In this document: in pieces, positions 1-64,000 of the stretch
Layout of the letters: every line of letters begins with the position of its first letter
How positions within the stretch are numbered: position 1 is the stretch's first letter
NCBI GenBank assembly: GCA_041674105.1
Contig: JBAYWK010000003.1
Location: 11,971 to 75,970, forward strand
DNA: 64,000 nucleotides
Origin: Minisyncoccota bacterium
GTDB taxonomy: Bacteria; Patescibacteriota; Minisyncoccia; Phycocordibacterales; DATDWN01
Direction: 5' to 3'
Notes under the pieces: generated by a model
Seen by the model: the letters and a program-made list of their open reading frames with translations, nothing else
What the model was told of the DNA's origin: nothing
Database searches by the model: none
Made by a program: the position numbers and the translations under genes

Positions 1-1
1 T

Positions 2-2113
2 GAAGCTAGAGAAATAATGGCCGCTGATAAAAATATACTAAAACCAGGATCTGGAGATCCCACGGTTTCAGCCAAGATGCTTGATATTGTATTGGGTTGT
101 TTCTGGATGACCAAAGAGATCTCAGGTGAAAAAGGTGAAGGTAAGATATTTTCTTCTCCAAATAACGCTATTACCGCTCATGATTTTGAAGAAGTATCTT
201 TCCGTTCAAAGGTAAAAGTTTTGCCTACAGACTCTCCAAAATACGCAGAATATCAAGGTAAATTATTTGAAACTACCGTAGGAAGACTTTTGTTCAACAG
301 TATATTGCCTAAAGATTATCCTTTCTTAAATTACACTATAGATAGAAAAAAGGTTACTTCTTTGATTGATGATTTGATAGAAAGATATGGTATAGAAAAA
401 GTTCCAAATATTATAGACAAAATAAAATCTTTTGGTTTCAAGTATGCTACTTATTCAGGTGTTACTTGGGGGTTAGATGATATAAATGTCCCAGAAGGTA
501 AGGATGCTATAGTTTTAGGAGCAAAAGAAAAAGTAAATATTATTGCTGATCACTTTAATTCAGGTCTTATTTCAAAAGATGAAAGGCTACGTCAAACAAC
601 AGAGATTTGGCACAAAGCTAAAGCTGAAGTAGAAAGTATTATGCCCCAGACATTACCTAAAGATGGTCCAGTGGCAGATATGGTTCTTTCTGGAGCCAGA
701 GGATCTATGGGAAACATTACCGCTATGGGAGGCATGAAAGGTCTGATTACAAATACGGCGGGAGAGACAATTGAGTTTCCTATTATCTCAAGTTCAAAAG
801 AAGGTTTAACTCCTCTAGAATATTTTATTACCACTCATGGAAGCCGTAAAGGTCTTACAGATACAGCTCTTAATACAGCTAAAGCTGGTTATTTGACTAG
901 AAAACTTTTCGTTGTTGCTCAAGATACTATTATTACAGAAGAAGATTGTGGAACAAAGGATGGTATTGTTATAAACAAAAAAGAGAAGGGTGGTATGGAA
1001 ATATCATTAGCTAAACATATTAAAGGAAGATTTTTGGCTCATGATGTTGTTTCTCCAAAAGGCGAAGTTTTGTTCAAAAAGGACCACTTTGTAAGTAAAA
1101 AAGATGCTCAAAAAATAGAAGATGAGGGAGTATCATCTGTTCTTGTTAGATCTCCTTTATCATGTAAAACATTAAATGGTATTTGTATTAAATGTTACGG
1201 AGTTGATCTTGGTAAAAATAAAGTAGTTGAATTGGGTGAAGCCGTTGGAACAGTTGCAGGACAAGCTATTGGAGAACCAGGAACTCAGCTCACTATGCGT
1301 ACTTTTCACCAAGGAGGTGCTGCTACAATTGGCGGGGATATTACTGCAGGTCTACCAAGGGTTGAAGAATTGTTTGAAAAAAGAAAACCAAAGAACCCAG
1401 CTGTTGTTTCTTCTGTTTCTGGAGTTGTCACATATATAAAGGTTACTCCAAAAGAAAAACTTATAACTGTTACTCCAAATCTTGAAGATAGAACAAAGAC
1501 AAAACAAACGGTTGAGTATAATGTTTCTCTAAATCGTATGATTCTTGTTAGAGTTGGTGATGAAGTTGAGAAGGGGGATATTATAACCGATGGATCGGCT
1601 GATATTGATGAATTGTTTAAATATGCAGGAAAAGATAAAACAATTGATTATGTTATTAGAGAAATAAATAAACCTTACGAATTACAAGGAGAAACTGTTT
1701 CTAGAAAACATATTGAAACTATTGTCAGACAAATGTTTGCAAGAAGAAGGATAAAGGAATCTGGCGATACCGTATTTTCTCCAGGCGATGTTGTTGAAAG
1801 CTCATTTTTGGCTGAAGAAAATGCTCGAATCAAAGAAACGGGAGGATTAGAGGCAAAATCTGATAGTGTTGTTATGGGTATTACAGAAGTCTCTCTTTCT
1901 AGGAAGAGTTTCCTTGCGTCTGCTTCTTTCCAACATACAACCAGAATGCTTATATCAAGTGCTATTAGAGGTAATCACGATGAATTAACGGGACTTATGG
2001 AAAATGTTATTTTAGGAAGACTTATCCCTGCAGGTACAGGTTTTAAAGGAAGTCCAAAATCAAAAATGATAGAAGATCTTAGACAGAATACTCAGTTTGA
2101 AAATCTAGACTAG
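2..2113 (+). CDS. rpoC: DNA-directed RNA polymerase subunit beta' C-terminal part (partial; the ORF runs off the 5' window edge)
   Basis: ORF 17..2113 has no in-frame stop upstream back to position 2. Beta' motifs are present: GEAVGTVAGQAIGEPGTQLTMRTFHQGG (trigger-loop region) and the C-terminal clamp. Confidence 0.9.
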   Translation, partial: EAREIMAADKNILKPGSGDPTVSAKMLDIVLGCFWMTKEISGEKGEGKIFSSPNNAITAHDFEEVSFRSKVKVLPTDSPKYAEYQGKLFETTVGRLLFNSILPKDYPFLNYTIDRKKVTSLIDDLIERYGIEKVPNIIDKIKSFGFKYATYSGVTWGLDDINVPEGKDAIVLGAKEKVNIIADHFNSGLISKDERLRQTTEIWHKAKAEVESIMPQTLPKDGPVADMVLSGARGSMGNITAMGGMKGLITNTAGETIEFPIISSSKEGLTPLEYFITTHGSRKGLTDTALNTAKAGYLTRKLFVVAQDTIITEEDCGTKDGIVINKKEKGGMEISLAKHIKGRFLAHDVVSPKGEVLFKKDHFVSKKDAQKIEDEGVSSVLVRSPLSCKTLNGICIKCYGVDLGKNKVVELGEAVGTVAGQAIGEPGTQLTMRTFHQGGAATIGGDITAGLPRVEELFEKRKPKNPAVVSSVSGVVTYIKVTPKEKLITVTPNLEDRTKTKQTVEYNVSLNRMILVRVGDEVEKGDIITDGSADIDELFKYAGKDKTIDYVIREINKPYELQGETVSRKHIETIVRQMFARRRIKESGDTVFSPGDVVESSFLAEENARIKETGGLEAKSDSVVMGITEVSLSRKSFLASASFQHTTRMLISSAIRGNHDELTGLMENVILGRLIPAGTGFKGSPKSKMIEDLRQNTQFENLD

Positions 2114-2175
2114 ATTAGACCAGATAAGGTAAGTGTTCGTCGGGACTTTATTCAGTGAATTAAAACACATGGTAT

Positions 2176-3897
2176 ATGTCATCATCAGTCGAACAAATAA
2201 AATCAAAAATAGATATAGGCTCACTTATCGGTTCCTATATAAAACTAGAGAAAGCAGGGTCTAATTTTAAAGGCAGGTGTCCTTTTCATAATGAGAAGAC
2301 GCCTTCCTTTTTCGTATCTCCAGATAGAGGGACTTATTATTGTTTCGGCTGTCATGCAAAAGGAGATATTTTTAGTTTCATCCAAGAGTTTGAAGGACTT
2401 GATTTTGTTGGAGCCTTAAAAAATTTAGCTGAGAGAGCTGGTGTTAAATTGGAGAAATATGAGTCTGGCCTTAAATCAGATAGAGACAAGTATTATTCAA
2501 TAATAGAACAGGCTGTCTTGTTTTATCAAAAAATATTTGGAGAATCTCTAGAGGCTAAAAAGTATATGGAAGAAAGAGGGGTTTTAGATAGTACTATAGA
2601 TAGTTTCCGTATAGGTTATGTGCCACTAGATTGGAGACAGCTCTTTGATCATTTAAGTTCAAAAAATGTTTCTGCTGATGATATGCTTAAAGTCGGTCTC
2701 ATAAAAAAGAAAGAAGGTTCTGAAAGTATGTATTATGATACCTTTAGAGGAAGAATAATGTTTCCTATAATGGATTCATCTGGCAGAGCGGTTGGTTTCT
2801 CAGGTAGGATTTTAGTTTCAGATCCAAAATCTCCAAAGTATTTAAATAGTCCTGATACTATTCTATTTAATAAGTCAGAGGTTCTTTTTGGTTTGGATAA
2901 AGCCAAGAGTGAAATAAAAATAAAAGATTATTCAATATTGGTTGAAGGACAGATGGATTTAATAATGCTTCATCAATCAGGTATAAAAAATACAGTAGCT
3001 TCGTCAGGGACAGCTTTATCTTCTGGACACCTTGTAACACTTAGGAGGTTCTCAAATAGAATAGTTATGTGTTATGACGGTGATGAAGCAGGGTTTTTGG
3101 CATCAAACAGGAGCGCTCATTTAGCCTTATCTTTGGATATGGAATTAAAAATAGCTGAAATGCCAAAAGGGAAAGACCCGGCTGATCTGAGTAAAGAAGA
3201 TAAAAATGAACTCATCTCTCGTCTAAAAAATTCTAAACATATTATAGATTTCTATGTAGATCATTTATTATCAAAAGATTTAGACCCAATAGCCTTAGGA
3301 AAAGAAATAAATCGCAGTATATTGCCATACGTTTCTTTACTTAAAAGTACAATAGATAAATCCAATTTTATAAAAAATATAGCCAAGAAGACTTTTATAA
3401 AAGAGGATGCCTTGTGGGAAGATTTAAAAAATATAAATATTCCTAATGTTCCATCTGACAAAGCAGTTTTGTCTAGAGAGAGAAAATCAGGTGGAACAGA
3501 GAGGAGGATTGTCGGAATTATTTTATGGCAAGAGACTCTAAAACCTTCTAGTTTAAAAGTAGAGGAAATCCGAGAAAAATTTATTTCTATTTTAGGAGAT
3601 GAAGAAGCTAAAAAAATATTTGAATTTCTAGAAAAAGATAAGGAAATGTTGCTTTTTGAAACGGAGAGTTTTTATAATGGGGTTGATTATTTAGAAAAAG
3701 ATGTGGGAGAATTGTTGATAGGATTGGAAGAGGATCTTTTAAAGAAAAAATTTACTGAGACAATGATTTTATTACAAAAGGCAGAGCAAAATAAAAATAA
3801 ACCAGAAATATTAAAATATTTGGAAGAATGTCAGATTATTTCCCAAAAAATCAATAATTTAAAATACAAATATGAAAACAAATATGAAAACAAATAA
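2176..3897 (+). CDS. dnaG: DNA primase
   Basis: CHC2 zinc finger [11 protein letters not shown]...[11 protein letters not shown] and a Toprim region ([18 protein letters not shown]). Conserved rpoC..dnaG-rpoD context. Confidence 0.9.
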
Positions 3898-5146
3898 AAA
3901 AATATCCCCGAAAAAAATTGTAAAGAGTAAACCAAAGGCCCAGAAGAAACCCCTAAAGAAGAAAATAAAGAAAGTTTCTGCTCTTAAAACTAAAACAAAA
4001 AAGAAACCTAAAAAACTTCTAGCTATTTCAACTAGAAAAATAACAGTTGAAAAGAAGTTAAAGAAAGAAGACCGACATAAAGAAAGTTTAGAAAAGTTGG
4101 TAACTAAAGGAAAAGAGAGAGGGTATGTAACTTACGATGAAATTTTGAAAGAATTTCCTCATGTTGAGGAAGACATTATGTTTTTAGATGAATTGTATGA
4201 GAGATTGAGTTCTTCTGGTGTAGATATTTTAGAAGGAGGAGGACTTTTAGAAGTTCCATTAGATGATTTGATTAGTAAAAAATATCCTTATTCTCCTAGA
4301 GGAGATTCTTCTTATGATTCAATACAGATGTATCTGAAAGAAATTGGTCAGTATCCTCTAATATCTGGTAGTATGGAAAAAGATTTGGCTAAGAGGATAG
4401 AACAAGGAGATGAGGAGGCTAAAAACCTATTAGCTAGAGCAAACTTAAGGCTTGTTGTCTCTATTGCCAAAAAATATGTAGGAAGGTCTGCGGATCTGAC
4501 TTTGTTAGACCTTATTCAAGAAGGTAACTTGGGTTTGTTTAAAGCTGTAGACAAATTTGATTGGACAAAGGGTTATAAGTTTTCAACTTATGCAACTTGG
4601 TGGATAAGACAGGCAATAACCAGAGCTCTGGCTGACCAATCTCGTACTATTAGGGTGCCAGTTCATATGGTGGAAACTATAGCTAAATATAAACAAGTTG
4701 TCAGAAGACTTTCACAAGATCTCGGAAGAGATCCTTTACCAGAGGAAATTGCCACAGAAATGAATCTGCCTGTTGATAAAGTTTATACGATAGAAAAAAT
4801 AGATCAGAGTACTGTTTCGCTAGAAGCTCCAATCGGTGAAGAAGGAGATGAAAGCAAGTCTAAACTTGGAGACTTTCTCGCTGATGAAAAAATTCTCTCT
4901 CCTGAGCAAGAATCTGCAAGAAGAATTATCTCCGATCAAGTCAAAGAAATACTAAATGATTTACCTGAAAAAGAAAGAAGGATATTGGAAATGCGTCATG
5001 GACTTCTTGACGGAGTTCAGCATACACTAGAGGAAGTAGGTAAAGAGTTTGGTGTCACCAGAGAGCGTATTCGTCAGATAGAGGCAAAGGCTCACGAGAA
5101 AATCCGTCAGCACGATAAAATAAACCGTTTAAAGAATTACTATTAA
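3872..5146 (+). CDS. rpoD: RNA polymerase sigma-70 factor with a lysine-rich N-terminal extension
   Basis: Sigma region 2 ([39 protein letters not shown]) and region 4 HTH ([19 protein letters not shown]). Immediately follows dnaG. Confidence 0.9.
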
Positions 5147-5164
5147 ATTTCATAGATTATTTTT

Positions 5165-5194
5165 AAAACCCAGCTAAATTATTAGCTGGGTTTT
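5165..5194. terminator. Rho-independent terminator (bidirectional palindrome) after rpoD
   Basis: CCCAGCTAA-atta-TTAGCTGGG stem flanked by AAAA and TTTT. Confidence 0.7.
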
Positions 5195-5223
5195 AAAAAT
5201 ATTATTCGTGTTATTCTATACTT

Positions 5224-8166
5224 ATGCTTAAAAACGAATTGGATCTCATTTTTGAGAAAAAATATAAAAGCTTAAATAATAAGCAAAAAATGGCGGTTGA
5301 TGCTATAGAGGGGCCTGTAATGGTCATAGCAGGTCCTGGTACGGGCAAGACGACCATTTTAACTCTTAGGATAGGAAATATACTTAAAAAAACAGATAAC
5401 CCTGCTTCGGGCATTTTAACACTTACTTTTACTGATGCTGGAGTAAAAGCTATAAAAATGAAACTTCGTGAGATAATAGGAAGTAGGGCAGATGATGTTA
5501 GAATTCATACTTTCCATAGCTTTGCTTCAAGTATTATTTCAGAATTTCCTGAACATTTTCCTCATCTATCAAAATCAAAACAAATTACTGATGTAGAAGC
5601 TGAGTCAATGATTAGGGATATTTTGAAAAATAAAAAATTTGCAAAACTTAGACCTTTGGGCGATACGGATTTTTATATACATAAAATATTGAGTGCCATA
5701 GGAGATTCTAAAAAAGAGGATTGGGATCCAGAAATTATAAGAAAATTTGCAAAAGAAGAAATTGATAGAATAGAAAATGATCCAAGTTCTTTATCTAGTA
5801 GAGGTGCTAGTAAAGGTAGTTTAAAAGCAGATAGCTTGAAGAGAATAGAAAGGTGTCAGAGGACTATTTTGTTTGCTGATGTTTTTGAAGAATATGAATT
5901 GAGTAAGATAAGTAATAAAAAGATAGATTATGATGACCTGCTAGTTGAACTGAATAAATCACTTAAAAATGACGAGTTACTTTTGAGATTGCTCCAAGAA
6001 AAATTTTTATATATTCTTGTAGACGAACATCAGGATACAAATGACTCGCAAAATTTAATTGTCTCTATGCTCTCTAATTTTTTTGAAACTCCAAATATTT
6101 TTGTAGTCGGTGATGAGAAACAAGCTATATATCGTTTCCAAGGAGCTTCGGTCGCGAACTTTCTTAGATTTCAAAATATATGGAAAGATATGAAGGTTAT
6201 TTCGCTAGAGGAAAATTATCGTAGTCATCAAGATATTTTGGATGCTACTTTTAAGATGATTGAACAAAATTATGAAGAAGGAGATTTAGAAGATCTAAGA
6301 GTAGAATTGAAATCAGGATTAAAAAAAGAAAAAAGACCAATAGATGTTATCTTTTCAGGCGATACTGATTCGGCAGATGCTTATCTCATAGAGGAACTCC
6401 AAAATATTTCTAAAAATGAACCTGAGGCAACCGTAGCTGTAATATTGAGGTGGAACAGAGATGTAGACCATATTTTGTCTTTATGTGAGTCACATGGAGT
6501 ATTTGTTTCGGCCGAGCGTGGCGCAGATATATTTTCTCATCCTTTGGGCAGTTTGTATTTTAAGATATTAGAATACTTAAGTGACCCATCAAAAACAGAT
6601 AGTCTAACTGAAACTATTGCACTAAATCTTTGGGGTCTAGATTTTGAAAAATCAAATAATCTAATTAAAAGAATCAGGAGTGGAAATATAAAAGATATTG
6701 AAAAAGAGATAGAAGTCCTTTCTGTCTTGCATAAAGAAATAAATATACTGAGCCCGATTGCTTATTTGATCTTTGTAGGTGAAGTTTCAGGGCTCATCTC
6801 TCCTGACAAAATGACCGACCCTCTGTCTGTAGAAGTTTGGAGGGGAATTATAGATTTAGCCAGAAATATCGCCGGGAACTCTAAAATAGAAAATTCTTTT
6901 GATTTAATAAAGGAGTTATTAGATTACAAAAAAACTTCTGAAAATAAAGTCATAAAAATAGGTAGTGGATCAGTAGATGCAAAAATACAAATAATGACAG
7001 CTCACTCTTCCAAAGGTTTAGAATTTGACTATGTTTTCGTTCCTTATGCTTTAGAAGAATATTGGATAAGGCGACCTCAGTCTGGAGCCTTTGTTCTTCC
7101 TAGAGAGGAAGATAATAGTGACGATATAAAAGATTCAAGGAGGCTTTTTTATGTAGCTTTGACTAGAGCCAAAAAACATCTTGTTATAATTGTCCCAACA
7201 AATGATAATCTAGGTAAAGATTTTACTCCACTCAGATTTGTGGAAGAGTTGCATCCGGGTAGTGTTAATAAGATAGAAGCTCCGCAAATAAAGAGTCTAC
7301 CAAAAATACTAAAAGGCGAAAGCTTGAATTCCCACAGAAAGTCGGAATTGGTTGAATATTCAAAAAGAGTTTTAATTGAGAACGGTTTATCTGTCACAGC
7401 TTTAAACCATTTTATGAAATGTCCGAGCGAGTTTCTTTATAAAAGTATATTAAAAGTTCCGGAAGCACCAAATGCGAGTTCTGAAAAAGGTACGGCTATG
7501 CATAAAGCTATGTCTTCTGTCTGGGCGAATGAAGACAAGAGAGTTTCTTCTATAACGAAAACAATAGAAGATTCTGTTAAATCTTATTTTGAAACGTCTC
7601 TCTTGCCAAAAGCAGAAAAGGAAATCATATTAGAAGAATTGATTTTATCTGCCGGAAGTATTGCAAAATCTTTGGAGAATCATTTTTCTATGAAAGGCAC
7701 TGTGCAAACTGATAAATGGATGGATTTTATATTTAAAACAAAATATAAAAATAAACAAATAGAATTAAAATTACATGGACAGTTAGATGTTTTAGTTTTT
7801 GAAGGTGAAAATAGTTTTGTTTTTGATTATAAAACAAGACAAGTTATGTCAGAGAATGCTATAAAAGGAGAAACTAAAAATACAGACGGTAATTATTTTA
7901 GACAACTTATTTTTTATAAAATTTTGGTAGAAGGTAACAGTCAGTTTGCTGGTAAAAATATGGAACTAGCTTTAGTTTTTATCAAGCCAGATGAAAAAGG
8001 ACGTTGTCCTGTAGTATCTATTTCTGTATCAAAAGAAGATGCAGATAAAGTAAAAGACGAAGTTTCTTATCTTTTGGAAAATGTCTATTCTGGAGAGTTT
8101 TTGGACAGAGTTTGTGATGATCCAGATTGTAAATGGTGTCCTCTTAAAAAGTATTCAATAAAATAA
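5224..8166 (+). CDS. UvrD/PcrA-family SF1 helicase fused to a C-terminal RecB/AddB-like nuclease domain with a Cys cluster
   Basis: Walker A AGPGTGKTT and DExQ-like VDEHQDT. C-terminal PD-(D/E)xK-like FVFDYKT and CDDPDCKWCP. Confidence 0.8.
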   Translation: MLKNELDLIFEKKYKSLNNKQKMAVDAIEGPVMVIAGPGTGKTTILTLRIGNILKKTDNPASGILTLTFTDAGVKAIKMKLREIIGSRADDVRIHTFHSFASSIISEFPEHFPHLSKSKQITDVEAESMIRDILKNKKFAKLRPLGDTDFYIHKILSAIGDSKKEDWDPEIIRKFAKEEIDRIENDPSSLSSRGASKGSLKADSLKRIERCQRTILFADVFEEYELSKISNKKIDYDDLLVELNKSLKNDELLLRLLQEKFLYILVDEHQDTNDSQNLIVSMLSNFFETPNIFVVGDEKQAIYRFQGASVANFLRFQNIWKDMKVISLEENYRSHQDILDATFKMIEQNYEEGDLEDLRVELKSGLKKEKRPIDVIFSGDTDSADAYLIEELQNISKNEPEATVAVILRWNRDVDHILSLCESHGVFVSAERGADIFSHPLGSLYFKILEYLSDPSKTDSLTETIALNLWGLDFEKSNNLIKRIRSGNIKDIEKEIEVLSVLHKEINILSPIAYLIFVGEVSGLISPDKMTDPLSVEVWRGIIDLARNIAGNSKIENSFDLIKELLDYKKTSENKVIKIGSGSVDAKIQIMTAHSSKGLEFDYVFVPYALEEYWIRRPQSGAFVLPREEDNSDDIKDSRRLFYVALTRAKKHLVIIVPTNDNLGKDFTPLRFVEELHPGSVNKIEAPQIKSLPKILKGESLNSHRKSELVEYSKRVLIENGLSVTALNHFMKCPSEFLYKSILKVPEAPNASSEKGTAMHKAMSSVWANEDKRVSSITKTIEDSVKSYFETSLLPKAEKEIILEELILSAGSIAKSLENHFSMKGTVQTDKWMDFIFKTKYKNKQIELKLHGQLDVLVFEGENSFVFDYKTRQVMSENAIKGETKNTDGNYFRQLIFYKILVEGNSQFAGKNMELALVFIKPDEKGRCPVVSISVSKEDADKVKDEVSYLLENVYSGEFLDRVCDDPDCKWCPLKKYSIK

Positions 8167-8862
8167 TTATTGAGCCAATAGAGAATCTATTGCTTGTTTT
8201 AGATTTGTATAAGGAAGGGCTCCTTCTACAGGTATCTTTTCTCCTGTACTTTTAATGATTACTATCGAGTGAGGAGTGCCTTGTCCACCTGTTCGGACTG
8301 CCTCTTGATAGTCTGCTTCTATTTTATCTGCAAATTTACCACTTTGGAGGCATTGATTAAATGTATCTAGGGGTAAACCTATATCACTAGCTATTTTAGG
8401 TAATTCTTCTACCGGTAGACCATTATTTGATGGTGTTCTGTCATATATAGCATTTGTATATTCCCAAAATTTATTATTTCCACCTATTTCCCTAGCACAT
8501 TCTGTAGCCTCGGCTTCTTTTCTGGCTTTAGGATGGAGCCCGTCTATAGGGAAGTGTCTGTAAACCCAAGCAACTTTACCAGAAGGTCCATATTCTGCTA
8601 CTAACTGGTTTAATGTTTTATGGAAATCTTTACAATAAGGACACTCTGTATCTGAATATTCTACTATAACTATGTCAGCATTTGGGTTTCCAAGGATGTG
8701 GTCATCTGAAGTAACAGGTCTGCTTGCTTCTGGCCCTGTGGCTAGAAGCAGGTTATTTCCTGGAGCTTCTGAGGGTTTTTTACCAGATAGATATATGGAT
8801 CCGCCTATTATTAATCCTGCGATTATTATTGCGATTGGTACTGTAAATTTATTTGTATCCAT
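8167..8862 (-). CDS. DsbA-like thiol:disulfide oxidoreductase, membrane anchored
   Basis: N-terminal TM segment and thioredoxin-fold CPYC active site (SDTECPYCKDFH). Confidence 0.75.
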   Translation of the reverse strand: MDTNKFTVPIAIIIAGLIIGGSIYLSGKKPSEAPGNNLLLATGPEASRPVTSDDHILGNPNADIVIVEYSDTECPYCKDFHKTLNQLVAEYGPSGKVAWVYRHFPIDGLHPKARKEAEATECAREIGGNNKFWEYTNAIYDRTPSNNGLPVEELPKIASDIGLPLDTFNQCLQSGKFADKIEADYQEAVRTGGQGTPHSIVIIKSTGEKIPVEGALPYTNLKQAIDSLLAQ

Positions 8863-8886
8863 ATTTTTTCTATTTATTTTTAATGT

Positions 8887-9693
8887 GTGCTAGAATTATA
8901 TCTCATGACACCTTTTGAGGCAATCATACTTGGAATAGTTCAAGGAGCGACAGAATTTTTGCCCATTTCATCTTCTGGTCATCTAATTATAGCCAGATCA
9001 TTTTTGCACCTACCATTGGAACACACTTTAACTTTTGACGCCATACTTCAGTTTGCTACGGTCATAGCTTTAGTAATATATTTTTGGAAAGATATTTGGA
9101 ATGTTTTTGTATCTATCCTAAGAAGTCTGTCAGGATTTTATGTTAGTAAAAATGAAAAGATTTTGTCTTGGTCTATTGTTATAGGAACAATACCAGCTGT
9201 AATACTAGGTCTTCTTTTGGAATCTTATATGGAAACTATTTTTAGAGATATTTTTCTTGTATCTATTACTTTAATTGCTGGAAGTATTTTAATGTATGTT
9301 GCTCAATATTTTGGCAAACAAGACAAAGAGATTTCTTTAGGTAGGGGACTTATCATAGGTCTTTTTCAAAGTCTAGCTCTTGTTCCGGGCATTTCCCGTT
9401 CTGGTTCAACAATATCTGGGGGACTTTTTTCCGGGCTTCCAAGAAATGAAGCCGTTAGGTATAGTTTTGTTCTTTCTATTCCTATTTTACTAGGTTCTGG
9501 AGCAAAAAAACTTTTGGAAGTTGATTTTGTCGGCTCCTTATTTGATCTAAATCTTTTACTTGGTTCTATCACAGCATTTCTCGTAGGATTTTTAGTCATC
9601 CATTATTTTATAAAATATATGAAGCATCACAATCTAAATATTTTTATAATATATAGAATTGTTCTAGCAATCTTAATTCTACTTGTATTTTAG
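8887..9693 (+). CDS. uppP: Undecaprenyl-diphosphatase (UppP/BacA)
   Basis: IVQGATEFLPISSSGHL and PGISRSGSTISGG motifs, polytopic membrane protein. The true start may be the second Met (about 8905). Confidence 0.85.
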   Translation: MLELYLMTPFEAIILGIVQGATEFLPISSSGHLIIARSFLHLPLEHTLTFDAILQFATVIALVIYFWKDIWNVFVSILRSLSGFYVSKNEKILSWSIVIGTIPAVILGLLLESYMETIFRDIFLVSITLIAGSILMYVAQYFGKQDKEISLGRGLIIGLFQSLALVPGISRSGSTISGGLFSGLPRNEAVRYSFVLSIPILLGSGAKKLLEVDFVGSLFDLNLLLGSITAFLVGFLVIHYFIKYMKHHNLNIFIIYRIVLAILILLVF

Positions 9694-9769
9694 TCTTATT
9701 TTAAGCCATATTTTATATAACATAAAATATATTGATTTCTTAATTACAAAATAATAGACTGAGTTATCT

Positions 9770-11539
9770 ATGAAAAAACATAAAACAGAATGGGACCTAA
9801 GCCTTCTATATAGAAACAATAAAGATCCTAAGATAGAAAAAGATATTAAGGAGATAGAAGGACTGTGTAATAATTTTGAGATTAAATATAGAAATAAGGA
9901 TTTTACATCTTCACCTAAAAAACTTCTGATAACTTTAGTTGATTTTAATAAACTTCTTGAAAAATTAGAAAGAAACAAATCTTGGTGGTATTTTGCTCTT
10001 AAGGTTAGGTTGAATTCCTCTGACCAGTTTTCAAGTGCTTCTTCTACAAAATTAAGCGCACGTATTACTGAAGCTTTCAATAAGATAATGTTTTTTAATC
10101 TAGAAATAGGAAAAATAAACAAGAAAGATCAAAATAAATTTTTAAATAACCCGATGCTTACTGAGTTTAGGTATGTTCTACAGGTTATTTTTAAAAAATC
10201 AGAATTCAAATTGTCAGAAAAAGAAGAGCAAGTGATAGACCTTCTTTCCGAGACAAGTTATGGTATGTGGGTAAAAGGCTCAAGTAAGTTAGTTAACGAA
10301 CAACAGGTAATTTATAAAAATAAAAAGATTCCACTTTCTGAAGCTATATCTATTATGTCTGATTTAGAAACAAGAGATAGAAGGATTCTTGGACAAAAAA
10401 TAAATCAGTCATTAAAATCAGTTTCTCATTTTGCAGAAGCTGAAATAAATGCTGTTTACAATTACAAAAATATTTTAGACAAGCGCAGAGGTTATAAAAA
10501 ACCTTATAGCAATACAATACTGAATTATAAAAATAACGAGGAGACAATAGAAAAACTGGTTAAATTGGTTACAAAGTATTTTTCTTTAAGTAAAAGATTT
10601 TATAGTATACAAGCAAAAATTTTAAAGAAGAAAAAGTTAACTTATTCTGATAGGGTGGCAAGTATAGGTAAAATAAATAAAAAATTTGACCTAAAATCAT
10701 CAATAGAAATCGTTATGGAATCTTTCAATAAGATTGATCCAAAATACGGTAGAATAGTTTCTATGTTTTTTGAAAATGGGCAGGTTGATGTTTACCCAAA
10801 AAAAGGAAAATCTGGTGGAGCATTTTGTTGGGGAATGGGTGATTTGCCTGTTTTTGTTTTTTTAAATCATACAGACGACATAAGATCTGTTGAAACTTTA
10901 GCTCATGAAATGGGTCATGCCATACATACTGAACTATCCAAATCTCAACCTGTTCAGTATAGGGATTACTCTATGGCTGTTGCCGAAGTGGCTAGCACAT
11001 TTTTTGAACAGGTTGTCATAGACGAACTTGAAAAATATTTATCTGATGATGATAAAATAATATTACTTCATAATAAAATTAAGGGTGATATTTCAACTAT
11101 ATTTAGACAAATTGCTTGTTTCAATTTTGAACTTGAACTTCATAATAAAATAAGAGAAAAAGGTGAACTTTCAAAGGAAGAAATGGCAAGTCTTCTTGCT
11201 AAACACATGAGGGCTTATTTAGGAGATATTGTAGAAGTTACAGAAGATGATGGTTATCAGTTTGTAAGCTGGTCTCATATCAGAAGGTTTTTTTATGTAT
11301 ATTCATATGCTTACGGACAACTTATAAGTCGGTCATTGTTTGAAAATTGGAAGAAAGACAAATCTTATGCGATAAAGATTGAGAAATTTTTAAGTAGTGG
11401 TGGTTCAATGAGTCCTGAGGATATATTTAACAAAGCTGGTATAGATACTACTGATATGAAATTTTTTGAATCAGGTATAAAAAGTATAAAGAAAGATATA
11501 GATAAGTTGGAGAAAATATCTTTAGGAAAAAGTCTTTAG
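9770..11539 (+). CDS. pepF: Oligoendopeptidase F (M3B family)
   Basis: HEMGH zinc-binding motif (LAHEMGHAIH), about 590 aa, M3-like architecture. Confidence 0.8.
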   Translation: MKKHKTEWDLSLLYRNNKDPKIEKDIKEIEGLCNNFEIKYRNKDFTSSPKKLLITLVDFNKLLEKLERNKSWWYFALKVRLNSSDQFSSASSTKLSARITEAFNKIMFFNLEIGKINKKDQNKFLNNPMLTEFRYVLQVIFKKSEFKLSEKEEQVIDLLSETSYGMWVKGSSKLVNEQQVIYKNKKIPLSEAISIMSDLETRDRRILGQKINQSLKSVSHFAEAEINAVYNYKNILDKRRGYKKPYSNTILNYKNNEETIEKLVKLVTKYFSLSKRFYSIQAKILKKKKLTYSDRVASIGKINKKFDLKSSIEIVMESFNKIDPKYGRIVSMFFENGQVDVYPKKGKSGGAFCWGMGDLPVFVFLNHTDDIRSVETLAHEMGHAIHTELSKSQPVQYRDYSMAVAEVASTFFEQVVIDELEKYLSDDDKIILLHNKIKGDISTIFRQIACFNFELELHNKIREKGELSKEEMASLLAKHMRAYLGDIVEVTEDDGYQFVSWSHIRRFFYVYSYAYGQLISRSLFENWKKDKSYAIKIEKFLSSGGSMSPEDIFNKAGIDTTDMKFFESGIKSIKKDIDKLEKISLGKSL

Positions 11540-11544
11540 CAGTT

Positions 11545-12126
11545 CTAAAACAGACTTTGAGTCTTTACTTCCAAAACAGGTTCCCAGTGTTTTGTATCTA
11601 GTTTTATTTCTTTTGTGAAAGGTCCTTCTTTGAAAATGAGTTTTTTGTTTTTCATTGCATACTCGTAGACATCTTTGGTAATTTTTACATCATCTAGACA
11701 ATATTTTCTTATCTTATCTATCTCACCCTTTTTCCACCAAACCACAGCTTCTAGGCCGTTTGCACTTTTATGTGATCCAAAAGTTCCTTCGGCAATTTGA
11801 TCCAGCTTCATTCTGCGACCATAAGTGTTTTTTATTTCTTTCAAGATATCCAACGATCTTATCTGGTTTAAATCTCCTAAACCAGCTTTCTTGTAGTATT
11901 TATTTAAAAGAGGAATGTCAAAGTGATCTCCATTGTAAGTAATAAATAAATCTGCTTTTCCGATTATTTCCCACATTCCCCCAAACTCCTCTTGTGTAAA
12001 ACTTGCATAAGAATTTGTTTCGTAATCATAAAGTCCGACAATAGATATGTCCAAATCTACAGGATCATTTGAACCAACATCTTGAAATATATTTTTAGTT
12101 TCTATATCAAATACAATCTTACGCAT
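11545..12126 (-). CDS. RNase H-like fold 3'-5' exonuclease domain protein (PolB-exo/YprB-like)
   Basis: Exo I-like FDIET, then YNGDHFDIP and a downstream acidic motif. Size about 190 aa. Confidence 0.5.
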   Translation of the reverse strand: MRKIVFDIETKNIFQDVGSNDPVDLDISIVGLYDYETNSYASFTQEEFGGMWEIIGKADLFITYNGDHFDIPLLNKYYKKAGLGDLNQIRSLDILKEIKNTYGRRMKLDQIAEGTFGSHKSANGLEAVVWWKKGEIDKIRKYCLDDVKITKDVYEYAMKNKKLIFKEGPFTKEIKLDTKHWEPVLEVKTQSLF

Positions 12127-13412
12127 TATTGTGTTTTTTTAATTATTTCTACGATTTCAGAAACAGTAACTTTATTTTCATTTTCAGACTCTAGATGCTT
12201 TAATGTGTACTTGTCACTTTTTATTTCATAATCTCCGATAGCCAAGAAGTAGGGAACTTTTTGTTTCAGAGCCAACTTAACTTGGTCACCAATTTTTTTA
12301 TTTGTTAGGTTCACTGTTACATTTATTCCTTCCGATCTAAGAGCGTTTGCTAAATACTGCGCATTTTGGATAAATTCTTCTTTAACAGTACCAATAAATA
12401 GTCTTGATGATGAAGTATAATGAGGTAACAAGTTGTGTGTTTCTAGAAAATCTCTAGCGGTTACATCACCGGCACCAAATCCTATTGCTGGTACTTTTTG
12501 ACTACCAAAAATATCTAAAAGATCATCATACCTGCCACCTCCAAATATAGATCGGTTATTTTCTGGTGATGTATCAAAAACCTCGAAAACAGTTCCGGTA
12601 TAATAGTCAAAACCTCTCATAAGAGTTGGGTCAAATTTAATATTTTTTATACCATTTGCTTCTAAAGTTTCTATGAGAACAACCAGATCTTCCACATTCT
12701 TATTTTCACTTCCAAGTGTATTTAGTAGTATTTCGTTTGAAGATATCATCCTTATAAAATCTTTAGTTTTTTCTCCTAAAACTTCCTCAACACTAGTTTT
12801 GAAAATATCTTCACTTATTTTATCTTTCTTATCTATTATTTTTGAAAGTTTGTGACTGTTATCTTCTGGAATAGAAAAATGTTTATAAAGGTCTTTTAGT
12901 ATCTTTCTACTGTTTAGTCTTATTATGAAATCTTCATCTTTTGCCCCATAATTTTTCATTATAGTATAGGCGATTTTTATTACTTCACTGTCGGCATTCT
13001 TTGATTCAATACCAAAAAGGTCAACATTCAACTGCCAGTGTTCACGGAGCCTTCCTCTTTGTGGTTTCTCATATCTGAAAAGATTTGGAATTGAAAACCA
13101 TCTTAGGGGAAAGGGAAGTTCTTTTTCTCTGGCTGCGACCATTCTAGCTACAGTGGGAGTCATTTCTGGTCTCAAAGTGACTTCTCTTTCGCCTCTATCT
13201 ATAAAAGTATAAGTTTGTTCATTTACAATTTCTTCTCCAGATTTTGCTTTGTAAAGTTCGGCAGATTCTAAAATAGACGCATCGTATTGTGTGTATCCAA
13301 AAGACTCTACCGTTTTTTTCCATATATCAAATATGTAGTTTAGGACAAACATATCTTCTGGGTAAAAATCCCTTACTCCTTTGTAACTTTCTGTGCTGAT
13401 TTTTTGTGACAT
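12126..13412 (-). CDS. hisS: Histidyl-tRNA synthetase
   Basis: Class II motifs (RYEKPQRGRLREHWQ, GGGRYDDL, RGFDYYTGTVFE) and a C-terminal anticodon-binding domain. Confidence 0.85.
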   Translation of the reverse strand: MSQKISTESYKGVRDFYPEDMFVLNYIFDIWKKTVESFGYTQYDASILESAELYKAKSGEEIVNEQTYTFIDRGEREVTLRPEMTPTVARMVAAREKELPFPLRWFSIPNLFRYEKPQRGRLREHWQLNVDLFGIESKNADSEVIKIAYTIMKNYGAKDEDFIIRLNSRKILKDLYKHFSIPEDNSHKLSKIIDKKDKISEDIFKTSVEEVLGEKTKDFIRMISSNEILLNTLGSENKNVEDLVVLIETLEANGIKNIKFDPTLMRGFDYYTGTVFEVFDTSPENNRSIFGGGRYDDLLDIFGSQKVPAIGFGAGDVTARDFLETHNLLPHYTSSSRLFIGTVKEEFIQNAQYLANALRSEGINVTVNLTNKKIGDQVKLALKQKVPYFLAIGDYEIKSDKYTLKHLESENENKVTVSEIVEIIKKTQ

Positions 13413-13477
13413 AGTGTATATATAAATAAAATGATAGAATCTCTTTTTAAGTTTATCTTTTATAGTTTATATAAAAA

Positions 13478-14236
13478 ATGACCAATATACAAGAAGATAA
13501 TATCCATTTGGCCTATAAAAATACCGGAGAAACACCAAAAGAGTGCTTAGAAAGGTATAAATCCGAAAATCCTAATCTAGAGAGCGTTCCTATGACATAC
13601 GCTGGCAGGCTAGATCCAATGGCCGAAGGGGTTTTAATTTTACTTTCAGGAGAAGCCATAGAAAAAAAAGAAGATTTTTTAGATCTTCCCAAAACTTATG
13701 TGTTTGAAATATTGTGGGGAGTAAAAACTGATACAGGAGATGTTCTTGGTCTTATCGATAAAGAAGAAGAAAAAATTCCAAAAGAAGAAGATGTTAGAGG
13801 TGTCTTGGAAAAAAGTTTAGGCGATTTTATTCAAAAATATCCAGCTTATTCTTCAAAACCAGTAAATGGAAAACCTCTTTTTCTTTGGGCTAGAGAAGGG
13901 AAGCTTGAGGAAATAGAAATTCCAGAACATGAAGTCTCTCTGTATAGAGCAAGGTTTTTAGAAAGAAAAGAAATTGATTCCATTCTTTTATTAAAAGAAA
14001 TAAAAGAAAAGATAGGTAAAGTTAAAGGTGATTTTAGACAAGAAGAAATAATTTCAAAGTGGAGTGATTTATTTGAAGATAAGAAAAGTAGATTTACTAT
14101 TGATAAAATTGAAGTTGAGGTTTCTTCTGGTTTCTACATAAGACAGTTTACAGAAGATTTAGCAGAAAAACTTAGTACAGTTGCCTTGACAAGTCATATA
14201 TTACGAACAAAAGTTGGGAATTACGAAGCCTTGTAA
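13478..14236 (+). CDS. truB: tRNA pseudouridine synthase (TruB family)
   Basis: Catalytic Asp motif YAGRLDPMAEGVLILL (GTLDPxAxG-like). Confidence 0.75.
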   Translation: MTNIQEDNIHLAYKNTGETPKECLERYKSENPNLESVPMTYAGRLDPMAEGVLILLSGEAIEKKEDFLDLPKTYVFEILWGVKTDTGDVLGLIDKEEEKIPKEEDVRGVLEKSLGDFIQKYPAYSSKPVNGKPLFLWAREGKLEEIEIPEHEVSLYRARFLERKEIDSILLLKEIKEKIGKVKGDFRQEEIISKWSDLFEDKKSRFTIDKIEVEVSSGFYIRQFTEDLAEKLSTVALTSHILRTKVGNYEAL

Positions 14237-14299
14237 TTATTTCTATAAGATGGTTTAATACAAAGTAGAAAGGGATTCATGGCCAGTTTCAACCCGGAT

Positions 14300-14482
14300 A
14301 TCGAATATTTCGTGAGGGAACTCTTTAACTTTGACGGAGAGAGGAAGGAGGAAAAAAAAGTTCGTCCGTTGAAAAGGCCTAGTAGAAATCACAGGGGCAC
14401 AGAGATGAAGCCTCCAAGGAGTCGTCCGTGCGCCTGCTATCGCGCACGGTAAACCCAAGCCCCCACAATTGTGGGGGCTTTT
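14300..14482 (+). ncRNA. GC-rich, hairpin-dense intergenic segment. Candidate structured RNA of unknown family, ending in a terminator.
   Basis: About 50% GC in a ~33% GC genome. Hairpins CCGTGCGC-ctgctat-GCGCACGG and GCCCCCACAATTGTGGGGGC + TTTT. No convincing ORF. Confidence 0.25.
14459..14482. terminator. Perfect 20-bp palindrome GCCCCCACAATTGTGGGGGC followed by a T-run
   Basis: Seen directly. Likely a terminator between convergent truB (+) and typA (-). Confidence 0.5.
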
Positions 14483-14572
14483 AAATTTAGGAAAATTTAG
14501 AATCATTCCAGGTTATTTTGGTAGGTTTAGTTTTCTGATGAAATTTTTATTTAAGTAGGCAAGGCTTTTGAA

Positions 14573-14704
14573 GCAACACATCTCTGGAGCCTCTGCAGGC
14601 CTTGAGCAGGGTTTCGTCAAGGCACCTCGTTCTTGACGAATCAAGGCCGAGGACAGTTCTTCAAACTCGCTGGAGTTTGTGAGGGTGCGATAGAAGTGTG
14701 TTGC
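14573..14704 (+). repeat. 132-nt structured repeat element, copy 1 (ncRNA or MITE-like)
   Basis: About 88% identical to 22920..23051. Terminal stem GCAACACA/TGTGTTGC. Internal stems GGCCTTGA/TCAAGGCC and TTCGTCAAG/CTTGACGAA. Confidence 0.6.
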
Positions 14705-14746
14705 GGAAAAAACCGAGAATGGTTTTTATTTTATGTGTTTGTGGAT

Positions 14747-16501
14747 TTACTTCTTAAAAACCTTTTTTCTCAATCTGACGGATTTTGGAGTTATCTCTAT
14801 AAACTCATCTTCAGCCATTATTTCCATAGCTTTTTCTATATCTAGTTTGTAAGCTGGAGCAAGAAAGATGCCGTCATCAGAGCCAGAAGCACGCATATTT
14901 GTAAGTTGTTTTCCTTTTATAGGGTTTACTTGCAGGTCGTCTCCTTTTGAAACATTTCCAATAACCATCCCTTCGTAGACTTCCATTCCGGGTTCTACAT
15001 ATAGAGTTCCTCTTTGTTGTAGGTTATCCAAAGCAAAAGCTAAAACTTTTCCTTTCATCATAGAAACCATAGATCCTAAATGAGTCTTTTTTATTTCTCC
15101 AACATAAGCTCTAAATTCTACAAATCTGCTAGAAAGTATCCCTTGACCTTTTGTATCTACTACAAATTGTCCTCTATAACCCAAAAGTCCTCTAGTTGGT
15201 ATTTCAAAAGTTAGTCTTTGGGTGGTATCTTCTTGTTTTATATTCGTTATTATTCCTTTTCTACTTGTCAGTGTACTTATCACAGTACTTGCAGATTCAT
15301 TTGGAACATCAATAATTACTTCTTCAAAGGGTTCTACTTGGACACCGTCTACTTCTTTCAAAATAACTTGAGGCTGTGATACTTGAACTTCATATCCTTC
15401 TCTTCTCATATTTTCCAAAAGTACAGCGATGTGTAGTTCACCCCTACCATATACTGTGTAATATTCATTGTTATTCCAATCAACTTTTAGCCCGACATTA
15501 ACTTCGAGTTCTTTTTCCAATCTTTCTCTTATTTGTCTTCCTGTAACAAATTTTCCTTCAAGTCCGGCAAAAGGAGAGTTGTTTACTAGAAAGTTTAAAG
15601 ATATTGTTGGTTCATCTATTTTAATTGTAGGAAGTGGTTCTGCATTTTCATCTTTGCAAATTGTATCTCCAATATAAATAGTCGGAAGACCAGCGATCAT
15701 TACAATATCTCCTGAAAAGGCTTCGTTGGCTTCTACTCTTTCTGTTCCTTTAAATGTAAAGAGTTTTGTTATTTTTCCAGAAACTGTTTCAGTATTATGT
15801 TGTTTAAAAAAAATTTGTTCTCCGGTTTTTATGACGCCATCGTAGACTCTACATATAGCTAGTCTGCCCATAAAGTTATCATAAGCTAAATTGAAAGTCT
15901 GAAGTTTGGCTGGGGCATTTAAGTCGCCGTTTGCTATGGGTACTATTTCTAGTATCGTATCTAAAAGAGGAGTCAGGTCTTTTGAACCATCACTAAGTTT
16001 TCTTTTAGCAATACCTTCTCTACCAATAGCATATATGGTAGTGAAATCCAGTTGCTCATCGTTTGCCCCAAGTTCCATAAATAATTCCAAAATCATCTCG
16101 TGAACTTCATCTGGTCTAGCTGCTGGTTTGTCTATTTTATTTATAACTACAATCGGTTTTAATCCAAGTTCTAGAGATTTTTTAAGCACAAATCTGGTCT
16201 GGGGCATAGGACCTTCTTGAGCATCTACAAGTAGCAAAACACAGTCAATAGACCTGAGAACTCTTTCTACCTCAGAACCAAAGTCAGCGTGGCCTGGTGT
16301 ATCTACGATGTTTATCTTTGTACCTTTGTAGTCTATAGATGTGTTTTTTGAATATATAGTAATACCTCTCTCAAGCTCTAAAGCATTGGAGTCCATAGTA
16401 GCTCCTTCAAGAGACATACCTGTCTGGCGCATCAAAGCATCGGTCAGAGTTGTCTTACCGTGGTCTACGTGAGCTATTATTGCGATATTTCTTATTTCCA
16501 T
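14747..16501 (-). CDS. typA: Translational GTPase TypA/BipA
   Basis: G-domain AIIAHVDHGKTT, DTPGHADF, NKID. Start re-set to MEIRNIAIIAHVDHGK (ATG at 16501). Confidence 0.9.
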   Translation of the reverse strand: MEIRNIAIIAHVDHGKTTLTDALMRQTGMSLEGATMDSNALELERGITIYSKNTSIDYKGTKINIVDTPGHADFGSEVERVLRSIDCVLLLVDAQEGPMPQTRFVLKKSLELGLKPIVVINKIDKPAARPDEVHEMILELFMELGANDEQLDFTTIYAIGREGIAKRKLSDGSKDLTPLLDTILEIVPIANGDLNAPAKLQTFNLAYDNFMGRLAICRVYDGVIKTGEQIFFKQHNTETVSGKITKLFTFKGTERVEANEAFSGDIVMIAGLPTIYIGDTICKDENAEPLPTIKIDEPTISLNFLVNNSPFAGLEGKFVTGRQIRERLEKELEVNVGLKVDWNNNEYYTVYGRGELHIAVLLENMRREGYEVQVSQPQVILKEVDGVQVEPFEEVIIDVPNESASTVISTLTSRKGIITNIKQEDTTQRLTFEIPTRGLLGYRGQFVVDTKGQGILSSRFVEFRAYVGEIKKTHLGSMVSMMKGKVLAFALDNLQQRGTLYVEPGMEVYEGMVIGNVSKGDDLQVNPIKGKQLTNMRASGSDDGIFLAPAYKLDIEKAMEIMAEDEFIEITPKSVRLRKKVFKK

Positions 16502-16651
16502 AATAAAAATTAGTGTTTTTAAAAATCGTTTCCAGAGAAAGCCAAACGAAATCCTATTAAAGCATAAAATAGGGCTTTTGGTCAATGATTTGTTGTTATG
16601 TCCCATAATAACTTAATTGTTTATAACAATATTTTGTATCAAAATATGGGA

Positions 16652-16681
16652 TTGACAAAATGATGCTAAATATGCTATAAT
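16652..16681 (+). promoter_or_regulatory. Canonical sigma70 promoter (TTGACA-18-TATAAT) for the 16750 gene
   Basis: TTGACA at 16652-16657 and TATAAT at 16676-16681. Confidence 0.55.
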
Positions 16682-16749
16682 ATAAGGTAGAAATCAGGTA
16701 GGGCGAAAGTCCAAAATAAAGCCTGTTTTGACAGAAAGGAAAACTGACC

Positions 16750-17424
16750 ATGATGGAAAACAACACCATGCTCGGAAAGACCGTCGTTTTGCTTTGCAAA
16801 ATGACCGAGGGGCTCGGACTCGTGTTCGACCTCCTAGAGAAGATGAATTCCGTAGAAGGGGAAAGGTGGCGAGAAAATCTGGCAAAGTTCCTCCGCAAGG
16901 AACCCTGCTGGGGTAGTGGCCAAGTCACGCAAGTGACCCAACCGAAACCCACGCCCTCGATCCTCGAGCTCGTCGGGACGACCACAATCTCCGCAACTAC
17001 GGGCAAGTTCGTAGCCAAAGAGAAGTTTATGGTCGGTACCAAGCATAACGCTCCGGTAAAGATTAGTTATCTCAATGATGACTTCATCACATCGTTTCTA
17101 CAATGTGACAGCAAGATTGAAAACCCGGTGGGTGAACATATTTTAGGTCACTATAAGTTGAGACGATCATCACCGGATGATCTAATCATCGCCGAACTTG
17201 GCGGTCTCGAGAAGGTGGAAACAACACTCTCTGAGATATTTTTTGTAATGAAAGATAAAAAGAAAAGAGATATATTAAGAAGATGTCGCAATATTTTTTA
17301 TATTAAAGACATCTCTGGAGCACTTCGCGTCATTGATGTTGAGGTGTACGAGGATAGGTTGTGTATTTATGCCTATCCTATAGGAAATTCAATTTGGCAT
17401 AGCGGAGATTGTGTTTTTTGTTAA
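16750..17424 (+). CDS. Hypothetical protein, GC-rich solitary gene (224 aa)
   Basis: RBS AAGGAAA. GC about 50% vs genome 33%. Own promoter and terminator. No recognisable motifs. Confidence 0.5.
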   Translation: MMENNTMLGKTVVLLCKMTEGLGLVFDLLEKMNSVEGERWRENLAKFLRKEPCWGSGQVTQVTQPKPTPSILELVGTTTISATTGKFVAKEKFMVGTKHNAPVKISYLNDDFITSFLQCDSKIENPVGEHILGHYKLRRSSPDDLIIAELGGLEKVETTLSEIFFVMKDKKKRDILRRCRNIFYIKDISGALRVIDVEVYEDRLCIYAYPIGNSIWHSGDCVFC

Positions 17425-17439
17425 GTAGTTAACATTTTA

Positions 17440-17481
17440 AGACCCTCGGTCTGCTTTGGCAGACAGAGGGTCTTTTTTTGT
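17440..17481 (+). terminator. Rho-independent terminator
   Basis: AGACCCTCGGTCTGC-tttg-GCAGACAGAGGGTCT followed by TTTTTTT. Confidence 0.7.
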
Positions 17482-17526
17482 GTATTTCTTTTCACTATTT
17501 TATTTTTCTTTTGGTATAATAATTGA

Positions 17527-17781
17527 ATGGAAAATATTACTCCTCCAAATTTTATAAAAAACATTCCAGAGGTAGGTTCGTTTCTTGTTTTGCATTCTTC
17601 AATACTTTATATAATCTTGGGAATATTTTTTTTGGGCTATTTGGTAGTTTCTACAATACTTATTTATCATTGGAATACTTATGGTATGAGGGCTCAAGGT
17701 GTCATAGTAGCTGAGATATTGTATTTATTTGTTTCTCTTTCTTTATTCTCCATTGCAGTATTATCTTTATATTATTTTTAA
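17527..17781 (+). CDS. Small membrane protein (2 TM), hypothetical
   Basis: Hydrophobic segments. Directly precedes the bPH gene. Confidence 0.4.
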   Translation: MENITPPNFIKNIPEVGSFLVLHSSILYIILGIFFLGYLVVSTILIYHWNTYGMRAQGVIVAEILYLFVSLSLFSIAVLSLYYF

Positions 17782-17786
17782 ACTAT

Positions 17787-18326
17787 ATGGTACATAAAGC
17801 TTTAAATTTGGATCCGGATGAAAATGTTTTAATAGAAGTCAGAAGGCATTGGATAATTTTTCTAGGTCATGCTGTCGCTTTGCTATTTTCAGCTGTTTTA
17901 CCTTTTATTATATTTACTATGTTAAAGATGTTTGCTCCTTCTTTTTTGGATTTAGTAACAATACAAGGAAACAACTATGCTTTATTTACTTTTCTTTATT
18001 CACTTTGGCTTTTATTTTTATGGGTTTCTTTCTTTGTGGAGTGGACAAAATATTATTTGGATGTTTGGTATGTCACAGAGAAAAGAATAATAGATATAGA
18101 CCAAAGAAGTCTTTTTTCGCGAGAAGTATCAAATCTACGGTTTGACAGAATACAAGATGTCACTGTAGATACTCATGGTTTTTGGGCAACACTTTTTGGT
18201 TTTGGAAATATAAGAGTTCAAACAGCAGCAGAGGATTCTACCAGTTTTTATATGTCTACTGTAGCAAATCCTGAGGCTTTGAGAAGAGTTATTTTTAACC
18301 AACAAAATCTATCTTTGAGAAACTAG
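17787..18326 (+). CDS. Bacterial PH-domain (bPH_2/YdbT-like) membrane protein
   Basis: N-terminal TM hairpin, then VLIEVRRHWIIFL ... FGFGNIRVQT, typical of the bPH_2 family. Confidence 0.6.
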   Translation: MVHKALNLDPDENVLIEVRRHWIIFLGHAVALLFSAVLPFIIFTMLKMFAPSFLDLVTIQGNNYALFTFLYSLWLLFLWVSFFVEWTKYYLDVWYVTEKRIIDIDQRSLFSREVSNLRFDRIQDVTVDTHGFWATLFGFGNIRVQTAAEDSTSFYMSTVANPEALRRVIFNQQNLSLRN

Positions 18327-18379
18327 TTTTTGTTTTCTGTTGTTGCGTGTTAAAATGTCTTCCGTTAATCATTTAATAA

Positions 18380-19699
<1,320 letters not shown>

Positions 19700-19736
19700 C
19701 TGATATTAAGTAAATTGTAGTATAATTTTAAGTGCT

Positions 19737-21245
19737 ATGAATAAACACAAACAAGTGGTTTTAATTATTTTGGATGGTTGGGGGTACAGACAAGAAGAGA
19801 AGGACAACGCCATAGCTGAGGCAAACACTCCTATCTTTGATAACTTGTGGAAAAATTATCCTCATTCACTTTTAGAAGCTTCTGGTGAAGCTGTCGGGTT
19901 ACCTGTTGGACAAATGGGAAATAGTGAAGTCGGACATATGACTATTGGCGCGGGTAGACCACTTGATCAAGATTTGGTTCGTATAAAAAAAGCTATAGAT
20001 TCTGGAGAATATGCAAAAAATCCAGCATTTTTGGCTTTGTTTGATCATGTAAAAAAGAATAATTCTACTTTACATGTCCAAGGACTTCTTTCTGATGGGG
20101 GTGTGCATAGTCATATGGAACATCTTTTTGCTTTTTTAAAAGCGGCTAGAGAGAATGGTGTAAAAAGAGTGGCTATTCATGTCTTTACAGACGGTCGTGA
20201 TACTGCTCCACAAAGTGGTGCTGGTTATATTAAGAAATTGGAAGAGATTTTAGAGCAGGTTGGTATCGGTTTTATTGCTTCTATATCTGGACGCTTTTAT
20301 GCTATGGATAGGGATAATAACTGGGACAGGTTGGATAAAGTAGAAAAAGCTCTTTTTGAGTGTAAAGGAAATGTTTGTACTTTAAAACCTTCTGAATATG
20401 TTGAAAGTTTATATAAAGAAAATAAAATAGACGAAACTCTGGAGCCTATAGTCTGCCTTGGCCCAGATGGAAAAGGTTGTGCTATAGAAGCACATGACGG
20501 TGTTTTCTTTTTCAACTTTAGGTCTGATAGAGCTAGGATGATTTCTTCAAAAATATTGGAAAAGACAGACAAAGAAGATATTTGTTTTGTCACTCTTACA
20601 GAATATGAAATAGAGTTTAAATGTTTGGTGGCTTTTCCTCCAGAAATTATTTGTTCTACTTTAGCAAAGGAGATTTCAGTTGCTGGAATGACACAGGCCC
20701 ACATTGCTGAAACAGAAAAATTCCCACACGCCACATATTTTCTAAATGGTGGTGTAGAAAAACCTTATCCAGGCGAGGAACACATTCTTATTCCTAGTCA
20801 GAAGGAATTTTCAACACACGACTTGGCTCCAAAAATGCAAGCAGAAGGGATTGCAAACAAAGCCATTGAACAAATAGGAAAAGGCACACAGTTTATTTTT
20901 ATAAATATCGCTAATGCGGATATGGTTGGGCATACTGCAAATGTACCAGCCATAATAGAATCTGTAGAGGAAGCAGATAGGCAACTCGGTAGGATACTAG
21001 AGGCTTTGGACAAAACCGATGGAGTAGCACTTATAACAGCAGATCATGGTAATGCGGAAATAAACATAGACCCTGTGACAAGCAACAAACATACTTCACA
21101 CACAATAAACCCTGTGCCGGCAATTATTACAGATAAAAACTATAAACTAAATACAGGAAATTTGGCGGATATTGCTCCCACAATTTTAACTATTTTGAGT
21201 TTACCTGTACCAGACTGTATGACTGGAAAAGTGTTGGTTTCTTAG
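19737..21245 (+). CDS. gpmI: 2,3-bisphosphoglycerate-independent phosphoglycerate mutase
   Basis: LDGWGY and GNSEVGH N-terminal motifs, TADHGN C-terminal metal site. About 500 aa. Confidence 0.9.
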   Translation: MNKHKQVVLIILDGWGYRQEEKDNAIAEANTPIFDNLWKNYPHSLLEASGEAVGLPVGQMGNSEVGHMTIGAGRPLDQDLVRIKKAIDSGEYAKNPAFLALFDHVKKNNSTLHVQGLLSDGGVHSHMEHLFAFLKAARENGVKRVAIHVFTDGRDTAPQSGAGYIKKLEEILEQVGIGFIASISGRFYAMDRDNNWDRLDKVEKALFECKGNVCTLKPSEYVESLYKENKIDETLEPIVCLGPDGKGCAIEAHDGVFFFNFRSDRARMISSKILEKTDKEDICFVTLTEYEIEFKCLVAFPPEIICSTLAKEISVAGMTQAHIAETEKFPHATYFLNGGVEKPYPGEEHILIPSQKEFSTHDLAPKMQAEGIANKAIEQIGKGTQFIFINIANADMVGHTANVPAIIESVEEADRQLGRILEALDKTDGVALITADHGNAEINIDPVTSNKHTSHTINPVPAIITDKNYKLNTGNLADIAPTILTILSLPVPDCMTGKVLVS

Positions 21246-21311
21246 TTTGACTTAAATGTCTTTTTGCATTATAATTCTTGACTGATTTCAGTTCTTTGAA
21301 GGAGAGTTATT

Positions 21312-21857
21312 TTGCCGTTTGAAAAGCGAGCTTTCGTTTTCATTGGGTTTCCCGGATCTGGCAAAGGCGAACACTGTTCGTACTTACAACGATATCACGG
21401 GCTACATCATGTGCCCGTTGGAGACATCCTAAAAGAGGATCCAGAATTATCACCGTATACAAGCGAGGGTATACTGTGTCCATTTGAGAAGGTAAAGAGT
21501 GTTTTAGAAAGAGAGGTCAGAAAAGCCGATTCTAAAGACATTGTTTTAGATGGCGCTCCGAGAAATAGAGATCAGGTTAGTCTTGTTATGAATATTTTGG
21601 AAGGGTGTCTTGTAACATACATCCTTCTGCATTGTGAATGGATAACAGCCTTCAATCGGGCTATTTCTAGACCCAGGTCTGACAGCAAGCCCGAAATAAT
21701 ATCCAGAAGGTTGAATGAGTATATGCTAAATATAGATCATATCATACAAGAATTAAAGGAGAGGCATCAGACTGTGGTGAAGATTAGTTCTGAACCTCCT
21801 ATTGAAGAGGTTAGGGTGGAGTTGTTGGAGAAGGTTATTTCTCCTGTCTTTGTTTGA
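21312..21857 (+). CDS. Adenylate-kinase-family NMP kinase, GC-rich (TTG start)
   Basis: P-loop GFPGSGKG, VPVGDILKE (NMP-binding-like), DGAPRNRDQ. RBS GAAGGAGAG. GC about 48%. Confidence 0.6.
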   Translation: MPFEKRAFVFIGFPGSGKGEHCSYLQRYHGLHHVPVGDILKEDPELSPYTSEGILCPFEKVKSVLEREVRKADSKDIVLDGAPRNRDQVSLVMNILEGCLVTYILLHCEWITAFNRAISRPRSDSKPEIISRRLNEYMLNIDHIIQELKERHQTVVKISSEPPIEEVRVELLEKVISPVFV

Positions 21858-21866
21858 ACCACTTTG

Positions 21867-21893
21867 GCGGGCCGGAAACGGCCTGCTTTTTTT
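21867..21893 (+). terminator. Rho-independent terminator
   Basis: GCGGGCCG-gaaa-CGGCCTGC followed by TTTTTTT. Confidence 0.7.
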
Positions 21894-21992
21894 ATGAAAA
21901 AATTAGACCGAAGGGTTGACAAATAAGCTGATTTTGTGTAGGTTTATGGCGCTGCCCAAGAGGGCACTAGTTCAGTTCTTTGAGAGGTGCTT

Positions 21993-22787
21993 ATGCGAAA
22001 TGTCGCACTTTTGCTCGTCCTTTTCTGCCTTGTCCTTTCGGGCAATGCTACACCAATCATGCCTTCGTTTGACGGTGCACCGGTGGGAGGGTGGACAACT
22101 GACCGTTATCAACCCAATACATTTGCCGACATCGGCACATTTCAGGGACGTAACGATGTTCTTCGGATCGGCATTGATGCCGCCCAAGGACTCGGCAACC
22201 GTGGCGGTCAGAACAGTCAATTCTACAACACGCAGGGTATGCAATACCTTGTGTCAGGTGGAGCTGGATCTGTATTGTCGGCTGACCTCTGGATACCAGA
22301 GGAATGGGCCATAGAGTCAAATGGCTCGCGTCGTACGGATATGTGGGGCATCATGCAAGACGGTGCAGCAAATGTATCCGGCTATCCCATTTTGGGATTC
22401 ACCAATTACGGAGGAGTTGGGATGTTCCGAGCATGGAACGACTCTGGCTCTGGAAGTTGGCAAATTTTGTCCGACAATGTCCAGTACGGAGCCTGGAACT
22501 CATTGGCAATTGTCTTTACCGGGACAGACTACGAGTACCATGTGAATGGTACGAATAGCTGGAGCAACACTGTTCCTGCTGGGACTGTTGGTTTTAAAGG
22601 CCTGATCATGCAGGCCTACAACTTCAACGGGGATACTTCAATCCCTAACTCTGTAACAGCGGGTGGTGTCGGAAATTACGACGCTAATTGGGCGAATGCA
22701 TCCCAGGTTCCGGAACCTGGGACTTGGCTTCTGTCCGGACTGGGACTTCTTGGTCTCGGTCTCTGGCGTCGTCGCCAGATCTCATAA
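21993..22787 (+). CDS. Secreted PEP-CTERM sorting-signal protein (GC-rich, about 55% GC)
   Basis: Signal peptide MRNVALLLVLFCLVLSGNA. C-terminal VPEPGTWLLSGLGLLGLGLWRRRQ (PEP motif + TM + basic tail). Start could also be GTG at 21987. Confidence 0.7.
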   Translation: MRNVALLLVLFCLVLSGNATPIMPSFDGAPVGGWTTDRYQPNTFADIGTFQGRNDVLRIGIDAAQGLGNRGGQNSQFYNTQGMQYLVSGGAGSVLSADLWIPEEWAIESNGSRRTDMWGIMQDGAANVSGYPILGFTNYGGVGMFRAWNDSGSGSWQILSDNVQYGAWNSLAIVFTGTDYEYHVNGTNSWSNTVPAGTVGFKGLIMQAYNFNGDTSIPNSVTAGGVGNYDANWANASQVPEPGTWLLSGLGLLGLGLWRRRQIS

Positions 22788-22919
22788 GGGAGAGTACCTT
22801 TCAACCAAAAGCCGTGGGTTTACACCTACGGCTTTTTTATTATTCCAAAAAAGTTTTTTAGATTCTTATACAAATTAAGAACTAAAACAATTAAGAGTTA
22901 ATATTTAATAACCACTACA

Positions 22920-23051
22920 ACAACACATTTCTGGAGCCTCCGCAGGCCTTGAGCATGGTTTCGTCAAGACACCCCGTTCTTGACGAATCAAGGCCGAGGA
23001 CAGCCAAACAAACTCGCTGGAGTTTGTGAGGGTGCGACAGAAGTGTGTTGT
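22920..23051 (+). repeat. 132-nt structured repeat element, copy 2
   Basis: Same length and orientation as 14573..14704. Terminal stem ACAACACA/TGTGTTGT (compensatory change vs copy 1). Differences cluster in loops. Confidence 0.6.
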
Positions 23052-23057
23052 AGTGGT

Positions 23058-23222
23058 CTAGCTGGTCAAACTAAAAAATACTCCCAAGTAGTATGGCCAC
23101 AAAACTATAGCCAAAACACCTTGCCAAAAAGCAAGTTTAAGGTATCCCAGTGTGAATAGCCACCCGACTATCCAAAGACCACCAAGACAACCGCTATCAT
23201 TTTTTATTTTTATTTTTTCCAT
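23058..23222 (-). CDS. Possible 54-aa small membrane protein (not in the supplied ORF track)
   Basis: ATG...TAG on the minus strand: MEKIKIKNDSGCLGGLWIVGWLFTLGYLKLAFWQGVLAIVLWPYYLGVFFSLTS. No clear SD. Confidence 0.25.
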   Translation of the reverse strand: MEKIKIKNDSGCLGGLWIVGWLFTLGYLKLAFWQGVLAIVLWPYYLGVFFSLTS

Positions 23223-23276
23223 GACTTTATTATAAAATTTTTTAATAAAAAAAGTCCAATCGCATAGGAAAGGACT

Positions 23277-23480
23277 TTATTCTTTATTGAAACCTCCACA
23301 TTTCAATATCGCTTCTTTGACTGTTATGATAGATTCCACTACATTGATTTGCCATTCTATAAAAGAGTTTCCAAACCTACCCAAATGGTTTCCTTTATGT
23401 CCTCTTGGTAATATACAAGAGGTTTTTTCATCTTCAAATGGGTAAAATATAAAACGCATTTTACATTCACGCATTTTCAA
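23277..23480 (-). CDS. Hypothetical protein (67 aa)
   Basis: ORF only. Bidirectional hairpin AAAGTCC...GGACTTT downstream. Confidence 0.3.
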   Translation of the reverse strand: MKMRECKMRFIFYPFEDEKTSCILPRGHKGNHLGRFGNSFIEWQINVVESIITVKEAILKCGGFNKE

Positions 23481-23567
23481 AACCTCCTCTACAAATAATT
23501 ATATAGTATTCTGCCACTTTGCATATAATTTGTTTTGTTATAGGATTGAAATGGGGAGGAGAGAAGT

Positions 23568-24068
23568 ATGTCTGAATTTCAAGAAATGTTGAAAGTTGAT
23601 TCTGAAGACACCCTTAGATTCTTTTTTAGTTCTTTACTCCAGGTGTTAGTAAATAATAAGAAACCATATAAAGAATCTCAGCTTCTTTATGTCTCAAGTG
23701 TCTTGGCTCATTACGCCCAAGTGACAAGAGGTGGTGATGAGTCAAAACCAGTTTTGGCTGGTCTTACGGACATTTTTGACCTCTTTATTATAAACAGAGA
23801 AGTGCCGACTGATGCTGATATTTTAGAGTGGGGGGGATCCCAGATAATATTATTTGCTGGGTTTTTCCGAGATCAAATGAGAAGAAGACACAATCCTGCT
23901 TTTTATGACAGGATAGGACAAGCTCTATACCTCAGGGCTAGTCGAGAAAAAAGTTATAAACAAAGAGGCTTTTTTGAAGAGCTATCTTCGAATGTTCCTT
24001 TTTGGACAAGTAGTTGTTGTCGTCTAAGCAGGTATCTTAGGCACCAAAGATATTTATTAAATAATTGA
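23568..24068 (+). CDS. Hypothetical protein (166 aa)
   Basis: RBS GGGGAGGAG upstream of the ATG. No recognisable motifs. Confidence 0.45.
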   Translation: MSEFQEMLKVDSEDTLRFFFSSLLQVLVNNKKPYKESQLLYVSSVLAHYAQVTRGGDESKPVLAGLTDIFDLFIINREVPTDADILEWGGSQIILFAGFFRDQMRRRHNPAFYDRIGQALYLRASREKSYKQRGFFEELSSNVPFWTSSCCRLSRYLRHQRYLLNN

Positions 24069-24073
24069 TGAAT

Positions 24074-24100
24074 AAAAAAACTGCGGACATATGTCCGCAG
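24074..24100 (-). terminator. Palindromic terminator CTGCGGACATATGTCCGCAG between convergent genes
   Basis: 20-bp perfect palindrome. T-run on the minus strand (A-run 24074-24080 on plus). Confidence 0.65.
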
Positions 24101-24110
24101 TTCCTCTATA

Positions 24111-25289
24111 TTACTCTACAAATGTTAGAGCTTTTCCAGTTTTACCTGCACGGCCAGTACGGCCTATTCGGTGAATGTAATCTTCATAAGTAGATGGTAG
24201 TTCATAGTTTATAACATGACTCACATTTGGGATATCTAGTCCTCTGGCAGCCACATCTGTAGCAACTAAAATTTGACTTCGGTTATCTTTAAATTGACTA
24301 AGAGCCCTTTGTCTTTGACTATGGTTTTTGTCTCCATGTATAGATTCAGCTTTGAAACCACGGTCTGAGAGCATAACAGATAGTTTTTCTACTCCGTGTT
24401 TTGTTCTACCAAAGATCAAGACCTTATTAAATTCTGGTTTGATCAAAAGATTGTGAAGTATTTCTAATTTTGGACCATTTTTAACATAGATGACATCTTG
24501 GTCTACACTGTGAGCTGTGTCTCTGGTTTTGACAGATATGCTGACAGGATCATTTAAGAATTCATTTATTATTTTCTTTATTTCAGGCGATAGGGTGGCT
24601 GAGAAAAACAAAGTGTGTCTTTCTTTCGGCATTCCTTTCATTAGAAATCTCATATCATTTATAAATCCCATATCAAGCATTCTGTCTGCTTCATCTAAAA
24701 CTATTGTTTGAAATTGATTTAGATCTATCGATTTTCTTTCTACCAAGTCTTTTATTCTTCCTGGTGTACCAATAACAAAGTGGAAACCTCTACGGAGTTC
24801 ATTTATTTGTTTGTATATAGGCATTCCTCCGACGACACAAACAGAAAAGATAGATAGTCCGTAGGCAAATTTTGTCAGCTCTTGGTTTATTTGTATAGCC
24901 AGTTCTCTTGTTGGAGCCATGATCAAAACTTTTTGACTTTTATCTTCAAAAATTTTGTTCAAAAGTGGTATGACAAAAGCTGCTGTCTTTCCAGTTCCTG
25001 TGTTGGCTATTCCAACAATATCTTTACCTTTTAGTATGTGTGGTATAGATTCATCTTGTATTGGGGTAGGTTGGTTATAACCGTATCTCAAAACATTTTT
25101 TTTCAATCTGTCATTTATAACAAAATCTGCAAACGAGTTTGTTGGTATATACGGTTTTTCTTCTACGACAATATCAGCTTTTTTTATAAACTTTGATATA
25201 TCACTGAAGTATTTTTTATTTGGGCTAGTTTTTCTAAACACCCTATGACTGCCGAAGCTTTGTGCTCGGCCATTTCTTTTTTTAAACAT
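24111..25289 (-). CDS. DEAD-box ATP-dependent RNA helicase
   Basis: Q motif, AxTGTGKT, DEAD, SAT, HRIGRTGRAG. Confidence 0.9.
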   Translation of the reverse strand: MFKKRNGRAQSFGSHRVFRKTSPNKKYFSDISKFIKKADIVVEEKPYIPTNSFADFVINDRLKKNVLRYGYNQPTPIQDESIPHILKGKDIVGIANTGTGKTAAFVIPLLNKIFEDKSQKVLIMAPTRELAIQINQELTKFAYGLSIFSVCVVGGMPIYKQINELRRGFHFVIGTPGRIKDLVERKSIDLNQFQTIVLDEADRMLDMGFINDMRFLMKGMPKERHTLFFSATLSPEIKKIINEFLNDPVSISVKTRDTAHSVDQDVIYVKNGPKLEILHNLLIKPEFNKVLIFGRTKHGVEKLSVMLSDRGFKAESIHGDKNHSQRQRALSQFKDNRSQILVATDVAARGLDIPNVSHVINYELPSTYEDYIHRIGRTGRAGKTGKALTFVE

Positions 25290-25514
25290 ATTATTCTTCT
25301 AGTCTTTAGATTAAACGTAAGACGACTAGGTCTCTCGTAAATTCCAAGAAGAATATATTGATTTGAGAGATATTAACTTACCCTGTAAGTATAGTATATT
25401 AGGCAATGCTTGTCAAGCTTTTTTATAAGAATTATTTAAAATAGAAAAGGACTCCGCAAAAAAAGCTAAAAGTCCTCTGATTTTTTTGAGCATCTTCCGA
25501 AAAAAGTTTTCCTC

Positions 25515-25847
25515 TCATTCTTCTTTTTTGAAAGATACTTGAACGTTATTTTTTATGAGCTCATGTGCGATTTGAACCTCAGTTCCATTCAGATTGCTTG
25601 TATAGATATAAACGATTTGAATAGAACTGTTGTCTCTGACAGAAAGTATAAAGGATCCTTTCCCTCCCTCAGATATTTTTACTTTTCTATTACCGTTTGC
25701 GGATTTCAAACCTGCCTTGATCAAACCAGGGCTAATTTTATTAACCCCCTTTATTTTTACCAAAAGGTCGCAGACTTGGGCAGCAAATGGGGTTAAGGTC
25801 GTGTGGTTGCCCGTATATTTTCCACCCGACCTTGAATATTTTGACAT
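25515..25847 (-). CDS. Hypothetical protein (110 aa)
   Basis: ORF with a downstream minus-strand terminator (AGGACT...AGTCCT + T-run at about 25450-25495). Confidence 0.4.
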   Translation of the reverse strand: MSKYSRSGGKYTGNHTTLTPFAAQVCDLLVKIKGVNKISPGLIKAGLKSANGNRKVKISEGGKGSFILSVRDNSSIQIVYIYTSNLNGTEVQIAHELIKNNVQVSFKKEE

Positions 25848-25966
25848 AAATTTTTTCCTCCTTCTGTATTATAACAAATTATTTTATTTTTGTAAATAGG
25901 TGTTATTTGATAAAGAGTGAGTATTAGAAGAGTTAGAATGATTTAATAAAACTATTTTGATATAAT

Positions 25967-26419
25967 TTGTGTATGAATAAAAATATAATTATAGGTGTAG
26001 CAGCACTCGGAGGTATTTTATTAGTTGGAGCTTTATTTTCCAAAACTTCTCAAGATTCCAAAGAAAATATTAAAATTGAAAAGGGAAGTGATGTGGTGAC
26101 TTTATCGGAAAAGATTCCAGCTCAAATACCGATATATCCTTATACAAAAGTGAGAAATTCTACTGAATCTAGCCAAAATGGAAAAGACTATTTTTCTTTT
26201 AGTATTTCAGCAAAGGCTACAATAGCAGAAGTAAATGATTGGTATCGTGAGGCACTTGGTCAAAATGGATGGAGGATTACAGGTGATGAAAATATCGCTG
26301 GTTACCAGATTATTAAAGGAGAGAATCAAAATCTTTATACATCAATGCAAGTAGCAAATGGCGATGAATCTGGAACTGTAATAATAAGCCAACAGGTTCA
26401 GATAAGACCAACCAATTAG
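25967..26419 (+). CDS. Hypothetical membrane-anchored/secreted protein (150 aa)
   Basis: N-terminal TM/signal-anchor IIIGVAALGGILLVGALF. Confidence 0.45.
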   Translation: MCMNKNIIIGVAALGGILLVGALFSKTSQDSKENIKIEKGSDVVTLSEKIPAQIPIYPYTKVRNSTESSQNGKDYFSFSISAKATIAEVNDWYREALGQNGWRITGDENIAGYQIIKGENQNLYTSMQVANGDESGTVIISQQVQIRPTN

Positions 26420-26446
26420 GTTGGTTATACTTATATAAATAGTTTT

Positions 26447-26477
26447 GTCCGCTCCCTGCGACCAGGGATCTCGAATC
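26447..26477 (-). repeat. Degenerate copy of the tRNA-Asn 3' end (T-arm plus acceptor 3' strand)
   Basis: Minus strand reads GATTCGAGATCCCTGGTCGCAGGGAGCGG, vs tRNA GGTTCGAGCCCTGGTCGCGGAGC. Same orientation, about 145 bp beyond the tRNA 3' end. Confidence 0.4.
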
Positions 26478-26588
26478 TTACAGATTCTGTACACCTGTTC
26501 TGTTTTTTGTTTCGTAAACTTACAAAAAACTATCACAAGTTTTCGAGCCCTGACGAAATCAGATAACATCTGATTTCTTTCGCGAAGC

Positions 26589-26610
26589 AAAACAAAAACC
26601 CCATAAGGGG
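26589..26610 (-). terminator. Terminator downstream of tRNA-Asn
   Basis: Minus strand: CCCC-TTAT-GGGG followed by TTTTTGTT. Confidence 0.6.
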
Positions 26611-26621
26611 TTTGTTGTTTG

Positions 26622-26694
26622 CTCCGCGACCAGGGCTCGAACCTGGGACCCTCCCGTTAACAGCGGGGCGCTCTACCGGCTGAGCTATCGCGGA
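26622..26694 (-). tRNA. tRNA-Asn (anticodon GTT)
   Basis: Cloverleaf: acceptor TCCGCGA/TCGCGGA, D-arm GCTC/GAGC, anticodon loop CTGTTAA, T-arm CCAGG-TTCGAGC-CCTGG. CCA not encoded. Confidence 0.85.
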
Positions 26695-26844
26695 ATGTTA
26701 TAGAATTTATCTGATTATTATTATCTATCTAATAACCAGAATGAATTTTACAACTTATCAGCTTAACCAAAGGCCTGTCCAAAACAAATATTATCAGAAT
26801 TATAACATAATGCAACCTTAAAAAATGTGGTCTATAATTAGTAT

Positions 26845-27057
26845 ATGTACATAAAAGTGAAAGTCACTGCAGATTCTAAAAAAGAGGAAGTTGTTCAAAA
26901 AAATGATGACACGTGGTTAGTTTCTGTGAAGGAGCCTGCTTCTGAAAATAGAGCTAACAATAGAGTTAGAGAAATCTTAAAATTTTATTTTCAGACCAAT
27001 AATATAAGACTCATAAACGGACATAAATCCCCAAATAAACTCTTTTTAATAAATTGA
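26845..27057 (+). CDS. DUF167 (YggU-like) small protein
   Basis: 70 aa with the VKV...ANNRVREIL...G pattern typical of the UPF0235/DUF167 family. Confidence 0.6.
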   Translation: MYIKVKVTADSKKEEVVQKNDDTWLVSVKEPASENRANNRVREILKFYFQTNNIRLINGHKSPNKLFLIN

Positions 27058-27119
27058 TTAAGTCTACTTCGGTGGTATAATTAGTTTGTAGACATTTAGT
27101 AATTTAAATACTAAAAAAT

Positions 27120-27494
27120 ATGAATATAAAAATTACTTCAACAAACTTTGATTTAACTCCAGCAATAGAAGAATACATAACAAAAAAAATGTTAATGATA
27201 GATAAATTTTTTAAAGAAAATGAAGAGGTTTTGTGTGAAGTAGAAATAGGTAAGACCACAAATAGACACAAGTCAGGAGATATTTTCAAAGCCGAAGTCA
27301 ATATGTCATGTGAAGGTAGTCAATTTTACTGCGTTGTAGAGAAAGATGATCTGTATGCATCCATTGATGAAGTCAAAGATGGGGTAGAAAGGTCTGTCGT
27401 TTCAGATAAGACTAAAAAAATAACACTATTTAGAAAAGGTTCAGGTAAAATAAAAGCATTATTAAAAAGATTATATAATAGAAAAAATGATTAA
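27120..27494 (+). CDS. hpf: Ribosome hibernation promoting factor (HPF/RaiA)
   Basis: MNIKITSTNFDLTPAIEEYITKK N-terminus, typical of the sigma-54 modulation protein / S30EA family. 124 aa. Confidence 0.8.
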   Translation: MNIKITSTNFDLTPAIEEYITKKMLMIDKFFKENEEVLCEVEIGKTTNRHKSGDIFKAEVNMSCEGSQFYCVVEKDDLYASIDEVKDGVERSVVSDKTKKITLFRKGSGKIKALLKRLYNRKND

Positions 27495-27644
27495 AACAGG
27501 AAAATTTAATGATAGAGCTGGTCATGCATTGTCTGCTTTTGTAATACTGTGTATATGTATTACTGTCGGATTACTTTATATTTTACAAAAAGCAGAGCAA
27601 ACAGCTTCAAATATGTATCCTGTCGCGTATTACGGTGGCAATAT

Positions 27645-28511
27645 CTAGTGTAACCCTCTCTCAAATTCTTTAAAATTCATCTCTCTTTTTCCTTCCGGCA
27701 CCACTCTATCTAAGATGAGTTTACCTTCTTCTATATGAGCGGTTTTTATGACTAGTCTTATAGTTTTTTCTTTATGTTTAAAAAAAGTAAAAGCACCTGG
27801 CCAAAGGTGATAAGCTCTTATTTTCCTCAGATTTAGATCTGGGTCTCCATCAAGACTTATCTCTCCATCTTGTTTCTGTATTTTTCTACAAAAAGTAGCT
27901 TCTTCATCTTGTTGAGGAGTTTCTTTTATTTCATCACTAATCCACTTGGGTAAGATCTCAGATAGCATCTGACCACCTTTTTCAGCTAGGATATTTTCTA
28001 AATCCATTGCGTATGGTGGCCAATTTTCTATTTTTATTTTTTGTTGAGAGACTATTGGACCATGATCCATTTCTTTATCTAATTTAATTATAGTTACTCC
28101 AGTTTCATTTTCCTCCAAGATAGAGCTTTGGATAGGAGAAGCTCCTCTTAATTTTGGTAGTAAAGAAGGGTGAACATTTAAGGTTTTATGTTTTGGTATG
28201 TTTAAAATATCTTCGGGAATTATCTTTCCGTAAGAGGCCACAATAAAAACATCTGGATTTTTTATTGTTTCTCCAATCATTTTTTCAACTGAACTGTCTT
28301 TTAGAGTTTTTGGCTGTATAAAAGGGATATTTTCTTTCAAGGTCCAGTCTTTTACTTCTGGAGGAGTCAGTATTAATTTTCTACCTTTAGGTTTATCTTC
28401 TGTCGTAATTATTAAGCTAGGTAAAAAACCATTTTTTTTTAACTCATCTAAAACAATTACTGAAAATCTAGATGTCCCAAAAAAAGCAAAATTTATATTA
28501 TTTTTTTCCAT
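27645..28511 (-). CDS. fmt: Methionyl-tRNA formyltransferase
   Basis: N-terminal formyltransferase domain (NVHPSLLPKLRGASPIQ) plus a C-terminal domain. Overlaps def in the conserved def-fmt order. Confidence 0.85.
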   Translation of the reverse strand: MEKNNINFAFFGTSRFSVIVLDELKKNGFLPSLIITTEDKPKGRKLILTPPEVKDWTLKENIPFIQPKTLKDSSVEKMIGETIKNPDVFIVASYGKIIPEDILNIPKHKTLNVHPSLLPKLRGASPIQSSILEENETGVTIIKLDKEMDHGPIVSQQKIKIENWPPYAMDLENILAEKGGQMLSEILPKWISDEIKETPQQDEEATFCRKIQKQDGEISLDGDPDLNLRKIRAYHLWPGAFTFFKHKEKTIRLVIKTAHIEEGKLILDRVVPEGKREMNFKEFERGLH

Positions 28512-29028
28512 TTGATACTTCAGGAGTTATTTCTTCTAAATTTTTGGCTTTATCTATAAAAAGGGTTCCTATTAGGTGATCCGTCTCATGTTGGAAAGCT
28601 TGTGCTAAAAGTCCAGATCCTCCCCTTACAAATTTAACTCCGTTTTCATCGTAAGCTTCTACAGATGCCTTAACAAATCTTTTCACTTTTCCATAAAGAT
28701 ATCTGACAGAAAGACATCCTTCTTCCATCATTTTCTTTTCTTTTGAAACTTTAATTATTTTGGGATTTATATAGACAGTATCTTCTAGTGTTCTCTCTGG
28801 GTCTGTCTTTTTATTTGAAAATTGTGATATTTTTCCAGATATAACAAAAATCTTTAGGGAATATCCTATCTGAGGTGCGGCTATAGCTACGCCATCATCT
28901 TGGGACGCTAAAGCTTCTTTCATCTCTCTTATTATTTTCTGTATTTTAGATGTTTTTATTTTCTCAACCGGTACTTCTTTTGCTATTTCTCGGAGTACGG
29001 GAGCCTCTTTTTGTAGGATAACTTTCAT
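28498..29028 (-). CDS. def: Peptide deformylase
   Basis: GVAIAAPQIG, EGCLS, QHETDHLIG (HExxH) motifs. Confidence 0.9.
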   Translation of the reverse strand: MKVILQKEAPVLREIAKEVPVEKIKTSKIQKIIREMKEALASQDDGVAIAAPQIGYSLKIFVISGKISQFSNKKTDPERTLEDTVYINPKIIKVSKEKKMMEEGCLSVRYLYGKVKRFVKASVEAYDENGVKFVRGGSGLLAQAFQHETDHLIGTLFIDKAKNLEEITPEVSNGKK

Positions 29029-29044
29029 AGTTGTTTCTAGGATA

Positions 29045-30949
29045 TCATAAAAGAGTATCAGGGTCTATTTTGACCATTACATATGGAGGTAGACTTTTTA
29101 GTTTGATCAAAAGATTGTTATCAACCCAAGAACCTTTCGGTAAAGATATTAGTCCATGTATTGTATACTTTTTCAGAGTTCCAGGGTTGAATGCATCAAA
29201 AGATGATACTTCATATGGTTTTAACTGTTCAATTATTTCTGTCATATGTTTTTTGATAGTATTCTTTTCACCTTCTAGTGTTATTTTTATGTATGTAGCA
29301 AATGGGGGATAGTTTGTAATCCTTCTCTCTTCTTTTTCGTCTCTATAAAAATCAATCAAGTTTCCTTTTAGTGCATAATCAAATATCTTTGTATTTTTCT
29401 GTCTTGTCTGGACTAGCATATTTTTATCTGATAGAGATCTCATCGTCAGTAGTATGTGAAATATTTTTTCACTGATTCTAAAGTCAGGTATTGAAAAGAA
29501 AGAGTCCATAGAAATAACGGCTGAGTTTTGGATTTTTTGATGGAGATACATTAAAGCCATTTCTGTACCAATCAAAATACTTCCAGGGTCATTATAAAAC
29601 TGATCTCTTATTTTTACAGCTTGTTTGTGTGTAGTGACATGGTCTTTGTCCAATATATATATTGGACTATCTGGAAAAAGATCCGAAACTACTTCTGCTA
29701 TTTTATCTACACCTATACCTAAGGGATTTAGCCTCCATCCGCCACAATGAATACAGAGCTCGTTAGCATCTCTTCTTTCTCCACAATGATGGCAAACAAA
29801 TAGGTTTTTATTTTCACCTTTTAAATTTTTTTTAGCGTACAAAACCACTGGGGCATTACAGTTTTTACAGGTCACTGTCGTTCCGCAGTCACTACAGACA
29901 GTAGAAGGGTATAGACCTTTTCTTCCACAAAACAGAAAAGTTAGTTCGGAATTTTCTCGCGCTTTATATAGCATCTTTTTCAATTCATCACTTAATAAAG
30001 GAAACTCTTTGCTTTTTTGATCTTGAGGTACACGCATATCAACTAGTTTACACTCAGCACTAGTCAGAGCTCTGTATTTTAGAGGGGATAGCTCATTATA
30101 CATACCGGTCTGCTCTTCTGATAGAGTTTCTATTCTGAGTAAGATGTCTCCCAAAATCAGTCTTTTATTTGATTTTTTGGCAATTATTTCTACAACATTT
30201 CGCATATCTAGAAATGGTCTAGATTGCATTTTGTAGGCCCTAGAAGTCTCTTTTTCAAAAATAATAGTTTGAATATTGTCTTTTGGTATAGATAAAAATG
30301 ATGCTGTGCTAATTATTAAAACGGGGTGTTTTTCTTTTATTATTTTATTCCATGTCTCTATGATTTCTTTTTTTGATAAGTAACTATGGAGAATATAAGT
30401 GTAGGTTTCTATACCTTTTTCTAGAGATTTCTGTGCGTATTTCAGGTCTTCTATTGTTGGAACACAAAAAAATAAACTATTATTTCTGGCAAATTCTTCT
30501 CTTATAAGACTTTTATACACCGTATATCTTTCTTCTGTGTCGGCTTGCAGGAGTGATGTCTCATAGAAAGAATTTTTATTTTCTTTATGTTCTTTTATTT
30601 CTTCTATACTTTTATTTTCTTCTAATATTATTTTTGGAACTAATGCATTTAAAACTGAACCTATACTACAAGCATTGTAATCTGCTATATGTTCAACACT
30701 TTTTATAAAATTGGATGAAAGTATTTTCTTGTTATAATTGCTTTCTATTTTTTTTATATTATAGGAAAGAGATTTGATTTCAGATTTTGCCACCAAAGCA
30801 CTTTTGGTGCCAACAACTAATCCATATATATTTTTTTTACGGACAGATATTTTTACTAGAGAACCCTCAAAGATTTTATCACGAGAAAAATAGGTAAGCG
30901 TATCTTTACCGATTCCACGAGATATAGGAATTACTGTAACTATATGCAT
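29045..30949 (-). CDS. priA: Primosomal protein N' (PriA helicase)
   Basis: PriA-type N-terminus, Cys-rich zinc-binding insertion (CSDCGTTVTCKNC...CHHCG...CIHCGG), helicase C-terminal domain. priA-def-fmt synteny. Confidence 0.75.
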   Translation of the reverse strand: MHIVTVIPISRGIGKDTLTYFSRDKIFEGSLVKISVRKKNIYGLVVGTKSALVAKSEIKSLSYNIKKIESNYNKKILSSNFIKSVEHIADYNACSIGSVLNALVPKIILEENKSIEEIKEHKENKNSFYETSLLQADTEERYTVYKSLIREEFARNNSLFFCVPTIEDLKYAQKSLEKGIETYTYILHSYLSKKEIIETWNKIIKEKHPVLIISTASFLSIPKDNIQTIIFEKETSRAYKMQSRPFLDMRNVVEIIAKKSNKRLILGDILLRIETLSEEQTGMYNELSPLKYRALTSAECKLVDMRVPQDQKSKEFPLLSDELKKMLYKARENSELTFLFCGRKGLYPSTVCSDCGTTVTCKNCNAPVVLYAKKNLKGENKNLFVCHHCGERRDANELCIHCGGWRLNPLGIGVDKIAEVVSDLFPDSPIYILDKDHVTTHKQAVKIRDQFYNDPGSILIGTEMALMYLHQKIQNSAVISMDSFFSIPDFRISEKIFHILLTMRSLSDKNMLVQTRQKNTKIFDYALKGNLIDFYRDEKEERRITNYPPFATYIKITLEGEKNTIKKHMTEIIEQLKPYEVSSFDAFNPGTLKKYTIHGLISLPKGSWVDNNLLIKLKSLPPYVMVKIDPDTLL

Positions 30950-30957
30950 AGAGCATA

Positions 30958-31674
30958 TTATATCATGACTATCATCAAGGAGTTTGTGTCTTTGACATAG
31001 ATAAAATTTGGGTCATCTCCGGTTATAAAATCTGGATCTGTTCCAGTGTATACAGGCATAAAATTTCTTATATTGTATGAATCATATATATCCATAGCGT
31101 AGACATTTTTTTCTGTAGAGAAAATGATAACATCATTTCTGTCTTTATAAAATTCTACATTTTTTATAGGTGTGTCAGATTTTATTATAAGGCCACTTCC
31201 CGAATCTGTTTTGAAAGATATTTCATCTTTGTTTGAAACCCAAATCTTTGTGGAATTGTCTTTTGAAATCTTAGGGTTATCTAAGGTAGGGATTTTTTCG
31301 GTTGATATTTTATTTTTTATATCAAAGTATTCAGGATCATTCTCGTTTATTATTTGACCCGACGGATATTGGCTGACCATAAAAGGCTCTAAAGTAACAT
31401 CTTTATCTTCTAACTCAATCTTTTTTGTCCAAGGAAAATATCCTTCTTTTGCTACTATGATTTCGTAATCTCCTTTTTTTAATGAAGTTGTTATTATTTT
31501 ATTTTCTTCTGAATTATATATACTCTTTTCTCGATTTATGATTACTTGGGTGTTTGGTAAGTATGTAACAATATTTAGATTGAGCTTTCTATTGAAAACA
31601 AAAAAGTAGAGAGAAAAAACAATTATCACTAAAACAAGTGCGATAAAAGTGTATTGTTTTGCTTTATTCTTCAT
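30958..31674 (-). CDS. PEGA-domain membrane protein
   Basis: N-terminal TM, then GDYEIIVAKEGYFPWTKKIEL (PEGA-like). Start re-set to MKNKAKQ; the longer ORF overlaps the mreB start. Confidence 0.5.
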   Translation of the reverse strand: MKNKAKQYTFIALVLVIIVFSLYFFVFNRKLNLNIVTYLPNTQVIINREKSIYNSEENKIITTSLKKGDYEIIVAKEGYFPWTKKIELEDKDVTLEPFMVSQYPSGQIINENDPEYFDIKNKISTEKIPTLDNPKISKDNSTKIWVSNKDEISFKTDSGSGLIIKSDTPIKNVEFYKDRNDVIIFSTEKNVYAMDIYDSYNIRNFMPVYTGTDPDFITGDDPNFIYVKDTNSLMIVMI

Positions 31675-31696
31675 ATTGGATATTATATTACTACAT

Positions 31697-32710
31697 ATGG
31701 GTATTTTTTCCAAAAAATTGGGGATTGATTTGGGTACAGCAAATACATTGGTGTTTGTTCCTGGTAGAGGAGTTGTCCTAAATGAACCTTCGGTCGTGGC
31801 TGTTTCAGAAGAAGACAACAGAATAATGGCTATTGGAATAGAGGCAAAGAATATGATAGGTAGAACCCCCGAAAGTATCATTGCTTATAGACCAATGAAA
31901 GACGGAGTAATAGCTGACTATAGAGTTACAGAAGCAATGCTTAGATATTACATAGACAAAGCTATGGGTAAATGGAATTTCATAAAACCTGAAGTTTTGG
32001 TATCAGTACCAGCAGGAGTAACCTCCACTGAAAGAAGGGCTGTCATAGAAGCTGCCATAAGAGCTGGTGCAAAAAATGCTTATGTGGTCAAGGAACCAAT
32101 ACTTGCCGCCATAGGTGCAGGAATTCCAATCCATGAACCTGTCGGTCATATGATAGTTGATATAGGTGGAGGAACTACAGATGTTGCTGTTATTTCTTTA
32201 GGGGGAATAGTTGCTTCTATGTCTGTAAAATGGGCCGGTAACAAGATAGACTCTGCTATTACAGATTATATTAAAAAGACTTTTAATCTCGGAATCGGTG
32301 ATAAAACAGCTGAAGATATAAAAATAAAAATAGGATCGGCTATACCTTTGGATGAAGAATTATCTACTACAATAAAAGGAAGAGATTTTATAACGGGGTT
32401 ACCTAGAAGTGTAGAGATGAAAACAAATGAAGTTGTAAAAGCCATTAGTAAGGATTTGAGAGAAATGATAAAAGCTATAAAAGATGTGCTTCAAGAAACT
32501 CCACCAGAGCTTGCTTCAGATATTATAGACAAAGGTATTATTATGACAGGAGGATCATCACAATTGAGAAATTTTCCAGAACTGGTTTTTAGGAGAACAG
32601 GTGTAAAGGCCGTCTTGGCTAAGGATTCTTTATATTGTGTGGTCAAAGGGACAGGTATTGCTTTAGATCATTTAGATACATATAAGAAAAGTATAATATC
32701 TAAAAGATAA
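31697..32710 (+). CDS. mreB: Rod-shape protein MreB paralog 1
   Basis: Actin-fold motifs LGIDLGTANT, VDIGGGTTDVA, MTGGSSQL. Start re-set to MGIFSKK. Confidence 0.85.
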   Translation: MGIFSKKLGIDLGTANTLVFVPGRGVVLNEPSVVAVSEEDNRIMAIGIEAKNMIGRTPESIIAYRPMKDGVIADYRVTEAMLRYYIDKAMGKWNFIKPEVLVSVPAGVTSTERRAVIEAAIRAGAKNAYVVKEPILAAIGAGIPIHEPVGHMIVDIGGGTTDVAVISLGGIVASMSVKWAGNKIDSAITDYIKKTFNLGIGDKTAEDIKIKIGSAIPLDEELSTTIKGRDFITGLPRSVEMKTNEVVKAISKDLREMIKAIKDVLQETPPELASDIIDKGIIMTGGSSQLRNFPELVFRRTGVKAVLAKDSLYCVVKGTGIALDHLDTYKKSIISKR

Positions 32711-32719
32711 TATTCTTTT

Positions 32720-33376
32720 ATGAATAATATTTCGCTAGAACCATCTTTTTTACATCACGCTTATCTTTTAGTGGGAGACAGAAGCTCCTCAAAATCTTTT
32801 TTGGTGGATTTTTTAGGTAATCAATTAAATATTTCAATATCAGGGAACTCTGATGTCAGAGTTATTTCAGTCGATAGTCTTTCTGTTGATTTTGTTAGAA
32901 GTATAAAAGTATCAGAAGAGTTTAAAGCTTTTGGCGATAAAAAAAAGATATTTATTATAGAGACAGATTTTATTACTGAAGAAGCTCAAAATGCCTTACT
33001 CAAGATTTTTGAAGAGCCAACTAAAGGAACTCATTTTTTTGTTAACATATCTCAAGACATTATATTACCAACTCTTAGATCTAGGATGCATATAATAAAT
33101 ATAAAAGATCTAAATGAAAAGAACACAAAAGCATTACCTGTGTCAGTTCTAGATAGAATGAAGAAAGTAAAGAGTATAGTAGATGATATATCTGATGAAA
33201 ATCAAACTAAACAAAGTGCTGTTGATTTTTTAAATAATATAGAAATGGAGTTGTATAAAAGTGGAGTAGAAAAAAACCATAAAGCATTAGTTTTATGCGA
33301 GCAAGCTAGAAAATCTTTATACGATAGGGGAGCTCCTATAAAAATAATATTAGAATCGTTGATTTTGTCTCTCTAG
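32720..33376 (+). CDS. holB: DNA polymerase III delta'-like clamp-loader subunit
   Basis: HHAYLLVGD, then EEAQNALLKIFEEPTKGTHFFV...LPTLRSRMHII (sensor-1/SRC-like). No intact Walker A, as in delta'. Confidence 0.7.
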   Translation: MNNISLEPSFLHHAYLLVGDRSSSKSFLVDFLGNQLNISISGNSDVRVISVDSLSVDFVRSIKVSEEFKAFGDKKKIFIIETDFITEEAQNALLKIFEEPTKGTHFFVNISQDIILPTLRSRMHIINIKDLNEKNTKALPVSVLDRMKKVKSIVDDISDENQTKQSAVDFLNNIEMELYKSGVEKNHKALVLCEQARKSLYDRGAPIKIILESLILSL

Positions 33377-33415
33377 GCTAGCTTTTTAGACTTTTCTGTT
33401 ATAATATGTTGGTAT

Positions 33416-33967
33416 ATGGCTTATAATTTTTCTTCATTTAAACAAAGCACTTCTGAATTAGAAGACTGGCTTAAGAAAGAATTTTCTACGATAAGAACGG
33501 GCAGGGCTAACTCAGCTGTTTTAGACGGTGTCTTGGTTGAGATGTATGGCTCTAAAATGCCGATAAATCAATTGGCCACAATATCTACTGAAGATGTTAG
33601 GATTATAAGAATATCTCCTTGGGACAAATCTTCTTCAAAAGAAATAGAGAGAGCTGTTACGGCTGCAAATTTAGGTCTTTCTATTACTGTTGATGATAAA
33701 GGTCTTAGGATAATATTTCCAGAATTAACTTCAGAAAGAAGAGTTGGGTTAATTAAATTAGCAAAACAAAAACTAGAAGATGCCAAAATCACACTAAGGA
33801 ATGAAAGAGAAAAAATAGTAAAAGATATTGATGTCAGACAAAAATCTGGAGAATTGTCTGAAGATGACAAGTTTAGAATAAAAAATGAACTCCAAAAATT
33901 AGTCGATGAATTGGGAGAAAAACTGGATTCTATTTTTGAGAAAAAAGAGAAGGAAATCACTGAATAA
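33416..33967 (+). CDS. frr: Ribosome recycling factor
   Basis: LKKEFSTIRTGRANSAVLDGVLVEMYGSKMPINQLA is the hallmark RRF N-terminus. 183 aa. Confidence 0.9.
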   Translation: MAYNFSSFKQSTSELEDWLKKEFSTIRTGRANSAVLDGVLVEMYGSKMPINQLATISTEDVRIIRISPWDKSSSKEIERAVTAANLGLSITVDDKGLRIIFPELTSERRVGLIKLAKQKLEDAKITLRNEREKIVKDIDVRQKSGELSEDDKFRIKNELQKLVDELGEKLDSIFEKKEKEITE

Positions 33968-33978
33968 TCTAATAAAAT

Positions 33979-35079
33979 ATGACAGTTTTAATTTTCATAC
34001 TGGTACTGGCTGTTTTAATCTTTGTCCATGAACTTGGCCATTTTTCTGTCGCCAAAAAATTTGGCATCAAGGTAGATGAGTTTGGTATGGGCATACCCCC
34101 TCGTGTCTGGAGTAAAAAAATAGGAGAGACCCTTTATTCAATAAATCTGATACCTTTTGGAGGATTCGTAAAAATTTTTGGTGAAGATCCTCATATGGAA
34201 GAAATAAAACCTGAAGATAAAAAGAGGAGTTTTTTTTATAAATCAAAATGGGTTCAAGCTGCTGTCTTATCTGCTGGGGTTATTTTTAATGTTATATTTG
34301 CTTGGCTACTTTTGTCTCTTGGTTTTATGTTGGGTTTTACTGCACCAGCAAATTATATATCTTATGCTGAAATTCAAAACCCTCAGGTGGTTATACTTCA
34401 GACACTAGATGGTTCTCCCGCGAAAGAGTCAGGACTTAAGACTGGAGATGTGTTGCTTTTTGTTGGCACAGGCAAACTTTCACTACAAGATGAAAGTTTG
34501 ACTCCAGAAAATATTTCAGATCTTATTTCAAAATCTGGACCTTCTGAAAACATAGAGGTCTTATATAAGAGAGGAGAAGAAACTCCAAGGAGTGCTATCA
34601 TAGAACCTGTTTTAAATTCACAAGGAAAAAGAACGATAGGTATATCCATGGATATAGTAGGTAAAATAAAACTACCTTTCTACCTGGCTTTTTACGAAGG
34701 AGCTAGGGCTACAGTTCTTTTAACTTCTCAAACGGTTATCGGCCTTGGGACATTCCTTTGGAACATAGTTTCTTTTCACTCTGATTTCTCACAGGTTTCC
34801 GGTCCAGTTGGTGTTGCTACAATGGTTGGTGAAGCATCTCATTTGGGTTTTGTTTTTCTTCTTTCTTTTGTAGCTTTGATATCTATAAACTTAGCAGTTA
34901 TAAATCTTGTACCTTTTCCGGCTTTGGATGGGGGAAGACTTTTGTTTGTACTTATAGAGACGATAATACGAAGACCTTTACCATCGTCTGCTGTTAGATG
35001 GACAAACGCTATCGGTTTTATATTGCTCATCTTGCTTATGTTTACAGTTACAATTAAAGATGTCATAAAACTTTTCTAG
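33979..35079 (+). CDS. rseP: RIP metalloprotease RseP (site-2 protease)
   Basis: HELGHF zinc motif in TM1, PDZ domain, C-terminal LDGG motif. Confidence 0.8.
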   Translation: MTVLIFILVLAVLIFVHELGHFSVAKKFGIKVDEFGMGIPPRVWSKKIGETLYSINLIPFGGFVKIFGEDPHMEEIKPEDKKRSFFYKSKWVQAAVLSAGVIFNVIFAWLLLSLGFMLGFTAPANYISYAEIQNPQVVILQTLDGSPAKESGLKTGDVLLFVGTGKLSLQDESLTPENISDLISKSGPSENIEVLYKRGEETPRSAIIEPVLNSQGKRTIGISMDIVGKIKLPFYLAFYEGARATVLLTSQTVIGLGTFLWNIVSFHSDFSQVSGPVGVATMVGEASHLGFVFLLSFVALISINLAVINLVPFPALDGGRLLFVLIETIIRRPLPSSAVRWTNAIGFILLILLMFTVTIKDVIKLF

Positions 35080-35227
35080 AACCTTTTTTGACCAGTATAT
35101 TTTTTTGAGATACTATGTATCTACATGTCCCGTTAGATATTTAAAAATTTGAAAACTAATGGGACGTAATTAAGTATCATTATCATTTAAATTTTATTAG
35201 CCCTAGGGTGCTAATATCACTAATGGG

Positions 35228-36475
35228 ATGCGACAATCACAACTATTTACAAAAACACGAAAAGAAGTCCCCGCGGATGAAGTATCAAAAAATGCTGAGC
35301 TTTTAATAAGAGCTGGTTTTATAAACAAAGAAATGTCTGGAGTTTACAGCTATCTTCCTTTGGGTCTTTTGGTTCTAAAAAAAATAGAAAATATTATTAG
35401 AGAAGAAATGAATATTATCGGTGGACAAGAAATATTGATGACTTCTCTTCAAGATAAAGAGGTCTGGGAAAAAACTGGTAGATGGGATGATGATGTTGTT
35501 GATGTTTGGTTTAAGACTAAGCTAAAAAATGAGACAGAAGTTGGCTTGGCTAATACACACGAAGAAGCTGTTTCTAAAATAGTAAAAAACTATGTTCAGT
35601 CTTATAAAGACTTACCTTTTTATACTTATCAATTTCAGACAAAATTTAGGAATGAAACAAGGGCTAAAAGTGGAGTAATGAGGACAAGAGAGTTTATTAT
35701 GAAAGATCTTTATTCTTTTCATATAGACAATCAGGACCTGGATGATTTTTATGAAAAATGTGCAGATGCGTACAGTCATATATTTGATAGAGTTGGTTTG
35801 GGAGAATATACCTATAAGACTTTCGCTTCAGGTGGTATATTTTCTAAATATAGCCACGAATTTCAAACAGTTTGTGAAGCTGGTGAAGACATAATATATA
35901 TAGATGAAAAGAAAAAAATAGCTGTAAATAAAGAGGTTTATAATGATGAGGTCTTGGCTGATCTAGGTCTGGATAAGAGTGGCCTTGTAGAAAAAAAAGC
36001 GATAGAAGTTGGTAATATTTTTAAGCTAGGAACTAAATTCTCAGATCCTTTGGAGTTAAATTATGTAACTTTAGATGGAGATAAAAAACCAGTTATTATG
36101 GGAAGTTATGGTATAGGTCCAGCTAGAGTTATGGGTGCCATAGTTGAATCTTTTGCTGATGAAAAAGGAATAGTTTGGCCTAAAGAAGTTTCTCCTTTTT
36201 TTGTTCATCTAGTTTTACTTGGTGAAAATAAAGATACAAAATATTTTGCTGATAATATTTATACAGATTTGAGAAAAGCTTCTGTGGAGGTTTTGTACGA
36301 TGATAGAGATTTGAGAGCCGGAGAGAAATTTGCTGATTCAGATTTGATTGGTATTCCCATAAGACTTGTTGTTTCAGATAAAACTGTAGGAGAGGGTAAG
36401 GTGGAAATGAAATACAGGACAAGTGCAGAAGTAGAACTTCTTACTTTAGAGGATGTATTGAAAAAAGTTATTTAA
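35228..36475 (+). CDS. proS: Prolyl-tRNA synthetase (short archaeal/eukaryote-like type)
   Basis: Class II motifs (FRNETRAKSGVMRTREF, GSYGIGPARV) and a C-terminal anticodon-binding domain. Confidence 0.8.
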   Translation: MRQSQLFTKTRKEVPADEVSKNAELLIRAGFINKEMSGVYSYLPLGLLVLKKIENIIREEMNIIGGQEILMTSLQDKEVWEKTGRWDDDVVDVWFKTKLKNETEVGLANTHEEAVSKIVKNYVQSYKDLPFYTYQFQTKFRNETRAKSGVMRTREFIMKDLYSFHIDNQDLDDFYEKCADAYSHIFDRVGLGEYTYKTFASGGIFSKYSHEFQTVCEAGEDIIYIDEKKKIAVNKEVYNDEVLADLGLDKSGLVEKKAIEVGNIFKLGTKFSDPLELNYVTLDGDKKPVIMGSYGIGPARVMGAIVESFADEKGIVWPKEVSPFFVHLVLLGENKDTKYFADNIYTDLRKASVEVLYDDRDLRAGEKFADSDLIGIPIRLVVSDKTVGEGKVEMKYRTSAEVELLTLEDVLKKVI

Positions 36476-36533
36476 TAAATTTGTTTTATAGGAGAACAAA
36501 GTATAAGCTAAAGCAGTTTTAGTATATTAATTT

Positions 36534-37595
36534 ATGATCAAAAATTTAGAACAATTCAAGAGATTTCTTTCAAATGATATTGGCATAGACCTTGGTACAG
36601 CAAATACCCTGGTCTATCTTCGTGGTAAGGGAATTATTCTAAATGAGCCTTCAGTCGTAGCTATAAATCAAAAAACAGGCCAGGTTGTTGCAGTAGGAAC
36701 AGATGCAAAAAATATGCTCGGTAGAACTCCGGGGCATATTGTAGCGGTCAGACCTCTAGTAGATGGAGTTATTTCAGATTTTGAAGTGACAGAGGAAATG
36801 ATAACTTATCTTTTACGAAAAGCTGAAAAAGATAATAAAAAACTCATAGGTCCTAGGGTTGTGGTCGGAGTCCCTTCTGGAATCACAAATGTTGAAATAA
36901 GGGCGGTAAGAGACGCCACAAAAAATGCAGGAGCTTCTGAGGTTTATATTGTAGAGGAACCTATGGCTGCGGCTATAGGAATAAGACTTCCAGTTCTCGA
37001 TCCAGTTGGTAATATGATTATTGATATTGGTGGAGGAACTTCGGATATAGCTGTTATTTCCTTAGGAGGTTTAGTAAGGTCAAAGAATTTACGAGTTGCA
37101 GGAGATAAATTAAATCAAGATATAATTTCTTATATAAGAAGTGAATTTAAAATTCTCATTGGCGAAAAGACAGCTGAAAATATTAAAATAACTATAGGAG
37201 CCATAATAGCTGGAAACATACCTCTTGAAGCTCCTATAAAAGGACGGGACTTAATATCTGGTTTACCAAGAGAAGTTATCGTAACTGACTCTGATATTAG
37301 AGAAGCAATTTCTCAATCGATAGATACCTTAATAGAAGCAACCAAAGAAGTGTTGGAAACGACGCCTCCCGAAATTTTATCAGATGTTATGCAAAGAGGA
37401 ATCTATCTGACTGGTGGAGGAGCTTTGATAAAAGGTTTATCCGAATTAATATCTGAATATACAAAAGTTCCTGTGCATATTGCTCAAGATCCTTTGACTG
37501 CTGTGTGTAGAGGAACAGGAATTATACTTGAGAAACTTGATACGTATAAAGACGTCTTAATTGCAAAAGAAGATGAATTACCACCTAAAAAGTAA
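36534..37595 (+). CDS. mreB: Rod-shape protein MreB paralog 2 (heads the mreBCD-mrdA group)
   Basis: IGIDLGTANT, IDIGGGTSDIA, LTGGGALI motifs. Confidence 0.9.
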   Translation: MIKNLEQFKRFLSNDIGIDLGTANTLVYLRGKGIILNEPSVVAINQKTGQVVAVGTDAKNMLGRTPGHIVAVRPLVDGVISDFEVTEEMITYLLRKAEKDNKKLIGPRVVVGVPSGITNVEIRAVRDATKNAGASEVYIVEEPMAAAIGIRLPVLDPVGNMIIDIGGGTSDIAVISLGGLVRSKNLRVAGDKLNQDIISYIRSEFKILIGEKTAENIKITIGAIIAGNIPLEAPIKGRDLISGLPREVIVTDSDIREAISQSIDTLIEATKEVLETTPPEILSDVMQRGIYLTGGGALIKGLSELISEYTKVPVHIAQDPLTAVCRGTGIILEKLDTYKDVLIAKEDELPPKK

Positions 37596-38367
37596 GTCAA
37601 AATCAAATAGTAAAAAAATACTAGGTCTTATTGTACTAATAATTACTGTACTTTTTTTAGCGACTTATTTATTTTTACCGACAATACAGTCTTTTTCACA
37701 TACGACAGCTTTGCCCGTTTGGACATTTAGAAATTATACAACTAGTAGTGTAGCATCATTATTTGGCTCTTTTAGGACAAAACTCTCTCTAGTAGAAGAA
37801 AATAAATCATTAAAAGAACAATTAGAAAGTTTAAATTTAAAACAGCTTGATTATGATGTTTTGATGAAAGAAAATCAGGATTTAAAAGATCTTTTGGGAA
37901 GGCCATATGTTCAAAATAAAATAATAACCAGAATAGTTTCTAAACCCCCCAGGTCTCCTTATGATACTTTCATAATAGATGCAGGATTAGATAATGATAT
38001 TTTGGAAGATAGTTTGGTTTATATTTCTGGAAATATAATAGTTGGAAAAGTTTCTAGTGTGATGAGTCATTCTTCTATTGTTACTCTTTTTTCTACTAAT
38101 GATGTAAAACAACAAGCTATTTTAGAAAGAACGGGGGCTATGTATGAATTGATTGGCAAAGGAGGAGCAAATTTTTCTATTGAATTACCAAAAGATGCTG
38201 ATATTTTATGGGGAGATGTTTTTCTTTATCCAACTATAAATTCGTCTATTATGGGTAATGTCTATTACATTGATACAAATTCCCAAAGTGCATTTAAAAC
38301 CGTTTTTGTGAGAGTCCCTGGAAATGTTTTTGAATCAAAATGGTTGTTTGTAGAAAAGGACAAATGA
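37561..38367 (+). CDS. mreC: Rod-shape protein MreC
   Basis: N-terminal TM, coiled-coil, beta-rich C-terminal domain, position after mreB. The start may be a few codons downstream. Confidence 0.6.
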   Translation: MQKKMNYHLKSKSKSNSKKILGLIVLIITVLFLATYLFLPTIQSFSHTTALPVWTFRNYTTSSVASLFGSFRTKLSLVEENKSLKEQLESLNLKQLDYDVLMKENQDLKDLLGRPYVQNKIITRIVSKPPRSPYDTFIIDAGLDNDILEDSLVYISGNIIVGKVSSVMSHSSIVTLFSTNDVKQQAILERTGAMYELIGKGGANFSIELPKDADILWGDVFLYPTINSSIMGNVYYIDTNSQSAFKTVFVRVPGNVFESKWLFVEKDK

Positions 38368-38621
38368 TTAGAAATCCATATATAAGAATATTTTTGTTTT
38401 TCGTTGCTTGGTTTTTGCTCCTAGTTTTACCTTGGTGGCTGACTTTGGTTGTTTTAGTAGGCCTGGCTGTTTATGTACCTTTTTATTTAGAAATAATATT
38501 TTTTGGCTTAGTTTTTGATATAATCTATGCAAGTCCAAATATTTTTTCTCATTATGGTTTTATTATAGGGACAGCTTTATTTTTTACTGTTTTCTATGGC
38601 AGAAATTATTTTAGGACTTAA
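38340..38621 (+). CDS. mreD: Rod-shape protein MreD-like small polytopic membrane protein
   Basis: Hydrophobic 93-aa protein between mreC and mrdA. Confidence 0.45.
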   Translation: MVVCRKGQMIRNPYIRIFLFFVAWFLLLVLPWWLTLVVLVGLAVYVPFYLEIIFFGLVFDIIYASPNIFSHYGFIIGTALFFTVFYGRNYFRT

Positions 38622-38630
38622 ATTTTATTT

Positions 38631-40328
38631 ATGTTAAACAAATTATTTTCTTTTATAAAAAGAAGAAAAACTACCTATAAGACTATTGATCCTGATGAAA
38701 TATTTTTGGATTCTCAAAATCTACCAGAGTTTAATGTCCATCAATTTGAAGGAAAAATAGAAAAACCAATTGGTAAAAGCGTGTTTGCTATATTTTATGG
38801 TGCACTTTTTTTGGTTTGCTTAGCGTTTGTTTTCAAGTTGTGGAATTTACAGATAGTCCAAGGAGAAACTTTTAGAGAGAGGAGTGAAAATAATCGTCTT
38901 CACAATACAATTATATTTGCAGATAGAGGAAATATTTTAGACAGAAAAGGTAAGCCAATTGTTTGGAATACATTAAATCCAGAAACACCTGATTTCTCCC
39001 TTCGTGTATATGCTACTTCCACTGGTCTATCTACAACTTTAGGTTATTTAAAATACCCTGCGAAAGATTCATCAGGTTTTTATTATCAGTATAATTTTGA
39101 CGCTAAAGATGGCATAGAAAAAATTTATGATGACCAGCTTAGGGGCATAAACGGTAAAAAAATACTAGAGACAAATGTTTCTGGGTATACGATTTCTGAA
39201 AGTGTTATAGAACCTCCAAAAAATGGTAATGATCTGACATTATCTATTGATACTGATGTGCAGAAAAAGCTTTATGAAGCAATGATTGATCTATCTAATA
39301 AAGCCGGTTTTAAAGGTGGTTCAGGTATAATTATGGATGTTAGAACAGGAGAAATAATAGCCCTAGCCAATTTTCCAGAATATGAATCTCAAATAATTAC
39401 AGATGGAACAGATAAAGATAAAATAAATAAATGGTTAAACGATTCAAACAATCCTTTCTTAAATAGAGCTATTCAAGGTTTATATACTCCAGGATCTATA
39501 ATGAAAATATTTGTTGGTCTTGGGGTTTTAGAAGAGGGGGTTATAGACCCGAGTAAGAAAATTATTAGTACAGGTTCTATTTCTATTCCAAACCCATATG
39601 TTCCAGACAAACCTTCTGTTTTTAATGACTGGAAAGCTCATGGTGCTGTAGATTTTAGACAAGCTTTGGCTGTTTCTTCAAACATATATTTTTATAGTGT
39701 CACTGGTGGTTATAAGGATCAAAAGGGGATAGGTATAGCAAATATACAAAAATATGTAGAGATGTTTGGATTTGGCACAAGTACAGAGATAAATTTTCCT
39801 GGAGAAAAGTTTGGAATAGTTCCAAATCCTGAGTGGAAAAAGAAAGTCTTTGATGGAGAAATTTGGAGACTTGGTGACACTTACAACACTGCCATAGGCC
39901 AATATGGTTTCCAGGTCACACCTATTCAATCTGTCGTGGCTGTTTCTGCTGTTGCAAATGGAGGAAATCTTCTTATTCCCACTTTAATTAAAGACTCTAC
40001 TCCGGTTATTATTAAAAATGTGGTTCTAGATAAAGCAAGTTATAGGATAGTAAAAGAAGGAATGCGTTTAGGCGTGACAAATGGAACCTCTGCTTCCTTA
40101 AATGTTCCATACGTTAAAGTTGCTTCAAAAACAGGTACTGCTCAAATAGGTTTGTTAAAGAATCAAGTCAACTCTTGGGTTGTTGGTTTTTTTCCTTATG
40201 AAAATCCAAAGTATGCCTATGCTGTTATAATGGAAAGGGGGAGTAGCACAAATCAGTTTGGAGCGGTGGGAGTTATGAGAGAAGTTTTTGATTGGATGAA
40301 TTTATACGCAAATGAATATTTACAATAG
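38631..40328 (+). CDS. mrdA: Penicillin-binding protein 2 (elongasome transpeptidase)
   Basis: N-terminal TM, SxxK (TPGSIMK), SxN (SSN), KTG (KTGTAQ) transpeptidase motifs. Confidence 0.85.
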   Translation: MLNKLFSFIKRRKTTYKTIDPDEIFLDSQNLPEFNVHQFEGKIEKPIGKSVFAIFYGALFLVCLAFVFKLWNLQIVQGETFRERSENNRLHNTIIFADRGNILDRKGKPIVWNTLNPETPDFSLRVYATSTGLSTTLGYLKYPAKDSSGFYYQYNFDAKDGIEKIYDDQLRGINGKKILETNVSGYTISESVIEPPKNGNDLTLSIDTDVQKKLYEAMIDLSNKAGFKGGSGIIMDVRTGEIIALANFPEYESQIITDGTDKDKINKWLNDSNNPFLNRAIQGLYTPGSIMKIFVGLGVLEEGVIDPSKKIISTGSISIPNPYVPDKPSVFNDWKAHGAVDFRQALAVSSNIYFYSVTGGYKDQKGIGIANIQKYVEMFGFGTSTEINFPGEKFGIVPNPEWKKKVFDGEIWRLGDTYNTAIGQYGFQVTPIQSVVAVSAVANGGNLLIPTLIKDSTPVIIKNVVLDKASYRIVKEGMRLGVTNGTSASLNVPYVKVASKTGTAQIGLLKNQVNSWVVGFFPYENPKYAYAVIMERGSSTNQFGAVGVMREVFDWMNLYANEYLQ

Positions 40329-40405
40329 ATTTGACCAAAGAGGTTTTTTGATATAAAATAATTTCGCGTTATATTTACATTAATTTTTATATAAAAATAC
40401 TTTCT

Positions 40406-40864
40406 ATGAATGAAAAAGAATATCTTACTAAAGAGAAGTTTGATGAATTTACAAAAGAATTAAGCTATTTAAAAGACACAAAAAGAAAAGAAGTAGCAGA
40501 AAGTCTAGAGTATGCTAAAGCTCTGGGAGATCTATCTGAAAATGCTGAATATCACGATGCCAGAGATATGCAGGCAGTTACAGAAGATCGTATAATAAAA
40601 CTGGAGAATCTATTGAAAAATGCAATGATAGTTTCATCAACAGATACAGGTACAGTAAATGTTGGTTCAATAGTTACAGTAGAAAAAGATAGTAAAAAAA
40701 TAATTTATACAATTGTGGGGTCTGAAGAAGCAGATGTAGTTTCAAATAAAATTTCTATAAAATCTCCATTCGGCCAGGCTATTATTGGAAAAAAGAAGGG
40801 TGAGAAATTTGATTTTTTGACTCCAAATGGTCAAATGTCTTATGTTGTTATAGATATAAAATAA
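40406..40864 (+). CDS. greA: Transcription elongation factor GreA
   Basis: Coiled-coil with acidic tip (LGDLSENAEYHDARD) and an FKBP-like C-terminus. Confidence 0.9.
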   Translation: MNEKEYLTKEKFDEFTKELSYLKDTKRKEVAESLEYAKALGDLSENAEYHDARDMQAVTEDRIIKLENLLKNAMIVSSTDTGTVNVGSIVTVEKDSKKIIYTIVGSEEADVVSNKISIKSPFGQAIIGKKKGEKFDFLTPNGQMSYVVIDIK

Positions 40865-40914
40865 GTTTTTGGATTTATATGTAATTATCTGCTACCATAG
40901 ATAATATACACACT

Positions 40915-42366
40915 ATGGCATCTCTTTCTGAAATAAGAATTGCAAGATTAAATAAATTGGAACTTTTGAAGTCAAAAGGTATAAATCCTTACCCTTCAAA
41001 AGTTCCAAGAGATTTTTCTTTGTCTAAAGTAAAAGAAGATTTTAAAGAATTTGAAATCTCCTCAAAAGATTTTTCAGTGGCTGGTAGAGTTATGACTCTT
41101 CGTGGTCAAGGTTCTATTTTATTTGCGGTAATTTTTGATGGTACAGAAAAACTACAGGTCATTTTGAAAAAAGATGAACTTCTAGAAGATGATTTTATTT
41201 TATTTACTGACACGGTTGATGTTGGTGATTTTATTTCTGTTACGGGGAAAGCCTTAACCTCTCAAAGAGGTGAAGAAAGTATTTTAGCAAAAAGTTGGCT
41301 GATGGCAGTCAAAACACTCCTTCCATTACCTGAAAAGTGGCATGGACTTCAAGATACAGAAGAAAGATATAGGAAAAGGTATTTAGATTTTCTAATGAGT
41401 GATGAGTCTAGAGATTTGATTGTTAAAAAAAGTAAGTTTTGGGATGTCACTCGAGAGTTTTTGAAATCAGAAGGATTTTTAGAAATAGAAACTCCTACTT
41501 TGGAGCTAACCACTGGCGGTGCCGAAGCTGAACCATTTAGAACACACCACAATGATTATGATTTGGATGTGTATTTACGAATATCTGTTGGTGAATTGTG
41601 GCAAAAAAGATTGATGGCGGGTAGTTTTCCAAAAACTTTTGAAATAGGTAGAGTCTATAGAAACGAAGGTGGAAGTCCTGAACATCTGCAAGAATTTACA
41701 AATATGGAGTTTTATTGGGGTTATGCTGACTACAAAGATGGTATGGAGTTGGTTAAAAAAATGTACAACAAGATTGCCAAAGATGTTTTTGGTACAACAA
41801 AATTTACAACCAGAGGACACACATTTGATCTGAGTGATGATTGGAAGGAAATCGGTTATGCAGATGAAATAGAAAGACAGATAGGTCTAGATATAACCTC
41901 TGCAGAAACATCCGAAATGGAAGATAAACTAAAAGAGCTTGATGTAAAATATGAAGGTAATAATAAAGAGCGTTTGATAGATTCTCTTTGGAAATATTGT
42001 CGTAAAAACATAACTGGTCCAGCTTTTCTGGTAAACCATCCTACTTTAGTTGGACCATTGGCCAAATTAAATCCTGATGGCAAGACAGTCCAAATGTTTC
42101 AACCGATAATTGCTGGCAGTGAGGTGGGCAGAGGTTATTCTGAGTTAAACGATCCAATAGATCAAAAAGATAGATTTGATATACAGCAAAGTCTGATAGA
42201 TTCTGGAGACAAAGAAGCCATGATGGCTGATTTTGAGTTTGTAGAAATGCTAGAGTACGGTATGCCTCCTACCTGTGGTTTTGGTTTTGGTGAAAGACTT
42301 TTTGCTTTTCTAGCTGACAAGCCTCTTCGTGAAGTTCAAACTTTTCCACTGATGCGTCCAAGGTAG
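40915..42366 (+). CDS. lysS: Lysyl-tRNA synthetase (class II)
   Basis: OB-fold N-terminus, class II motifs (FLEIETPTL, FEIGRVYRNEG, GFGFGERL). Confidence 0.9.
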   Translation: MASLSEIRIARLNKLELLKSKGINPYPSKVPRDFSLSKVKEDFKEFEISSKDFSVAGRVMTLRGQGSILFAVIFDGTEKLQVILKKDELLEDDFILFTDTVDVGDFISVTGKALTSQRGEESILAKSWLMAVKTLLPLPEKWHGLQDTEERYRKRYLDFLMSDESRDLIVKKSKFWDVTREFLKSEGFLEIETPTLELTTGGAEAEPFRTHHNDYDLDVYLRISVGELWQKRLMAGSFPKTFEIGRVYRNEGGSPEHLQEFTNMEFYWGYADYKDGMELVKKMYNKIAKDVFGTTKFTTRGHTFDLSDDWKEIGYADEIERQIGLDITSAETSEMEDKLKELDVKYEGNNKERLIDSLWKYCRKNITGPAFLVNHPTLVGPLAKLNPDGKTVQMFQPIIAGSEVGRGYSELNDPIDQKDRFDIQQSLIDSGDKEAMMADFEFVEMLEYGMPPTCGFGFGERLFAFLADKPLREVQTFPLMRPR

Positions 42367-42431
42367 TATTTACAGTAGTATTTACATCTTTTTTAAAGAG
42401 GAGTAGGATTTATAAAGGAAAGGAGATTTTA

Positions 42432-42569
42432 GTGTCGGAAGATACTAAAACCATTCTTAAAATCAGGAGGAAGTCCTTTTGTCCTCCAAAAAATAGTTCC
42501 CTAGAGCGTCTATACAGAAGACGCCGATGGGCTCGAGAGGAACTCTCTCGAAAAACAAATCGTTTCTAA
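42432..42569 (+). CDS. Possible small basic protein (45 aa, GTG start)
   Basis: Strong SD AGGAGA 7 nt before GTG. Product (M)SEDTKTILKIRRKSFCPPKNSSLERLYRRRRWAREELSRKTNRF. Terminator immediately after. Confidence 0.3.
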   Translation: MSEDTKTILKIRRKSFCPPKNSSLERLYRRRRWAREELSRKTNRF

Positions 42570-42580
42570 ATCGTTTTTAA

Positions 42581-42621
42581 ACCCTTGATTGTAACGGAAG
42601 ACAATCGAGGGTTTTCTTTTT
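42581..42621 (+). terminator. Rho-independent terminator
   Basis: CCCTTGATTGT-aacggaaga-ACAATCGAGGG followed by TTTTCTTTTT. Confidence 0.7.
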
Positions 42622-42689
42622 GAAAAAATCCTATTTTATATAGGGTTTTTTCTTATCCACAGGTTAGAGTGGTAAGGGGTGTTTTTCTG

Positions 42690-42734
42690 TGGGATGAAGT
42701 GGTATATAATGTAAGCTAAGTGGGATGAAGTGGG
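42690..42734 (+). promoter_or_regulatory. Direct repeats GTGGGATGAAGTGG x2 bracketing a TATAAT box upstream of mraZ (candidate MraZ operator / Pmra)
   Basis: 14-mer repeated at 42690 and 42720, giving four GTGG motifs at about 10-bp phasing. TATAAT at 42706-42711. Confidence 0.5.
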
Positions 42735-42766
42735 AAACCATAAAGTTTCTATAATTTTTATAAAAG

Positions 42767-43201
42767 ATGCTTATCGGTGAATATACACACAGCATAGATG
42801 ACAAGAACAGAGTTTCGTTACCAGCGAAGTTTCGTTCTGAAATGGGGAAAAAAATGGTCGTAACTCCAGGATTGGATGCTTGTTTATTCGTCTTCACTCA
42901 CAAGGAATGGCAAAAGATAGAAGAGAAATTAAACCAATCTTCTCTTTTGCAGGCTGACAACAGAAGTTTTAACCGTCGTATGTTTGCCGGTGCGGTTGAA
43001 GTAGAAGTTGATTCAGTCGGACGTATTCTCATCCCAGATTTCCTTAGAGACATGGCTAACTTGAAAAGTAAGATTGTTTTCATAGGAGTTTCAAGTCGTT
43101 TGGAAATTTGGAATGAGAAAACCTGGACAGAATACAAGAGAGTTGTAGAAAAACAAGCTGATACTTTGGCGGAGAAACTTGGTCAGGTTGGAGTTCTATA
43201 A
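42767..43201 (+). CDS. mraZ: Division/cell-wall cluster transcriptional regulator MraZ
   Basis: Duplicated SpoVT/AbrB-like halves with DDKNRVSLP and DSVGRILIP motifs. Confidence 0.9.
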   Translation: MLIGEYTHSIDDKNRVSLPAKFRSEMGKKMVVTPGLDACLFVFTHKEWQKIEEKLNQSSLLQADNRSFNRRMFAGAVEVEVDSVGRILIPDFLRDMANLKSKIVFIGVSSRLEIWNEKTWTEYKRVVEKQADTLAEKLGQVGVL

Positions 43202-43210
43202 CTTATCTTT

Positions 43211-44101
43211 ATGCAGCACAAGACAGTACTTTTACATGAATCAATAGATGGTTTAAATCTATCGAAAGGTAATATTTTTGTAGATGGCACACTTGGAAAT
43301 GGTGGTCATACAGAGGAAGTTTGCAAGCGTTTTGGCAAAGAAGTTTCTATATTCGCTATAGACGAGGACGCAGAAGCAATAGAAAGAGCTAAAAAAAGAC
43401 TTTCTTCTTATGAAAACATTACTTATTTGAAAGGTAATTTTAGGAATATCTCGGAGTTAATAAAATCTGCTGGCGTGGATAAAGTAAACTCCATCCTGTT
43501 AGACATTGGGCTGTCTTCAAATCAGCTTGAAGAGTCTGGCAGAGGCTTTTCTTTTCAAAAAGATGAGCCACTTATAATGTCTTTCAAAAAAGATTTAACT
43601 GAAGAAGATTTAACAGCAAAAGAAGTTGTAAATACTTGGGATTTACAAAATCTGACTGATATCATTTCTGGCTATGGTGAGGAGAGATTCGCTTGGCGAA
43701 TTGCTAAAGCCATAGTCAGGTCTAGACAGATAAAAAGTATAGAAACTACAAATGAGTTGGCCGATATAATCATCTCAGCAACACCATTTTTTTATCACCG
43801 CCGTAAAATCCATCCGGCTACAAAAACTTTTCAAGCTTTGAGGATAGTGGTAAACGATGAGATTGAAAGCCTAAAAGAAGGTATTATAAAAAGTTTTGAT
43901 TTATTAGAAAAAGAAGGAAGACTCGGAATAATTTCTTTTCATAGTTTAGAGGATAGGGTGGTCAAAAATTATTTCAGAGATTTTGAAAAAGATGAAAAAG
44001 GAGAGAGGTTGACTAAAAAACCAATAATCCCAGAAGAAGCAGAAATAGAAGAAAACCCTCGTTCTAGAAGTGCAAAATTAAGAATCATTAAAAAATTATA
44101 A
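43211..44101 (+). CDS. rsmH: 16S rRNA (cytosine1402-N4)-methyltransferase RsmH
   Basis: SAM-binding DGTLGNGGH and DIGLSSNQL motifs. Confidence 0.9.
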   Translation: MQHKTVLLHESIDGLNLSKGNIFVDGTLGNGGHTEEVCKRFGKEVSIFAIDEDAEAIERAKKRLSSYENITYLKGNFRNISELIKSAGVDKVNSILLDIGLSSNQLEESGRGFSFQKDEPLIMSFKKDLTEEDLTAKEVVNTWDLQNLTDIISGYGEERFAWRIAKAIVRSRQIKSIETTNELADIIISATPFFYHRRKIHPATKTFQALRIVVNDEIESLKEGIIKSFDLLEKEGRLGIISFHSLEDRVVKNYFRDFEKDEKGERLTKKPIIPEEAEIEENPRSRSAKLRIIKKL

Positions 44102-44120
44102 GTTTAACAAAATAATAAAT

Positions 44121-44438
44121 ATGAAAACATACGTATCACAAATAGATAAGGAAAAAATAATATTCTGGGTTTTGTCTTCTGTTTTTGTATTGTGTATTGG
44201 TTTTTATATGTTCTGTATACATGCTACAATTCAGAATGTAGTCCTGCGAGAAAACTTAGAAGATAAAGCCACTGCTTTGTCTTTGGATATAGGAAATAAA
44301 GAATTTCAATATATCACGATGAAAAATAGAGTGAATCTGGCTATGGCATATTCTTTGGGGTTTTCACCTGTTTCAAATAAAACTTTTATATCTAAAAAAT
44401 CTGTAGGCTACGTATCTTATCGTTCAAATGAAATTTAG
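44121..44438 (+). CDS. FtsL-like small bitopic membrane protein
   Basis: Single TM, sits between rsmH and ftsI. Confidence 0.35.
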   Translation: MKTYVSQIDKEKIIFWVLSSVFVLCIGFYMFCIHATIQNVVLRENLEDKATALSLDIGNKEFQYITMKNRVNLAMAYSLGFSPVSNKTFISKKSVGYVSYRSNEI

Positions 44439-46128
44439 TCACATTGGTAGAATCAGAGCAGTATCAATAATAATAATTATTTTTGCCTTTTTCATAATAG
44501 GTAAATTATATGTTGTTCAGATAGTAGAAGGAGATACTTATTCTGAAAAAGCAGACAGACAATATTCTTCATCTGGAGGGAGTTTATTTACTCGTGCCAG
44601 TATTTTTTTTCAGAGTAAAGACGGAGAGCTTGTTTCTGCTGCAACATTGAAATCTGGATATATCATAGCTGTAAATCCACAAATAATAAAAAACCCAGAG
44701 GAGGCTTATAATAAGCTAAATGAAATTTTTCCTATAAACAAGGAGGATTTTTTAGCTAAAGCTACAAAAGTGGATGATCCTTATGAGGAGATAGCCAAAC
44801 GTGTAGATGAGGAAGTTGGTCTAAAAGTAGCCGATTTAAAAATATCAGGATTAAATATATATAAAGACAGGTGGAGGTTTTACCCAGGAGGAAATATAGC
44901 AGCTCATACTTTAGGATTTATGGGTTATTCCGGCAACGATTTTGCCGGTAGATATGGTTTAGAGAGATTTTATGAAAATAATTTAGAGAGAAAACCGACT
45001 TCTTATATAAATTTTTTCGCTCAAGTTTTTGCAAATATTTCAGATGACAAAATAAACTCAAATAGTGGGGACATTGTTACTTCTATAGAGCCAACTTTAC
45101 AACTTTATTTGCAAGAAGAGTTGGCTAGTACGACAGAAAAGTGGAATTCAGAATATACTGGAGGTATAATAATGAATCCAAAGACAGGTGAAATATATGC
45201 CATGTCTATAGATCCTTCATTTGACCCAAACGATCCTCAGTCACAGAAAAGTTCTGTCATCTTTTCAAATAAATTAGTAGAAGACGTGTACGAGATGGGA
45301 TCTATTATAAAACCTCTAACTGTCGCTATGGGTATCGATATGGGACTCATTTTACCCTCAAGTACTTATTACGATTCTGGATCAGTCATGGTGTCTGGTA
45401 AAAAGATATCCAACTTTGACGGCAAAGAAAGAGGAGTGGTGACAATACAAGAGGCTCTTTCAGAGTCTTTGAATGTGGGAATGGTTCATATAGCCAAGCT
45501 TGTTGGTAATGATAAACAAAGAGAGTATTTTTACAACTTTGGCTTAAACCAAAAAACCAACATAGATTTACCAAACGAATCCGCAAATCTTGTTAAAAAT
45601 CTTGAATCACCTAGAGATATAGAACATGCTACAGCTTCTTTTGGGCAAGGTATCGCTATGACACCCATATCTACCATTAGAGCTTTGGCCACCATTGCTA
45701 ATGGCGGGGTTTTGGTAGAACCTCATCTTGTAAAGACTATAAATTACAAAACAGGTCTTTCTAAAAATTATGTTGCACCACCTGTAACCAGGGTTATAAA
45801 ACCAGAAACAGCTGAAGAAGTAACTCGAATGATGGTTTATAGTGTAGATAATGTTTTACTCGGCGGTAAGGCCAAAATAGAGAATTACAGCGTAGCTGTA
45901 AAGACTGGTACAGCACAGATTGCAAAACCAGGAGGAGGGGGTTATAGTGAGACAGATGTCCTACATTCATTTGTTGGCTTTGTTCCAGCTTATGATCCAC
46001 AGTTTTTTATTTTCCTTTATACAGTAAAGCCAAAAGGTATTAGATTTAGTTCCGAGACGTTGACTTTACCATTTTTCGATATTGTAAAGTTTGTAATAAA
46101 TTATTATGAGCTTACTCCGGACAGGTAG
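44428..46128 (+). CDS. ftsI: Penicillin-binding protein (FtsI/PBP3-like divisome transpeptidase)
   Basis: N-terminal TM, SxxK (MGSIIKP), SxN (SESLN), KTG (KTGTAQ). Confidence 0.8.
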   Translation: MKFSHIGRIRAVSIIIIIFAFFIIGKLYVVQIVEGDTYSEKADRQYSSSGGSLFTRASIFFQSKDGELVSAATLKSGYIIAVNPQIIKNPEEAYNKLNEIFPINKEDFLAKATKVDDPYEEIAKRVDEEVGLKVADLKISGLNIYKDRWRFYPGGNIAAHTLGFMGYSGNDFAGRYGLERFYENNLERKPTSYINFFAQVFANISDDKINSNSGDIVTSIEPTLQLYLQEELASTTEKWNSEYTGGIIMNPKTGEIYAMSIDPSFDPNDPQSQKSSVIFSNKLVEDVYEMGSIIKPLTVAMGIDMGLILPSSTYYDSGSVMVSGKKISNFDGKERGVVTIQEALSESLNVGMVHIAKLVGNDKQREYFYNFGLNQKTNIDLPNESANLVKNLESPRDIEHATASFGQGIAMTPISTIRALATIANGGVLVEPHLVKTINYKTGLSKNYVAPPVTRVIKPETAEEVTRMMVYSVDNVLLGGKAKIENYSVAVKTGTAQIAKPGGGGYSETDVLHSFVGFVPAYDPQFFIFLYTVKPKGIRFSSETLTLPFFDIVKFVINYYELTPDR

Positions 46129-46160
46129 GCATTTGAGAAATTAGCATTTAAATTTTTTCA

Positions 46161-47450
46161 ATGAAGAAATATATTAAAAGATTATTCCGATACGAGGCTT
46201 CTTTAGTGCTTAAAAAATATAAACCAAAAATAATCGTCATTATTGGTAGTGTTGGGAAGACTAGTACAAAGGAGATGGTTTACAGTGCCTTGTCTCAAAA
46301 ATATTTTATTAGAAAGAATGAAAAAAGTTTTACAGCCAGTCTTGGTATACCTTTGGTTATTATAGGTGGTGTATTTGGTAGAGGTTCTTTATTTGATTGG
46401 TTAAAAAATTTATTTAGAGGTTTTATCTTAATTATTAAGAAAGTTAAATATCCAGAGTATTTAATACTTGAAGTAGATAACGATAAGCCGGGTGATTTAA
46501 AAACTGTAAGTGAGATGCTTTCTCCTGATCTGGTGGTTATGACAAGCATAGGTGATATGCCAACTCATGTAGAGGTTTTTGGCTCTAAAGAAAAGGTTTT
46601 GAAAGAGTATGATGATTATTTAAAATCTCTAAAACCAGAATGTAAGATTATTTACAATAAAGACGGTGAAGTTGTACGCTCCCTAATAGAAAATAAAGAT
46701 TTTGAAAAAATATCTATTACTATAGATGGTGAAGGTAATATAAACGCAGATAATAGAAAATTTTTGTATGGTAAAAATGACGGAATGAATATCTTGACCG
46801 GAGTGTCTTATGACATCGGCAGAGGAGATGAAAAACAAAATATAATTATTTTTGATTCTATTGGTATACATAGTAAGTATGCGACACTGCTTGCTTGTGG
46901 GGTCGGGATTTTTTTAGGTATACCTTTTCTAAAGAGTGTTTCTTTGCTCTCAAAATATAAAGTCTTACCCGGAAGGATGAAAATTATTTCTGGAATAAAA
47001 AATACTACTATAATAGATGATTCTTACAATTCTTCTCCTGTGGCTATGAACGAAAGTCTAAATACATTTAGTAGACTAGATATTTCAGGTAAAAAGATTG
47101 TGGTTATTGGAGATATGTTGGAGTTAGGAAAATATTCTGGAGAAGAGCACAAAAAACTTGCTCATAAAATAAAAGACATAGCGGATGTTGTCATTTTTGT
47201 TGGCATAAGGACTAGACTGACAGGTGAAGAGCTTCTAAATCTGGAATATCCAAAAGAAAATATTTTCTATTTTGACGATTCAGAAAATGCTGGTAAATTT
47301 TTACAAAATTATATTCAAAAAGGGGATTGTATTCTAGTAAAAGGTTCTCAGGCTATGAGAATGGAAAAAACTGTAGAAGAAATAATGCGTCATCCCGAAG
47401 ACAAAAAAACCCTGTTAGTTCGCCAAGAGCAAGAGTGGCGGAGGAGATAA
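46161..47450 (+). CDS. murF: Mur ligase family protein, probable UDP-MurNAc-pentapeptide synthetase MurF. The last ~20 codons are GC-rich foreign sequence.
   Basis: GSVGKTSTKE P-loop, Mur ligase middle and C-terminal domains. GC jumps at about 47395. Confidence 0.7.
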   Translation: MKKYIKRLFRYEASLVLKKYKPKIIVIIGSVGKTSTKEMVYSALSQKYFIRKNEKSFTASLGIPLVIIGGVFGRGSLFDWLKNLFRGFILIIKKVKYPEYLILEVDNDKPGDLKTVSEMLSPDLVVMTSIGDMPTHVEVFGSKEKVLKEYDDYLKSLKPECKIIYNKDGEVVRSLIENKDFEKISITIDGEGNINADNRKFLYGKNDGMNILTGVSYDIGRGDEKQNIIIFDSIGIHSKYATLLACGVGIFLGIPFLKSVSLLSKYKVLPGRMKIISGIKNTTIIDDSYNSSPVAMNESLNTFSRLDISGKKIVVIGDMLELGKYSGEEHKKLAHKIKDIADVVIFVGIRTRLTGEELLNLEYPKENIFYFDDSENAGKFLQNYIQKGDCILVKGSQAMRMEKTVEEIMRHPEDKKTLLVRQEQEWRRR

Positions 47451-47508
47451 AGAAAAACCGCCCGAGTTCTCTGCACAACTTGGTGCGGAGATCTCAGACG
47501 GTTTAGAG

Positions 47509-48357
47509 CTAATTGCGATCGGCGTTGACAGTCAGGTTTCCCTGCTCGTCCTCATCTACCCGAAGGTTTTTGTATCCCTCCATTTTGGCGAAGACGTTAC
47601 CGTCTTTGCCAATGGTTAGTCGGAACCTTCTGGTCCGAGTTGGCGGCTGTTTCTCCGGCTCCTCGTTTTGAGGAGGAGTTACTGGAGGAGTCTGTGGTTG
47701 TACAGGTGCAACCAGTGGCATCAGTTGGACTGGAGTTGGTCGCGGTGTTAGCGGTGCCGGAGTCGGAGCAGGAGTTGGTGGAGTCGGCCTAAGAGGACGT
47801 CTACCTTCTCTCCGGTTCTGGATTACTCGGTAGACTGCGTATCCAAGCAAGGCCAGAAGAGCCATAAACAGAAGTAAGGGGATCAGAGATCCCAAAATTT
47901 CTGCAAGTCCTCCCCAGGAACGTCCCATGGCATTTTTGAAACGCCCCCATGCAGATAGTGGAGCGTGTTCATTACCAGATATATTGGAATACGTTACCGT
48001 GCTGGCGACTTCTTCCACAGGCTTTGGGACCTCCACCAACCTGTTTCCGCAGTCCGCTTTGTAGCGGATTGTGCCAGTGGTGTCCACGAGGACTATTGTG
48101 TTTGCTGGAAGTGTCTCCAGGACAAACCGTCCTTTGTTGTCGCGAAGCCCGCGGAAGTGGTTTTGAACCACAATTGCCTTCCGTAGGAAATGAGGCGCGA
48201 GCCGCATTTCGGCCTGCTGTCGTGTCGACAGCGGACCGGAAACGACGGGGAACTTGTCCATTTCAGCATCCGCTGGAATGGTGAACTCTCCACGTTGTGC
48301 GAATACTGGCAAAGCCAGCATCGCAAAAAAGATTGCAAAAAACCAAACTTTCTTCAT
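47509..48357 (-). CDS. GC-rich secreted/membrane proline-rich protein (282 aa)
   Basis: Signal peptide, a second TM, and a PTPPTPAPTPAPLTPRPTP low-complexity region. About 55% GC. Confidence 0.5.
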   Translation of the reverse strand: MKKVWFFAIFFAMLALPVFAQRGEFTIPADAEMDKFPVVSGPLSTRQQAEMRLAPHFLRKAIVVQNHFRGLRDNKGRFVLETLPANTIVLVDTTGTIRYKADCGNRLVEVPKPVEEVASTVTYSNISGNEHAPLSAWGRFKNAMGRSWGGLAEILGSLIPLLLFMALLALLGYAVYRVIQNRREGRRPLRPTPPTPAPTPAPLTPRPTPVQLMPLVAPVQPQTPPVTPPQNEEPEKQPPTRTRRFRLTIGKDGNVFAKMEGYKNLRVDEDEQGNLTVNADRN

Positions 48358-48493
48358 TCTATCTCACTTTCTGTCAAACTAACTATCTAAACGCTATTAT
48401 AACATATTCCTCTAAAAAAGCAAGTATTTTGTAGGATTACTATGCACTAAATCCTTGTATAAAACACAAAAAAATGGTTAATATATGTGTATT

Positions 48494-48565
48494 GGCCTTA
48501 TCGTCTAACGGTTAGGACGAAGCCTTCTCAAGGCTTAAATCGGGGTTCGATTCCCCGTAAGGTCA
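48494..48565 (+). tRNA. tRNA-Glu (anticodon CTC)
   Basis: Acceptor GGCCTTA/TAAGGTC, D-arm GTCT/GGAC, anticodon stem AAGCC/GGCTT with loop TTCTCAA, T-arm CGGGG-TTCGATT-CCCCG. Confidence 0.85.
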
Positions 48566-48670
48566 CAAGTAGACCCATCTTCTGATAGCTTTTGAATAAA
48601 TTCATGCAGTTGCTTGTTTTATTGTATTTTTTAAAGAAATATGACATATTTTGTGAGGAAGGAGGTTCTC

Positions 48671-49090
48671 ATGGGCGAACAATTTTGGAATTTTAATTGC
48701 AGGTATTGTGGTCGGCACTTGAAACTGACTGTACAAGAAAATAACCTTGGAAACAAAGTCGAAGTTCTTTGCCAGGGTTGTGGTCAACAGACATCTACAA
48801 TCATAGGCACAATAGAAAAGAGGGAAAATGTGGATCTACCTCTAGAAGTAAAACAAAAAATAGAAAAATTAACTAAAGAGATTCAAGAAAATTCAGATAT
48901 TCTTAATCTTGTTGAATCAATCTGGCAAGACGGATTTAGTTTAATGCTTGCCGTTGGGGTGTATGAAAATAGATTCAATAATGAAACTATTTTTATTCCG
49001 AAAGTTGATAGTGATGGAAAAATCACTGATGGAACTTTCACTGAAACAGATGAAGAAGCTTTTCGCAAAGCGTTCAGGATCAAACTCTGA
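48671..49090 (+). CDS. Zn-ribbon (CxxC x2) protein, hypothetical (starts MGEQ)
   Basis: CRYCGRH...CQGCGQ. Strong SD AGGAGGT 5 nt upstream. GC-rich. Confidence 0.45.
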   Translation: MGEQFWNFNCRYCGRHLKLTVQENNLGNKVEVLCQGCGQQTSTIIGTIEKRENVDLPLEVKQKIEKLTKEIQENSDILNLVESIWQDGFSLMLAVGVYENRFNNETIFIPKVDSDGKITDGTFTETDEEAFRKAFRIKL

Positions 49091-49191
49091 TACGCTGCTC
49101 TCAAAGCCGACAATTAGAGCAATCCATTCCGGATTGCTCTTTCTTTTTAATGCAAAAAGTGTAATATTGGGGACGGAAAGGGTACATAGAT

Positions 49192-49446
49192 ATGATCTGG
49201 CAAGATGTTGTAATGATGATCGGGCAATTTGTGTTTTTCGTTGCCATGATACCGACAGTCAAAGCTGTCGAAAAACCGGCGTTCTCAACTTCTCTGGTGA
49301 CCTCAGCGGTCATCACTCTTTATATTCCAACTCTCTGGACACTTCACCTCTATGTGTCAGTTGTTTCTACCATCCTACTCGCTTTCGCTTGGTGGACGGT
49401 GACCTACCAGAGTTGGAAGAGAAGTCAGCTGGCCGCCAACTCCTAA
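49192..49446 (+). CDS. Small membrane protein (84 aa, 2-3 TM)
   Basis: Hydrophobic, RBS GAAAGGG, GC-rich. Confidence 0.4.
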   Translation: MIWQDVVMMIGQFVFFVAMIPTVKAVEKPAFSTSLVTSAVITLYIPTLWTLHLYVSVVSTILLAFAWWTVTYQSWKRSQLAANS

Positions 49447-49477
49447 TAAAGATTCGCCAAAAACGGCAAAACTAAAT

Positions 49478-49512
49478 ACTCGTCACTACCTTCAGCGACG
49501 AGTTTTCTTTTT
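49478..49512 (+). terminator. Rho-independent terminator
   Basis: ACTCGTC...GACGAGT followed by TTTCTTTTT. Confidence 0.55.
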
Positions 49513-49552
49513 AAAACATCGAGGATTTTGACAGTGGGGAAATTAGGGGTAC

Positions 49553-49582
49553 TTGACTTTTGTATACAAAGTGTGCTATAAT
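49553..49582 (+). promoter_or_regulatory. Promoter module A: TTGACT-18-TATAAT with the palindrome TTGTATACAA in the spacer
   Basis: ACTTGACTTTTGTATACAAAGTGTGCTATAAT, near-identical to 50859-50890 and to the minus strand at 61339-61372. Confidence 0.6.
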
Positions 49583-49600
49583 TAAGGGTAGGAGGTGTTC

Positions 49601-49897
49601 ATGGGACAAGCAGAAGTTGATTTAAATGGTGGAGTCACCATTGTTAAAATCGGAGGGAAGCCATTCGAAACTGTCATCGATAAGCAAGGAATTCAGAGGT
49701 TTAAGACCGACAGACTGATAAACTCTTTGTATGAAATCGGTAGTATTGACCTCAATCAACTTGCGGTTCAATACCAGCGCGGGGCATTCACTCAGGAGGA
49801 ATATCTAAGGTTTTATACCGGTATCGGGTGTTCCGTGACCGGCTTATATGACCTTCCTTTTTTTCTCGATTTGGAGATCGAGAATCCGCTATGGTAA
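49601..49897 (+). CDS. Small hypothetical protein beginning MGQAEVDLNGG (98 aa)
   Basis: Strong SD GGTAGGAGGT. GC-rich. Start re-set to ATG 49601. Confidence 0.5.
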   Translation: MGQAEVDLNGGVTIVKIGGKPFETVIDKQGIQRFKTDRLINSLYEIGSIDLNQLAVQYQRGAFTQEEYLRFYTGIGCSVTGLYDLPFFLDLEIENPLW

Positions 49898-49905
49898 CCA
49901 ACCGT

Positions 49906-49942
49906 AAAACCGCTCGCGCCAAGAGGTGTCGAGCGGTTTTTT
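49906..49942 (+). terminator. Terminator module T1
   Basis: AAAACCGCTCGCGCC-aaga-GGTGTCGAGCGGTTTTTT. Near-identical to 50805..50842. Confidence 0.7.
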
Positions 49943-49990
49943 ACAAACCTAAATTTTTTTATCTTCCCTCAAATTTCACCAAAAAACCCT
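49943..49990 (+). repeat. About 45-nt cassette-junction motif, copy 1 (ACAAACCTAAATTTTTTTATCTTCCCTCAAATTTCACC...)
   Basis: Recurs at 51371..51417 with about 90% identity, each time between a terminator and the next gene's promoter. Confidence 0.45.
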
Positions 49991-50056
49991 TTACTTATTG
50001 ACTTTTATATTGTTTAAATATAGGATGTTTTACGGAGTTTTTGAAAGGAGAGCGCG

Positions 50057-50782
50057 ATGTCGCCTGAAGAAAAACAACAAGGAGATTGGTGGGGTAAGTT
50101 TTTTGGTAAAATCATCACGAGTATTATCGTCTTGCCTATCATCATGTGGATCTGGCCGGATGTAGTGCCTTTCGGATTCTTCCAGCTCTGGAAAGTCGAG
50201 GGTACAATGAGCCAGTGGCTCATTTCTTCATGGCCTATATTTGTGTGGGGAGCCGGAGTTACTCTCGTGCATGGTTTCTTCACTCGTAATGAGAGGCACA
50301 TAAATCGTAATGCAGAGCTTATAATCAAAGAAGGTGCTATTGTCAGCATCATTGCAGGGGTTGGAGAGGAGATCACTTTTAGGTGGCTATTCTTCCTTGA
50401 CAATATTGTTTCTGTAAAGATTGCAAACTGGTTCTTTTTTGGTTTTATTGGGTTTGGAATCCCAGCGTGGTTCCATATGTATATTGTTGGACCCATTGCT
50501 AACTGGTTCACTCTTGGGGAACTCGAATCTTTTATTTTCCACTCGACTGGATGGGCCGTAGGGGCAGCGATGCTCACAACGAATGCATTCTTTCGGGACG
50601 GTCATCGATATTTGGGTTTTCTAGGTTTCGTGAATAGCTGGTTTTTGGGAATGTTTCTTTTTTGGATTATGTTCAAGTACGGATTACTTGCAGCGATTCT
50701 TATTCACTTCACTTATGATTTTCTCATCTACCTCGTTCATTATGTAGATTCGGCAATCGAAAGGGCGATGGGATACGCGTAG
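50057..50782 (+). CDS. CPBP-family (CAAX protease / Abi) intramembrane metalloprotease
   Basis: Polytopic membrane protein with GEEITFRWLFF (EExxxR), FHSTGW (FxxxH) and ILIHFTYDF (HxxxD/N) motifs. Confidence 0.7.
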   Translation: MSPEEKQQGDWWGKFFGKIITSIIVLPIIMWIWPDVVPFGFFQLWKVEGTMSQWLISSWPIFVWGAGVTLVHGFFTRNERHINRNAELIIKEGAIVSIIAGVGEEITFRWLFFLDNIVSVKIANWFFFGFIGFGIPAWFHMYIVGPIANWFTLGELESFIFHSTGWAVGAAMLTTNAFFRDGHRYLGFLGFVNSWFLGMFLFWIMFKYGLLAAILIHFTYDFLIYLVHYVDSAIERAMGYA

Positions 50783-50804
50783 TACCGGCTCCTGTCAGTA
50801 ATTC

Positions 50805-50842
50805 AAAAACCGCTCGCACCAAAAGGTGCCGAGCGGTTTTTC
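50805..50842 (+). terminator. Terminator module T2
   Basis: AAAAACCGCTCGCACC-aaaa-GGTGCCGAGCGGTTTTT. Confidence 0.7.
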
Positions 50843-50860
50843 TTATATAAAAATAGACAC

Positions 50861-50890
50861 TTGACTTTCGTATACAAAATGTGCTATAAT
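50861..50890 (+). promoter_or_regulatory. Promoter module B (TTGACT-18-TATAAT, spacer palindrome TTCGTATACAAAA)
   Basis: ACTTGACTTTCGTATACAAAATGTGCTATAAT, then GTAGGAGGT SD and ATG 50911. Confidence 0.6.
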
Positions 50891-50910
50891 CAAGTGTAGG
50901 AGGTTTTTTT

Positions 50911-51318
50911 ATGTCCAACGCTCCCTTATATGAAGGGTTGGAATACAACTTGACGCTCTCTTTCAGCCACCTCTATGGTGACAAGTGGGCCGCTTTCTAT
51001 GGAAAAGAGACCCCTTACCAAAGGCGTCGGATCATCTTTCCTCAGTTCACCCCTGAGGAAGGGAAAGAGTATGCCGTGCGAGTGAAGGTAACAAAGACAG
51101 GAATCTTTACCTATAAAGGTGAAGACTTCCAAGTCTGCAGAGCCGAGCTCGCTGAGGCCGCTACCAAGGGTGAGGTTCTTGTTCATCAGATGTTTAATGG
51201 GCGAGAACCAATGACAGAGATTGGGCTAGCAATGCAAAGAGCGGGAGTTGGGAGTGCAGTCAGTACTGCTCTGGCTGACCAACTCAGGGCTGCCGGTTTC
51301 CGCCAGAGTCGGAAGTAA
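50911..51318 (+). CDS. Hypothetical protein (135 aa), GC-rich
   Basis: Driven by module B, strong SD. No recognisable motifs. Confidence 0.5.
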   Translation: MSNAPLYEGLEYNLTLSFSHLYGDKWAAFYGKETPYQRRRIIFPQFTPEEGKEYAVRVKVTKTGIFTYKGEDFQVCRAELAEAATKGEVLVHQMFNGREPMTEIGLAMQRAGVGSAVSTALADQLRAAGFRQSRK

Positions 51319-51334
51319 CACCGGACAATTTCAT

Positions 51335-51370
51335 AAGGTCGCGCGGATAATCGCGTGACCTTTTCTTTTT
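51335..51370 (+). terminator. Rho-independent terminator T3
   Basis: AAGGTCGCGCG-gataat-CGCGTGACCTT followed by TTCTTTTT. Confidence 0.7.
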
Positions 51371-51417
51371 ACAACCTAAATTTTTTATCATCCCTCAAAT
51401 TTCACCCAAGCTAATTA
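51371..51417 (+). repeat. Cassette-junction motif, copy 2 (ACAACCTAAATTTTTTATCATCCCTCAAATTTCACC...)
   Basis: See 49943..49990. Confidence 0.45.
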
Positions 51418-51429
51418 ATGAATTTCTCA

Positions 51430-51458
51430 TTGAAAAAACCCTAAAAAGGGAGTAGAGT
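51430..51458 (+). promoter_or_regulatory. Putative promoter of the MazG/DUF2075 cluster (TTGAAA-17-TAGAGT). ATG only about 12 nt downstream, so the mRNA may be near-leaderless.
   Basis: TTGAAA 51430-51435 and TAGAGT 51453-51458. No canonical SD before ATG 51470. Confidence 0.35.
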
Positions 51459-51469
51459 TATTGGTAATT

Positions 51470-51817
51470 ATGAGTAATATTAAAGATTTAACAAAAAGGA
51501 TTATAGTTTTTAGAGATGCTAGAGACTGGAAACAATTCCACAATCCAAAAGACCTCGCTTTGTCTTTGGTTTTAGAAGCAACAGAAGTCATGGAACATTT
51601 CCAATGGAAAAATAAAGAGGAGATGGAAGAACATCTAAAGACACACAAAGAAGACGTGGCAGACGAACTTGCTGATACATTATATTGGATTTTATTAATG
51701 GGAAATGATTTTAATATTGATGTTCTAAAAGCCTTAGATAAAAAACTAAAAAAAATTGAAGAAAAATATCCAGTAGAAAAAGCCAAAGGGAGGCATACTA
51801 AGTATAACAAGCTGTAA
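51470..51817 (+). CDS. MazG-like nucleoside-triphosphate pyrophosphohydrolase (small all-alpha NTP-PPase)
   Basis: FRDARDWKQFHNPKDLALSLVLEATEVMEHFQW ... ELADTLYWILLMGNDFNIDV is the MazG/YpjD-like signature. Stop 2 nt before the next gene. Confidence 0.7.
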   Translation: MSNIKDLTKRIIVFRDARDWKQFHNPKDLALSLVLEATEVMEHFQWKNKEEMEEHLKTHKEDVADELADTLYWILLMGNDFNIDVLKALDKKLKKIEEKYPVEKAKGRHTKYNKL

Positions 51818-51818
51818 C

Positions 51819-53858
51819 ATGTCTCAGATCAAATCTTTTAAATTTGATAAAAATAGCTTCAATGAAATCAGAGCCTATCGTTTTGGAAAGAATTGGCCTG
51901 TTGTTTATGTCTTGGAGAATGGTAAAGATGTTTATGTTGGTCAAGCAATAAATGCACATAGGAGACTTAAGCAACATAACGAAAATACAGAAAAACAAAT
52001 ATTGAAATTAAAAACAGCTCATATTTTAAGTGACGATGAATTCAATGTGTCGGCGGCGCTCGATATTGAGTCTTGGCTTATTCAATATATGTCTGCAGAT
52101 CAAGTTTTTACTTTGCATAATAAAAATGGTGGATTAAAAAATCACAACTATTATGATCGACCAAAATATAAAGCAAAATTCGAAGATATCTGGAAGCAAT
52201 TTTTAGAGATGGGGATTGCAAAAAGCACCCTTGAAGATTTAAAGAACACTGACTTATTTAAATATTCACCATACAAATCTCTAACAGAGGATCAGCTTTT
52301 CGTTGCTCGTAAAATTTTTAAAGATCTTAAGTTCGGAAAATCACAATCATATATTGTAAACGGTAGACCAGGAACAGGGAAAACAATTCTTGCCACTTAT
52401 CTTTTTAAATTTTTAAAAGAACAAGATGAGACGAAAAATTTGAAAATGGTACTAGTTGTACCGATGACTTCTCTTAGAACAACAATTAAAAAAGTTTTTG
52501 GGAAAATAAAAGGCCTTAGTAGTTCTATGGTGATTGGCCCAAACGACGTTGCTCGAGGTATCTACGATCTTATAATCGTTGACGAAGCTCACCGGTTACA
52601 GAGAAGAAAAAATATTATGGGTATGGGTGCGTATGATCAAGTTAATACAAGATTAGGTCTTCCAAAAGAAGCGACAAATCTGGATTGGATAATGAAATGT
52701 TCAAAAAATCAAATATTTTTCTATGACGAAAACCAAAGTATAAAACCAGCAGATGTAAGAAAAGAAGATTTTAAGAAACTTAACGCACAGTACTACACAC
52801 TTTCTACTCAAATGCGTGTTGAAGCTGGCGAAGAATATATAGAATTCATTGAAGCATTATTTGATTTGCAAAAGCCAATAAAAACAAATTTTGAAAATTA
52901 TGATTTTAAAATCTACGACAATGTAGAAGAAATGGTTTCTGCTATTAGAGAAAAAGATAAAAAGCACGGGCTTTCTCGTGTTGTTGCTGGATATGCTTGG
53001 CCTTGGCATACAAAGTCCGGATCAAAATCAAAACAAAAATATGATATTGAAATAGGAAATTATAAAGGTATTTGGAATTCTACTGCGACAGACTGGGTTA
53101 ATTCACCAAATGCTATAAATGAAGTTGGTTGCATTCATACAGTCCAAGGTTATGACTTAAATTACATTGGAGTTATTATTGGTCCAGAGTTTGGTTACGA
53201 TATAGAAAATAAAAAATTTTTTGTTGATAGAGAAAAATATCTAGACAGAAACGGCCGAGCGGGAATTCAAGATCCAAAAGAACTTGATGGTTATATAAAA
53301 AATATTTATAAGACTATTCTTACTCGTGGAATAAAAGGAACTTATGTCTATATCGTTGATGAAAATTTAAGAAAATATTTTAAAGAAAAATTGAGAGAGT
53401 CTAAGGAAGACGATATAAAATTAGATTTGAATGAGTTATATGGTGGAAAAGAAGTAGTCTCTCCTTTTACAACAGAAATGATCAGTGTACCTTTGGTAGG
53501 TTCAGCCCCATGTGGGAATCCACTTTTAGGGGAAGAGAATATCGAGGAGTATATTGAAGTTGAAAAAAATAAAATTAAACCAGGAGCAAAATATTTTATA
53601 GTTAGAGCCGAAGGCGATTCTATGAATAAAGCCGGGATTAATGATCAGGATTTAGTATTGTGTCGTTTCTCAGAAAAAGGTGAAACTGGAGATAGAGTTG
53701 TTGCTTTACTTCAGGGTGAGAATGTGACAATAAAATATTATGACAAAAAAGATGGTCGTAGAATATTACTACCAAAAAGTACAAATCCAGAACATCAGCC
53801 GATTATTCCACAAGAAGGAGATGTTGTTCAAGGAATTGTTCAAGAAGTTTTAAAATAA
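51819..53858 (+). CDS. Three-domain fusion: N-terminal GIY-YIG nuclease, central DUF2075-like P-loop ATPase/helicase, C-terminal LexA/UmuD-like S24 self-cleaving peptidase
   Basis: GIY-YIG: VVYVLENGKDVYVGQAINAHRRLKQH. Walker A NGRPGTGKT, Walker B IIVDEAHR, SRVVAGYAWPW. C-terminus PLVGSAPCGNPLL...FIVRAEGDSMNKAGINDQDLVL...VVALLQGENVTIKYY aligns with LexA/UmuD; Ser601 TCT at 53619-53621, Lys639, Cys565-Gly566 at 53511-53516. Confidence 0.75.
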   Translation: MSQIKSFKFDKNSFNEIRAYRFGKNWPVVYVLENGKDVYVGQAINAHRRLKQHNENTEKQILKLKTAHILSDDEFNVSAALDIESWLIQYMSADQVFTLHNKNGGLKNHNYYDRPKYKAKFEDIWKQFLEMGIAKSTLEDLKNTDLFKYSPYKSLTEDQLFVARKIFKDLKFGKSQSYIVNGRPGTGKTILATYLFKFLKEQDETKNLKMVLVVPMTSLRTTIKKVFGKIKGLSSSMVIGPNDVARGIYDLIIVDEAHRLQRRKNIMGMGAYDQVNTRLGLPKEATNLDWIMKCSKNQIFFYDENQSIKPADVRKEDFKKLNAQYYTLSTQMRVEAGEEYIEFIEALFDLQKPIKTNFENYDFKIYDNVEEMVSAIREKDKKHGLSRVVAGYAWPWHTKSGSKSKQKYDIEIGNYKGIWNSTATDWVNSPNAINEVGCIHTVQGYDLNYIGVIIGPEFGYDIENKKFFVDREKYLDRNGRAGIQDPKELDGYIKNIYKTILTRGIKGTYVYIVDENLRKYFKEKLRESKEDDIKLDLNELYGGKEVVSPFTTEMISVPLVGSAPCGNPLLGEENIEEYIEVEKNKIKPGAKYFIVRAEGDSMNKAGINDQDLVLCRFSEKGETGDRVVALLQGENVTIKYYDKKDGRRILLPKSTNPEHQPIIPQEGDVVQGIVQEVLK

Positions 53859-53879
53859 AGTCTGATATATAAGTTAGCC

Positions 53880-54599
53880 ATGGAAGAAAATATAATTAAA
53901 AAAGAATTTCCTGGTAATAGAAAAGATATTTCACCGCGGCATGTAGTAGATGAAAACAAAAAAGATGATTTGCAAACATTTTTTCTGATTCTTGGACTCA
54001 TTTTTAATGATTTAAAAGGGTTAATATTTTTTCAAAAAACTATAGAGGATAATTATAGAAAGCCAAATATTGATGAAACTTCTGTGCATGCCGGAGAATA
54101 TAATGGTTTGATAGCTCAAGCGGATAAATTACTTATTGCAACTGTAGGAGAATTTTTCAAATTTATTGAAAAAAATAAGTTTGTATTGAATAGCATGCCT
54201 TTTAAATTACTTCTTAAGAAAAATAATAATCAGGATTATAAAAATAAGTGGAATGATCTTGTTAGATTAGATGATGGATCTTCTATATTATCAAAAATTT
54301 CACGAGTTAGATCAAATGTAGCTTTTCATTACGATAATTCAATGGAAGAATTAAGAAGAGGTTTTATAAATAGTTTTTATTTGAAAGAAAAAGATTTAGT
54401 CCAACATAAACGAGCTTTTTATTCTTTAGGAAATGATATGGAAAATACTAGAATATATTATTCAGATGCTGCTACACAAAGTTATATAAATTCTCTTATT
54501 GGTATTGATGATAGAGAAAAAATCATGGGAGCTATAAAGAATATGAACTATACAATCCAATGGTTGTTAAAAATATATTTAGATAGTGTTAAAAAATAA
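53880..54599 (+). CDS. Hypothetical protein (239 aa), co-transcribed partner of the fusion protein
   Basis: 22-nt gap after the upstream gene, AT-rich like its neighbours. No recognisable motifs. Confidence 0.5.
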   Translation: MEENIIKKEFPGNRKDISPRHVVDENKKDDLQTFFLILGLIFNDLKGLIFFQKTIEDNYRKPNIDETSVHAGEYNGLIAQADKLLIATVGEFFKFIEKNKFVLNSMPFKLLLKKNNNQDYKNKWNDLVRLDDGSSILSKISRVRSNVAFHYDNSMEELRRGFINSFYLKEKDLVQHKRAFYSLGNDMENTRIYYSDAATQSYINSLIGIDDREKIMGAIKNMNYTIQWLLKIYLDSVKK

Positions 54600-54675
54600 T
54601 TAAGTATATAAACTAAATGTGAATTGATGAAATTCCATTTTTCACTCTTTATAAAAAGTAATGTAAAATAAATTT

Positions 54676-55107
54676 ATGAACAATAAAGATTTATATTTTG
54701 TGGCGGTAAAGGTTTTTATGGAAAAAGATGGAAAACTTTTGATTATGAAAGATAATTTTGGATGTTGGGATTTACCGGGAGGAAGAATTAAATTAGATGA
54801 ATTTGAGACATCTTTGGACGATATTATCAAAAGAAAAATGAAGGAAGAGCTGGGAGAAAATATTGAATACGAAATTGGCAAGCCTGTGATTTTTATGCGC
54901 CATGAAAGAATCGAAAGTTCGCCAGGGAATCCTACTGTTAGGATTTTTGCTGTAGGATATGAAGGAAAATTGTTGGGTGGTGAGATAAAACTTTCGGAAA
55001 GACATACCGAAATGCTTTGGGTAGATCCAGATAATTTCAAACCGGAAGATTATTTCACAGGAGGTTGGCTTAAAGGAGTAAAGGAATATTTAAATTTGAA
55101 AAAATAA
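54676..55107 (+). CDS. NUDIX hydrolase
   Basis: Nudix box GGRIKLDEFETSLDDIIKRKMKEELGENI (Gx5Ex7REUxEExGU). Confidence 0.8.
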   Translation: MNNKDLYFVAVKVFMEKDGKLLIMKDNFGCWDLPGGRIKLDEFETSLDDIIKRKMKEELGENIEYEIGKPVIFMRHERIESSPGNPTVRIFAVGYEGKLLGGEIKLSERHTEMLWVDPDNFKPEDYFTGGWLKGVKEYLNLKK

Positions 55108-55111
55108 ACCT

Positions 55112-55642
55112 ATGGAAAAGCAACCACAACAATTTGATATTGAAAATAGTCCAATGAAGGAAGCTTATAATTTGATTGGTGCAAATAGTCCTAAAGAGTT
55201 AGATAGTCTATATAATAAAGCAGACCAAGAACTGATGAAGTCAAAAGAGTGGGATTATAATAATCCCGATCTAGTTACAAATAGAATAAAAAATATTATT
55301 GAAAATATTGACAAGAATTTACTGACAGAAGAAGAAAAAGACTGGAGGCAAATGATACTTTGGTTTTGGTACCACCACGCTATGAGTGTGGCAATAGGTC
55401 TATTTGGAGATAAAGAAAAAGCAAAAGAATTTGGTGCAAAAGCAATGGAGCTTAACCCTAAAGATAACAGTAATAAAATTACTGAGATTTATTATTTGCT
55501 TTTGAATGATAATCTGGCCAAAGCAGAGGATCTAGTCGGCTCTATCCCAGAAGGACTTCTTGATGATGGAAATCCAAATCCAGAACCACAAACCGCAAGA
55601 GAACTGATTGAAGAATACAAACAAGGTTTGTTTGGGGTTTGA
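55112..55642 (+). CDS. Hypothetical protein (176 aa), 5-nt gap after NUDIX
   Basis: ORF with tight operon spacing. Acidic, predicted helical. Confidence 0.5.
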   Translation: MEKQPQQFDIENSPMKEAYNLIGANSPKELDSLYNKADQELMKSKEWDYNNPDLVTNRIKNIIENIDKNLLTEEEKDWRQMILWFWYHHAMSVAIGLFGDKEKAKEFGAKAMELNPKDNSNKITEIYYLLLNDNLAKAEDLVGSIPEGLLDDGNPNPEPQTARELIEEYKQGLFGV

Positions 55643-55681
55643 ATAAATGGAAAATTATCTAAAAAATGATATTGTGGATTT

Positions 55682-55825
55682 ATGGAAAAGGAATTAAAGA
55701 TTAAAACGCCGGACAAAAAATTGATTTATGGATCTTTTGTTTCTGCTGGTAAAAAGTCTGATAAACTTGTGATTTTTGTTCATGGATTTACTGGTCACAA
55801 AAATGAACACATATTTTTCTCCTGA
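55682..55825 (+). pseudogene. Truncated alpha/beta-hydrolase N-terminal fragment (47 codons)
   Basis: MEKELKIKTPDKKLIYGSFVSAGKKSDKLVIFVHGFTGHKNEHIFFS then stop. HGFTGH is the typical start of an alpha/beta-hydrolase fold. No catalytic core follows. Confidence 0.4.
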
Positions 55826-55980
55826 CAAGCTTTTTTGGTAGATGCTATTTGACTAAACTCTATGGTTTTTCCTTCATCAATTTTGTAATTTCCCAATAAA
55901 TTATTACAGTCAGTTGTTGCTGAAAAATGACCATCTTGTGTAAATGAGAGGACAAAATCTTCTGCTTTATTTGGTGTCAC
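55795..55980 (-). pseudogene. META (HslJ-like) domain fragment, in frame with upstream MliC but separated by two stop codons
   Basis: DCNNLLGNYKIDEGKTIEFSQIASTKKAC matches the META-domain core. GTG start. Stops at 56029-31 and 56017-19 in the shared frame. Confidence 0.4.
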
Positions 55981-56028
55981 TATTTTATTATTTGAATAAA
56001 GAGTTCTTTGGCATTACTACTCTGTATT

Positions 56029-56403
56029 CTATAGAGACATATCTAGTGTTCCTTCACCACCTTTTAAGAGTGGGGCATCTTGAAATACCATTTGACCATC
56101 TATTTCTAAACTAGCTGTTCCTTGATGTTCCCAAAAAATGACTGACTCATTGGGAGAAGTATATCTTGCTCCAGAGCCAGATATAGCTACGTTTAGTTCG
56201 TATTTTTTATTATCAAAGATAACTTCGGCTTTGCTAGAGTCGTTATTATATTGAATAGTAAATTCTTTGCCTGCATCTGCAAAAGTAAAGACATCACTTG
56301 TGTAAGCTATTTTTTCTGCATTGTTTTTTGATGTGAGCCAAAAATAGCCTGCACCTAATAAGATTATAATCACGACTGCAATAAGTAAGTTTTTTGTATT
56401 CAT
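56029..56403 (-). CDS. MliC/PliC-family lysozyme inhibitor, membrane anchored
   Basis: N-terminal TM, then ISGSGARYTSPNESVIFWEHQGTASLEIDG (SGSGARYT...FW...G signature). Confidence 0.6.
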   Translation of the reverse strand: MNTKNLLIAVVIIILLGAGYFWLTSKNNAEKIAYTSDVFTFADAGKEFTIQYNNDSSKAEVIFDNKKYELNVAISGSGARYTSPNESVIFWEHQGTASLEIDGQMVFQDAPLLKGGEGTLDMSL

Positions 56404-56533
56404 ATTTTTTGGGTTACTTATAAAGATAAGGTTAAAACCCTATGTTTCTCATTATAAGAAATATGGTCTACAATAACAAACATTTGACAAAAGCTTTAAA
56501 ATATTTAATTATTCGGTTAGAAGGAGGTGCGAG

Positions 56534-56809
56534 ATGGGACAAAATAATAATGCTTTACCATTCTCTTGGGTAAAGAACAAGTTAAAAGAGAAGAAAAACA
56601 AAGCATTGAGACTTGATAGAAACTCTAAGGAGTATATCGAGGAATGGCTAGAGATTGTTGATTTCATTAGGCGAGTCTTGGAACTTCTACCAGAGGAGAG
56701 CCAAGAGAGACGGGTGATGCTTTATGAACTTGTGACCGCTCTCGTCGAGGGGAACAAGCTAGAGGAAGCTCATGATGCTCTGGATGAGCTAAGGAGGATA
56801 AAAGGTTAG
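56534..56809 (+). CDS. Small hypothetical protein beginning MGQNNN (91 aa)
   Basis: Strong SD GAAGGAGGT. Helical, charged C-terminus. Confidence 0.45.
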   Translation: MGQNNNALPFSWVKNKLKEKKNKALRLDRNSKEYIEEWLEIVDFIRRVLELLPEESQERRVMLYELVTALVEGNKLEEAHDALDELRRIKG

Positions 56810-56849
56810 ACAAGATAGTCGGTTTGGTTTACTCTAAGAAAGGGGGAAC

Positions 56850-56942
56850 ATGAAAGGCTATGGACCGTTTTTTTGTTTCTTTTTTGGTGGCAGTGGTTTA
56901 TTTGCCATCATGATGTTTGTGACGGCTTTCAGCAAGCATTGA
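56850..56942 (+). CDS. Possible 30-aa hydrophobic peptide (not in the ORF track)
   Basis: SD AAAGGGGGA 6 nt before ATG. MKGYGPFFCFFFGGSGLFAIMMFVTAFSKH. Terminator directly downstream. Confidence 0.35.
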   Translation: MKGYGPFFCFFFGGSGLFAIMMFVTAFSKH

Positions 56943-56953
56943 AGGCCAAAACA

Positions 56954-56981
56954 GGTCGGCACGCTTTGTGCCGACCTTTTG
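56954..56981 (+). terminator. Rho-independent terminator
   Basis: GGTCGGCAC-gcttt-GTGCCGACC followed by TTTT. Confidence 0.7.
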
Positions 56982-56994
56982 TTATAATAAAAAT

Positions 56995-57693
56995 ATGAAG
57001 TCAGAAGACATTGTAAGAGATTTAAATAAATTAAAAAATAAAGAAAAAGCTAAAACTTCTTCTGGTTTCTTTAAGACAAAGAAAGGACAGTATGGGTATG
57101 GTGATAAATTTTTGGGAATCACTGTGCCAGAGCAAAGAAAAATTGCTAAAAAATATAAAGAATTAAAACTTTCTGAAATCCAAGAACTTTTAAAATCTCC
57201 TATACACGAAAACCGGTTTACCGCTTTGGAAATTTTGGTTATGAAATATGAGAACTCCCAAAATAAGGAAAAAGAAAAGATAGCTAAATTTTATTTAAAA
57301 AATACAAAAAATATAAATAATTGGGATTTGGTAGACGCATCAGCAAGCTATATTTTGGGAGATTTTTTGTATAAAAAAGACAGAGGAGTGCTTTACAAGC
57401 TAGTAAAGTCTGAAAATCTATGGGAGAGAAGAATTGCTGTAGTTTCTACATATTATTTTATAAAAAGAGGGGATTTTAAAGACATAATAAAATTGTCAGA
57501 AATTCTTTTAAAAGATAAGCACGATCTTATCCAAAAAGCTGTCGGCTGGATGCTACGCGAAGCCGGTAAGAGAGATCAAAAAGTTTTACTTTCTTTTTTA
57601 GACAAAAATCACAAAGAAATGCCTAGAACCATGCTTAGGTATTCTTTAGAAAAACTAAGTACTAAACAGAAAAATTTTTATATGAAAAAATAA
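56995..57693 (+). CDS. AlkD-like HEAT-repeat DNA alkylation-repair glycosylase family protein
   Basis: NWDLVDASASYILG and QKAVGWMLREAGKRD are characteristic of the DNA_alkylation family. Start re-set to MKSEDIV. Confidence 0.7.
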   Translation: MKSEDIVRDLNKLKNKEKAKTSSGFFKTKKGQYGYGDKFLGITVPEQRKIAKKYKELKLSEIQELLKSPIHENRFTALEILVMKYENSQNKEKEKIAKFYLKNTKNINNWDLVDASASYILGDFLYKKDRGVLYKLVKSENLWERRIAVVSTYYFIKRGDFKDIIKLSEILLKDKHDLIQKAVGWMLREAGKRDQKVLLSFLDKNHKEMPRTMLRYSLEKLSTKQKNFYMKK

Positions 57694-57743
57694 TACACAT
57701 CTTTTGTGGATAAGGATATTTAAATCGTATATACTTAAGCTGT

Positions 57744-60461
57744 ATGGAAAAGTACAATCAAAATTCTTTTAATTCTCCAGAAGATGAAATAAATTTTTTG
57801 CGAGAACAAATAGCTCAAAAAGAAAAGGAACTTTCGGAAAAAAACTATTCTGTAGATAAAAAACTTGTAGTCCAAGAACAAATTTCCAAGTACAAAAATA
57901 CTCTGTCAGAGGAGGTTTTAGATAAAGATTATAAGATTTCAGAAGACGACTTGGAGTCTTTTAAGCTCAAACTTTCTCCAGATCATCACGATAAAAAGAT
58001 AAAAGAACTTGTCGGTATTATGAATGAAAAAGGTATACACAATGCCCTTTCTGTTTTGTCTGGGTTGAAAGATCCGCATTTAGAGGACGATTTTCATAGA
58101 TTTTTAGTTCAATATTTTTCAGATGATAGGAAAGTAAAAGGTCTAAAGTCAAAAGAAGGTCTGTCTAGGGGTATAGGAATGAAACTATATGAGTTTGTAT
58201 TGCCGGACGAAGAGGAGGGTGAAAAAACAAAAACTCTAAAAGAAATAATCTCTGGTATGGAGCAGTTTTACTCTGGAATGCTTTCTATTTATTCAAAGAA
58301 ATCACAAAGTCATATCGTTATAGAGATAGCCAATGCAAATGACAGCGACCAGTTTGTTTTTTATGTGGCAGTACCAAAAGAGCACACAGACCTTTTTGAA
58401 AAACAAATAATATCTATTTTCCATAATGCCAGACTTACTGAGGTTGTGGATGATTACAATATTTTCAATGAAGATGGTATTTCTCTGGGCTCATACGCTG
58501 AGCTGAAAGAGAGTCCTGTTTATCCTATTAAAACATACGAGAATTTTGACCATGATCCAATGAATGTTATCTTGAATAGTTTCTCAAAAATAGAAAAAGA
58601 AGGAGAAGGTGCAGCATTACAAATCGTTTTGGCTCCACAAGGTGATTATTTTAATGATAAGTATTCTTTTGCTATAGACCAAATAGAAAAAGGGGCTGAT
58701 GTCAAAAAAGCAGTTTCCATGAAAGAATCTTTTGCAGGAGACCTTGGAAAAGTTTTAAAAGATTTGTTTAAAGCTCCAAAAGAAGAGGAAAAAAAAGAAA
58801 TAGATACTAATGCTATAGAAAAGATAAAAAGAAAAATAAGTGCTCCAATTTTAGCTACAAACATAAGAATCATTGCTTCAAGTAGGAATAGGTTGGGAGC
58901 GGAGAAGATCCTGAAAGAAATAGAATCTAGTTTCAACCAGTTTACTGATACAAACTCCAATGCTATAAAATGGCAAAGGCCAGAAAAAAAACCTTTGCAA
59001 AGGCTTTTTAGAGATTTTTCTTTTAGACTATATAATCCAACTCAGTTGGTTCCTCTAAATATTCACGAAATCAATACTATTTCTCATTTTCACACAACAA
59101 GGCTCTCACCAAACCCTCAACTCAGAAAAACTCAGTACGCCGAGGTTCCACCACCAAGTGAAATATCAAGTGCGGGAACTCTTTTAGGAATTAATTCCTA
59201 TAGAAATACTGACACAAAAATAAATATTTTGGATGAAGATAGGCTGAGACATTTTTATACCATTGGTCAGACGGGTACAGGAAAATCTACCCTACTAAAG
59301 AATATGATTATTCAGGATATAAAAAATGGTCACGGGGTCTGTATGATAGACCCTCATGGTATAGATATGATGGATATTATGGCCAACATTCCGAAAGATA
59401 GGTTTAATGATGTTATTTATTTTGATCCTAGTTATATAGAAAGACCTATGGCTCTAAATATGCTTGAGTACGATCCTCGTTTTCCAGAACAAAAAACTTT
59501 TGTGGTCAATGAGTTATTTAGTATTTTTCAAAAACTATATGGTGGTGCGCCAGAGTCTATGGGACCTATGTTTGAACAATATTTTAGAAACGCTACTATG
59601 CTTGTCATAGAAGATCCAGAAACAGGTTCTACTCTATTAGATGTTTCTAGGGTGATGTCCGATAAAACTTTTAGAGATCTAAAAATTTCTAGATGTAAAA
59701 ATCCTGTGGTAGTTGAGTTTTGGAAAGAAGTAGCAGAGAAAGCTGGTGGGGAAGCGACCTTAGCAAACATCGTACCGTACATCACAAGCAAGTTTGATGT
59801 CTTTTTGGCAAATGAAATAATGCGTCCGATAATTGCCCAAGAAAAGTCTTCTTTCAATTTTCGAGACATAATGGATAATAGAAAAATTCTTTTGGTAAAC
59901 CTTTCCAAAGGAAGACTTGGAGATATAAATGCAAACCTCATAGGACTTATTTTGGTCGGTAAAATACTAATGTCTGCTCTTTCTAGAGCCGATATTATTG
60001 GAAAAGATTTTCCACCGTTTTACCTTTATATAGACGAGTTTCAAAATGTAACTACAAATTCTATTTCTACTATTTTGTCTGAAGCTAGAAAATATAAACT
60101 TTCTCTAAATATTGCTCATCAGTTTATTGCGCAACTTGAAGAAGGTATAAGAGATGCTGTATTTGGGAATGTCGGCTCAATTGTTTCATTTAGGGTAGGT
60201 GCAGAAGATGCAGAGTATTTGGAAAAACAGTTTGCCCCAGTTTTTACAGCTCGCGATATTATGAATATAGACAATAGAAATGCTTATGTAAAAATGCTTA
60301 TTGCAGGTAGGCCGGCCAAAGCTTTCAATATGAAAACACTGCCTCCTCCAGAGGGAAATCCAAGTATAGTAGGTGCTCTAAAACAACTTTCCTACTTTAG
60401 TTATGGTGGAAATAAGGAAGAGATAGAAGCGGATATTTTGAAGAAATATAAGAAAAGGTAA
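57744..60461 (+). CDS. Large P-loop ATPase of the TraG/TraD/VirD4 (type IV coupling protein, TrwB/DUF87-like) type with a ~480-aa unknown N-terminal region
   Basis: Walker A FYTIGQTGTGKST, Walker B YLYIDEFQNV, and a C-terminal ARKYKLSLNIAHQFIAQL motif like TraG-D_C. Confidence 0.55.
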   Translation: MEKYNQNSFNSPEDEINFLREQIAQKEKELSEKNYSVDKKLVVQEQISKYKNTLSEEVLDKDYKISEDDLESFKLKLSPDHHDKKIKELVGIMNEKGIHNALSVLSGLKDPHLEDDFHRFLVQYFSDDRKVKGLKSKEGLSRGIGMKLYEFVLPDEEEGEKTKTLKEIISGMEQFYSGMLSIYSKKSQSHIVIEIANANDSDQFVFYVAVPKEHTDLFEKQIISIFHNARLTEVVDDYNIFNEDGISLGSYAELKESPVYPIKTYENFDHDPMNVILNSFSKIEKEGEGAALQIVLAPQGDYFNDKYSFAIDQIEKGADVKKAVSMKESFAGDLGKVLKDLFKAPKEEEKKEIDTNAIEKIKRKISAPILATNIRIIASSRNRLGAEKILKEIESSFNQFTDTNSNAIKWQRPEKKPLQRLFRDFSFRLYNPTQLVPLNIHEINTISHFHTTRLSPNPQLRKTQYAEVPPPSEISSAGTLLGINSYRNTDTKINILDEDRLRHFYTIGQTGTGKSTLLKNMIIQDIKNGHGVCMIDPHGIDMMDIMANIPKDRFNDVIYFDPSYIERPMALNMLEYDPRFPEQKTFVVNELFSIFQKLYGGAPESMGPMFEQYFRNATMLVIEDPETGSTLLDVSRVMSDKTFRDLKISRCKNPVVVEFWKEVAEKAGGEATLANIVPYITSKFDVFLANEIMRPIIAQEKSSFNFRDIMDNRKILLVNLSKGRLGDINANLIGLILVGKILMSALSRADIIGKDFPPFYLYIDEFQNVTTNSISTILSEARKYKLSLNIAHQFIAQLEEGIRDAVFGNVGSIVSFRVGAEDAEYLEKQFAPVFTARDIMNIDNRNAYVKMLIAGRPAKAFNMKTLPPPEGNPSIVGALKQLSYFSYGGNKEEIEADILKKYKKR

Positions 60462-60539
60462 AAGTGTCAAAGACCGTCTCTGACACTGTACTTGATTTTT
60501 TATGGTTTTTGGTGTTTAATTTGTTTCGGAGGGAAGATC

Positions 60540-60932
60540 ATGAGTCAGTCAGACAGGGAGATTCTAAGGCAATTAAGTCTTAGTCAGGCCAATTTAGCTA
60601 GAATTATTGGCACAAGTAGACAAGCGGTTAATGCTGGTATTAAAAAGGAAACTGATTATATAACGAGTTCAGTCGTTCTGATGATACATAAGGTTTTTGT
60701 ATTAGATGATGATCCAAGAAAATCTGTAGCAGAACAGATATTGCGTGATTTATTTTCTGTAAATGTTGAGTCTAATTTTTTAGTTACAGACCTTTTGGGT
60801 ATTAATTTAGATACAGAAAAAATTCAGTTAATACTAAACAATAAAGCTCTAAGAGATTCTTTGAGAGATAAAATTTCTCAGGTAATAAATAATTATTGCG
60901 ATAATTTCAAGAATTTTTTTGACACGCAATAA
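60540..60932 (+). CDS. XRE-like helix-turn-helix transcriptional regulator
   Basis: LSQANLARIIGTSRQAVNAGIKKE HTH. RBS GGAGGG. Start re-set to MSQSDRE. Confidence 0.6.
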   Translation: MSQSDREILRQLSLSQANLARIIGTSRQAVNAGIKKETDYITSSVVLMIHKVFVLDDDPRKSVAEQILRDLFSVNVESNFLVTDLLGINLDTEKIQLILNNKALRDSLRDKISQVINNYCDNFKNFFDTQ

Positions 60933-60937
60933 TCTTA

Positions 60938-60964
60938 AAACCGTCTTGAAAAAGACGGTTTTTC
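60938..60964 (+). terminator. Rho-independent terminator
   Basis: AAACCGTCTT-gaaa-AAGACGGTTT followed by TTTC. Confidence 0.75.
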
Positions 60965-61008
60965 TATGCAAGAATTTACTACAATATATTGTAGTAAAAA
61001 ATTTAGGT

Positions 61009-61042
61009 ATAAAAAAAGAGGTAACCGAAAACGTTGGTTACC
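61009..61042 (-). terminator. Terminator for the 61049..61321 minus-strand gene
   Basis: Minus strand: GGTAACC-aacgttttc-GGTTACC followed by TCTTTTTTTAT. Confidence 0.65.
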
Positions 61043-61048
61043 CCTGTC

Positions 61049-61321
61049 CTAGTCACGGTCTCCACGGGGGAGTCCGGCGTACATTGGGGTGTTTACATTT
61101 GGTATAACCCCTGTATGGCTTTTCTTTTTCCGTCTCGAGATTTCTCCCAAAACGGACTTTGTGAAAGAGTTGGCTTCATCCTGTCCAACTTCTTGGACGG
61201 AGAAGCTGTATGTCAGTTCCCACATCTCTAGTTTGGTTAGAGGAACACCGATTTCTCGGCACTTTTCCAAAACTTGAGATTTTACAATCTGGACCCTACG
61301 GGCCCATTCGTTTCTGTCCAT
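61049..61321 (-). CDS. Hypothetical protein (90 aa), GC-rich, driven by promoter module D
   Basis: SD AGGAGG before ATG (MDRNEWARR...). No recognisable motifs. Confidence 0.5.
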   Translation of the reverse strand: MDRNEWARRVQIVKSQVLEKCREIGVPLTKLEMWELTYSFSVQEVGQDEANSFTKSVLGEISRRKKKSHTGVIPNVNTPMYAGLPRGDRD

Positions 61322-61338
61322 TTGTCCTCCTATTATAT

Positions 61339-61368
61339 ATTATATCATACTTTGTATATAAAAGTCAA
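61339..61368 (-). promoter_or_regulatory. Promoter module D (minus strand): TTGACT-TTTATATACAAAGTATGA-TATAAT
   Basis: Reverse complement of 61339-61372 is AACTTGACTTTTATATACAAAGTATGATATAAT. Third copy of the island promoter module. Confidence 0.5.
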
Positions 61369-61404
61369 GTTATCCACAATTTTATAGGTAATTTAATCAA
61401 ATTA

Positions 61405-61432
61405 TTGATTTTTACAAAATTAATTGTATTAT
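61405..61432 (+). promoter_or_regulatory. Promoter (TTGATT-16-TATTAT) for the MGQA paralog, divergent from module D
   Basis: Followed by GGCAGGAGGTTTTTATGGGACAAGCAG, which matches module A from the SD through codon 4. Confidence 0.45.
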
Positions 61433-61450
61433 GGGTGGCAGGAGGTTTTT

Positions 61451-61738
61451 ATGGGACAAGCAGGTGTTGAACATGGAGTTACTATGCTATCGAATGCTAT
61501 CTTGTATCAGAGAATTGAAAAAATTATTTCTTTGATTCCAGACGACTTCGGTAATAAGGAGATCATTGTAAAATCTCTTAAAGGAATCCAAGATTCTTTG
61601 CCGTTTACGGCTCCTGGAGCTATAAACACGAGATGGTTTCAGGTATCAGGAGTTTTGGAGGTAAATCTTCCAGATCCAGACACAGCTCCTTGGGCAATGG
61701 AGATTGCAAAGATCTTTGCTGAGGATTTTGAAGAATGA
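61451..61738 (+). CDS. Small hypothetical protein beginning MGQAGVEHG (95 aa)
   Basis: Shares SD + ATGGGACAAGCAG with the 49601 gene but is otherwise dissimilar. GC-rich. Confidence 0.5.
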   Translation: MGQAGVEHGVTMLSNAILYQRIEKIISLIPDDFGNKEIIVKSLKGIQDSLPFTAPGAINTRWFQVSGVLEVNLPDPDTAPWAMEIAKIFAEDFEE

Positions 61739-61750
61739 AGCTAATAAAAA

Positions 61751-61780
61751 AGAGGCGACCTAGGGCGTCTCTTTTATTTT
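61751..61780 (+). terminator. Rho-independent terminator (approximate right edge of the island)
   Basis: AGAGGCG-acctaggg-CGTCTCT followed by TTTATTTT. Confidence 0.6.
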
Positions 61781-61804
61781 GGTTTCGAAAATTTTATTAA
61801 GTCT

Positions 61805-62260
61805 TTAGTTTAGTAGTTCATCTACTACAGACTTTACTACATCACCGTCTACTTTGCCCTTTAAATCCTTCATAATGGCTCCCATGAGCTGTCCAGCCTT
61901 AGTTTTGTCAGTTATACCCATTTCAGCTTTTTTGGCTTCTGCGACCTTCAAAACTTCATTTCTTGGCATTTGGGCGGGCAGAAAAGTCTCTAATATAGAA
62001 AGCTCGGCTTTTTCAGATTCGGCAAGTTCTGGACGACCTCCTTTTTCAAATTGTTCTATAGAATCTTTTCTTTGTTTAACAGCCTTACGGACTACATTTA
62101 AAGCATCTTCGTCTCCTAGTTCTTCTTGAGGAGTTCTCTTTGTGGCCACGAGTTCGTTTGTAAAAGAAGCAAGAAGTCCACGATAAACACCGAGCTCAAC
62201 TGTCTTTTTCTCCTTCATTGCTGTTTTTATTTTTTCTTTTATCTTTAGATGTAGTGACAT
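61805..62260 (-). CDS. yqeY: GatB/YqeY-domain protein
   Basis: 151 aa, YqeY family pattern (VYRGLLASF...AQMPRNEVLKV...GQLMGAIMKDLKGKVDGDVV). Confidence 0.8.
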   Translation of the reverse strand: MSLHLKIKEKIKTAMKEKKTVELGVYRGLLASFTNELVATKRTPQEELGDEDALNVVRKAVKQRKDSIEQFEKGGRPELAESEKAELSILETFLPAQMPRNEVLKVAEAKKAEMGITDKTKAGQLMGAIMKDLKGKVDGDVVKSVVDELLN

Positions 62261-62327
62261 AATAATTTAAAATTAAAATATAAAAAATATAATACCATAT
62301 TCCACTTATATTTGATAGAATACTCTT

Positions 62328-63371
62328 ATGGACACATTTACAATTTTGGCTGTTTTGGGGGGCATTATATTGGGTGTTTTGGTAATGTATTTGTTAAAAC
62401 CAAAAGGAAAAACAGACGATACTGGACTTAAACTTATTTTACAGCAAATAAATGAACTGAATAGAACGGTAGATAATAAAATAGGTGAAAATGCTAGAAA
62501 TATAAATGAGTCTGTTAGAACCCAGCTAGGTGAATCCGCAAACCTGATAAGGGAAGTAACCCAAGGACTTACAAAACTTGATGAGACAAATAAACAAGTT
62601 ATTTCTTTTGCTGATCAACTGAAAAATCTTCAAGATATTTTGAAGAATCCAAAACAAAGAGGAATATTGGGAGAATATTATTTGGAAACATTACTAAAAA
62701 ATGTCTTACCTCCAGGTCAATATCAAATGCAATATGGTTTTTCTAACGGCGAGATAGTAGATGCTGTGGTTTTTGTTAAAGACAAAATAATACCAATAGA
62801 CTCAAAATTTTCTTTGGAAAATTACAATAGACTGATGGAAGCTAAAGATCCTGCAGAAAAAGACAGGTTGGAAAAACTTTTTGTAAATGATTTAAAACTT
62901 AGAATAACTGAGACTTCAAAGTATATAAGACCTTCAGAGGGGACCATGGATTTTGCTTTTATGTTTATTCCTCATGAAGCTATTTATTATGATTTACTTA
63001 TAAACAAAATTGGAGCAGTAACAGAAGATACTGAAAATCTTATCCAGAGAGCAGCAGGAAAACACAAGGTTATTATAGTTTCCCCAACTTCTTTTTTGGC
63101 ATATCTTCAGACTGTTTTACAAGGTCTGAAAGCTATGCAAATAGAAGATCAAGCTAAAGATATTATAAAGAGAGTGGGGGAACTCGGAGAACATTTAAAG
63201 AAATATGAGATTTATCATGGAAAGTTAGGTAATTCTCTGGAGACTGTAGTCAACCATTTTAATGCTGGAAGCAAAGAATTTAAGAAAATAGATAAAGATA
63301 TTTTTAGGATAACAGGCGAATCTCCTGGTGTAGATGTGGTTGCTTTAGACAAGCCGGAAATAGATAATTAG
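62328..63371 (+). CDS. rmuC: DNA recombination protein RmuC
   Basis: N-terminal TM, coiled-coil, RmuC core (GILGEYYLETLLKNVLP..., FMFIPHEAIYYD). Confidence 0.8.
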   Translation: MDTFTILAVLGGIILGVLVMYLLKPKGKTDDTGLKLILQQINELNRTVDNKIGENARNINESVRTQLGESANLIREVTQGLTKLDETNKQVISFADQLKNLQDILKNPKQRGILGEYYLETLLKNVLPPGQYQMQYGFSNGEIVDAVVFVKDKIIPIDSKFSLENYNRLMEAKDPAEKDRLEKLFVNDLKLRITETSKYIRPSEGTMDFAFMFIPHEAIYYDLLINKIGAVTEDTENLIQRAAGKHKVIIVSPTSFLAYLQTVLQGLKAMQIEDQAKDIIKRVGELGEHLKKYEIYHGKLGNSLETVVNHFNAGSKEFKKIDKDIFRITGESPGVDVVALDKPEIDN

Positions 63372-63419
63372 GTCTAGGTATTGCATTTTTCCCTTAGTTT
63401 TTGTATGATTACTTTCGTT

Positions 63420-63740
63420 ATGGAATTTGCTGTAATACACACGGGAGGAAAGCAATACAAAGTCTCAAAAGGGGACACTGTTAAAATTGAGAAGATCAAA
63501 GGCACTTTCAAGGTGGGTGACAAGATAATTTTTGATAAAGTAATGCTTGTTGATGATGGAAAAGACGCAACTACTATAGGAACTCCTTATATTCCAAAAG
63601 CTTCTGTGGAAGCTACTCTAGCTGAAATCGGTAGAAACAAGACTATTGATGTCATAAAATATAAACAAAAAAGTAGGTATTTCAAGAAAAATGGTCACAG
63701 ACAACCTTGGTTTAAAGTAAAAATAGAGGGGATAAAATAA
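63420..63740 (+). CDS. rplU: 50S ribosomal protein L21
   Basis: MEFAVIHTGGKQYKVSKGDTVKIEKI is the L21 N-terminal signature. Start re-set to ATG 63420. Confidence 0.9.
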   Translation: MEFAVIHTGGKQYKVSKGDTVKIEKIKGTFKVGDKIIFDKVMLVDDGKDATTIGTPYIPKASVEATLAEIGRNKTIDVIKYKQKSRYFKKNGHRQPWFKVKIEGIK

Positions 63741-63764
63741 AAGAGCCTTTCGGCTCTTTTTATT
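63741..63764 (+). terminator. Rho-independent terminator after rplU
   Basis: AGAGCC-tttc-GGCTCT followed by TTTTTATT. Confidence 0.75.
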
Positions 63765-64000
63765 AGGGCGAGTCTTGGTTGGCAGAGTTTATTGTTTCGG
63801 CTGCCTATTTTTTTTACGTGTCTTTTTTGGTTTTGACTTTGGCTTTAGTTTTTTCAGTTCAAAGTGTTTAAGTAGGAATAGTAAAAGACTTTGGTGATCT
63901 TCAACTTTTTCTATGTCCTTTTGTATTCTATCAGCCCAATCCAACGCTTCTTTTAGCGCTGGCACAGACCCATTGGCCCTCCGTATCTCTGCTACTTGTG

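Follow-up and report, generated by a model that had tools for sequence, protein, structure and literature searches.

What are the two similar, hairpin-rich sequences of 132 nt that lie between genes in this stretch of Parcubacteria DNA? The preliminary description of the window (the whole stretch of 64,000 nt that was analysed) left the choice between a novel structured non-coding RNA and a mobile element, either a MITE or an IS200/IS605-type end with hairpins that a transposase or an omega-RNA-guided nuclease would use. These readings differ in what they predict for the ends of the element, for its helices and for its neighbours, and each can be compared with what is found in the window and in related genomes.

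Two copies of a discrete element

Two copies of the same length on the same strand had been reported, and both were recovered at the following positions:

14573-14704, + strand: core of copy 1, long-P2 subtype (match of covariance model R1 at 14567-14711, 110.9 bits, E=6e-27)
22920-23051, + strand: core of copy 2, long-P2 subtype (match of covariance model R1 at 22915-23057, 118.9 bits, E=4e-29)

The copies align without gaps and are identical at 119 of 132 positions, i.e. 90.2%, where about 88% had first been given. A 24-nt core pattern, with up to three mismatches allowed, occurs at two sites in the window, which are the two copies, and matched in 0 of 100 shuffles; a repeat finder returned the pair as a two-copy family (D1) of 130 nt. 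When the copies were aligned together with 100 nt of flanking DNA, the similarity ended within a few bases of the 132-mer and the flanks were unrelated. Since the identity stops at the ends of the element and the core pattern is unique to these two sites, the copies are a discrete element and not a segmental duplication, which the preliminary description had named among the findings that would speak against it. No further copy was found in the window with model R1 at default filters, with a second model, R2, with filters off, or with two motif searches. The best additional match in the window, at 159-271, looks coding.

The 13 differences between the copies are informative about the fold. Positions 1 and 132 of the element form a compensatory change in which a G-C pair is exchanged for A-U, as had been noticed from the start; the differences at positions 22 and 119 are G-C/G-U switches, and that at position 10 leaves a C-A mismatch in copy 1. 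The remaining eight are unpaired and lie in a bulge (37), an apical loop (50, 55) and a junction (85-89). The + strand has a fold energy of -57.8 kcal/mol in copy 1 and -65.7 kcal/mol in copy 2 (z = -4.3 and -7.6 against shuffles), and the - strand folds less well. Inside the element there are only open reading frames of 22-26 aa and one of 70 aa with a TTG start (14633-14845), which exits copy 1 and crosses the 3' end of bipA. A protein-coding element was rejected, as these frames are short and the indels in P2 are not multiples of three. A DGR template and variable repeat pair was likewise rejected, as the differences between the copies are not adenine-specific and both copies are intergenic.

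Both copies had been said to abut GC-rich foreign islands, which was taken to tie the element to horizontal transfer. This was not borne out by the neighbours, which are hisS, truB and bipA for copy 1, and enolase, iPGM and adk upstream and a DEAD-box helicase downstream for copy 2; the sole GC-rich neighbour is a PEP-CTERM gene beside copy 2. The GC content is 33% for the window and about 51% for the element, which is GC-rich only as a structured RNA in a 33% GC genome. Among the open reading frames scanned over about 9.8-26.4 kb around both copies, none encodes a transposase, TnpB/IscB or RT, and all are housekeeping or unassigned. Ahead of each copy, the preceding gene has a strong terminator of its own, at 14457-14480 and 22807-22836, respectively.

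A covarying three-way junction

The RNA fold is a three-way junction, with a closing helix P1, an exchangeable arm P2 and a short hairpin P3, and the nucleotides of the junction and the bulge are conserved. In the two copies, the parts are as follows:

14573-14586, + strand: copy 1, 5' strand of P1, pairing with 14691-14704 (MFE fold; P1 covaries in all homologues)
14691-14704, + strand: copy 1, 3' strand of P1 (MFE fold, model-based alignment)
14563-14569, + strand: copy 1, possible outer extension of P1, GGCUUUU pairing with AAAAACC at 14708-14714 (sequence reading, arm alignment)
14598-14648, + strand: copy 1, P2 arm (fold, homologue alignment)
14649-14661, + strand: copy 1, junction J2/3, GAGGACAG and a variable tail
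14662-14679, + strand: copy 1, P3 hairpin, CAAACUC-GCUG-GAGUUUG (model-based alignment)
22911-22933, + strand: copy 2, 5' strand of the full P1 (fold, arm alignment)
23038-23057, + strand: copy 2, 3' strand of the full P1 (fold, arm alignment)
22945-22995, + strand: copy 2, P2 arm, laid out as in copy 1, with the bulge GCAUGGU
23009-23026, + strand: copy 2, P3 hairpin, CAAACUC-GCUG-GAGUUUG

The inner stem of P1 in copy 1 comprises 14 positions, of which 14582 and 14695 form a C-A mismatch and two are G-U pairs. Its possible outer part lies across a GAA/GGA internal loop, contains one C-A mismatch and is weaker than in other lineages. In copy 2, the outer ACCACU (22911-22916) pairs with AGUGGU (23052-23057) and the inner 14 nt pair with 23038-23051, which amounts to 15 Watson-Crick pairs and one bulge in the arm alignment and to 22 pairs in the fold. 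The terminal stem, for which 8 bp had been given, is thus 14 bp long inside the 132-mer and continues into the flanks. Across the family, P1 is a near-perfect helix of 22 to about 40 bp, whose sequence is unrelated from one lineage to the next; 17-32 Watson-Crick pairs were counted in the aligned arm segments, and some lineages have a perfect duplex of about 35-40 bp. These lengths leave out an automated detection of helix ends, which over-extended. In many members the outer part of P1 has an internal loop, GUCGAG opposite GAGAAAG, and the base of the helix reads AAAAUCUC/GAGAUUUU, with an A-run and a U-run framing the helix. The full-length RNA of one homologue (locus L016) folds with z = -14.

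The P2 arm of copy 1 is built of P2a (GGCCUUGA/UCAAGGCC, 14598-14605 / 14641-14648), a 7-nt bulge GCAGGGU (14606-14612) and P2b (UUCGUCAAG/CUUGACGAA, 14613-14621 / 14632-14640), closed by a loop at 14622-14631. The same layout of a basal helix, a 7-nt 5' bulge (GCAKGGU) and a second helix is found in the family, with a further variable hairpin in most lineages. In J2/3, the GG at 14651-14652 pairs with two pyrimidines at 14593-14594, which are CU in copy 1 and CC in copy 2, and a junction of the CGAG-N3-4-GAG type is common to the long subtype and to the mini variants described below. P3 is a hairpin of 7-12 bp in the family. It had been missed in the preliminary description, where it was partly called a loop, and the small GCCT-CTGC-AGGC hairpin that was listed there has no support from the homologues.

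Homologues were sought in several ways. An exact 22-mer gave one locus among species-representative genomes, that of a Candidatus Zambryskibacteria. A gapped pattern gave 50 metagenome loci, about 22 of them true homologues (17 distinct) on contigs of 33-50% GC; the matches at high GC are chance matches in coding DNA. The gapped pattern selected for TGAGCANGGT and TCAAGGCCGAGGA, so that the invariance of both stretches is partly an ascertainment artefact, and the same reading applies to the bulge and to UCAAGGCCGAGGA, whose apparent invariance within the long subtype was partly produced by the search pattern. In viral contigs, two core 18-21-mers and the gapped pattern found only chance matches in GC-rich coding DNA. 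Rfam, applied at its gathering threshold to the window and 12 homologous loci, returned only two tRNAs, and Rfam 15 at E<=5-10, applied to the elements, a full-length member and mini variants, returned chance matches only, none of which overlapped consistently; the family matches none of the 4227 models, and the Rfam search proposed in the preliminary description thus gave no family match even at E<=10. Known RNAs such as 5S rRNA, SRP RNA, RNase P, the hammerhead and the glycine riboswitch were rejected, as their conserved motifs are absent and there is no Rfam model match. In a full-text search of the literature, no account of an RNA or repeat of this type was found for CPR bacteria.

The helices covary strongly. 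In a model-based alignment of 19 distinct sequences of the long subtype, 97.8% of cells are standard pairs and both sides have changed in 22 of 39 pairs, and in the scaffold aligned across subtypes 95.9% are paired and both sides have changed in 33 of 35 pairs; alignments fitted to a model favour pairing, and an alignment made with MAFFT only shows the same picture. The covariation score is 0.56 for the long subtype, against at most 0.165 for slid partners (0 of 500 shuffles were as high), and 0.57 across subtypes, against at most 0.123. The compensatory changes across independent homologues are above the controls in both alignments, with the slid controls 3-5 times lower. By helix, three pairs of P2b covary, and P3 has compensatory changes in six of seven modelled pairs, with 98.5% of cells paired. 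P2a covaries too, since a homologue found by the covariance model without the P2 pattern (locus L058, 3535-3674, 79.8 bits) has a fully covaried P2a, in which GGCCUUGA/UCAAGGCC is replaced by AACCCAAA/UUUGGGUU. Both further copies, as about 17 distinct long-P2 homologues, and covariation were thus found, the lack of which would have spoken against the element according to the preliminary description.

The modelled pairs contain 20 G-U and one A-C, from which the + strand is taken to be the folded strand; in the outer part of P1, the two are nearly even, at 13 versus 8. Since single-stranded DNA, too, tolerates G-T better than any other mismatch, the strand bias speaks for the + strand folding as a single strand, for which RNA is the simplest explanation. 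As judged from these alignments, the fold is clearly kept by selection, through compensatory evolution on the + strand. Of the two proposals in the preliminary description, it is the novel structured non-coding RNA that agrees with the heavy covariation in many Parcubacteria contigs, with the G-U bias and with the lack of an Rfam match.

Modular members at variable locations

The element has relatives with a different interior. At the locus L038, a "mini" form lies beside a long copy in divergent orientation, with P1, the junction strands, P3 and the outer loop as in the long form and with P2 reduced to GCGC-GACG-GCGC. Syntenic loci were fetched via the neighbouring M50 protease, and the second covariance model, R2, was built from the mini variants. 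L057, which is from the same sample as the window, has three mini copies in 10.8 kb, and there are more in L061 and L008; members of L026, L058, L060 and L061 carry other P2 modules, and L008, L026, L038 and L058 have two copies each. The mini model scores the long subtype at 40-58 bits, which confirms that the mini and long forms share one scaffold. Its conserved junction strands are GAGAC-UYCG-SAG before P2 and CGAG-N3-4-GAG after P2, and across members the interior is a modular mosaic. Copies within one genome are 65-93% alike, with no bursts of near-identical copies.

At the homologous loci that were read, the neighbours differ in every genome and all are housekeeping genes, among them pnp, comM, recG, rmuC, ruvB, proS, thrS, prfB, rpsI, rplY, rpmB and an M50 protease. 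Many copies lie between convergent genes, i.e. at 3' ends, and in L038, L057 and L058 there are copies in divergent promoter regions too. In L002/L024, L022 and L037 the element runs antisense to the gene on either side, and such copies would therefore need their own promoter. The location also changes between relatives. At the places that correspond by synteny to the L022 (proS-mreB) and L013 (rmuC) copies, the window is without the element. L062, which has a BipA 77% identical to that of the window and the same gene order RNase_H_2, hisS, bipA, has no copy before the bipA stop codon and is thus without copy 1, and L061, with an M50 protease 93% identical to that of L038, is without the long copy of L038. 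L062 also encodes a protease whose sequence is identical to one that NCBI names for a Parcubacteria group bacterium, and it is through this relative that the window is assigned to Parcubacteria (CPR). The repeat-element aspect is thus real, in that members are scattered and occupy different sites in related genomes. Copies at one and the same locus are instructive as well: upstream of rpmB in L038, L061 and L057, P1 and P3 have diverged yet remain paired, and between the two closest of these copies G-U intermediates and one compensatory pair are visible. Every copy found keeps an intact structure.

Several candidate signals for transcription lie next to the window copies:

14548-14553, + strand: copy 1, -10-like box TATTTA, a candidate promoter 9 nt upstream of the outer stem (sequence reading)
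22902-22907, + strand: copy 2, -10-like box TATTTA, a candidate just upstream of the outer stem (sequence reading)
14708-14735, + strand: copy 1, weak hairpin AAAAACC-GAGAAU-GGUUUUU followed by a U-rich run (sequence reading; not called by the consensus scan)

The hairpin at 14708-14735 could serve as a terminator for the RNA and, when read on the opposite strand, for bipA. Most homologues have a box of the (T/C)AAAAT type 5-30 nt ahead of the helix, in many cases with YAC(C)ACUAG after it, and the helix itself leads into a U-run; in AT-rich DNA, such a recurrent upstream box is only suggestive of a promoter. A consensus scan for promoters and terminators did not call the element's own.

RNA genes or selfish repeats

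We put the probability at about one half that the two repeats are paralogues within a so far undescribed family of structured small-RNA genes, dispersed in Parcubacteria (CPR), independently transcribed and acting in trans. The core is about 145-150 nt here, and the RNA in other lineages is 150-200 nt. Each copy would be its own transcription unit on the + strand, with the -10-like box a few nt upstream of P1 serving as the promoter and with P1 and the U-run ending transcription. With more than 20 bp of perfect duplex, P1 is probably a substrate that RNase III would cut, and the helix may be a stem for processing and stability like those that flank rRNAs. The conserved junction and the P2 bulge could then form the surface that binds a protein or other partner in trans, and different P2 modules may give the paralogues different partners. 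The processing stems of rRNA and other stable RNAs are alike in that a near-perfect helix of 25-40 bp flanks the RNA, is free in sequence between lineages and in some cases has a conserved internal loop; the difference is that the helix here encloses an RNA of 100-150 nt and not an rRNA, and that its processing is an extrapolation from the duplex. A bolder form of the argument, which we hold only tentatively, is that the family is a CPR-specific modular class of RNA, with the three-way junction as a chassis, closed by a perfect helix of 30-40 bp, on which P2 modules (long, mini and two or more others) are interchangeable. Each genome of about 1 Mb would hold many copies, and their activity would be new for bacteria, e.g. 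that of a new ribozyme or of the RNA subunits of an unknown RNP or processing system.

The main rival, which we consider rather unlikely though still to be taken seriously, is that of a selfish dispersed structured repeat, similar to ERIC/IRU or Correia elements, whose hairpin, as RNA or single-stranded DNA, would be needed by a mobilising machinery, and for which any effect on the host, such as termination or the cutting of adjacent transcripts by RNase III, would be a side effect. The element is indeed multi-copy and dispersed (two in the window, three in the 10.8 kb of L057), its presence varies at syntenic intergenic sites between relatives, it prefers the 3' ends of convergent genes, where insertions harm least, its long inverted arms stand between an A-run and a U-run, and its interior is mosaic and modular. 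Direct repeats of 10 nt at the long copy of L038 and of 8-9 nt at both window copies point the same way. Taken over all copies, however, the flanking direct repeats do not exceed those of mismatched controls in length (mean longest 6.1 versus 5.8 nt), and those of at least 8 nt are found at four of 21 copies against about 1.8 expected; a check for target-site duplications at the insertion junctions, as suggested in the preliminary description, thus gave no general signal, with the window copies and L038 in the upper tail. Moreover, the arms are unrelated between lineages, and their outer parts differ even between the window copies. Because these sequences differ completely across copies and lineages, the arms are not terminal inverted repeats recognised by a transposase, and a sequence-specific transposase would have no conserved sites. 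Nor does the copy number resemble the burst expected of a MITE, with two copies at 90% identity in 64 kb, no transposase in the scanned neighbourhoods, the 22-mer at only one locus of the Candidatus Zambryskibacteria genome, and copies within a genome that have diverged to 65-93%. All copies keep the structure, even the saturated divergents at the same locus, unlike decaying insertions, and no autonomous partner was found in the scanned neighbourhoods.

Comparison with the known repeats leads to a similar weighing. Like ERIC/IRU, the element is a dispersed intergenic unit of about 130 nt with a long imperfect hairpin and internal insertions at fixed points, with a structure preserved between species, no linked transposase and a location that varies between genomes. 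However, the ERIC consensus is conserved along the whole palindrome, whereas this RNA is conserved only in junction and loop nucleotides and its arms are free; it also differs from ERIC in the three-way junction, the apparent promoter of its own, the G-U bias on one strand, the Parcubacteria host and the lack of sequence similarity. With Correia elements of Neisseria and other repeats cleaved by RNase III it has in common the intergenic position and the long inverted arms, with a perfect duplex that is a candidate RNase III substrate, but in Correia elements the arms are 26-bp inverted repeats of conserved sequence, the target TA is duplicated and near-identical copies number in the hundreds, and nothing of this kind was found here. 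Integron attC sites were rejected on two grounds: the termini do not fit the R''/R' cores (RYYYAAC ... GTTRRRY) and differ in every lineage, and the neighbours are housekeeping genes in mixed orientation rather than co-oriented cassettes.

The remaining alternatives are all much less likely. Families of self-cleaving ribozymes typically combine conserved junctions and freely covarying helices with stems that are optional, occur several times per genome and have no fixed neighbour, and the conserved junction strands, the covarying helices, the P2 of optional length and the dispersed copies without a fixed neighbour would suit a new class of these. It is nevertheless an improbable one, with no match to an Rfam ribozyme and no hammerhead-type core on inspection, and the element is far larger than needed, with a closing helix of 30-40 bp that is atypical of small ribozymes. 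A lineage-specific 6S-like RNA, which would mimic open promoter DNA and sequester the RNA polymerase holoenzyme, is a proposal we find slightly more doubtful still. The family resembles 6S RNA in size, in the long closing stem, in an unpaired centre with a 3' hairpin, in the long apical arm and in being a stand-alone gene that is sometimes duplicated; specifically, the long subtype is about 185-200 nt, with a closing stem of 35-40 bp, an apical arm of 65-85 nt and an unpaired central region with a small hairpin on its 3' side, UUGAC(A/G) stands in the 3' strand of P2b about 17 nt ahead of the junction, and there is precedent for two copies of 6S RNA per genome. On the other side, the Rfam models fail (RF00013 and relatives do not match the full-length RNA or other members at E<=10), and the "bubble" has only about 9 nt, partly paired, on its 5' side, so that the centre is a compact three-way junction and not a large bubble. 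The mini variants do not have the long apical arm, and their arm of 4 bp cannot mimic upstream promoter DNA; the copy number, with up to three in 11 kb, is higher than for 6S RNA; and a 5-mer such as UUGAC is expected by chance about once in seven per 150 nt.

A bidirectional intrinsic terminator, i.e. a hairpin that punctuates the transcripts of the flanking genes, would explain the frame AAAAUCUC...GAGAUUUU, which gives a stem and a U-run on both strands, and the many copies between convergent genes. It is very unlikely, as the copies in divergent promoter regions (L038, L057, L058) have no 3' end to terminate, both window copies come after separate, stronger terminators, and the conserved junction, the strand-specific loops and the 20:1 G-U bias are left unexplained. 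We give hardly any weight to an IS200/IS605-type end or a degenerate omega-RNA or guide scaffold that a TnpB/IscB-type nuclease would have left behind or would use in trans. Such a scaffold would be structured with variable parts, as the element is, but no tnpA, tnpB or iscB lies near either copy or near the about 15 homologues whose neighbours were read, there is no match to an Rfam omega-RNA, and the variable segments are the two strands of P1, which are fully paired together and leave no free single-stranded guide. In a weak test of the guide or spacer idea, two stem-arm sequences had no match in viral contigs and arm 12-mers had no extra match in 75 kb. The MITE, IS200/605 and omega-RNA readings of the preliminary description are thus not supported, given the free arms, the intact structures, the lack of a consistent target-site duplication and the lack of a transposase, TnpB/IscB or RT among the scanned reading frames.

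What is new is a family within a known kind, that of conserved structured small RNAs or structured intergenic repeats. It resembles the orphan motifs of the Rfam type in being a GC-rich, covarying intergenic element in an AT-rich genome, but differs from them in matching none of the Rfam 15 models and in its modular P2 and very long perfect P1. The very long perfect closing helix, the exchangeable P2 and the residence in minimal CPR genomes are unusual. Much of bacterial diversity belongs to Parcubacteria and other CPR bacteria, whose genomes are tiny and in which, to our knowledge, almost no non-coding RNAs other than the universal ones have been characterised. An RNA family of 130-200 nt that is present in several copies, with a junction conserved across deep lineages, would likely be important for CPR biology; if the repeats are selfish instead, they would be a new type of element that persists in extremely streamlined genomes. 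In either case, the family provides a ready covariance model for the annotation of CPR genomes, and its long perfect stem predicts processing by RNase III.

Surroundings of the two window copies

Near both 132-nt repeats, the only gene of clearly atypical composition is that of a PEP-CTERM-anchored protein, the GC content of which (49%, compared with 33% for the genome) is unexpected in a Parcubacteria genome. Copy 2 itself is convergent with an ORF encoding a hydrophobic peptide, and the stop codon of this ORF immediately adjoins the outer stem of the repeat. A toxin-antitoxin-like pairing of the two was considered, but found no support at the other loci. On the side of copy 1, a GC-rich stretch (window 14237-14480) separates the repeat from truB and holds a small, very basic ORF, for which there was no Pfam match, followed by a terminator. 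The equivalent position in L062, a relative with a BipA 77% identical to that of the window, is occupied by another small ORF and a terminator.

Window features flanking the repeats
14279-14452, + strand: 57-aa ORF, very basic, inside the GC-rich stretch
14457-14480: strong bidirectional terminator, 3' of the 57-aa ORF
21987-22787: PEP-CTERM-anchored protein gene
23058-23222, - strand: 54-aa hydrophobic ORF

Family members at other loci

The contig L057 comes from the sample that also yielded the window. Within 7 kb it carries three mini members, in which P2 is reduced to a short hairpin. Two of the three stand back to back, with rpmB on one side and an M50 protease gene on the other. Larger relatives, with a different conserved module in P2 (CACUGUUUGAG ... 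CGAGUUUG), were found at L060 and L061, and suggest a broader set of mosaic hairpin elements in those genomes.

Mini members and larger relatives
L057 3278-3406, - strand: mini member
L057 9733-9861, - strand: mini member
L057 9858-9982, + strand: mini member
L060 ~3050-3262, + strand: larger relative
L061 ~3101-3263, - strand: larger relative

The long copy of L038, which its close relative L061 lacks, is bracketed by a 10-nt direct repeat, AAGTTTTTAA (6099-6108 and 6284-6293). This repeat could be a target duplication or, given the AT-rich DNA, a chance match.

MreB-like genes, further repeats and tRNAs

The window has two MreB-like genes with 5' ends (31704-31801 and 36565-36662) that are 73% identical. 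The second lies 3' of proS, and the proS-mreB spacer (~36475-36535) contains no copy of the RNA; the equivalent site of the homologous locus L022 carries one. Two terminator-like hairpins, 92% identical and spaced 900 nt apart, fall in a region of 41-44% GC at 47-51 kb, which also includes tRNA-Glu. The GC content of tRNA-Asn is 68%, far over the genome average, whereas that of tRNA-Glu is 51%.

Other repeats and tRNAs in the window
26621-26694, - strand: tRNA-Asn
48494-48566: tRNA-Glu
49906-49941 and 50806-50841: terminator-like hairpin pair (AAAACCGCTCGCGCC...GGTGTCGAGCGGTTTTT)
49937 and 51363: additional repeat pair, 47 nt

Follow-up and report, generated by a model that had tools for sequence, protein, structure and literature searches.

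Homologues of the coupling ATPase VirD4 are chromosomal and widespread in Patescibacteria, with 5,713 recorded in 2,918 genomes of the group, in which relaxases are rare (PMC12102498). Here we analyse a 64,000-nucleotide stretch of patescibacterial DNA (the window; positions are counted from its first letter, and features lie on the + strand unless marked (-)), in which such a gene is found between murF and yqeY. The original prediction, made from the letters alone, took this interval to be one accessory island of about 14 kb. The Paceibacterota host is an ultra-small bacterium. The interval is larger than in relatives, at 14.35 kb vs 0.85-6.9 kb in 18 species representatives with murF and yqeY at most 10 kb apart. 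We nevertheless consider it rather likely that the murF-yqeY stretch is an 'additive' flexible hotspot that grew piecemeal by gene transfer, and not one integrated element.

Backbone of the murF-yqeY region

The windowed GC profile bears out a predicted step at ~47.4 kb, from about 0.32 up to 0.51-0.54, close to the end of murF (46161..47450; Pfam Mur_ligase_M and Mur_ligase_C), a core gene of the division and cell-wall cluster. The step had been ascribed to foreign DNA entering at the 3' end of murF, so that the MurF tail itself would be foreign. This is contradicted by the tail peptide ...MRHPEDK..LLVRQE.EW..R, which is kept in 23/23 relatives. The last 60 nt of murF are GC-enriched in relatives too (mean +0.09, maximum +0.21; +0.20 in the window), and the last 150 nt share 81% identity with L003. 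Judged by this conservation, the C-terminal tail is native and its raised GC generic. Where murF and g282 converge, the letters show a long hairpin (47455..47505), also present in L080, that we read as a bidirectional terminator. ARAGORN and Rfam place tRNA-Glu(CTC) at 48494..48566, where it was predicted. The candidate role of this tRNA as island cargo was rejected, the gene adjoining murF, downstream and on the + strand, in 24 relatives, a synteny by which it is a conserved murF neighbour across the class.

At the far end of the interval lie an AlkD-like DNA glycosylase (56968/56995-57693; Pfam DNA_alkylation) and a VirD4/TraD-like ATPase of 905 residues (57744-60461; Pfam T4SS-DNA_transf/TraG-D_C, with DUF8128 in the N-terminal region), both of core-like composition (GC3 0.25-0.26). 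In L007 and L073 alkD and then the VirD4-like gene stand between murF/tRNA-Glu and yqeY, as does alkD in L005; the VirD4-like gene is followed by yqeY(-), rmuC and rplU in L089 and L091, and by yqeY(-) in L093. Core gene order resumes as predicted with yqeY (61805..62260 (-); Pfam YqeY), then rmuC and rplU. The ATPase had suggested a decayed conjugative element, a reading that does not survive its synteny with yqeY-rmuC-rplU in L007, L089, L091 and L093. With more than 385 full-length relatives of 50-70% identity in JGI metagenomes, it is a conserved chromosomal gene of Patescibacteria. As anticipated, there was no integrase or relaxase domain in any ORF scanned and no flanking repeat around the region; nor was there a copy of the tRNA 3' end elsewhere in the window.

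We therefore propose a backbone, conserved in Paceibacterota, of ...ftsI-murF-tRNA-Glu(CTC)...alkD-virD4-like-yqeY(-)-rmuC-rplU, into whose three gaps ~10.8 kb of accessory DNA would have accreted unit by unit: 1.0 kb in murF|tRNA, 8.4 kb in tRNA|alkD and 1.3 kb in virD4-like|yqeY. The view of 47.4-61.8 kb as wholly non-core fails for tRNA-Glu, alkD and the VirD4-like gene, and the single island gives way to independent units of different histories in separate gaps. All junctions are reproduced in L079, which was assembled independently from the same sample.

Composition and GC-rich units

Of the 14.4 kb, only ~4.5 kb has an atypical composition (GC3 0.43-0.53 vs a core median of 0.23), in stretches at 47.45-48.4, 49.1-51.4, 56.5-56.95 and 61.05-61.3 kb. 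Leaving out the g84 frame, a GC3 of 0.45-0.53 is confined to g282, g98, g241, g135, g91 and g90; the remaining genes in 51.4-61.0 kb are core-like at 0.15-0.29, a range that covers the MazG, DUF2075, NUDIX, MliC, alkD and virD4-like genes. GC-rich genes led by strong ribosome binding sites (RBS) are mixed with AT-rich genes, and the predicted mosaic of at least two gene pools is therefore supported.

The murF|tRNA gap holds one GC-rich single-gene unit, g282 (47509..48424 (-)), with its own TGnTATAAT promoter at ~48424-48396. Its product, of 282 residues, combines a signal peptide with a single membrane segment and a Pro-rich stretch, and the gene has a GC of 0.53 and a GC3 of 0.50 vs the core 0.23. 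The identical site is occupied in L003 (74% amino acid identity) and in L080, whose core is ~89% identical to the window at the nucleotide level; for this part of the region, the two relatives show the same gene, place and GC-rich composition, which the original prediction took to speak against insertion. In L081 and L082, other Patescibacteria, more distant homologues are found elsewhere in the chromosome, again GC-rich and each equipped with a promoter and a terminator of its own; the family is small (29 clusters). Since the divergence from L003, and within an AT-rich genome, g282 has retained a GC3 of ~0.5, which is unexpected if the gene is foreign and old. Substitutions in the window lineage show no AT bias (16 GC>AT vs 20 AT>GC), a count whose polarisation is unreliable given an odd murF control. 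The retention could reflect selection on composition or repeated replacement.

In the tRNA|alkD gap, the tRNA is followed by g139, an AT-rich gene for a small zinc-ribbon-like protein (48671..49140; terminator 49116-49140) with a perfect AGGAGG and weak matches to PADLOC PDC-M14A and phrog_10675. The moderately GC-rich g84 (49192..49503; terminator 49478-49503) encodes an 84-residue membrane protein; it is called as a gene in L079, membrane-like segments are predicted, and a partial homologue directly follows murF in L010. Unit A (49552..49980) comprises a promoter module (49552-49582), AGGAGG, g98 (49601-49897; GC3 0.46), a terminator module (49906-49941) and a 'tail' motif (49942-49980). Unit B (49998..50841) has a promoter at 49998-50026 and g241 (50057-50782; GC3 0.46), after which the terminator module recurs (50806-50841). 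The g241 product is a CPBP-like multi-pass membrane protein; the predicted CPBP/Abi protease agrees with the NCBI name of its homologues, CPBP protease, and with an Rce1-like match of E 5.6e-4 that lies below the Pfam cut-off, and is to that extent weakly supported. Homologues of 62%, 50% and 34% amino acid identity sit, with native composition, on contigs of 54%, 64% and 60% GC; L171 is presumed patescibacterial from its AlkD at 52% identity. Unit C (50860..51406) opens with a second promoter-module copy (50860-50890) and AGGAGG, and carries g135 (50911-51318; GC3 0.53), a terminator (51335-51362) and a second 'tail' (51368-51406). Its gene is a rare orphan, the family comprising 33 clusters among 1.84 billion representatives. 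Other GC-rich units immediately follow the same tRNA-Glu in L073 and L007. Further along the gap, the g91 unit (56484..56977) consists of a promoter (56484-56512), AGGAGG, g91 (56534-56809; GC3 0.45), a 30-residue hydrophobic peptide (56850-56942) and a terminator (56953-56977).

The VirD4-like gene and yqeY stand 1343 nt apart here, 375 nt in L007 and 12 nt in L089. The insert that separates them begins with a terminator (60463-60487) and the AT-rich g146 (together 60463..60932). The predicted XRE regulator corresponds to g146, whose helix-turn-helix matches are all sub-threshold, a weak signal. Unit D (60995..61369 (-)) bears a third promoter-module copy (61369-61339), AGGAGG, g90 (61321-61049; GC3 0.49), a terminator and a partial inverted 'tail' (61016-60995). 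Unit E (61424..61775), with g95 (61451-61738) and a terminator (61748-61775), shares an identical RBS and first codons with Unit A (MGQAGV vs MGQAEV), the ORFs being unrelated.

Expression signals and shared modules

The GC-rich DNA is thus organised as single-gene units with a near-consensus promoter and a terminator, usually with AGGAGG (5/8 units here); about half of the products are secreted or sit in the membrane, and the others are small orphan proteins. Across 17 kb, the promoters of units A, C and D are the three best matches, each at 11/12 positions and with an extended -10, and terminator-like sites number 21 vs 9.2 +/- 3.1 in shuffles. AGGAGG (at least 5/6 positions) precedes 8/13 cassette genes (7/12 GC-rich units plus the AT-rich g139) vs 2/48 AT-rich genes, so the predicted association of strong RBSs and canonical promoters with GC-rich genes, as against AT-rich ones, is confirmed. 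Similar GC-rich units lie elsewhere in the window, at 14.3, 16.75, 21.3 and 22.0 kb. Only the promoter, the RBS with start codons, the terminator and the tail are common to units, and in three of them promoter modules and end motifs recur around unrelated ORFs; in L003 the same terminator lies 3' of a different ORF, downstream of tRNA-Glu.

Host genes are essentially without AGGAGG, and the units would therefore bring their own expression signals. Having an intrinsic terminator and a sigma-70 promoter close to consensus, they should be expressible wherever inserted. The donors are most likely GC-richer, AGGAGG-using lineages, mainly other Patescibacteria, and capture was probably by DNA uptake and recombination, for which the shared promoter and terminator/'tail' modules may offer the homology by which units are inserted or their cargo is swapped. 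How old the insertions in 48.6-57 kb are, and in what order they came, is inferred, since the contig of the relative with a ~89%-identical core ends at the tRNA.

AT-rich accessory genes

A segment at 51410..51468 is an ancestral intergenic or 5' leader; its L003 homologue lies downstream of tRNA-Glu and upstream of a RadC-like gene, and here it precedes a 2.4 kb two-gene module (51463..53858; Pfam). This encodes a MazG-like pyrophosphatase (51470-51817) and a 679-residue fusion of GIY-YIG (a weak Pfam match), DUF2075 (SLFN-g3) helicase and LexA-type S24 domains (51819-53858), both of core-like GC3 (0.22-0.28). The fusion matches PADLOC Nhi and AbiO and has a LexA C-terminal domain, in which a Cys-Gly cleavage site, a Ser (GDSM) and a Lys align with LexA A84-G85, S119 and K156. 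It has 7,951 relatives at E <= 1e-10, the best 120 being full-length with 66-94% identity, and all named sources are Patescibacteria. The pair occupies other genomic sites in L084 and L086; window positions 51463-53845 are 91.6% identical to L084 at the nucleotide level, between unrelated flanks. By these comparisons the pair is a discrete module, widespread in Patescibacteria at varying sites. It would be the main AT-rich unit added to the hotspot, with cleavage site and catalytic Ser/Lys intact, and its domains suggest a nuclease-helicase switched by RecA/ssDNA-triggered self-cleavage, in a DNA-damage response or phage defence.

Downstream lie g239, a NUDIX hydrolase (54676-55107; Pfam) and g176 (53880..55642), AT-rich (GC3 0.15-0.29), g239 and g176 having no assigned function; no homologues of the three were found in murF-linked loci of relatives. 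The predicted truncated hydrolase, a 47-residue N-terminal fragment (55682-55825), has no Pfam match and is weakly supported by the motif VIFVHGFTGH, seen by eye. Beside it are a truncated META domain (55795-55980 (-); E 4e-12, with 26-72 of the 109 profile positions covered) and an MliC-family lipoprotein (56029-56403 (-); Pfam, E 5e-14). The META and hydrolase-like fragments are remnants that show turnover in the tRNA|alkD gap. The predicted gene list was otherwise mostly right, Pfam confirming MazG-like, SLFN-g3/DUF2075-S24, NUDIX, MliC, META, AlkD-like and TraG/VirD4 genes.

Comparison with gene transfer in Patescibacteria

Horizontal gene transfer in Patescibacteria is frequent and mostly intra-phylum (PMC12455944). 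Transfer into the murF-yqeY hotspot was probably intra-phylum as well, and the hotspot is fairly ordinary genome plasticity.

Conserved backbone of the murF-yqeY interval

The interval between murF (46161..47450, +) and yqeY (61805..62260, -) is 14.35 kb long in the window, and the original prediction was that it is a single decayed conjugative or integrative island inserted at the 3′ end of murF. Comparison with relatives supports a mosaic of GC-rich and AT-rich genes, but not a single island. In 18 species representatives the distance from murF to yqeY is below 10 kb, at 0.85–6.9 kb (median 3.8 kb); the smallest gap among relatives is 848 nt, and in none do the two genes abut without intervening genes.

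The closest species representative, L003 (MurF 66% and FtsI 78% identical), and a closer relative, L080, whose core is ~89% identical to the window at the nucleotide level, both share the window's MurF tail, and the tail motif MRHPEDK..LLVRQE.EW..R was found in all 23 of the 23 relatives examined. The last 60 nt of murF are richer in GC than the whole gene by 0.09 on average and by up to 0.21 in relatives, compared with 0.20 in the window. As this enrichment is general, the high GC reflects a conserved peptide rather than foreign DNA, and the composition boundary previously placed inside murF coincides instead with the stop codon and the hairpin after it. A + strand tRNA-Glu(CTC) gene (48494..48566 in the window) follows murF in 24 retrieved loci, often within 30–200 nt, and an Rfam scan of the whole window returned two tRNAs only.

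Further backbone genes are alkD and the VirD4-like gene. In L007 and L073 (MurF 49–51% identical) murF is followed by tRNA-Glu, a short variable stretch, alkD (58–62%) and a VirD4-like gene (68%), beyond which L007 continues with yqeY (-), rmuC and rplU; alkD likewise lies downstream of murF in L005. A metagenome scan identified more than 385 full-length relatives of the 905-aa VirD4-like protein at 50–70% identity, and the closest of these loci (L089, L091 and L093) retain yqeY (-) downstream, followed by rmuC and rplU in L089 and L091. In L089 (802–5837) the VirD4-like gene lies directly after ftsI at a distance of 576 nt, with no murF detected between them.

VirD4-type homologues are common in Patescibacteria (5,713 in 2,918 genomes), where most are encoded away from virB4 and relaxases are rare (PMC12102498). 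The gene in the window resembles these chromosomal homologues in its T4SS-DNA_transf and TraG-D_C matches and, like most of them, is distant from any virB4 and has no relaxase close by; apart from an additional DUF8128 N-terminal region and the conserved alkD-virD4-like-yqeY arrangement, nothing sets it apart. The coupling-type ATPase, once taken as a conjugative remnant, is therefore a conserved chromosomal orthologue with core-like GC3, and as part of the backbone it provides no evidence of a conjugative element. The protein (57744–60461) also matches phrog_5156, a family of unknown function, over almost its full length (E 1.7e-78); this family is either carried by some phages or derived from mis-called prophage regions.

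Nor is the block as a whole missing from relatives, since tRNA-Glu, alkD, the VirD4-like gene and g282 (ORFs are named here by their length in amino acids) occupy the same positions there. Direct repeats at the junctions could not be found either: no second tRNA-Glu 3′ end occurs in the 64 kb with up to 3 mismatches allowed, and there is no duplicate of the murF 3′ end among the repeats found in the window. Pfam largely bears out the list of genes first proposed for the interval, although the CPBP and XRE calls are weak and the hydrolase fragment is a motif only. No integrase, recombinase or transposase domain was detected in the main ORFs (≥47 aa) between 47.4 and 61.8 kb using Pfam and, for most of them, also NCBIfam, PHROGs or PADLOC; relaxase and mating-pair genes (VirB4 etc.) were not found in the interval, the VirD4/TraD-like ATPase being the only related gene.

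A single ~14-kb decayed element in the murF 3′ end, having brought with it the MurF tail, tRNA-Glu, the ATPase and the regulator, would explain the sharp increase in GC near the end of murF, the presence of both a VirD4/TraD-like ATPase and an HTH-like protein, and an interval twice as long as the longest among the relatives examined. It is nevertheless extremely improbable, given that the MurF tail is kept throughout the relatives, that tRNA-Glu is the conserved neighbour of murF, that alkD and the VirD4-like gene are syntenic backbone of core-like GC3, that integrase, relaxase, further T4SS genes and repeats were not found, and that a segment homologous to native L003 intergenic DNA lies in the middle of the supposed island. 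Moreover, g282 is common to relatives at this place, whereas the units between tRNA-Glu and alkD occur in none of their murF-linked loci examined. Read as one island, the region would wrongly put on record a ‘decayed conjugative element’ and a ‘chimeric MurF’ in an ultra-small bacterium that is uncultivated.

The extra DNA is instead distributed over three gaps of the backbone, with ~1.0 kb between murF and the tRNA, ~8.4 kb between the tRNA and alkD, and 1343 nt between the VirD4-like gene and yqeY, where L089 has 12 nt and L007 375 nt. The same core genes flank these gaps in relatives, with differing content and length between them, as in a hotspot. We therefore describe the interval as a conserved backbone that contains an additive flexible hotspot, located mainly downstream of tRNA-Glu.

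Composition and anatomy of the GC-rich units

GC content rises from ~0.32 to 0.51–0.54 at ~47.4 kb and remains high until ~48.4 kb, is 0.41–0.49 over 49.0–51.4 kb, and is 0.24–0.37 over 51.4–61.0 kb, as in the rest of the window, with bumps at 56.6–57.0 and 61.0–61.4 kb. The rise at ~47.4 kb first noted is thus real, but only ~4.5 kb of the 14.4 kb, in four separate patches, is atypical, unlike the uniform composition of a classical genomic island. The AT-rich genes of the interval (MazG, the DUF2075 protein, g239, NUDIX, g176, MliC, alkD, the VirD4-like gene and g146) have a GC3 of 0.15–0.29, compared with a median of 0.23 in core genes. GC3 is 0.50 in g282, 0.46 in g98, 0.46 in g241 (a CPBP-like membrane protein), 0.53 in g135, 0.45 in g91 and 0.49 in g90. 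Windows whose GC exceeds the mean by more than 10 points account for 14% of the interval and for 3.9% of positions 1–46 kb. Amino-acid content was ruled out as the cause of the GC-rich genes, since it fails to explain a GC3 twice the core value.

Each GC-rich unit consists of a single gene with its own promoter and terminator and, mostly, an AGGAGG signal; g91 is accompanied by a 30-aa peptide. The three best promoter matches in 17 kb (11/12 positions, extended -10) belong to near-identical modules 5′ of g98, g135 and g90, and terminator-like sites number 21, compared with 9.2 ± 3.1 in shuffled sequences, the best of them flanking the units. AGGAGG matched at ≥5/6 positions precedes 8 of 13 cassette genes (7/12 GC-rich units plus the AT-rich g139) but only 2 of 48 AT-rich genes; inside the region the figure is 5/8 GC-rich units, and six of the 13 cassette genes have a perfect AGGAGG. 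The mean best match of AT-rich genes is 2.7/6, which is about chance by our estimate. Host-type genes are essentially without a Shine-Dalgarno sequence. Signal- or membrane-like segments are found in about half of the products (g282, g84, g241, the 30-aa peptide and a PEP-CTERM protein).

An all-against-all comparison revealed that the units have regulatory parts in common while their ORFs are unrelated. The promoter module is shared by units A (g98), C (g135) and D (g90, minus strand), the ribosome-binding site (RBS) and first six codons by A and E (g95), a 36-nt terminator module by A and B (g241), and a ‘tail’ motif of ~40 nt by A and C, its first 22 nt recurring in inverted orientation after D. 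L003 also carries the A/B terminator module downstream of tRNA-Glu, but 3′ of another ORF and with stem changes that compensate each other. In a fuzzy search of 170 retrieved loci the terminator was recovered in L003 only, together with a distant promoter look-alike in L082/L083, and the shared modules, being nearly confined in this way, are local to the window's lineage.

GC-rich units are not restricted to the interval. Four further sites, at ~14.3 kb (14281–14454), 16750–17424, 21312–21857 and 21993–22787, carry units of GC3 0.43–0.51 with their own promoter and terminator, which shows that the phenomenon is spread across the window rather than local; the third is adenylate-kinase-like, and the fourth encodes a PEP-CTERM-anchored secreted protein (Pfam E 1.6e-7), unexpected in this group.

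A GC-rich non-coding element of ~130 nt is present in two copies that are 93% identical (14573–14706 and 22920–23053, +), each directly downstream of a GC-rich small gene unit. Its ends, CAACACAT...GTGTGTTG, are complementary, and on the + strand its fold is much more stable than those of shuffled sequences (z -4.2 and -7.0). The element belongs to no Rfam family, and 172 retrieved loci contain no further copy. A structured RNA and a miniature mobile element are possible identities.

Independent assembly of the region

Public data list the exact proteins of the window under a Candidatus Paceibacterota MAG (locus tags WC095_, contig of 208 kb). An independent Logan assembly of run SRR6484325 recovers the region in three contigs: L001, which ends at 48522 and contains the murF-g282 junction; L079 (~48538–52025), with the g139...g135-MazG junctions; and L002 (~52098–62675), with the g91 and g90 units. 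Together they contain all GC-rich/AT-rich junctions, which are therefore not an artefact of one assembler. That GC-rich pieces of another organism had been joined in error during assembly or binning could be suspected because the genome is metagenome-assembled and because the independent contigs break at the tRNA and within the DUF2075 gene. We consider the probability of such a chimera close to nil, as every GC-rich/AT-rich junction lies inside a single Logan contig, the murF-g282 junction is also seen in two further species from other samples, and AT-rich promoters and tails flank the units in continuous sequence.

The end of L001 (48522) and the start of L080 (~80 nt before the tRNA) mean that the assemblies of two samples break at or just before tRNA-Glu. 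These breaks fit strain-level variation 3′ of the tRNA, but could equally be a repeat effect.

Origin of the GC-rich units

The g282 family comprises 29 clusters, from Patescibacteria wherever the source names an organism. The gene lies between murF and tRNA-Glu in L003 and L080, between dprA and topA in L081, where the leader motif is similar too, and between a helicase gene and ygjP in L082. All copies are GC-rich (0.47–0.62) in genomes of 0.34–0.40 GC, and have their own promoter and terminator. The g241 family is larger (89 clusters, named as Parcubacteria, Patescibacteria or ‘bacterium’ where named at all); a 62% identical homologue has native composition in L171, a contig of 54% GC whose AlkD is 52% identical to that of the window, and further homologues lie in contigs of 64% and 60% GC. 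The g135 family, with 33 clusters among 1.84 billion representatives, is that of a rare orphan gene. In L169 (3216–4085 and 4284 onwards) a 66% identical g241 homologue lies in a GC-richer stretch (0.47–0.53) that starts immediately behind nine arrayed tRNA genes, and the genes preceding this array have a GC of 0.33–0.41; this is another composition switch adjoining tRNA genes.

On the simplest reading, the units were transferred one gene at a time from lineages that are richer in GC and use AGGAGG, for the most part inside the phylum. A published survey likewise found other Patescibacteria to be the source of most individual transfers into Patescibacteria (PMC12455944).

Identity of g282 between the window and L003 is ~80% at the nucleotide level, compared with 75–79% for ftsI and 57–75% for murF, and GC3 is ~0.5 in both lineages; between the window and L080 it is 82–86%, against ~89% for the core. 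Compared with the window (47685–47984), the L080 orthologue (200–943, GC 0.47) has lost 108 nt of the Pro-rich linker. This pattern of GC and identity could result from selection on composition, from slower change at GC-rich sites, or from recombination through the conserved flanks that replaced the allele. When substitutions in g282 were polarised, the L080 lineage appeared AT-biased (37 vs 12) and the window lineage did not (16 vs 20), but a murF control gave an implausible excess of AT>GC changes, so parsimony with a distant outgroup is unreliable and so is this test.

One could argue from such data that nothing here is foreign, the GC-rich genes being old and native, with their composition held high by selection (e.g. 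on expression or mRNA stability) in an ancestral region: g282 has the same place and composition in relatives down to 66% MurF identity, and shows no AT-biased drift in the window lineage, within the unreliability of the polarisation. Yet GC3 is double the core value, the AGGAGG signals are missing from host genes, the families are as tiny and patchy as their cluster counts indicate, homologues occur at other loci in other genomes, and most units are missing from the same interval of relatives. A wholly native origin is for these reasons improbable.

An AT-rich MazG-DUF2075-S24 module

A MazG gene (115 aa) and the gene of a 679-aa protein (51819–53858) lie 1 nt apart. In Pfam the larger protein has a weak GIY-YIG match at its N-terminus, a DUF2075/SLFN-g3 helicase core (E 7e-70) and a Peptidase_S24 domain (E 3e-20). 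Alignment of the latter with E. coli LexA places ‘APCGNP’ over ‘VAAGEP’ (A84-G85), ‘GDSM’ over ‘GMSM’ (S119) and ‘TIKY’ over ‘TVKR’ (K156), so that the residues of the Ser-Lys dyad and of the cleavage site, Cys-Gly as in UmuD, are intact. The 679-aa protein is without the LexA DNA-binding domain. In PADLOC the helicase core matches the Nhi (E 2e-17) and AbiO (E 6e-16) defence models, the Nhi match covering profile positions 171–377 of 470 and thus the helicase core only. Domain order and partner gene differ from those of these systems, and the three-part fusion of GIY-YIG, DUF2075 helicase and S24 with MazG is absent from PADLOC systems. From the domain content we infer that the 679-aa protein may be a nuclease-helicase under RecA/ssDNA-triggered self-cleavage, partnered by a nucleotide pyrophosphatase.

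The 679-aa protein has 7,951 relatives at E ≤ 1e-10, and the best 120 are full-length fusions, 66–94% identical even between distant classes of Patescibacteria; those with a named source come from Pacebacteria, Nomurabacteria and Roizmanbacteria. Since MurF is ~40–50% identical, the fusion is more conserved than MurF. It is usually preceded by a MazG-like gene, and the pair lies behind a cluster of ribosomal-protein genes in L084, and behind the gene of a sigma factor in L086. The segment 51463–53845 is 91.6% identical to L084 at the nucleotide level, with unrelated flanks. The leader 5′ of MazG (51410–51468) is homologous to that of a RadC-like gene in L003, so the module seems to have come to lie behind an ancestral leader. 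In the literature searched, no paper was found to link DUF2075 with MazG or LexA, although two name DUF2075 and S24 together; the MazG and nuclease-helicase-LexA-type module exceeds MurF in phylum-wide conservation, and yet no description of it was found there.

Filling of the hotspot

Relatives carry other genes at the position downstream of the tRNA. In L003 a 142-aa gene is followed by the RadC-like gene and a type I methylase, and in L073 and L007 a GC-rich NUDIX-like gene with a TTGACTTT... promoter comes directly after the tRNA, with two more GC-rich units beyond it in L073. The last 16 nt of tRNA-Glu(CTC) recur 150–650 nt downstream in L003 (13643–13658), L007 (11667–11682), L030 (12125–12140) and L011 (11629–11644 and 12052–12067), while the window has no such copy; in L007 there is in addition a degenerate 5′ tRNA-like copy upstream (~11306–11345). 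The 16-nt copies in relatives are footprints of repeated site-specific integration at tRNA-Glu(CTC).

A corrected, smaller island can accordingly be envisaged, in which ~8.4 kb (48.6–56.9 kb) entered site-specifically at the tRNA-Glu(CTC) 3′ end and later lost its integrase and far att repeat. Repeated use of this site in relatives, variation of the content 3′ of the tRNA among them, and the gene remnants within the block are all in its favour. We regard it as unlikely, however: the window has neither a repeat of the tRNA 3′ end nor an integrase, composition and RBS usage divide the block into unrelated parts, the native leader homologous to L003 (51410–51468) and the shared terminator sit within it, the MazG-DUF2075 module has sharp boundaries and a distribution of its own, and the att-like repeats of relatives enclose inserts of only a few hundred nt.

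Composition and RBS usage differ, and g282, g241 and the MazG-DUF2075 module are each distributed in their own way, all of which points to independent acquisition of the units (the contig of the closest relative stops before the tRNA). The hotspot is therefore best described as filled piecemeal, with GC-rich units, the phylum-wide MazG and nuclease-helicase-S24 module, small AT-rich genes and remnants. The evidence suggests that streamlined genomes gain one small self-expressing unit at a time, in a few fixed gaps and mostly from relatives, and that the added genes bring RBS signals unused by host genes and keep their foreign composition for long.

More speculatively, and with considerable doubt, Patescibacteria may share a phylum-internal pool of integrase-free ‘plug-and-play’ GC-rich cassettes, in a hotspot that also hosts the phylum-wide MazG and GIY-YIG-helicase-LexA-type module. 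Single genes would be wrapped in conserved shells of promoter/RBS and terminator/tail, at which recombination after DNA uptake could insert a unit or swap its cargo. Cassettes would accumulate at a few intergenic landing sites, e.g. downstream of tRNA-Glu(CTC), and would long keep their GC-rich composition and AGGAGG signals in AT-rich hosts that have no AGGAGG of their own. The MazG-containing module might then serve as a patescibacterial switch triggered by DNA damage or phage.

Comparison with known systems

With one gene of deviant GC between a promoter and a terminator of their own, the units have the anatomy of phage morons. Morons, however, sit between prophage genes, whereas the units lie between chromosomal core genes with no phage genes nearby, and a PHROG scan found no phage structural, lysis or integration genes near them. 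A prophage remnant, or morons left by a degraded phage, would account for this resemblance, for repeated near-identical promoters that recall phage early regions, and for the PHROG matches of g139, MazG and, over its full length, the VirD4-like protein (phrog_5156). Against this, capsid, tail, terminase, portal, lysis, integrase and repressor genes are all missing, the cassette proteins have no significant PHROG match, the promoter module has no match in IMG/VR, and g282, g135 and the DUF2075 protein have no relatives on viral contigs there. The sole viral-collection match of g241 is 34% identical and lies in a 402-kb contig of 60% GC, and so says little on phage origin. A phage source is thus very improbable.

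Integron cassettes are similar in forming arrays of single unrelated ORFs with conserved hairpin-bearing boundaries, but they are normally promoterless, whereas each unit in the window has a promoter; the boundary hairpins here also look like plain terminators followed by a T-run, and orientation is mixed (D is inverted). An integron-like array was rejected, as no integrase was found and every unit has its own promoter. With tRNA-linked islands and ICEs the region shares adjacency to a tRNA, partly deviant GC and a nearby VirD4-type ATPase, but integrase, relaxase, mating-pair genes and direct repeats were not found, and both the tRNA and the murF tail are native.

Additive flexible genomic islands have variable content at one fixed position between core genes, and a tRNA often lies next to them. 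The region resembles them in its fixed sites (murF/tRNA-Glu to alkD, and virD4-like to yqeY), in varying content and length, in small independent units and remnants, and in the tRNA at its edge. It differs in that no integrase, transposase or att repeats were found, and in its many single-gene units with their own promoter and terminator and with signals common to unrelated ORFs. The region is a fresh example of an already known kind of genome plasticity; what deserves further attention in it is the sharing of regulatory shells, the difference in ribosome-binding signals and the conservation of the S24 fusion.

Follow-up and report, generated by a model that had tools for sequence, protein, structure and literature searches.

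The 64-kb window analysed here (the whole stretch of DNA, 64,000 nucleotides) contains several small, GC-rich genes whose flanking sequences are related at both the 5' and the 3' ends, although the proteins encoded by three of them, designated A, C and D, show no mutual resemblance. We consider it fairly probable that these genes form self-contained expression cassettes of acquired origin and that recombination has copied their regulatory modules. The host has a small, AT-rich genome of the candidate phyla radiation (CPR, Patescibacteria), is uncultured, and is labelled Candidatus Paceibacterota by NCBI. A sequence-only reading of the same DNA had described modular cassettes, comparable to phage morons or integron-like systems, with shuffled promoter, operator and 5' coding modules and reused terminators, and the combination of related flanks with unrelated A, C and D proteins supports that description in its moron-like form and not in its integron-like form. 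All the repeats that it claimed (promoter, terminator and junction) are present in the sequence, at most 1 nt from where it had placed them.

A promoter module shared by unrelated genes

A promoter of the type TTGACT, 18-nt spacer, TRTGn-TATAAT was found in three copies in the window, upstream of genes A, C and D, with matches at 49553-49582 and 50861-50890 on the plus strand and at 61339-61368 on the minus strand. Shuffled sequences gave an expectation of 0.00 for this pattern, and a looser version of it returned the same three sites versus 0.04 expected, so that the proposed threefold occurrence, each time before a different GC-rich small gene, was borne out. P1 (49551-49599, plus strand), upstream of gene A, consists of AC-TTGACT, the 18-nt spacer and TGTGC-TATAAT, followed by the Shine-Dalgarno (SD) sequence GTAGGAGGT; P2 (50859-50907, plus strand), upstream of gene C, comprises the module and its SD; and P3 (61326-61370, minus strand), upstream of gene D, comprises the module and the SD TAGGAGG. 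P1 and P2 are 90% identical over 49 nt, SD included, and the identity over 45 nt is 82% for P1 and P3 and 78% for P2 and P3. The edges of the homology are sharp, lying at about -37 and immediately 3' of the SD. When the whole window was ranked for sigma-70 promoters, P1, P2 and P3 were among the top five matches and were the sole ones with a common spacer. Their activity, strength and start sites, as well as termination downstream, are predicted from consensus matches.

The promoter of gene B (49998-50026, plus strand) has TTGACT, a 17-nt spacer and TAGGAT, and its first 13 nt (49998-50010) are TTGACTTTTATAT, identical to the first 13 nt of P3. This 13-mer, common to the module and to the promoter of B, occurs at four sites in the window versus 0.05 expected, and the promoter of B would be a partial fourth copy of the module.

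Comparison with other genomes showed that the core of P3 is unchanged in three related loci (L025, L026 and L027), apart from a single C-to-T change in L026. The same 32-mer was also found in a Nomurabacteria genome (L004) before another single gene, which has terminators on either side and a GC3 of 0.58 versus 0.25-0.28 in its neighbours. Distant lineages (L004, L011/L019 and L014/L018) have an identical spacer. Since the 20-mer ACTTGACTTTTATATACAAA is also present in contigs that are unrelated, one of which (24% GC) has it upstream of an rpmH-like gene, some of the similarity between lineages may have arisen by convergence on an exceptionally good promoter sequence.

Terminators, post-terminator motif and start-codon module

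The 3' flanks contain repeated elements as well. The intrinsic terminator of A, T1 (49906-49941, plus strand; -23.9 kcal/mol, z -5.6), and that of B, T2 (50806-50841, plus strand; -25 kcal/mol, z -7.5), are copies of each other with 92% identity over 36 nt, and the three differences (a G-U to A-U pair, one in the loop and one in a bulge) preserve the hairpin; the repeat had been placed at 49906 and 50805. The terminator of C, T3 (51335-51372, plus strand; -19.1 kcal/mol, z -6.2), is unrelated in sequence to T1 and T2, and that of D, T4 (61011-61045, minus strand; z -4.1), is conserved in relatives. T1 is followed by the motif ACAAACCTAAATTTTTTTATCTTCCCTCAAATTTCACC (J1, 49943-49983, plus strand), a copy of which (J2, 51371-51409, plus strand) is located at the end of T3; the two are 79% identical ungapped and about 92% identical with two 1-nt gaps, which agrees with the junction motif reported earlier at 49943 and 51371. 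The exact 13-mer ACCTAAATTTTTT has three copies in the window, directly 3' of the terminators of A, C and D, and none elsewhere there. The third copy (J3, 60996-61008, minus strand), immediately past T4, is also present in L027; L025 has ATTTAAATTTTTT at this position, and L026 is without it.

At the 5' ends of the coding sequences, GGAGGT-N4-ATGGGACAA occurs twice in the window, at genes A and E, with 0 occurrences expected, in agreement with the common SD and start previously noticed for the genes at 49601 and 61451. Gene E (61441-61738, plus strand; 95 aa) carries the start module GGAGGT-N4-ATGGGACAAGCAG in common with A, and the SD plus the first ~9 residues of A match gene E at 27 of 31 nt. 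The N-terminus M(G/E)QAGV(E/D) of E is conserved in the relatives, and the remainder is fast-evolving. The sequence ATGGGACAA has three occurrences in the window (49601, 56534 and 61451), all at SD-led starts, and SD plus ATGGGACAA is found within the window only at the starts of A, E and a 91-aa gene (MGQN...; 56523-56809, plus strand; GC3 0.46), where GGAGGT-N5-ATGGGACAA constitutes a third copy of the start module. Of the two further genes that had been said to follow this pattern, the one at 56534 does so, whereas the one at 48671 (MGEQ) has only ATGGG in common with it and has a native-like GC3 of 0.27.

Two classes of genes in the host genome

The GC contents of A, C and D are 0.43, 0.51 and 0.47, respectively, versus ~0.33 for the window, as expected for the GC-rich single-gene cassettes described earlier. 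Native genes (GC3 0.15-0.29) are mostly without an SD, and many of them appear leaderless. An SD match of at least 4/6 was found in all nine genes with GC3 >= 0.4 versus 10 of the 54 genes below this value (p = 4e-6), so that the cassette genes contrast sharply with the native genes in both GC3 and SD use. Genes with GC3 >= 0.4 have an SD, predicted strong promoters and intrinsic terminators. In the 64 kb of the genome covered by the search, the module does not behave as a generic strong promoter of the organism, the outcome named beforehand as contrary to the cassette description: most native genes lack an SD and have their -10 box 6-11 nt upstream of the ATG, and a -10-like hexamer ending at that distance was detected in 21 of 51 low-GC3 genes.

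Genes carried by the cassettes

Gene A (49601-49897, plus strand; 98 aa, GC3 0.45) belongs to a widespread family of uncharacterised small proteins, with matches in 287 representative clusters that span residues ~10-98. The family domain does not include residues 1-9 (MGQAEVDLN), and in the structure model (pLDDT 91) the N-terminus (the first ~9 residues) is modelled as disordered. Gene A has relatives in Ralstonia phage phiRSL1 and in a 169-kb IMG/VR contig, and four uncharacterised phage proteins of BFVD, a library of predicted viral structures, are also related to it; searches of Pfam, PHROG and PDB gave no match. Gene B (50057-50782, plus strand; GC3 0.47, SD AAAGGAG) encodes a 241-aa membrane protein with a weak match to the CPBP/Rce1-like family (PF02517, E 5.6e-4, under the curated cut-off).

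Gene C (50911-51318, plus strand; 135 aa, GC3 0.53) is a member of a small family of 10 proteins, without a Pfam, PHROG, PDB or viral match and with a poor structure model (pLDDT 54). In all six loci that were read, the C orthologue forms a stand-alone promoter-SD-gene-terminator unit whose genomic context differs from locus to locus; each has a promoter of its own (TTGAC(T/A) ... TGn TA..AT), the SD TAGGAGG and a terminator, with a gene GC of ~0.50-0.55 versus 0.39-0.44 for the locus. Diverged but alignable versions of P2 precede the orthologues in L022, L024, L028, L029 and L032, and those of L024, L028 and L029 can be aligned with P2 position by position. Since C orthologues elsewhere carry a diverged P2, this promoter belongs to C, and P2 is probably the ancestral promoter of the C cassette. 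The assembly of a ~76%-identical relative returned no word-index match for A and no C orthologue. The 51.4-55 kb region also differs between the window genome and this relative, and contains defence-like genes.

Gene D (61049-61321, minus strand; 90 aa, GC3 0.49) is represented by four proteins, solely in the window genome and three close relatives, and both D and E are stably inherited between core genes in the window and the three related loci. Gene D is under purifying selection, and its changes among the four genomes are mostly at the third codon position. Its GC3 is 0.46-0.49 in all four, although their nucleotide identity has fallen to ~76%; this steady GC3 is explained by selection on composition or on codon use at least as well as by recent acquisition.

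Proposed origin and alternative explanations

We suggest that small GC-richer genes, scattered through the variable, accessory part of the genome, were probably acquired horizontally. Each cassette would consist of a sigma-70 promoter close to the consensus, in which 18 nt separate TTGACT from the extended -10 (TRTGn-TATAAT), a leader of ~11-13 nt with a canonical GGAGG site, the open reading frame, and a strong intrinsic terminator with the tail ACCTAAATTTTTT behind it. Each gene would thereby probably be insulated, transcribed strongly and independently of its neighbours, and translated in an SD-dependent manner. The regulatory pieces would be related by descent, not by convergence: P2 would have arrived with gene C, and P1 would be a local copy now placed before A; the SD and the first ~8 codons of A would have been copied from gene E or derived from a common source; T1 and T2, and likewise J1 and J2, would be copies; and the same 5' and 3' flanks would be present around D as an older copy and at B as a partial copy. 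The putative route of copying is recombination between short homologous or micro-homologous flanks. As the copies are short (36-49 nt), the direction and the mechanism of copying cannot be proved.

The 12-bp dyad TTTGTATACAAA between the -35 and the extended -10 had been interpreted as a perfect palindrome and as an operator shared by the cassettes and bound by one repressor, for which the helix-turn-helix (HTH) protein encoded at 60540-60932 was the candidate. A, C and D, and perhaps B, would then be co-regulated; we regard such a regulon as possible but unlikely. Because the dyad lies exactly between the -35 and TRTGn, nearly every base of the 32-mer would be constrained, which would explain the identical spacer in the distant lineages; sites with at most one mismatch number four in the window versus 0.53 expected, three of them being the promoters; the C-to-T change in L026 converts TTTATATACAAA into the perfect palindrome TTTATATATAAA; and the HTH gene adjoins D in both the window and L026. 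However, the dyad is perfect only in copy 1, its left arm being broken in P2 (TTCGTATACAAA) and P3 (TTTATATACAAA), the homologous promoters of the C orthologues have not preserved it, and near-palindromes are frequent by chance in AT-rich spacers. The candidate repressor (130 aa, plus strand) has only a weak HTH match (Pfam E 0.005, PHROG E 0.0015), and the conserved promoter of its own gene has no dyad. Moreover, it is encoded in a segment (60464-60972) that some relatives have and others lack; the segment is missing from L025 and L027, two of the three related loci, and P3 is unchanged there, which argues against an operator for this protein. A regulator other than the HTH protein may act at the dyad.

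Similarity could also have arisen by convergence only, each promoter having independently approached the optimum for the host RNA polymerase with no DNA copied. The consensus elements (TTGAC, TRTG and TATAAT) account for 16-17 of the 30 module positions, similar 30-mers stand before unrelated genes in Clostridia, Helicobacter and other contigs, and the cross-lineage similarity stops exactly at the functional promoter edges. We nevertheless find convergence improbable, because the identity includes non-consensus spacer bases and, in P1 and P2, extends from the -10 to the SD, because 3' elements without a promoter role are also shared (T1/T2, J1/J2 and the exact 13-mer after three terminators), and because two further consensus-grade promoters (16653-16682, and near 25873 on the minus strand) have spacers unrelated to the module. 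Even less credible, in our judgement very improbable, is a dedicated mobile system, whether integron-like cassettes, a MITE or IS fragment whose promoter faces outward, or a prophage that carries true morons; the modules would then be recombination or transposition ends. The common 5' and 3' ends, the bulged hairpins of T1 and T2, the adjoining tRNA-Glu and the occurrence of the A family in phages are in its favour. On the other hand, none of the 20 proteins at 47-64 kb matches a recombinase, transposase or phage structural family, and PHROG searches with 10 of them gave one weak head-scaffolding match (E 0.0057), for a 139-aa zinc-ribbon protein. At 47-64 kb there is no sign of a donor, an integrase or a phage structural gene, nor of an attC-like core, as the sequence-only reading had remarked for attC and integrase. 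Terminal inverted repeats or target duplications flanking the modules were not found, an att repeat or second 3' end of the tRNA-Glu was not found anywhere in the window, and the promoter was absent from the searched viral contigs, phage records and plasmid records.

Comparison with known systems

Gram-positive-type sigma-A promoters with an extended -10 ("-16 region", TRTGn) have a TTGACT -35, TRTG directly 5' of TATAAT and a 17-18-nt spacer. The predicted promoter described here has the same elements and spacer length, but its spacer adds the 12-bp near-dyad, which is outside that consensus. Phage morons are autonomous promoter-gene-terminator units of atypical composition. The cassettes resemble them in having a single gene per unit with its own promoter and intrinsic terminator, a composition unlike that of the surrounding genes, and accessory or unknown functions, the family of A occurring in large phages; they differ in that no prophage is visible, structural, lysis and integration genes being absent around the cassettes, and in the stable inheritance of D and E. 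Integron cassettes are similarly small single-gene units of unrelated functions in a variable region, with a recurring structured 3' element. In contrast to them, each unit here has its own promoter, the 3' hairpins, with T-runs behind them, are intrinsic terminators of the ordinary kind, and attC core sites, an integrase, attI and Pc were not found.

[quoted passage not shown] In the window, near-identical non-coding promoter DNA likewise precedes non-homologous genes of one genome as a small family, the 90% identity of P1 and P2 is comparable to that value (PMC3488235; PMC3575422), and sharing across distant genera apparently occurs too. The stretch of 45-49 nt is slightly below their threshold, the host genome belongs to the candidate phyla radiation and the module stands out in it against native genes that lack an SD, and terminators, the post-terminator motif and first codons are reused as well, so that whole cassette flanks are concerned. 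The reuse of promoters and terminators on acquired genes is a known kind of event and not a new genetic system.

Promoter modules upstream of the GC-rich genes

The 64-kb window was scanned with a 30-nt promoter pattern, which matched at 49553-49582 (+), 50861-50890 (+) and 61339-61368 (-), whereas 100 shuffled sequences gave none; a looser pattern returned the same three sites. These modules, designated P1, P2 and P3, lie upstream of gene A (49601-49897, forward strand), gene C (50911-51318, forward strand) and gene D (61049-61321, reverse strand), respectively. Every module was also recovered independently by a repeat finder: P1 and P2 are 90% identical across 49 nt, through the Shine-Dalgarno (SD) site, and the identities of P1/P3 and P2/P3 are 82% and 78%, each over 45 nt. 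A consensus scan placed each module at 11 of the 12 sigma-70 hexamer positions with a TG extension, and all three have the predicted extended -10 layout (-35 element, 16-18-nt spacer, TGn, -10 element). Of the five best sigma-70 sites window-wide they account for three, and they alone have a common spacer. The first 13 nt of the promoter of gene B (promoter 49998-50026, gene 50057-50782, forward strand) are identical to those of P3, and this 13-nt start occurs at four sites in the window, against 0.05 expected.

When the modules were aligned together with their flanks, as the sequence-only reading had proposed, sharp edges were observed, the similarity extending from 1-2 nt before the -35 element to just past the SD. 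The claim that promoter, terminator, junction and start modules are reused was borne out. The same reading had named a generic strong promoter as the outcome that would speak against it. The module is not the generic promoter of the organism, since other GC-rich units in the 64-kb window carry unrelated promoters. One such unit (16653-17478) consists of a perfect TTGACA-18-TATAAT promoter, a leader of about 68 nt, a 224-aa ORF (16750-17424) and a strong terminator; another (21900-22840) encodes a 264-aa secreted protein with a PEP-CTERM tail (gene 21993-22787) and has its own terminator. Both are autonomous, with promoters unrelated to P1-P3, and the GC-rich cassette habit is therefore wider than this promoter family.

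Terminators, tails and start-codon modules

The intrinsic terminators of A, B, C and D (T1-T4) all fold far better than shuffled controls. T1 and T2 were found by the repeat finder to be 92% identical over 36 nt, and because their three differences are located in a G-U pair that becomes A-U, in the loop and in a bulge, the hairpin is kept. The motifs that follow the terminators of A and C (J1 and J2) are 79% identical over 47 nt without gaps, as detected by the same program. Moreover, three exact copies of the 13-mer ACCTAAATTTTTT are present in the window, a few bases past the terminators of A, C and D, so the three genes with a promoter module have a common 3' mark in addition to the 5' one.

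The start region is reused as well. The SD and first codons of A and of gene E (61441-61738, forward strand) are identical at 27 of 31 nt, and the arrangement GGAGGT-N4-ATGGGACAA is confined in the window to the starts of these two genes; ATGGGACAA itself occurs three times in the 64 kb, each time at an SD-led start codon. The 91-aa gene (MGQN..., 56523-56809, forward strand) is followed at 56850-56942 by another conserved ORF, which encodes a hydrophobic peptide of about 30 aa and recurs after the 94-aa counterpart of that gene in the related locus L025, at 13870-13960 (minus strand); it begins MKGYGPFFCFFFGG... in the window and MGGYRPFFLFFFLS... in L025. The start region of the L025 peptide ORF, GGAGGCGAGATGGGA, resembles GGAGGTGCGAGATGGGA at the 91-aa gene of the window, a likeness that can be taken as a further hint of start-region reuse.

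Genes carried by the cassettes

No match to A, C, D or E was found in Pfam, PHROG or PADLOC, and the idea that A, C and D act in defence was dropped after PADLOC gave nothing. In an all-against-all BLASTP comparison of the proteins of the region no pair reached E < 0.08; A, C, D and E show no resemblance to each other, and the genes preceding A, C and D are likewise unrelated. The modular-cassette interpretation of the sequence-only reading is accordingly supported and extended, with common 5' and 3' flanks surrounding unrelated proteins.

Gene D is present only in the window genome and three close relatives, with a GC3 of 0.46-0.49 across the four. Since D is highly conserved and similar in six frames, we suspected that the GC-rich genes might be structured RNAs; this was rejected because Rfam was empty and because third-position changes dominate all pairwise comparisons of D among the four genomes, which marks D as a true protein-coding gene.

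Gene C has nine homologues with 53-65% identity. In the six loci that were read, the orthologues have differing neighbourhoods, and every copy comes with a TTGAC(T/A) promoter, a TAGGAGG SD and a terminator of its own, and is GC-richer than its contig (6/6). None of the neighbours of the C orthologues is related to any gene of the region described here. Several of their promoters, such as TTGACA-TAAGTATATAACATGTTG-TATTAT in L024 and TTGACA-TAAGTATATATTATGTTG-TACTAT in L029, align base by base with P2, and P2 is thus probably the native, diverged promoter of the C cassette. No PDB or viral matches to C were found, and its structure model was poor (pLDDT 54).

At first gene A seemed to be an orphan, or to have arisen de novo, as a word-indexed search returned only A itself, yet a full HMMER search yielded 287 representative clusters. 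The homology is limited to residues ~10-98, and includes relatives in Ralstonia phage phiRSL1 and in a 169-kb viral contig. The model of A (pLDDT 91, first residues disordered) has no fold match in the PDB; the BFVD library of viral structures gave four phage proteins, all of them uncharacterised. In E, the N-terminus M(G/E)QAGV(E/D) is the only part well conserved among relatives. Judging from its shared flanks, its start region and the limits of its domain, A resembles a mosaic assembled from five parts: a C-like promoter, an E-like start, a domain of a family shared with phages, a B-like terminator and a C-like tail.

Two classes of genes in the window

The GC content of the window is ~33%, and that of the 47.5-51.4 kb stretch is 42-53%. 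According to a crude gene call, 54 genes of the window have a GC3 of 0.15-0.37 (mostly 0.15-0.29) and nine have a GC3 of at least 0.4. An SD match of at least 4/6 precedes all nine of the latter and 10 of the 54 former (p = 4e-6). The GC3 of A-D is 0.45-0.53, against 0.15-0.29 for native genes. Additionally, a -10-like hexamer ends 6-11 nt upstream of the ATG in 21 of 51 low-GC3 genes; examples of native starts are those at 8905, 17527, 19737, 25973, 33416 and 56995. As such spacing is the signature of leaderless transcripts, the organism seems to use mostly leaderless mRNAs, with canonical GGAGG sites limited to a minority of genes. The cassettes are therefore set apart from native genes by their composition, their translation signal and the architecture of their transcripts.

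The tRNA-Glu gene (48494-48566) is flanked by genes for a 282-aa secreted, proline-rich, membrane-anchored protein (47509-48357, minus strand, GC 0.53) and an 84-aa membrane protein (49192-49446, GC3 0.55), which together with A-C make up a 4-kb block of atypical composition. Downstream, 51470-53858 holds a gene for a MazG-like pyrophosphohydrolase and, after it, one for a 679-aa protein in which GIY-YIG nuclease, Schlafen-type helicase and LexA-like S24 peptidase domains are fused and which gave Nhi/AbiO-like hits in PADLOC. This pair looks like a defence module; in the closest relative, the corresponding place is taken by an HNH gene and a gene for a type I restriction subunit. Elsewhere in the window, a GC-rich intergenic direct repeat of 130 nt with 92% identity (14574-14703 and 22921-23050) has a long, closed fold with several stems (z -4.2 and -7.0). 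Rfam returned nothing for this repeat, which may represent a miniature mobile element or a small RNA of an unclassified type.

Related genomes and the putative operator

A MAG labelled Saccharibacteria (L003/L025) is ~76% identical across the right half of the region. The D-E pair adjoining YqeY is kept in L025 and in two further related loci, L026 and L027; on the far side of D, L025 and L027 carry a gene for a T4SS-coupling-like ATPase, which L026 does not have at that position. L025 also contains, at 14350-14560 (minus strand) and directly preceding the counterpart of the 91-aa gene, a promoter-like site followed by ~200 nt of GC-rich sequence with no ORF and then a terminator. This element, a possible small RNA, has no Rfam match and is missing from the window.

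The sequence-only reading had described a perfect palindrome in the promoter spacer, and considered it a shared operator of a small regulon with the 130-aa HTH protein (60540-60932, forward strand) as its candidate repressor. The 12-bp dyad is indeed present in all three modules, but it is perfect in P1 alone, with one mismatch each in P2 and P3. It fits exactly between the -35 element and a TRTG motif, the spacer is conserved in other lineages, and the single C-to-T change by which P3 of L026 differs makes the site there symmetric; these three points still speak for an operator. P3 is unchanged in L025 and L027, yet both lack the HTH segment (60464-60972, comprising gene, promoter and terminator) through a clean indel. 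The HTH gene is present in L026 (78% protein identity) with a conserved promoter, GTACTTGATTTTTT...GGTGTTTAAT, and no copy of the dyad was found at that promoter; nor is the dyad conserved in the promoters of the C orthologues. These latter observations argue against the HTH protein as an obligate repressor, and the reading of a shared operator bound by this protein is not supported; the same evidence also weakens the operator idea in general.

Matches to the promoter module in other lineages

A 22-base version of the pattern was used to scan a collection with one genome per species (7 loci) and the JGI metagenomes (12 loci), so that matches were few. Many of them are probably due to chance or represent ordinary strong promoters in AT-rich DNA. 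L004, from a Nomurabacteria genome, and the groups L011/L019 and L014/L018 match P1 at unforced positions too (GTGTGC, and AC/GTAC before the -35 element). In L004 the 32-mer drives a single GC-rich gene with terminators on both sides (GC3 0.58, neighbours 0.25-0.28). In L011/L019 and L014/L018, four metagenome contigs forming two orthologous groups, it precedes an ABC-transporter gene whose composition is not unusual. The 20-mer ACTTGACTTTTATATACAAA heads promoters in the clearly unrelated metagenome contigs L010 (592-621) and L020 (284-313); one contig with this 20-mer, of 24% GC, has it before an rpmH-like gene (MKMTYQPKNRQRK...).

This likeness may reflect horizontal spread or convergence on a very good promoter. 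Because the cross-lineage similarity ends exactly at the promoter edges, and because ACTTGACTTTTATATACAAA occurs in unrelated contigs, the two are inseparable across lineages. Inside the window, where the common stretches include non-functional positions and 3' elements, descent is the only reasonable reading. A bolder proposal is that the 32-35-nt unit (GT)ACTTGACTTTT(G/A)TATACAAAGTGTGCTATAAT is a portable promoter-plus-operator module of the mobile gene pool of the candidate phyla radiation, riding with GC-rich, SD-led accessory genes into otherwise leaderless-translating genomes under a conserved putative repressor, with the MGQA... swaps representing exchanged 5' coding modules and chimeric N-termini. 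The Nomurabacteria cassette and the ABC-transporter copies of the 32-mer are compatible with this proposal, which we nevertheless consider unlikely.

Comparison with known systems

In the interpretation that we prefer, acquired accessory genes would be kept as self-contained expression units, and short regulatory modules would be duplicated and recombined locally. No new type of genetic element is revealed, and the acquired cassettes most likely represent ordinary biology, neatly displayed. They are a compact, well-delimited case of the expression of acquired genes in a reduced genome, in which the reuse of short modules extends to the promoter, the ribosome-binding site, the first codons and the terminator alike. 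Two expression designs coexist in one genome of the candidate phyla radiation, leaderless SD-less native genes and SD-led accessory genes bracketed by promoter and terminator; this contrast could be of use in flagging horizontally acquired genes and in improving gene-start prediction in such organisms. The modules are also candidates for strong promoter and terminator parts in organisms that lack genetic tools. What deserves attention is this two-class gene architecture, and the finding that the promoter also accompanies a GC-rich cassette in a second lineage of the candidate phyla radiation.

Integron cassettes have at their 3' ends an attC site with the cores RYYYAAC ... GTTRRRY, and are promoterless, being expressed from Pc beside intI. 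Each cassette described here has its own near-consensus promoter; no attC core sites were observed on direct reading of T1-T4 and J1-J3, whose hairpins start with AAAACC and finish with GGTTTT, and a tyrosine recombinase was looked for among the proteins encoded at 47-64 kb and not found. These are therefore not integron cassettes. An origin from a MITE or IS element is at odds with the module flanks, which show neither similarity nor inverted repeats, and with the three to four copies in 64 kb. A search for a known vector, plasmid or phage promoter matched nothing.

Phage morons are more similar, as the cassettes comprise an ORF with its own promoter and terminator, as predicted by promoter and terminator scans and folding, and differ in composition from neighbouring genes. 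Unlike morons, they lie outside any recognisable prophage and are flanked by core or defence-like genes; Pfam and PHROG scans at 47-64 kb gave no convincing match to structural, lysis or integrase families of phages. A prophage island with an att site at the tRNA-Glu gene was likewise discarded, as the 3' end of the tRNA has no second copy and convincing phage genes are missing.

The closest described phenomenon is promoter reuse by putative mobile promoters (PMC3488235), which are defined by a length of >50 nt, an identity of >=80% and unrelated flanking genes. P1/P2 and P1/P3 reach this identity, and both the upstream and the downstream coding sequences are unrelated; with 49 nt for P1/P2 and 45 nt for P1/P3 and P2/P3, the modules are 2-6 nt shorter than this definition.
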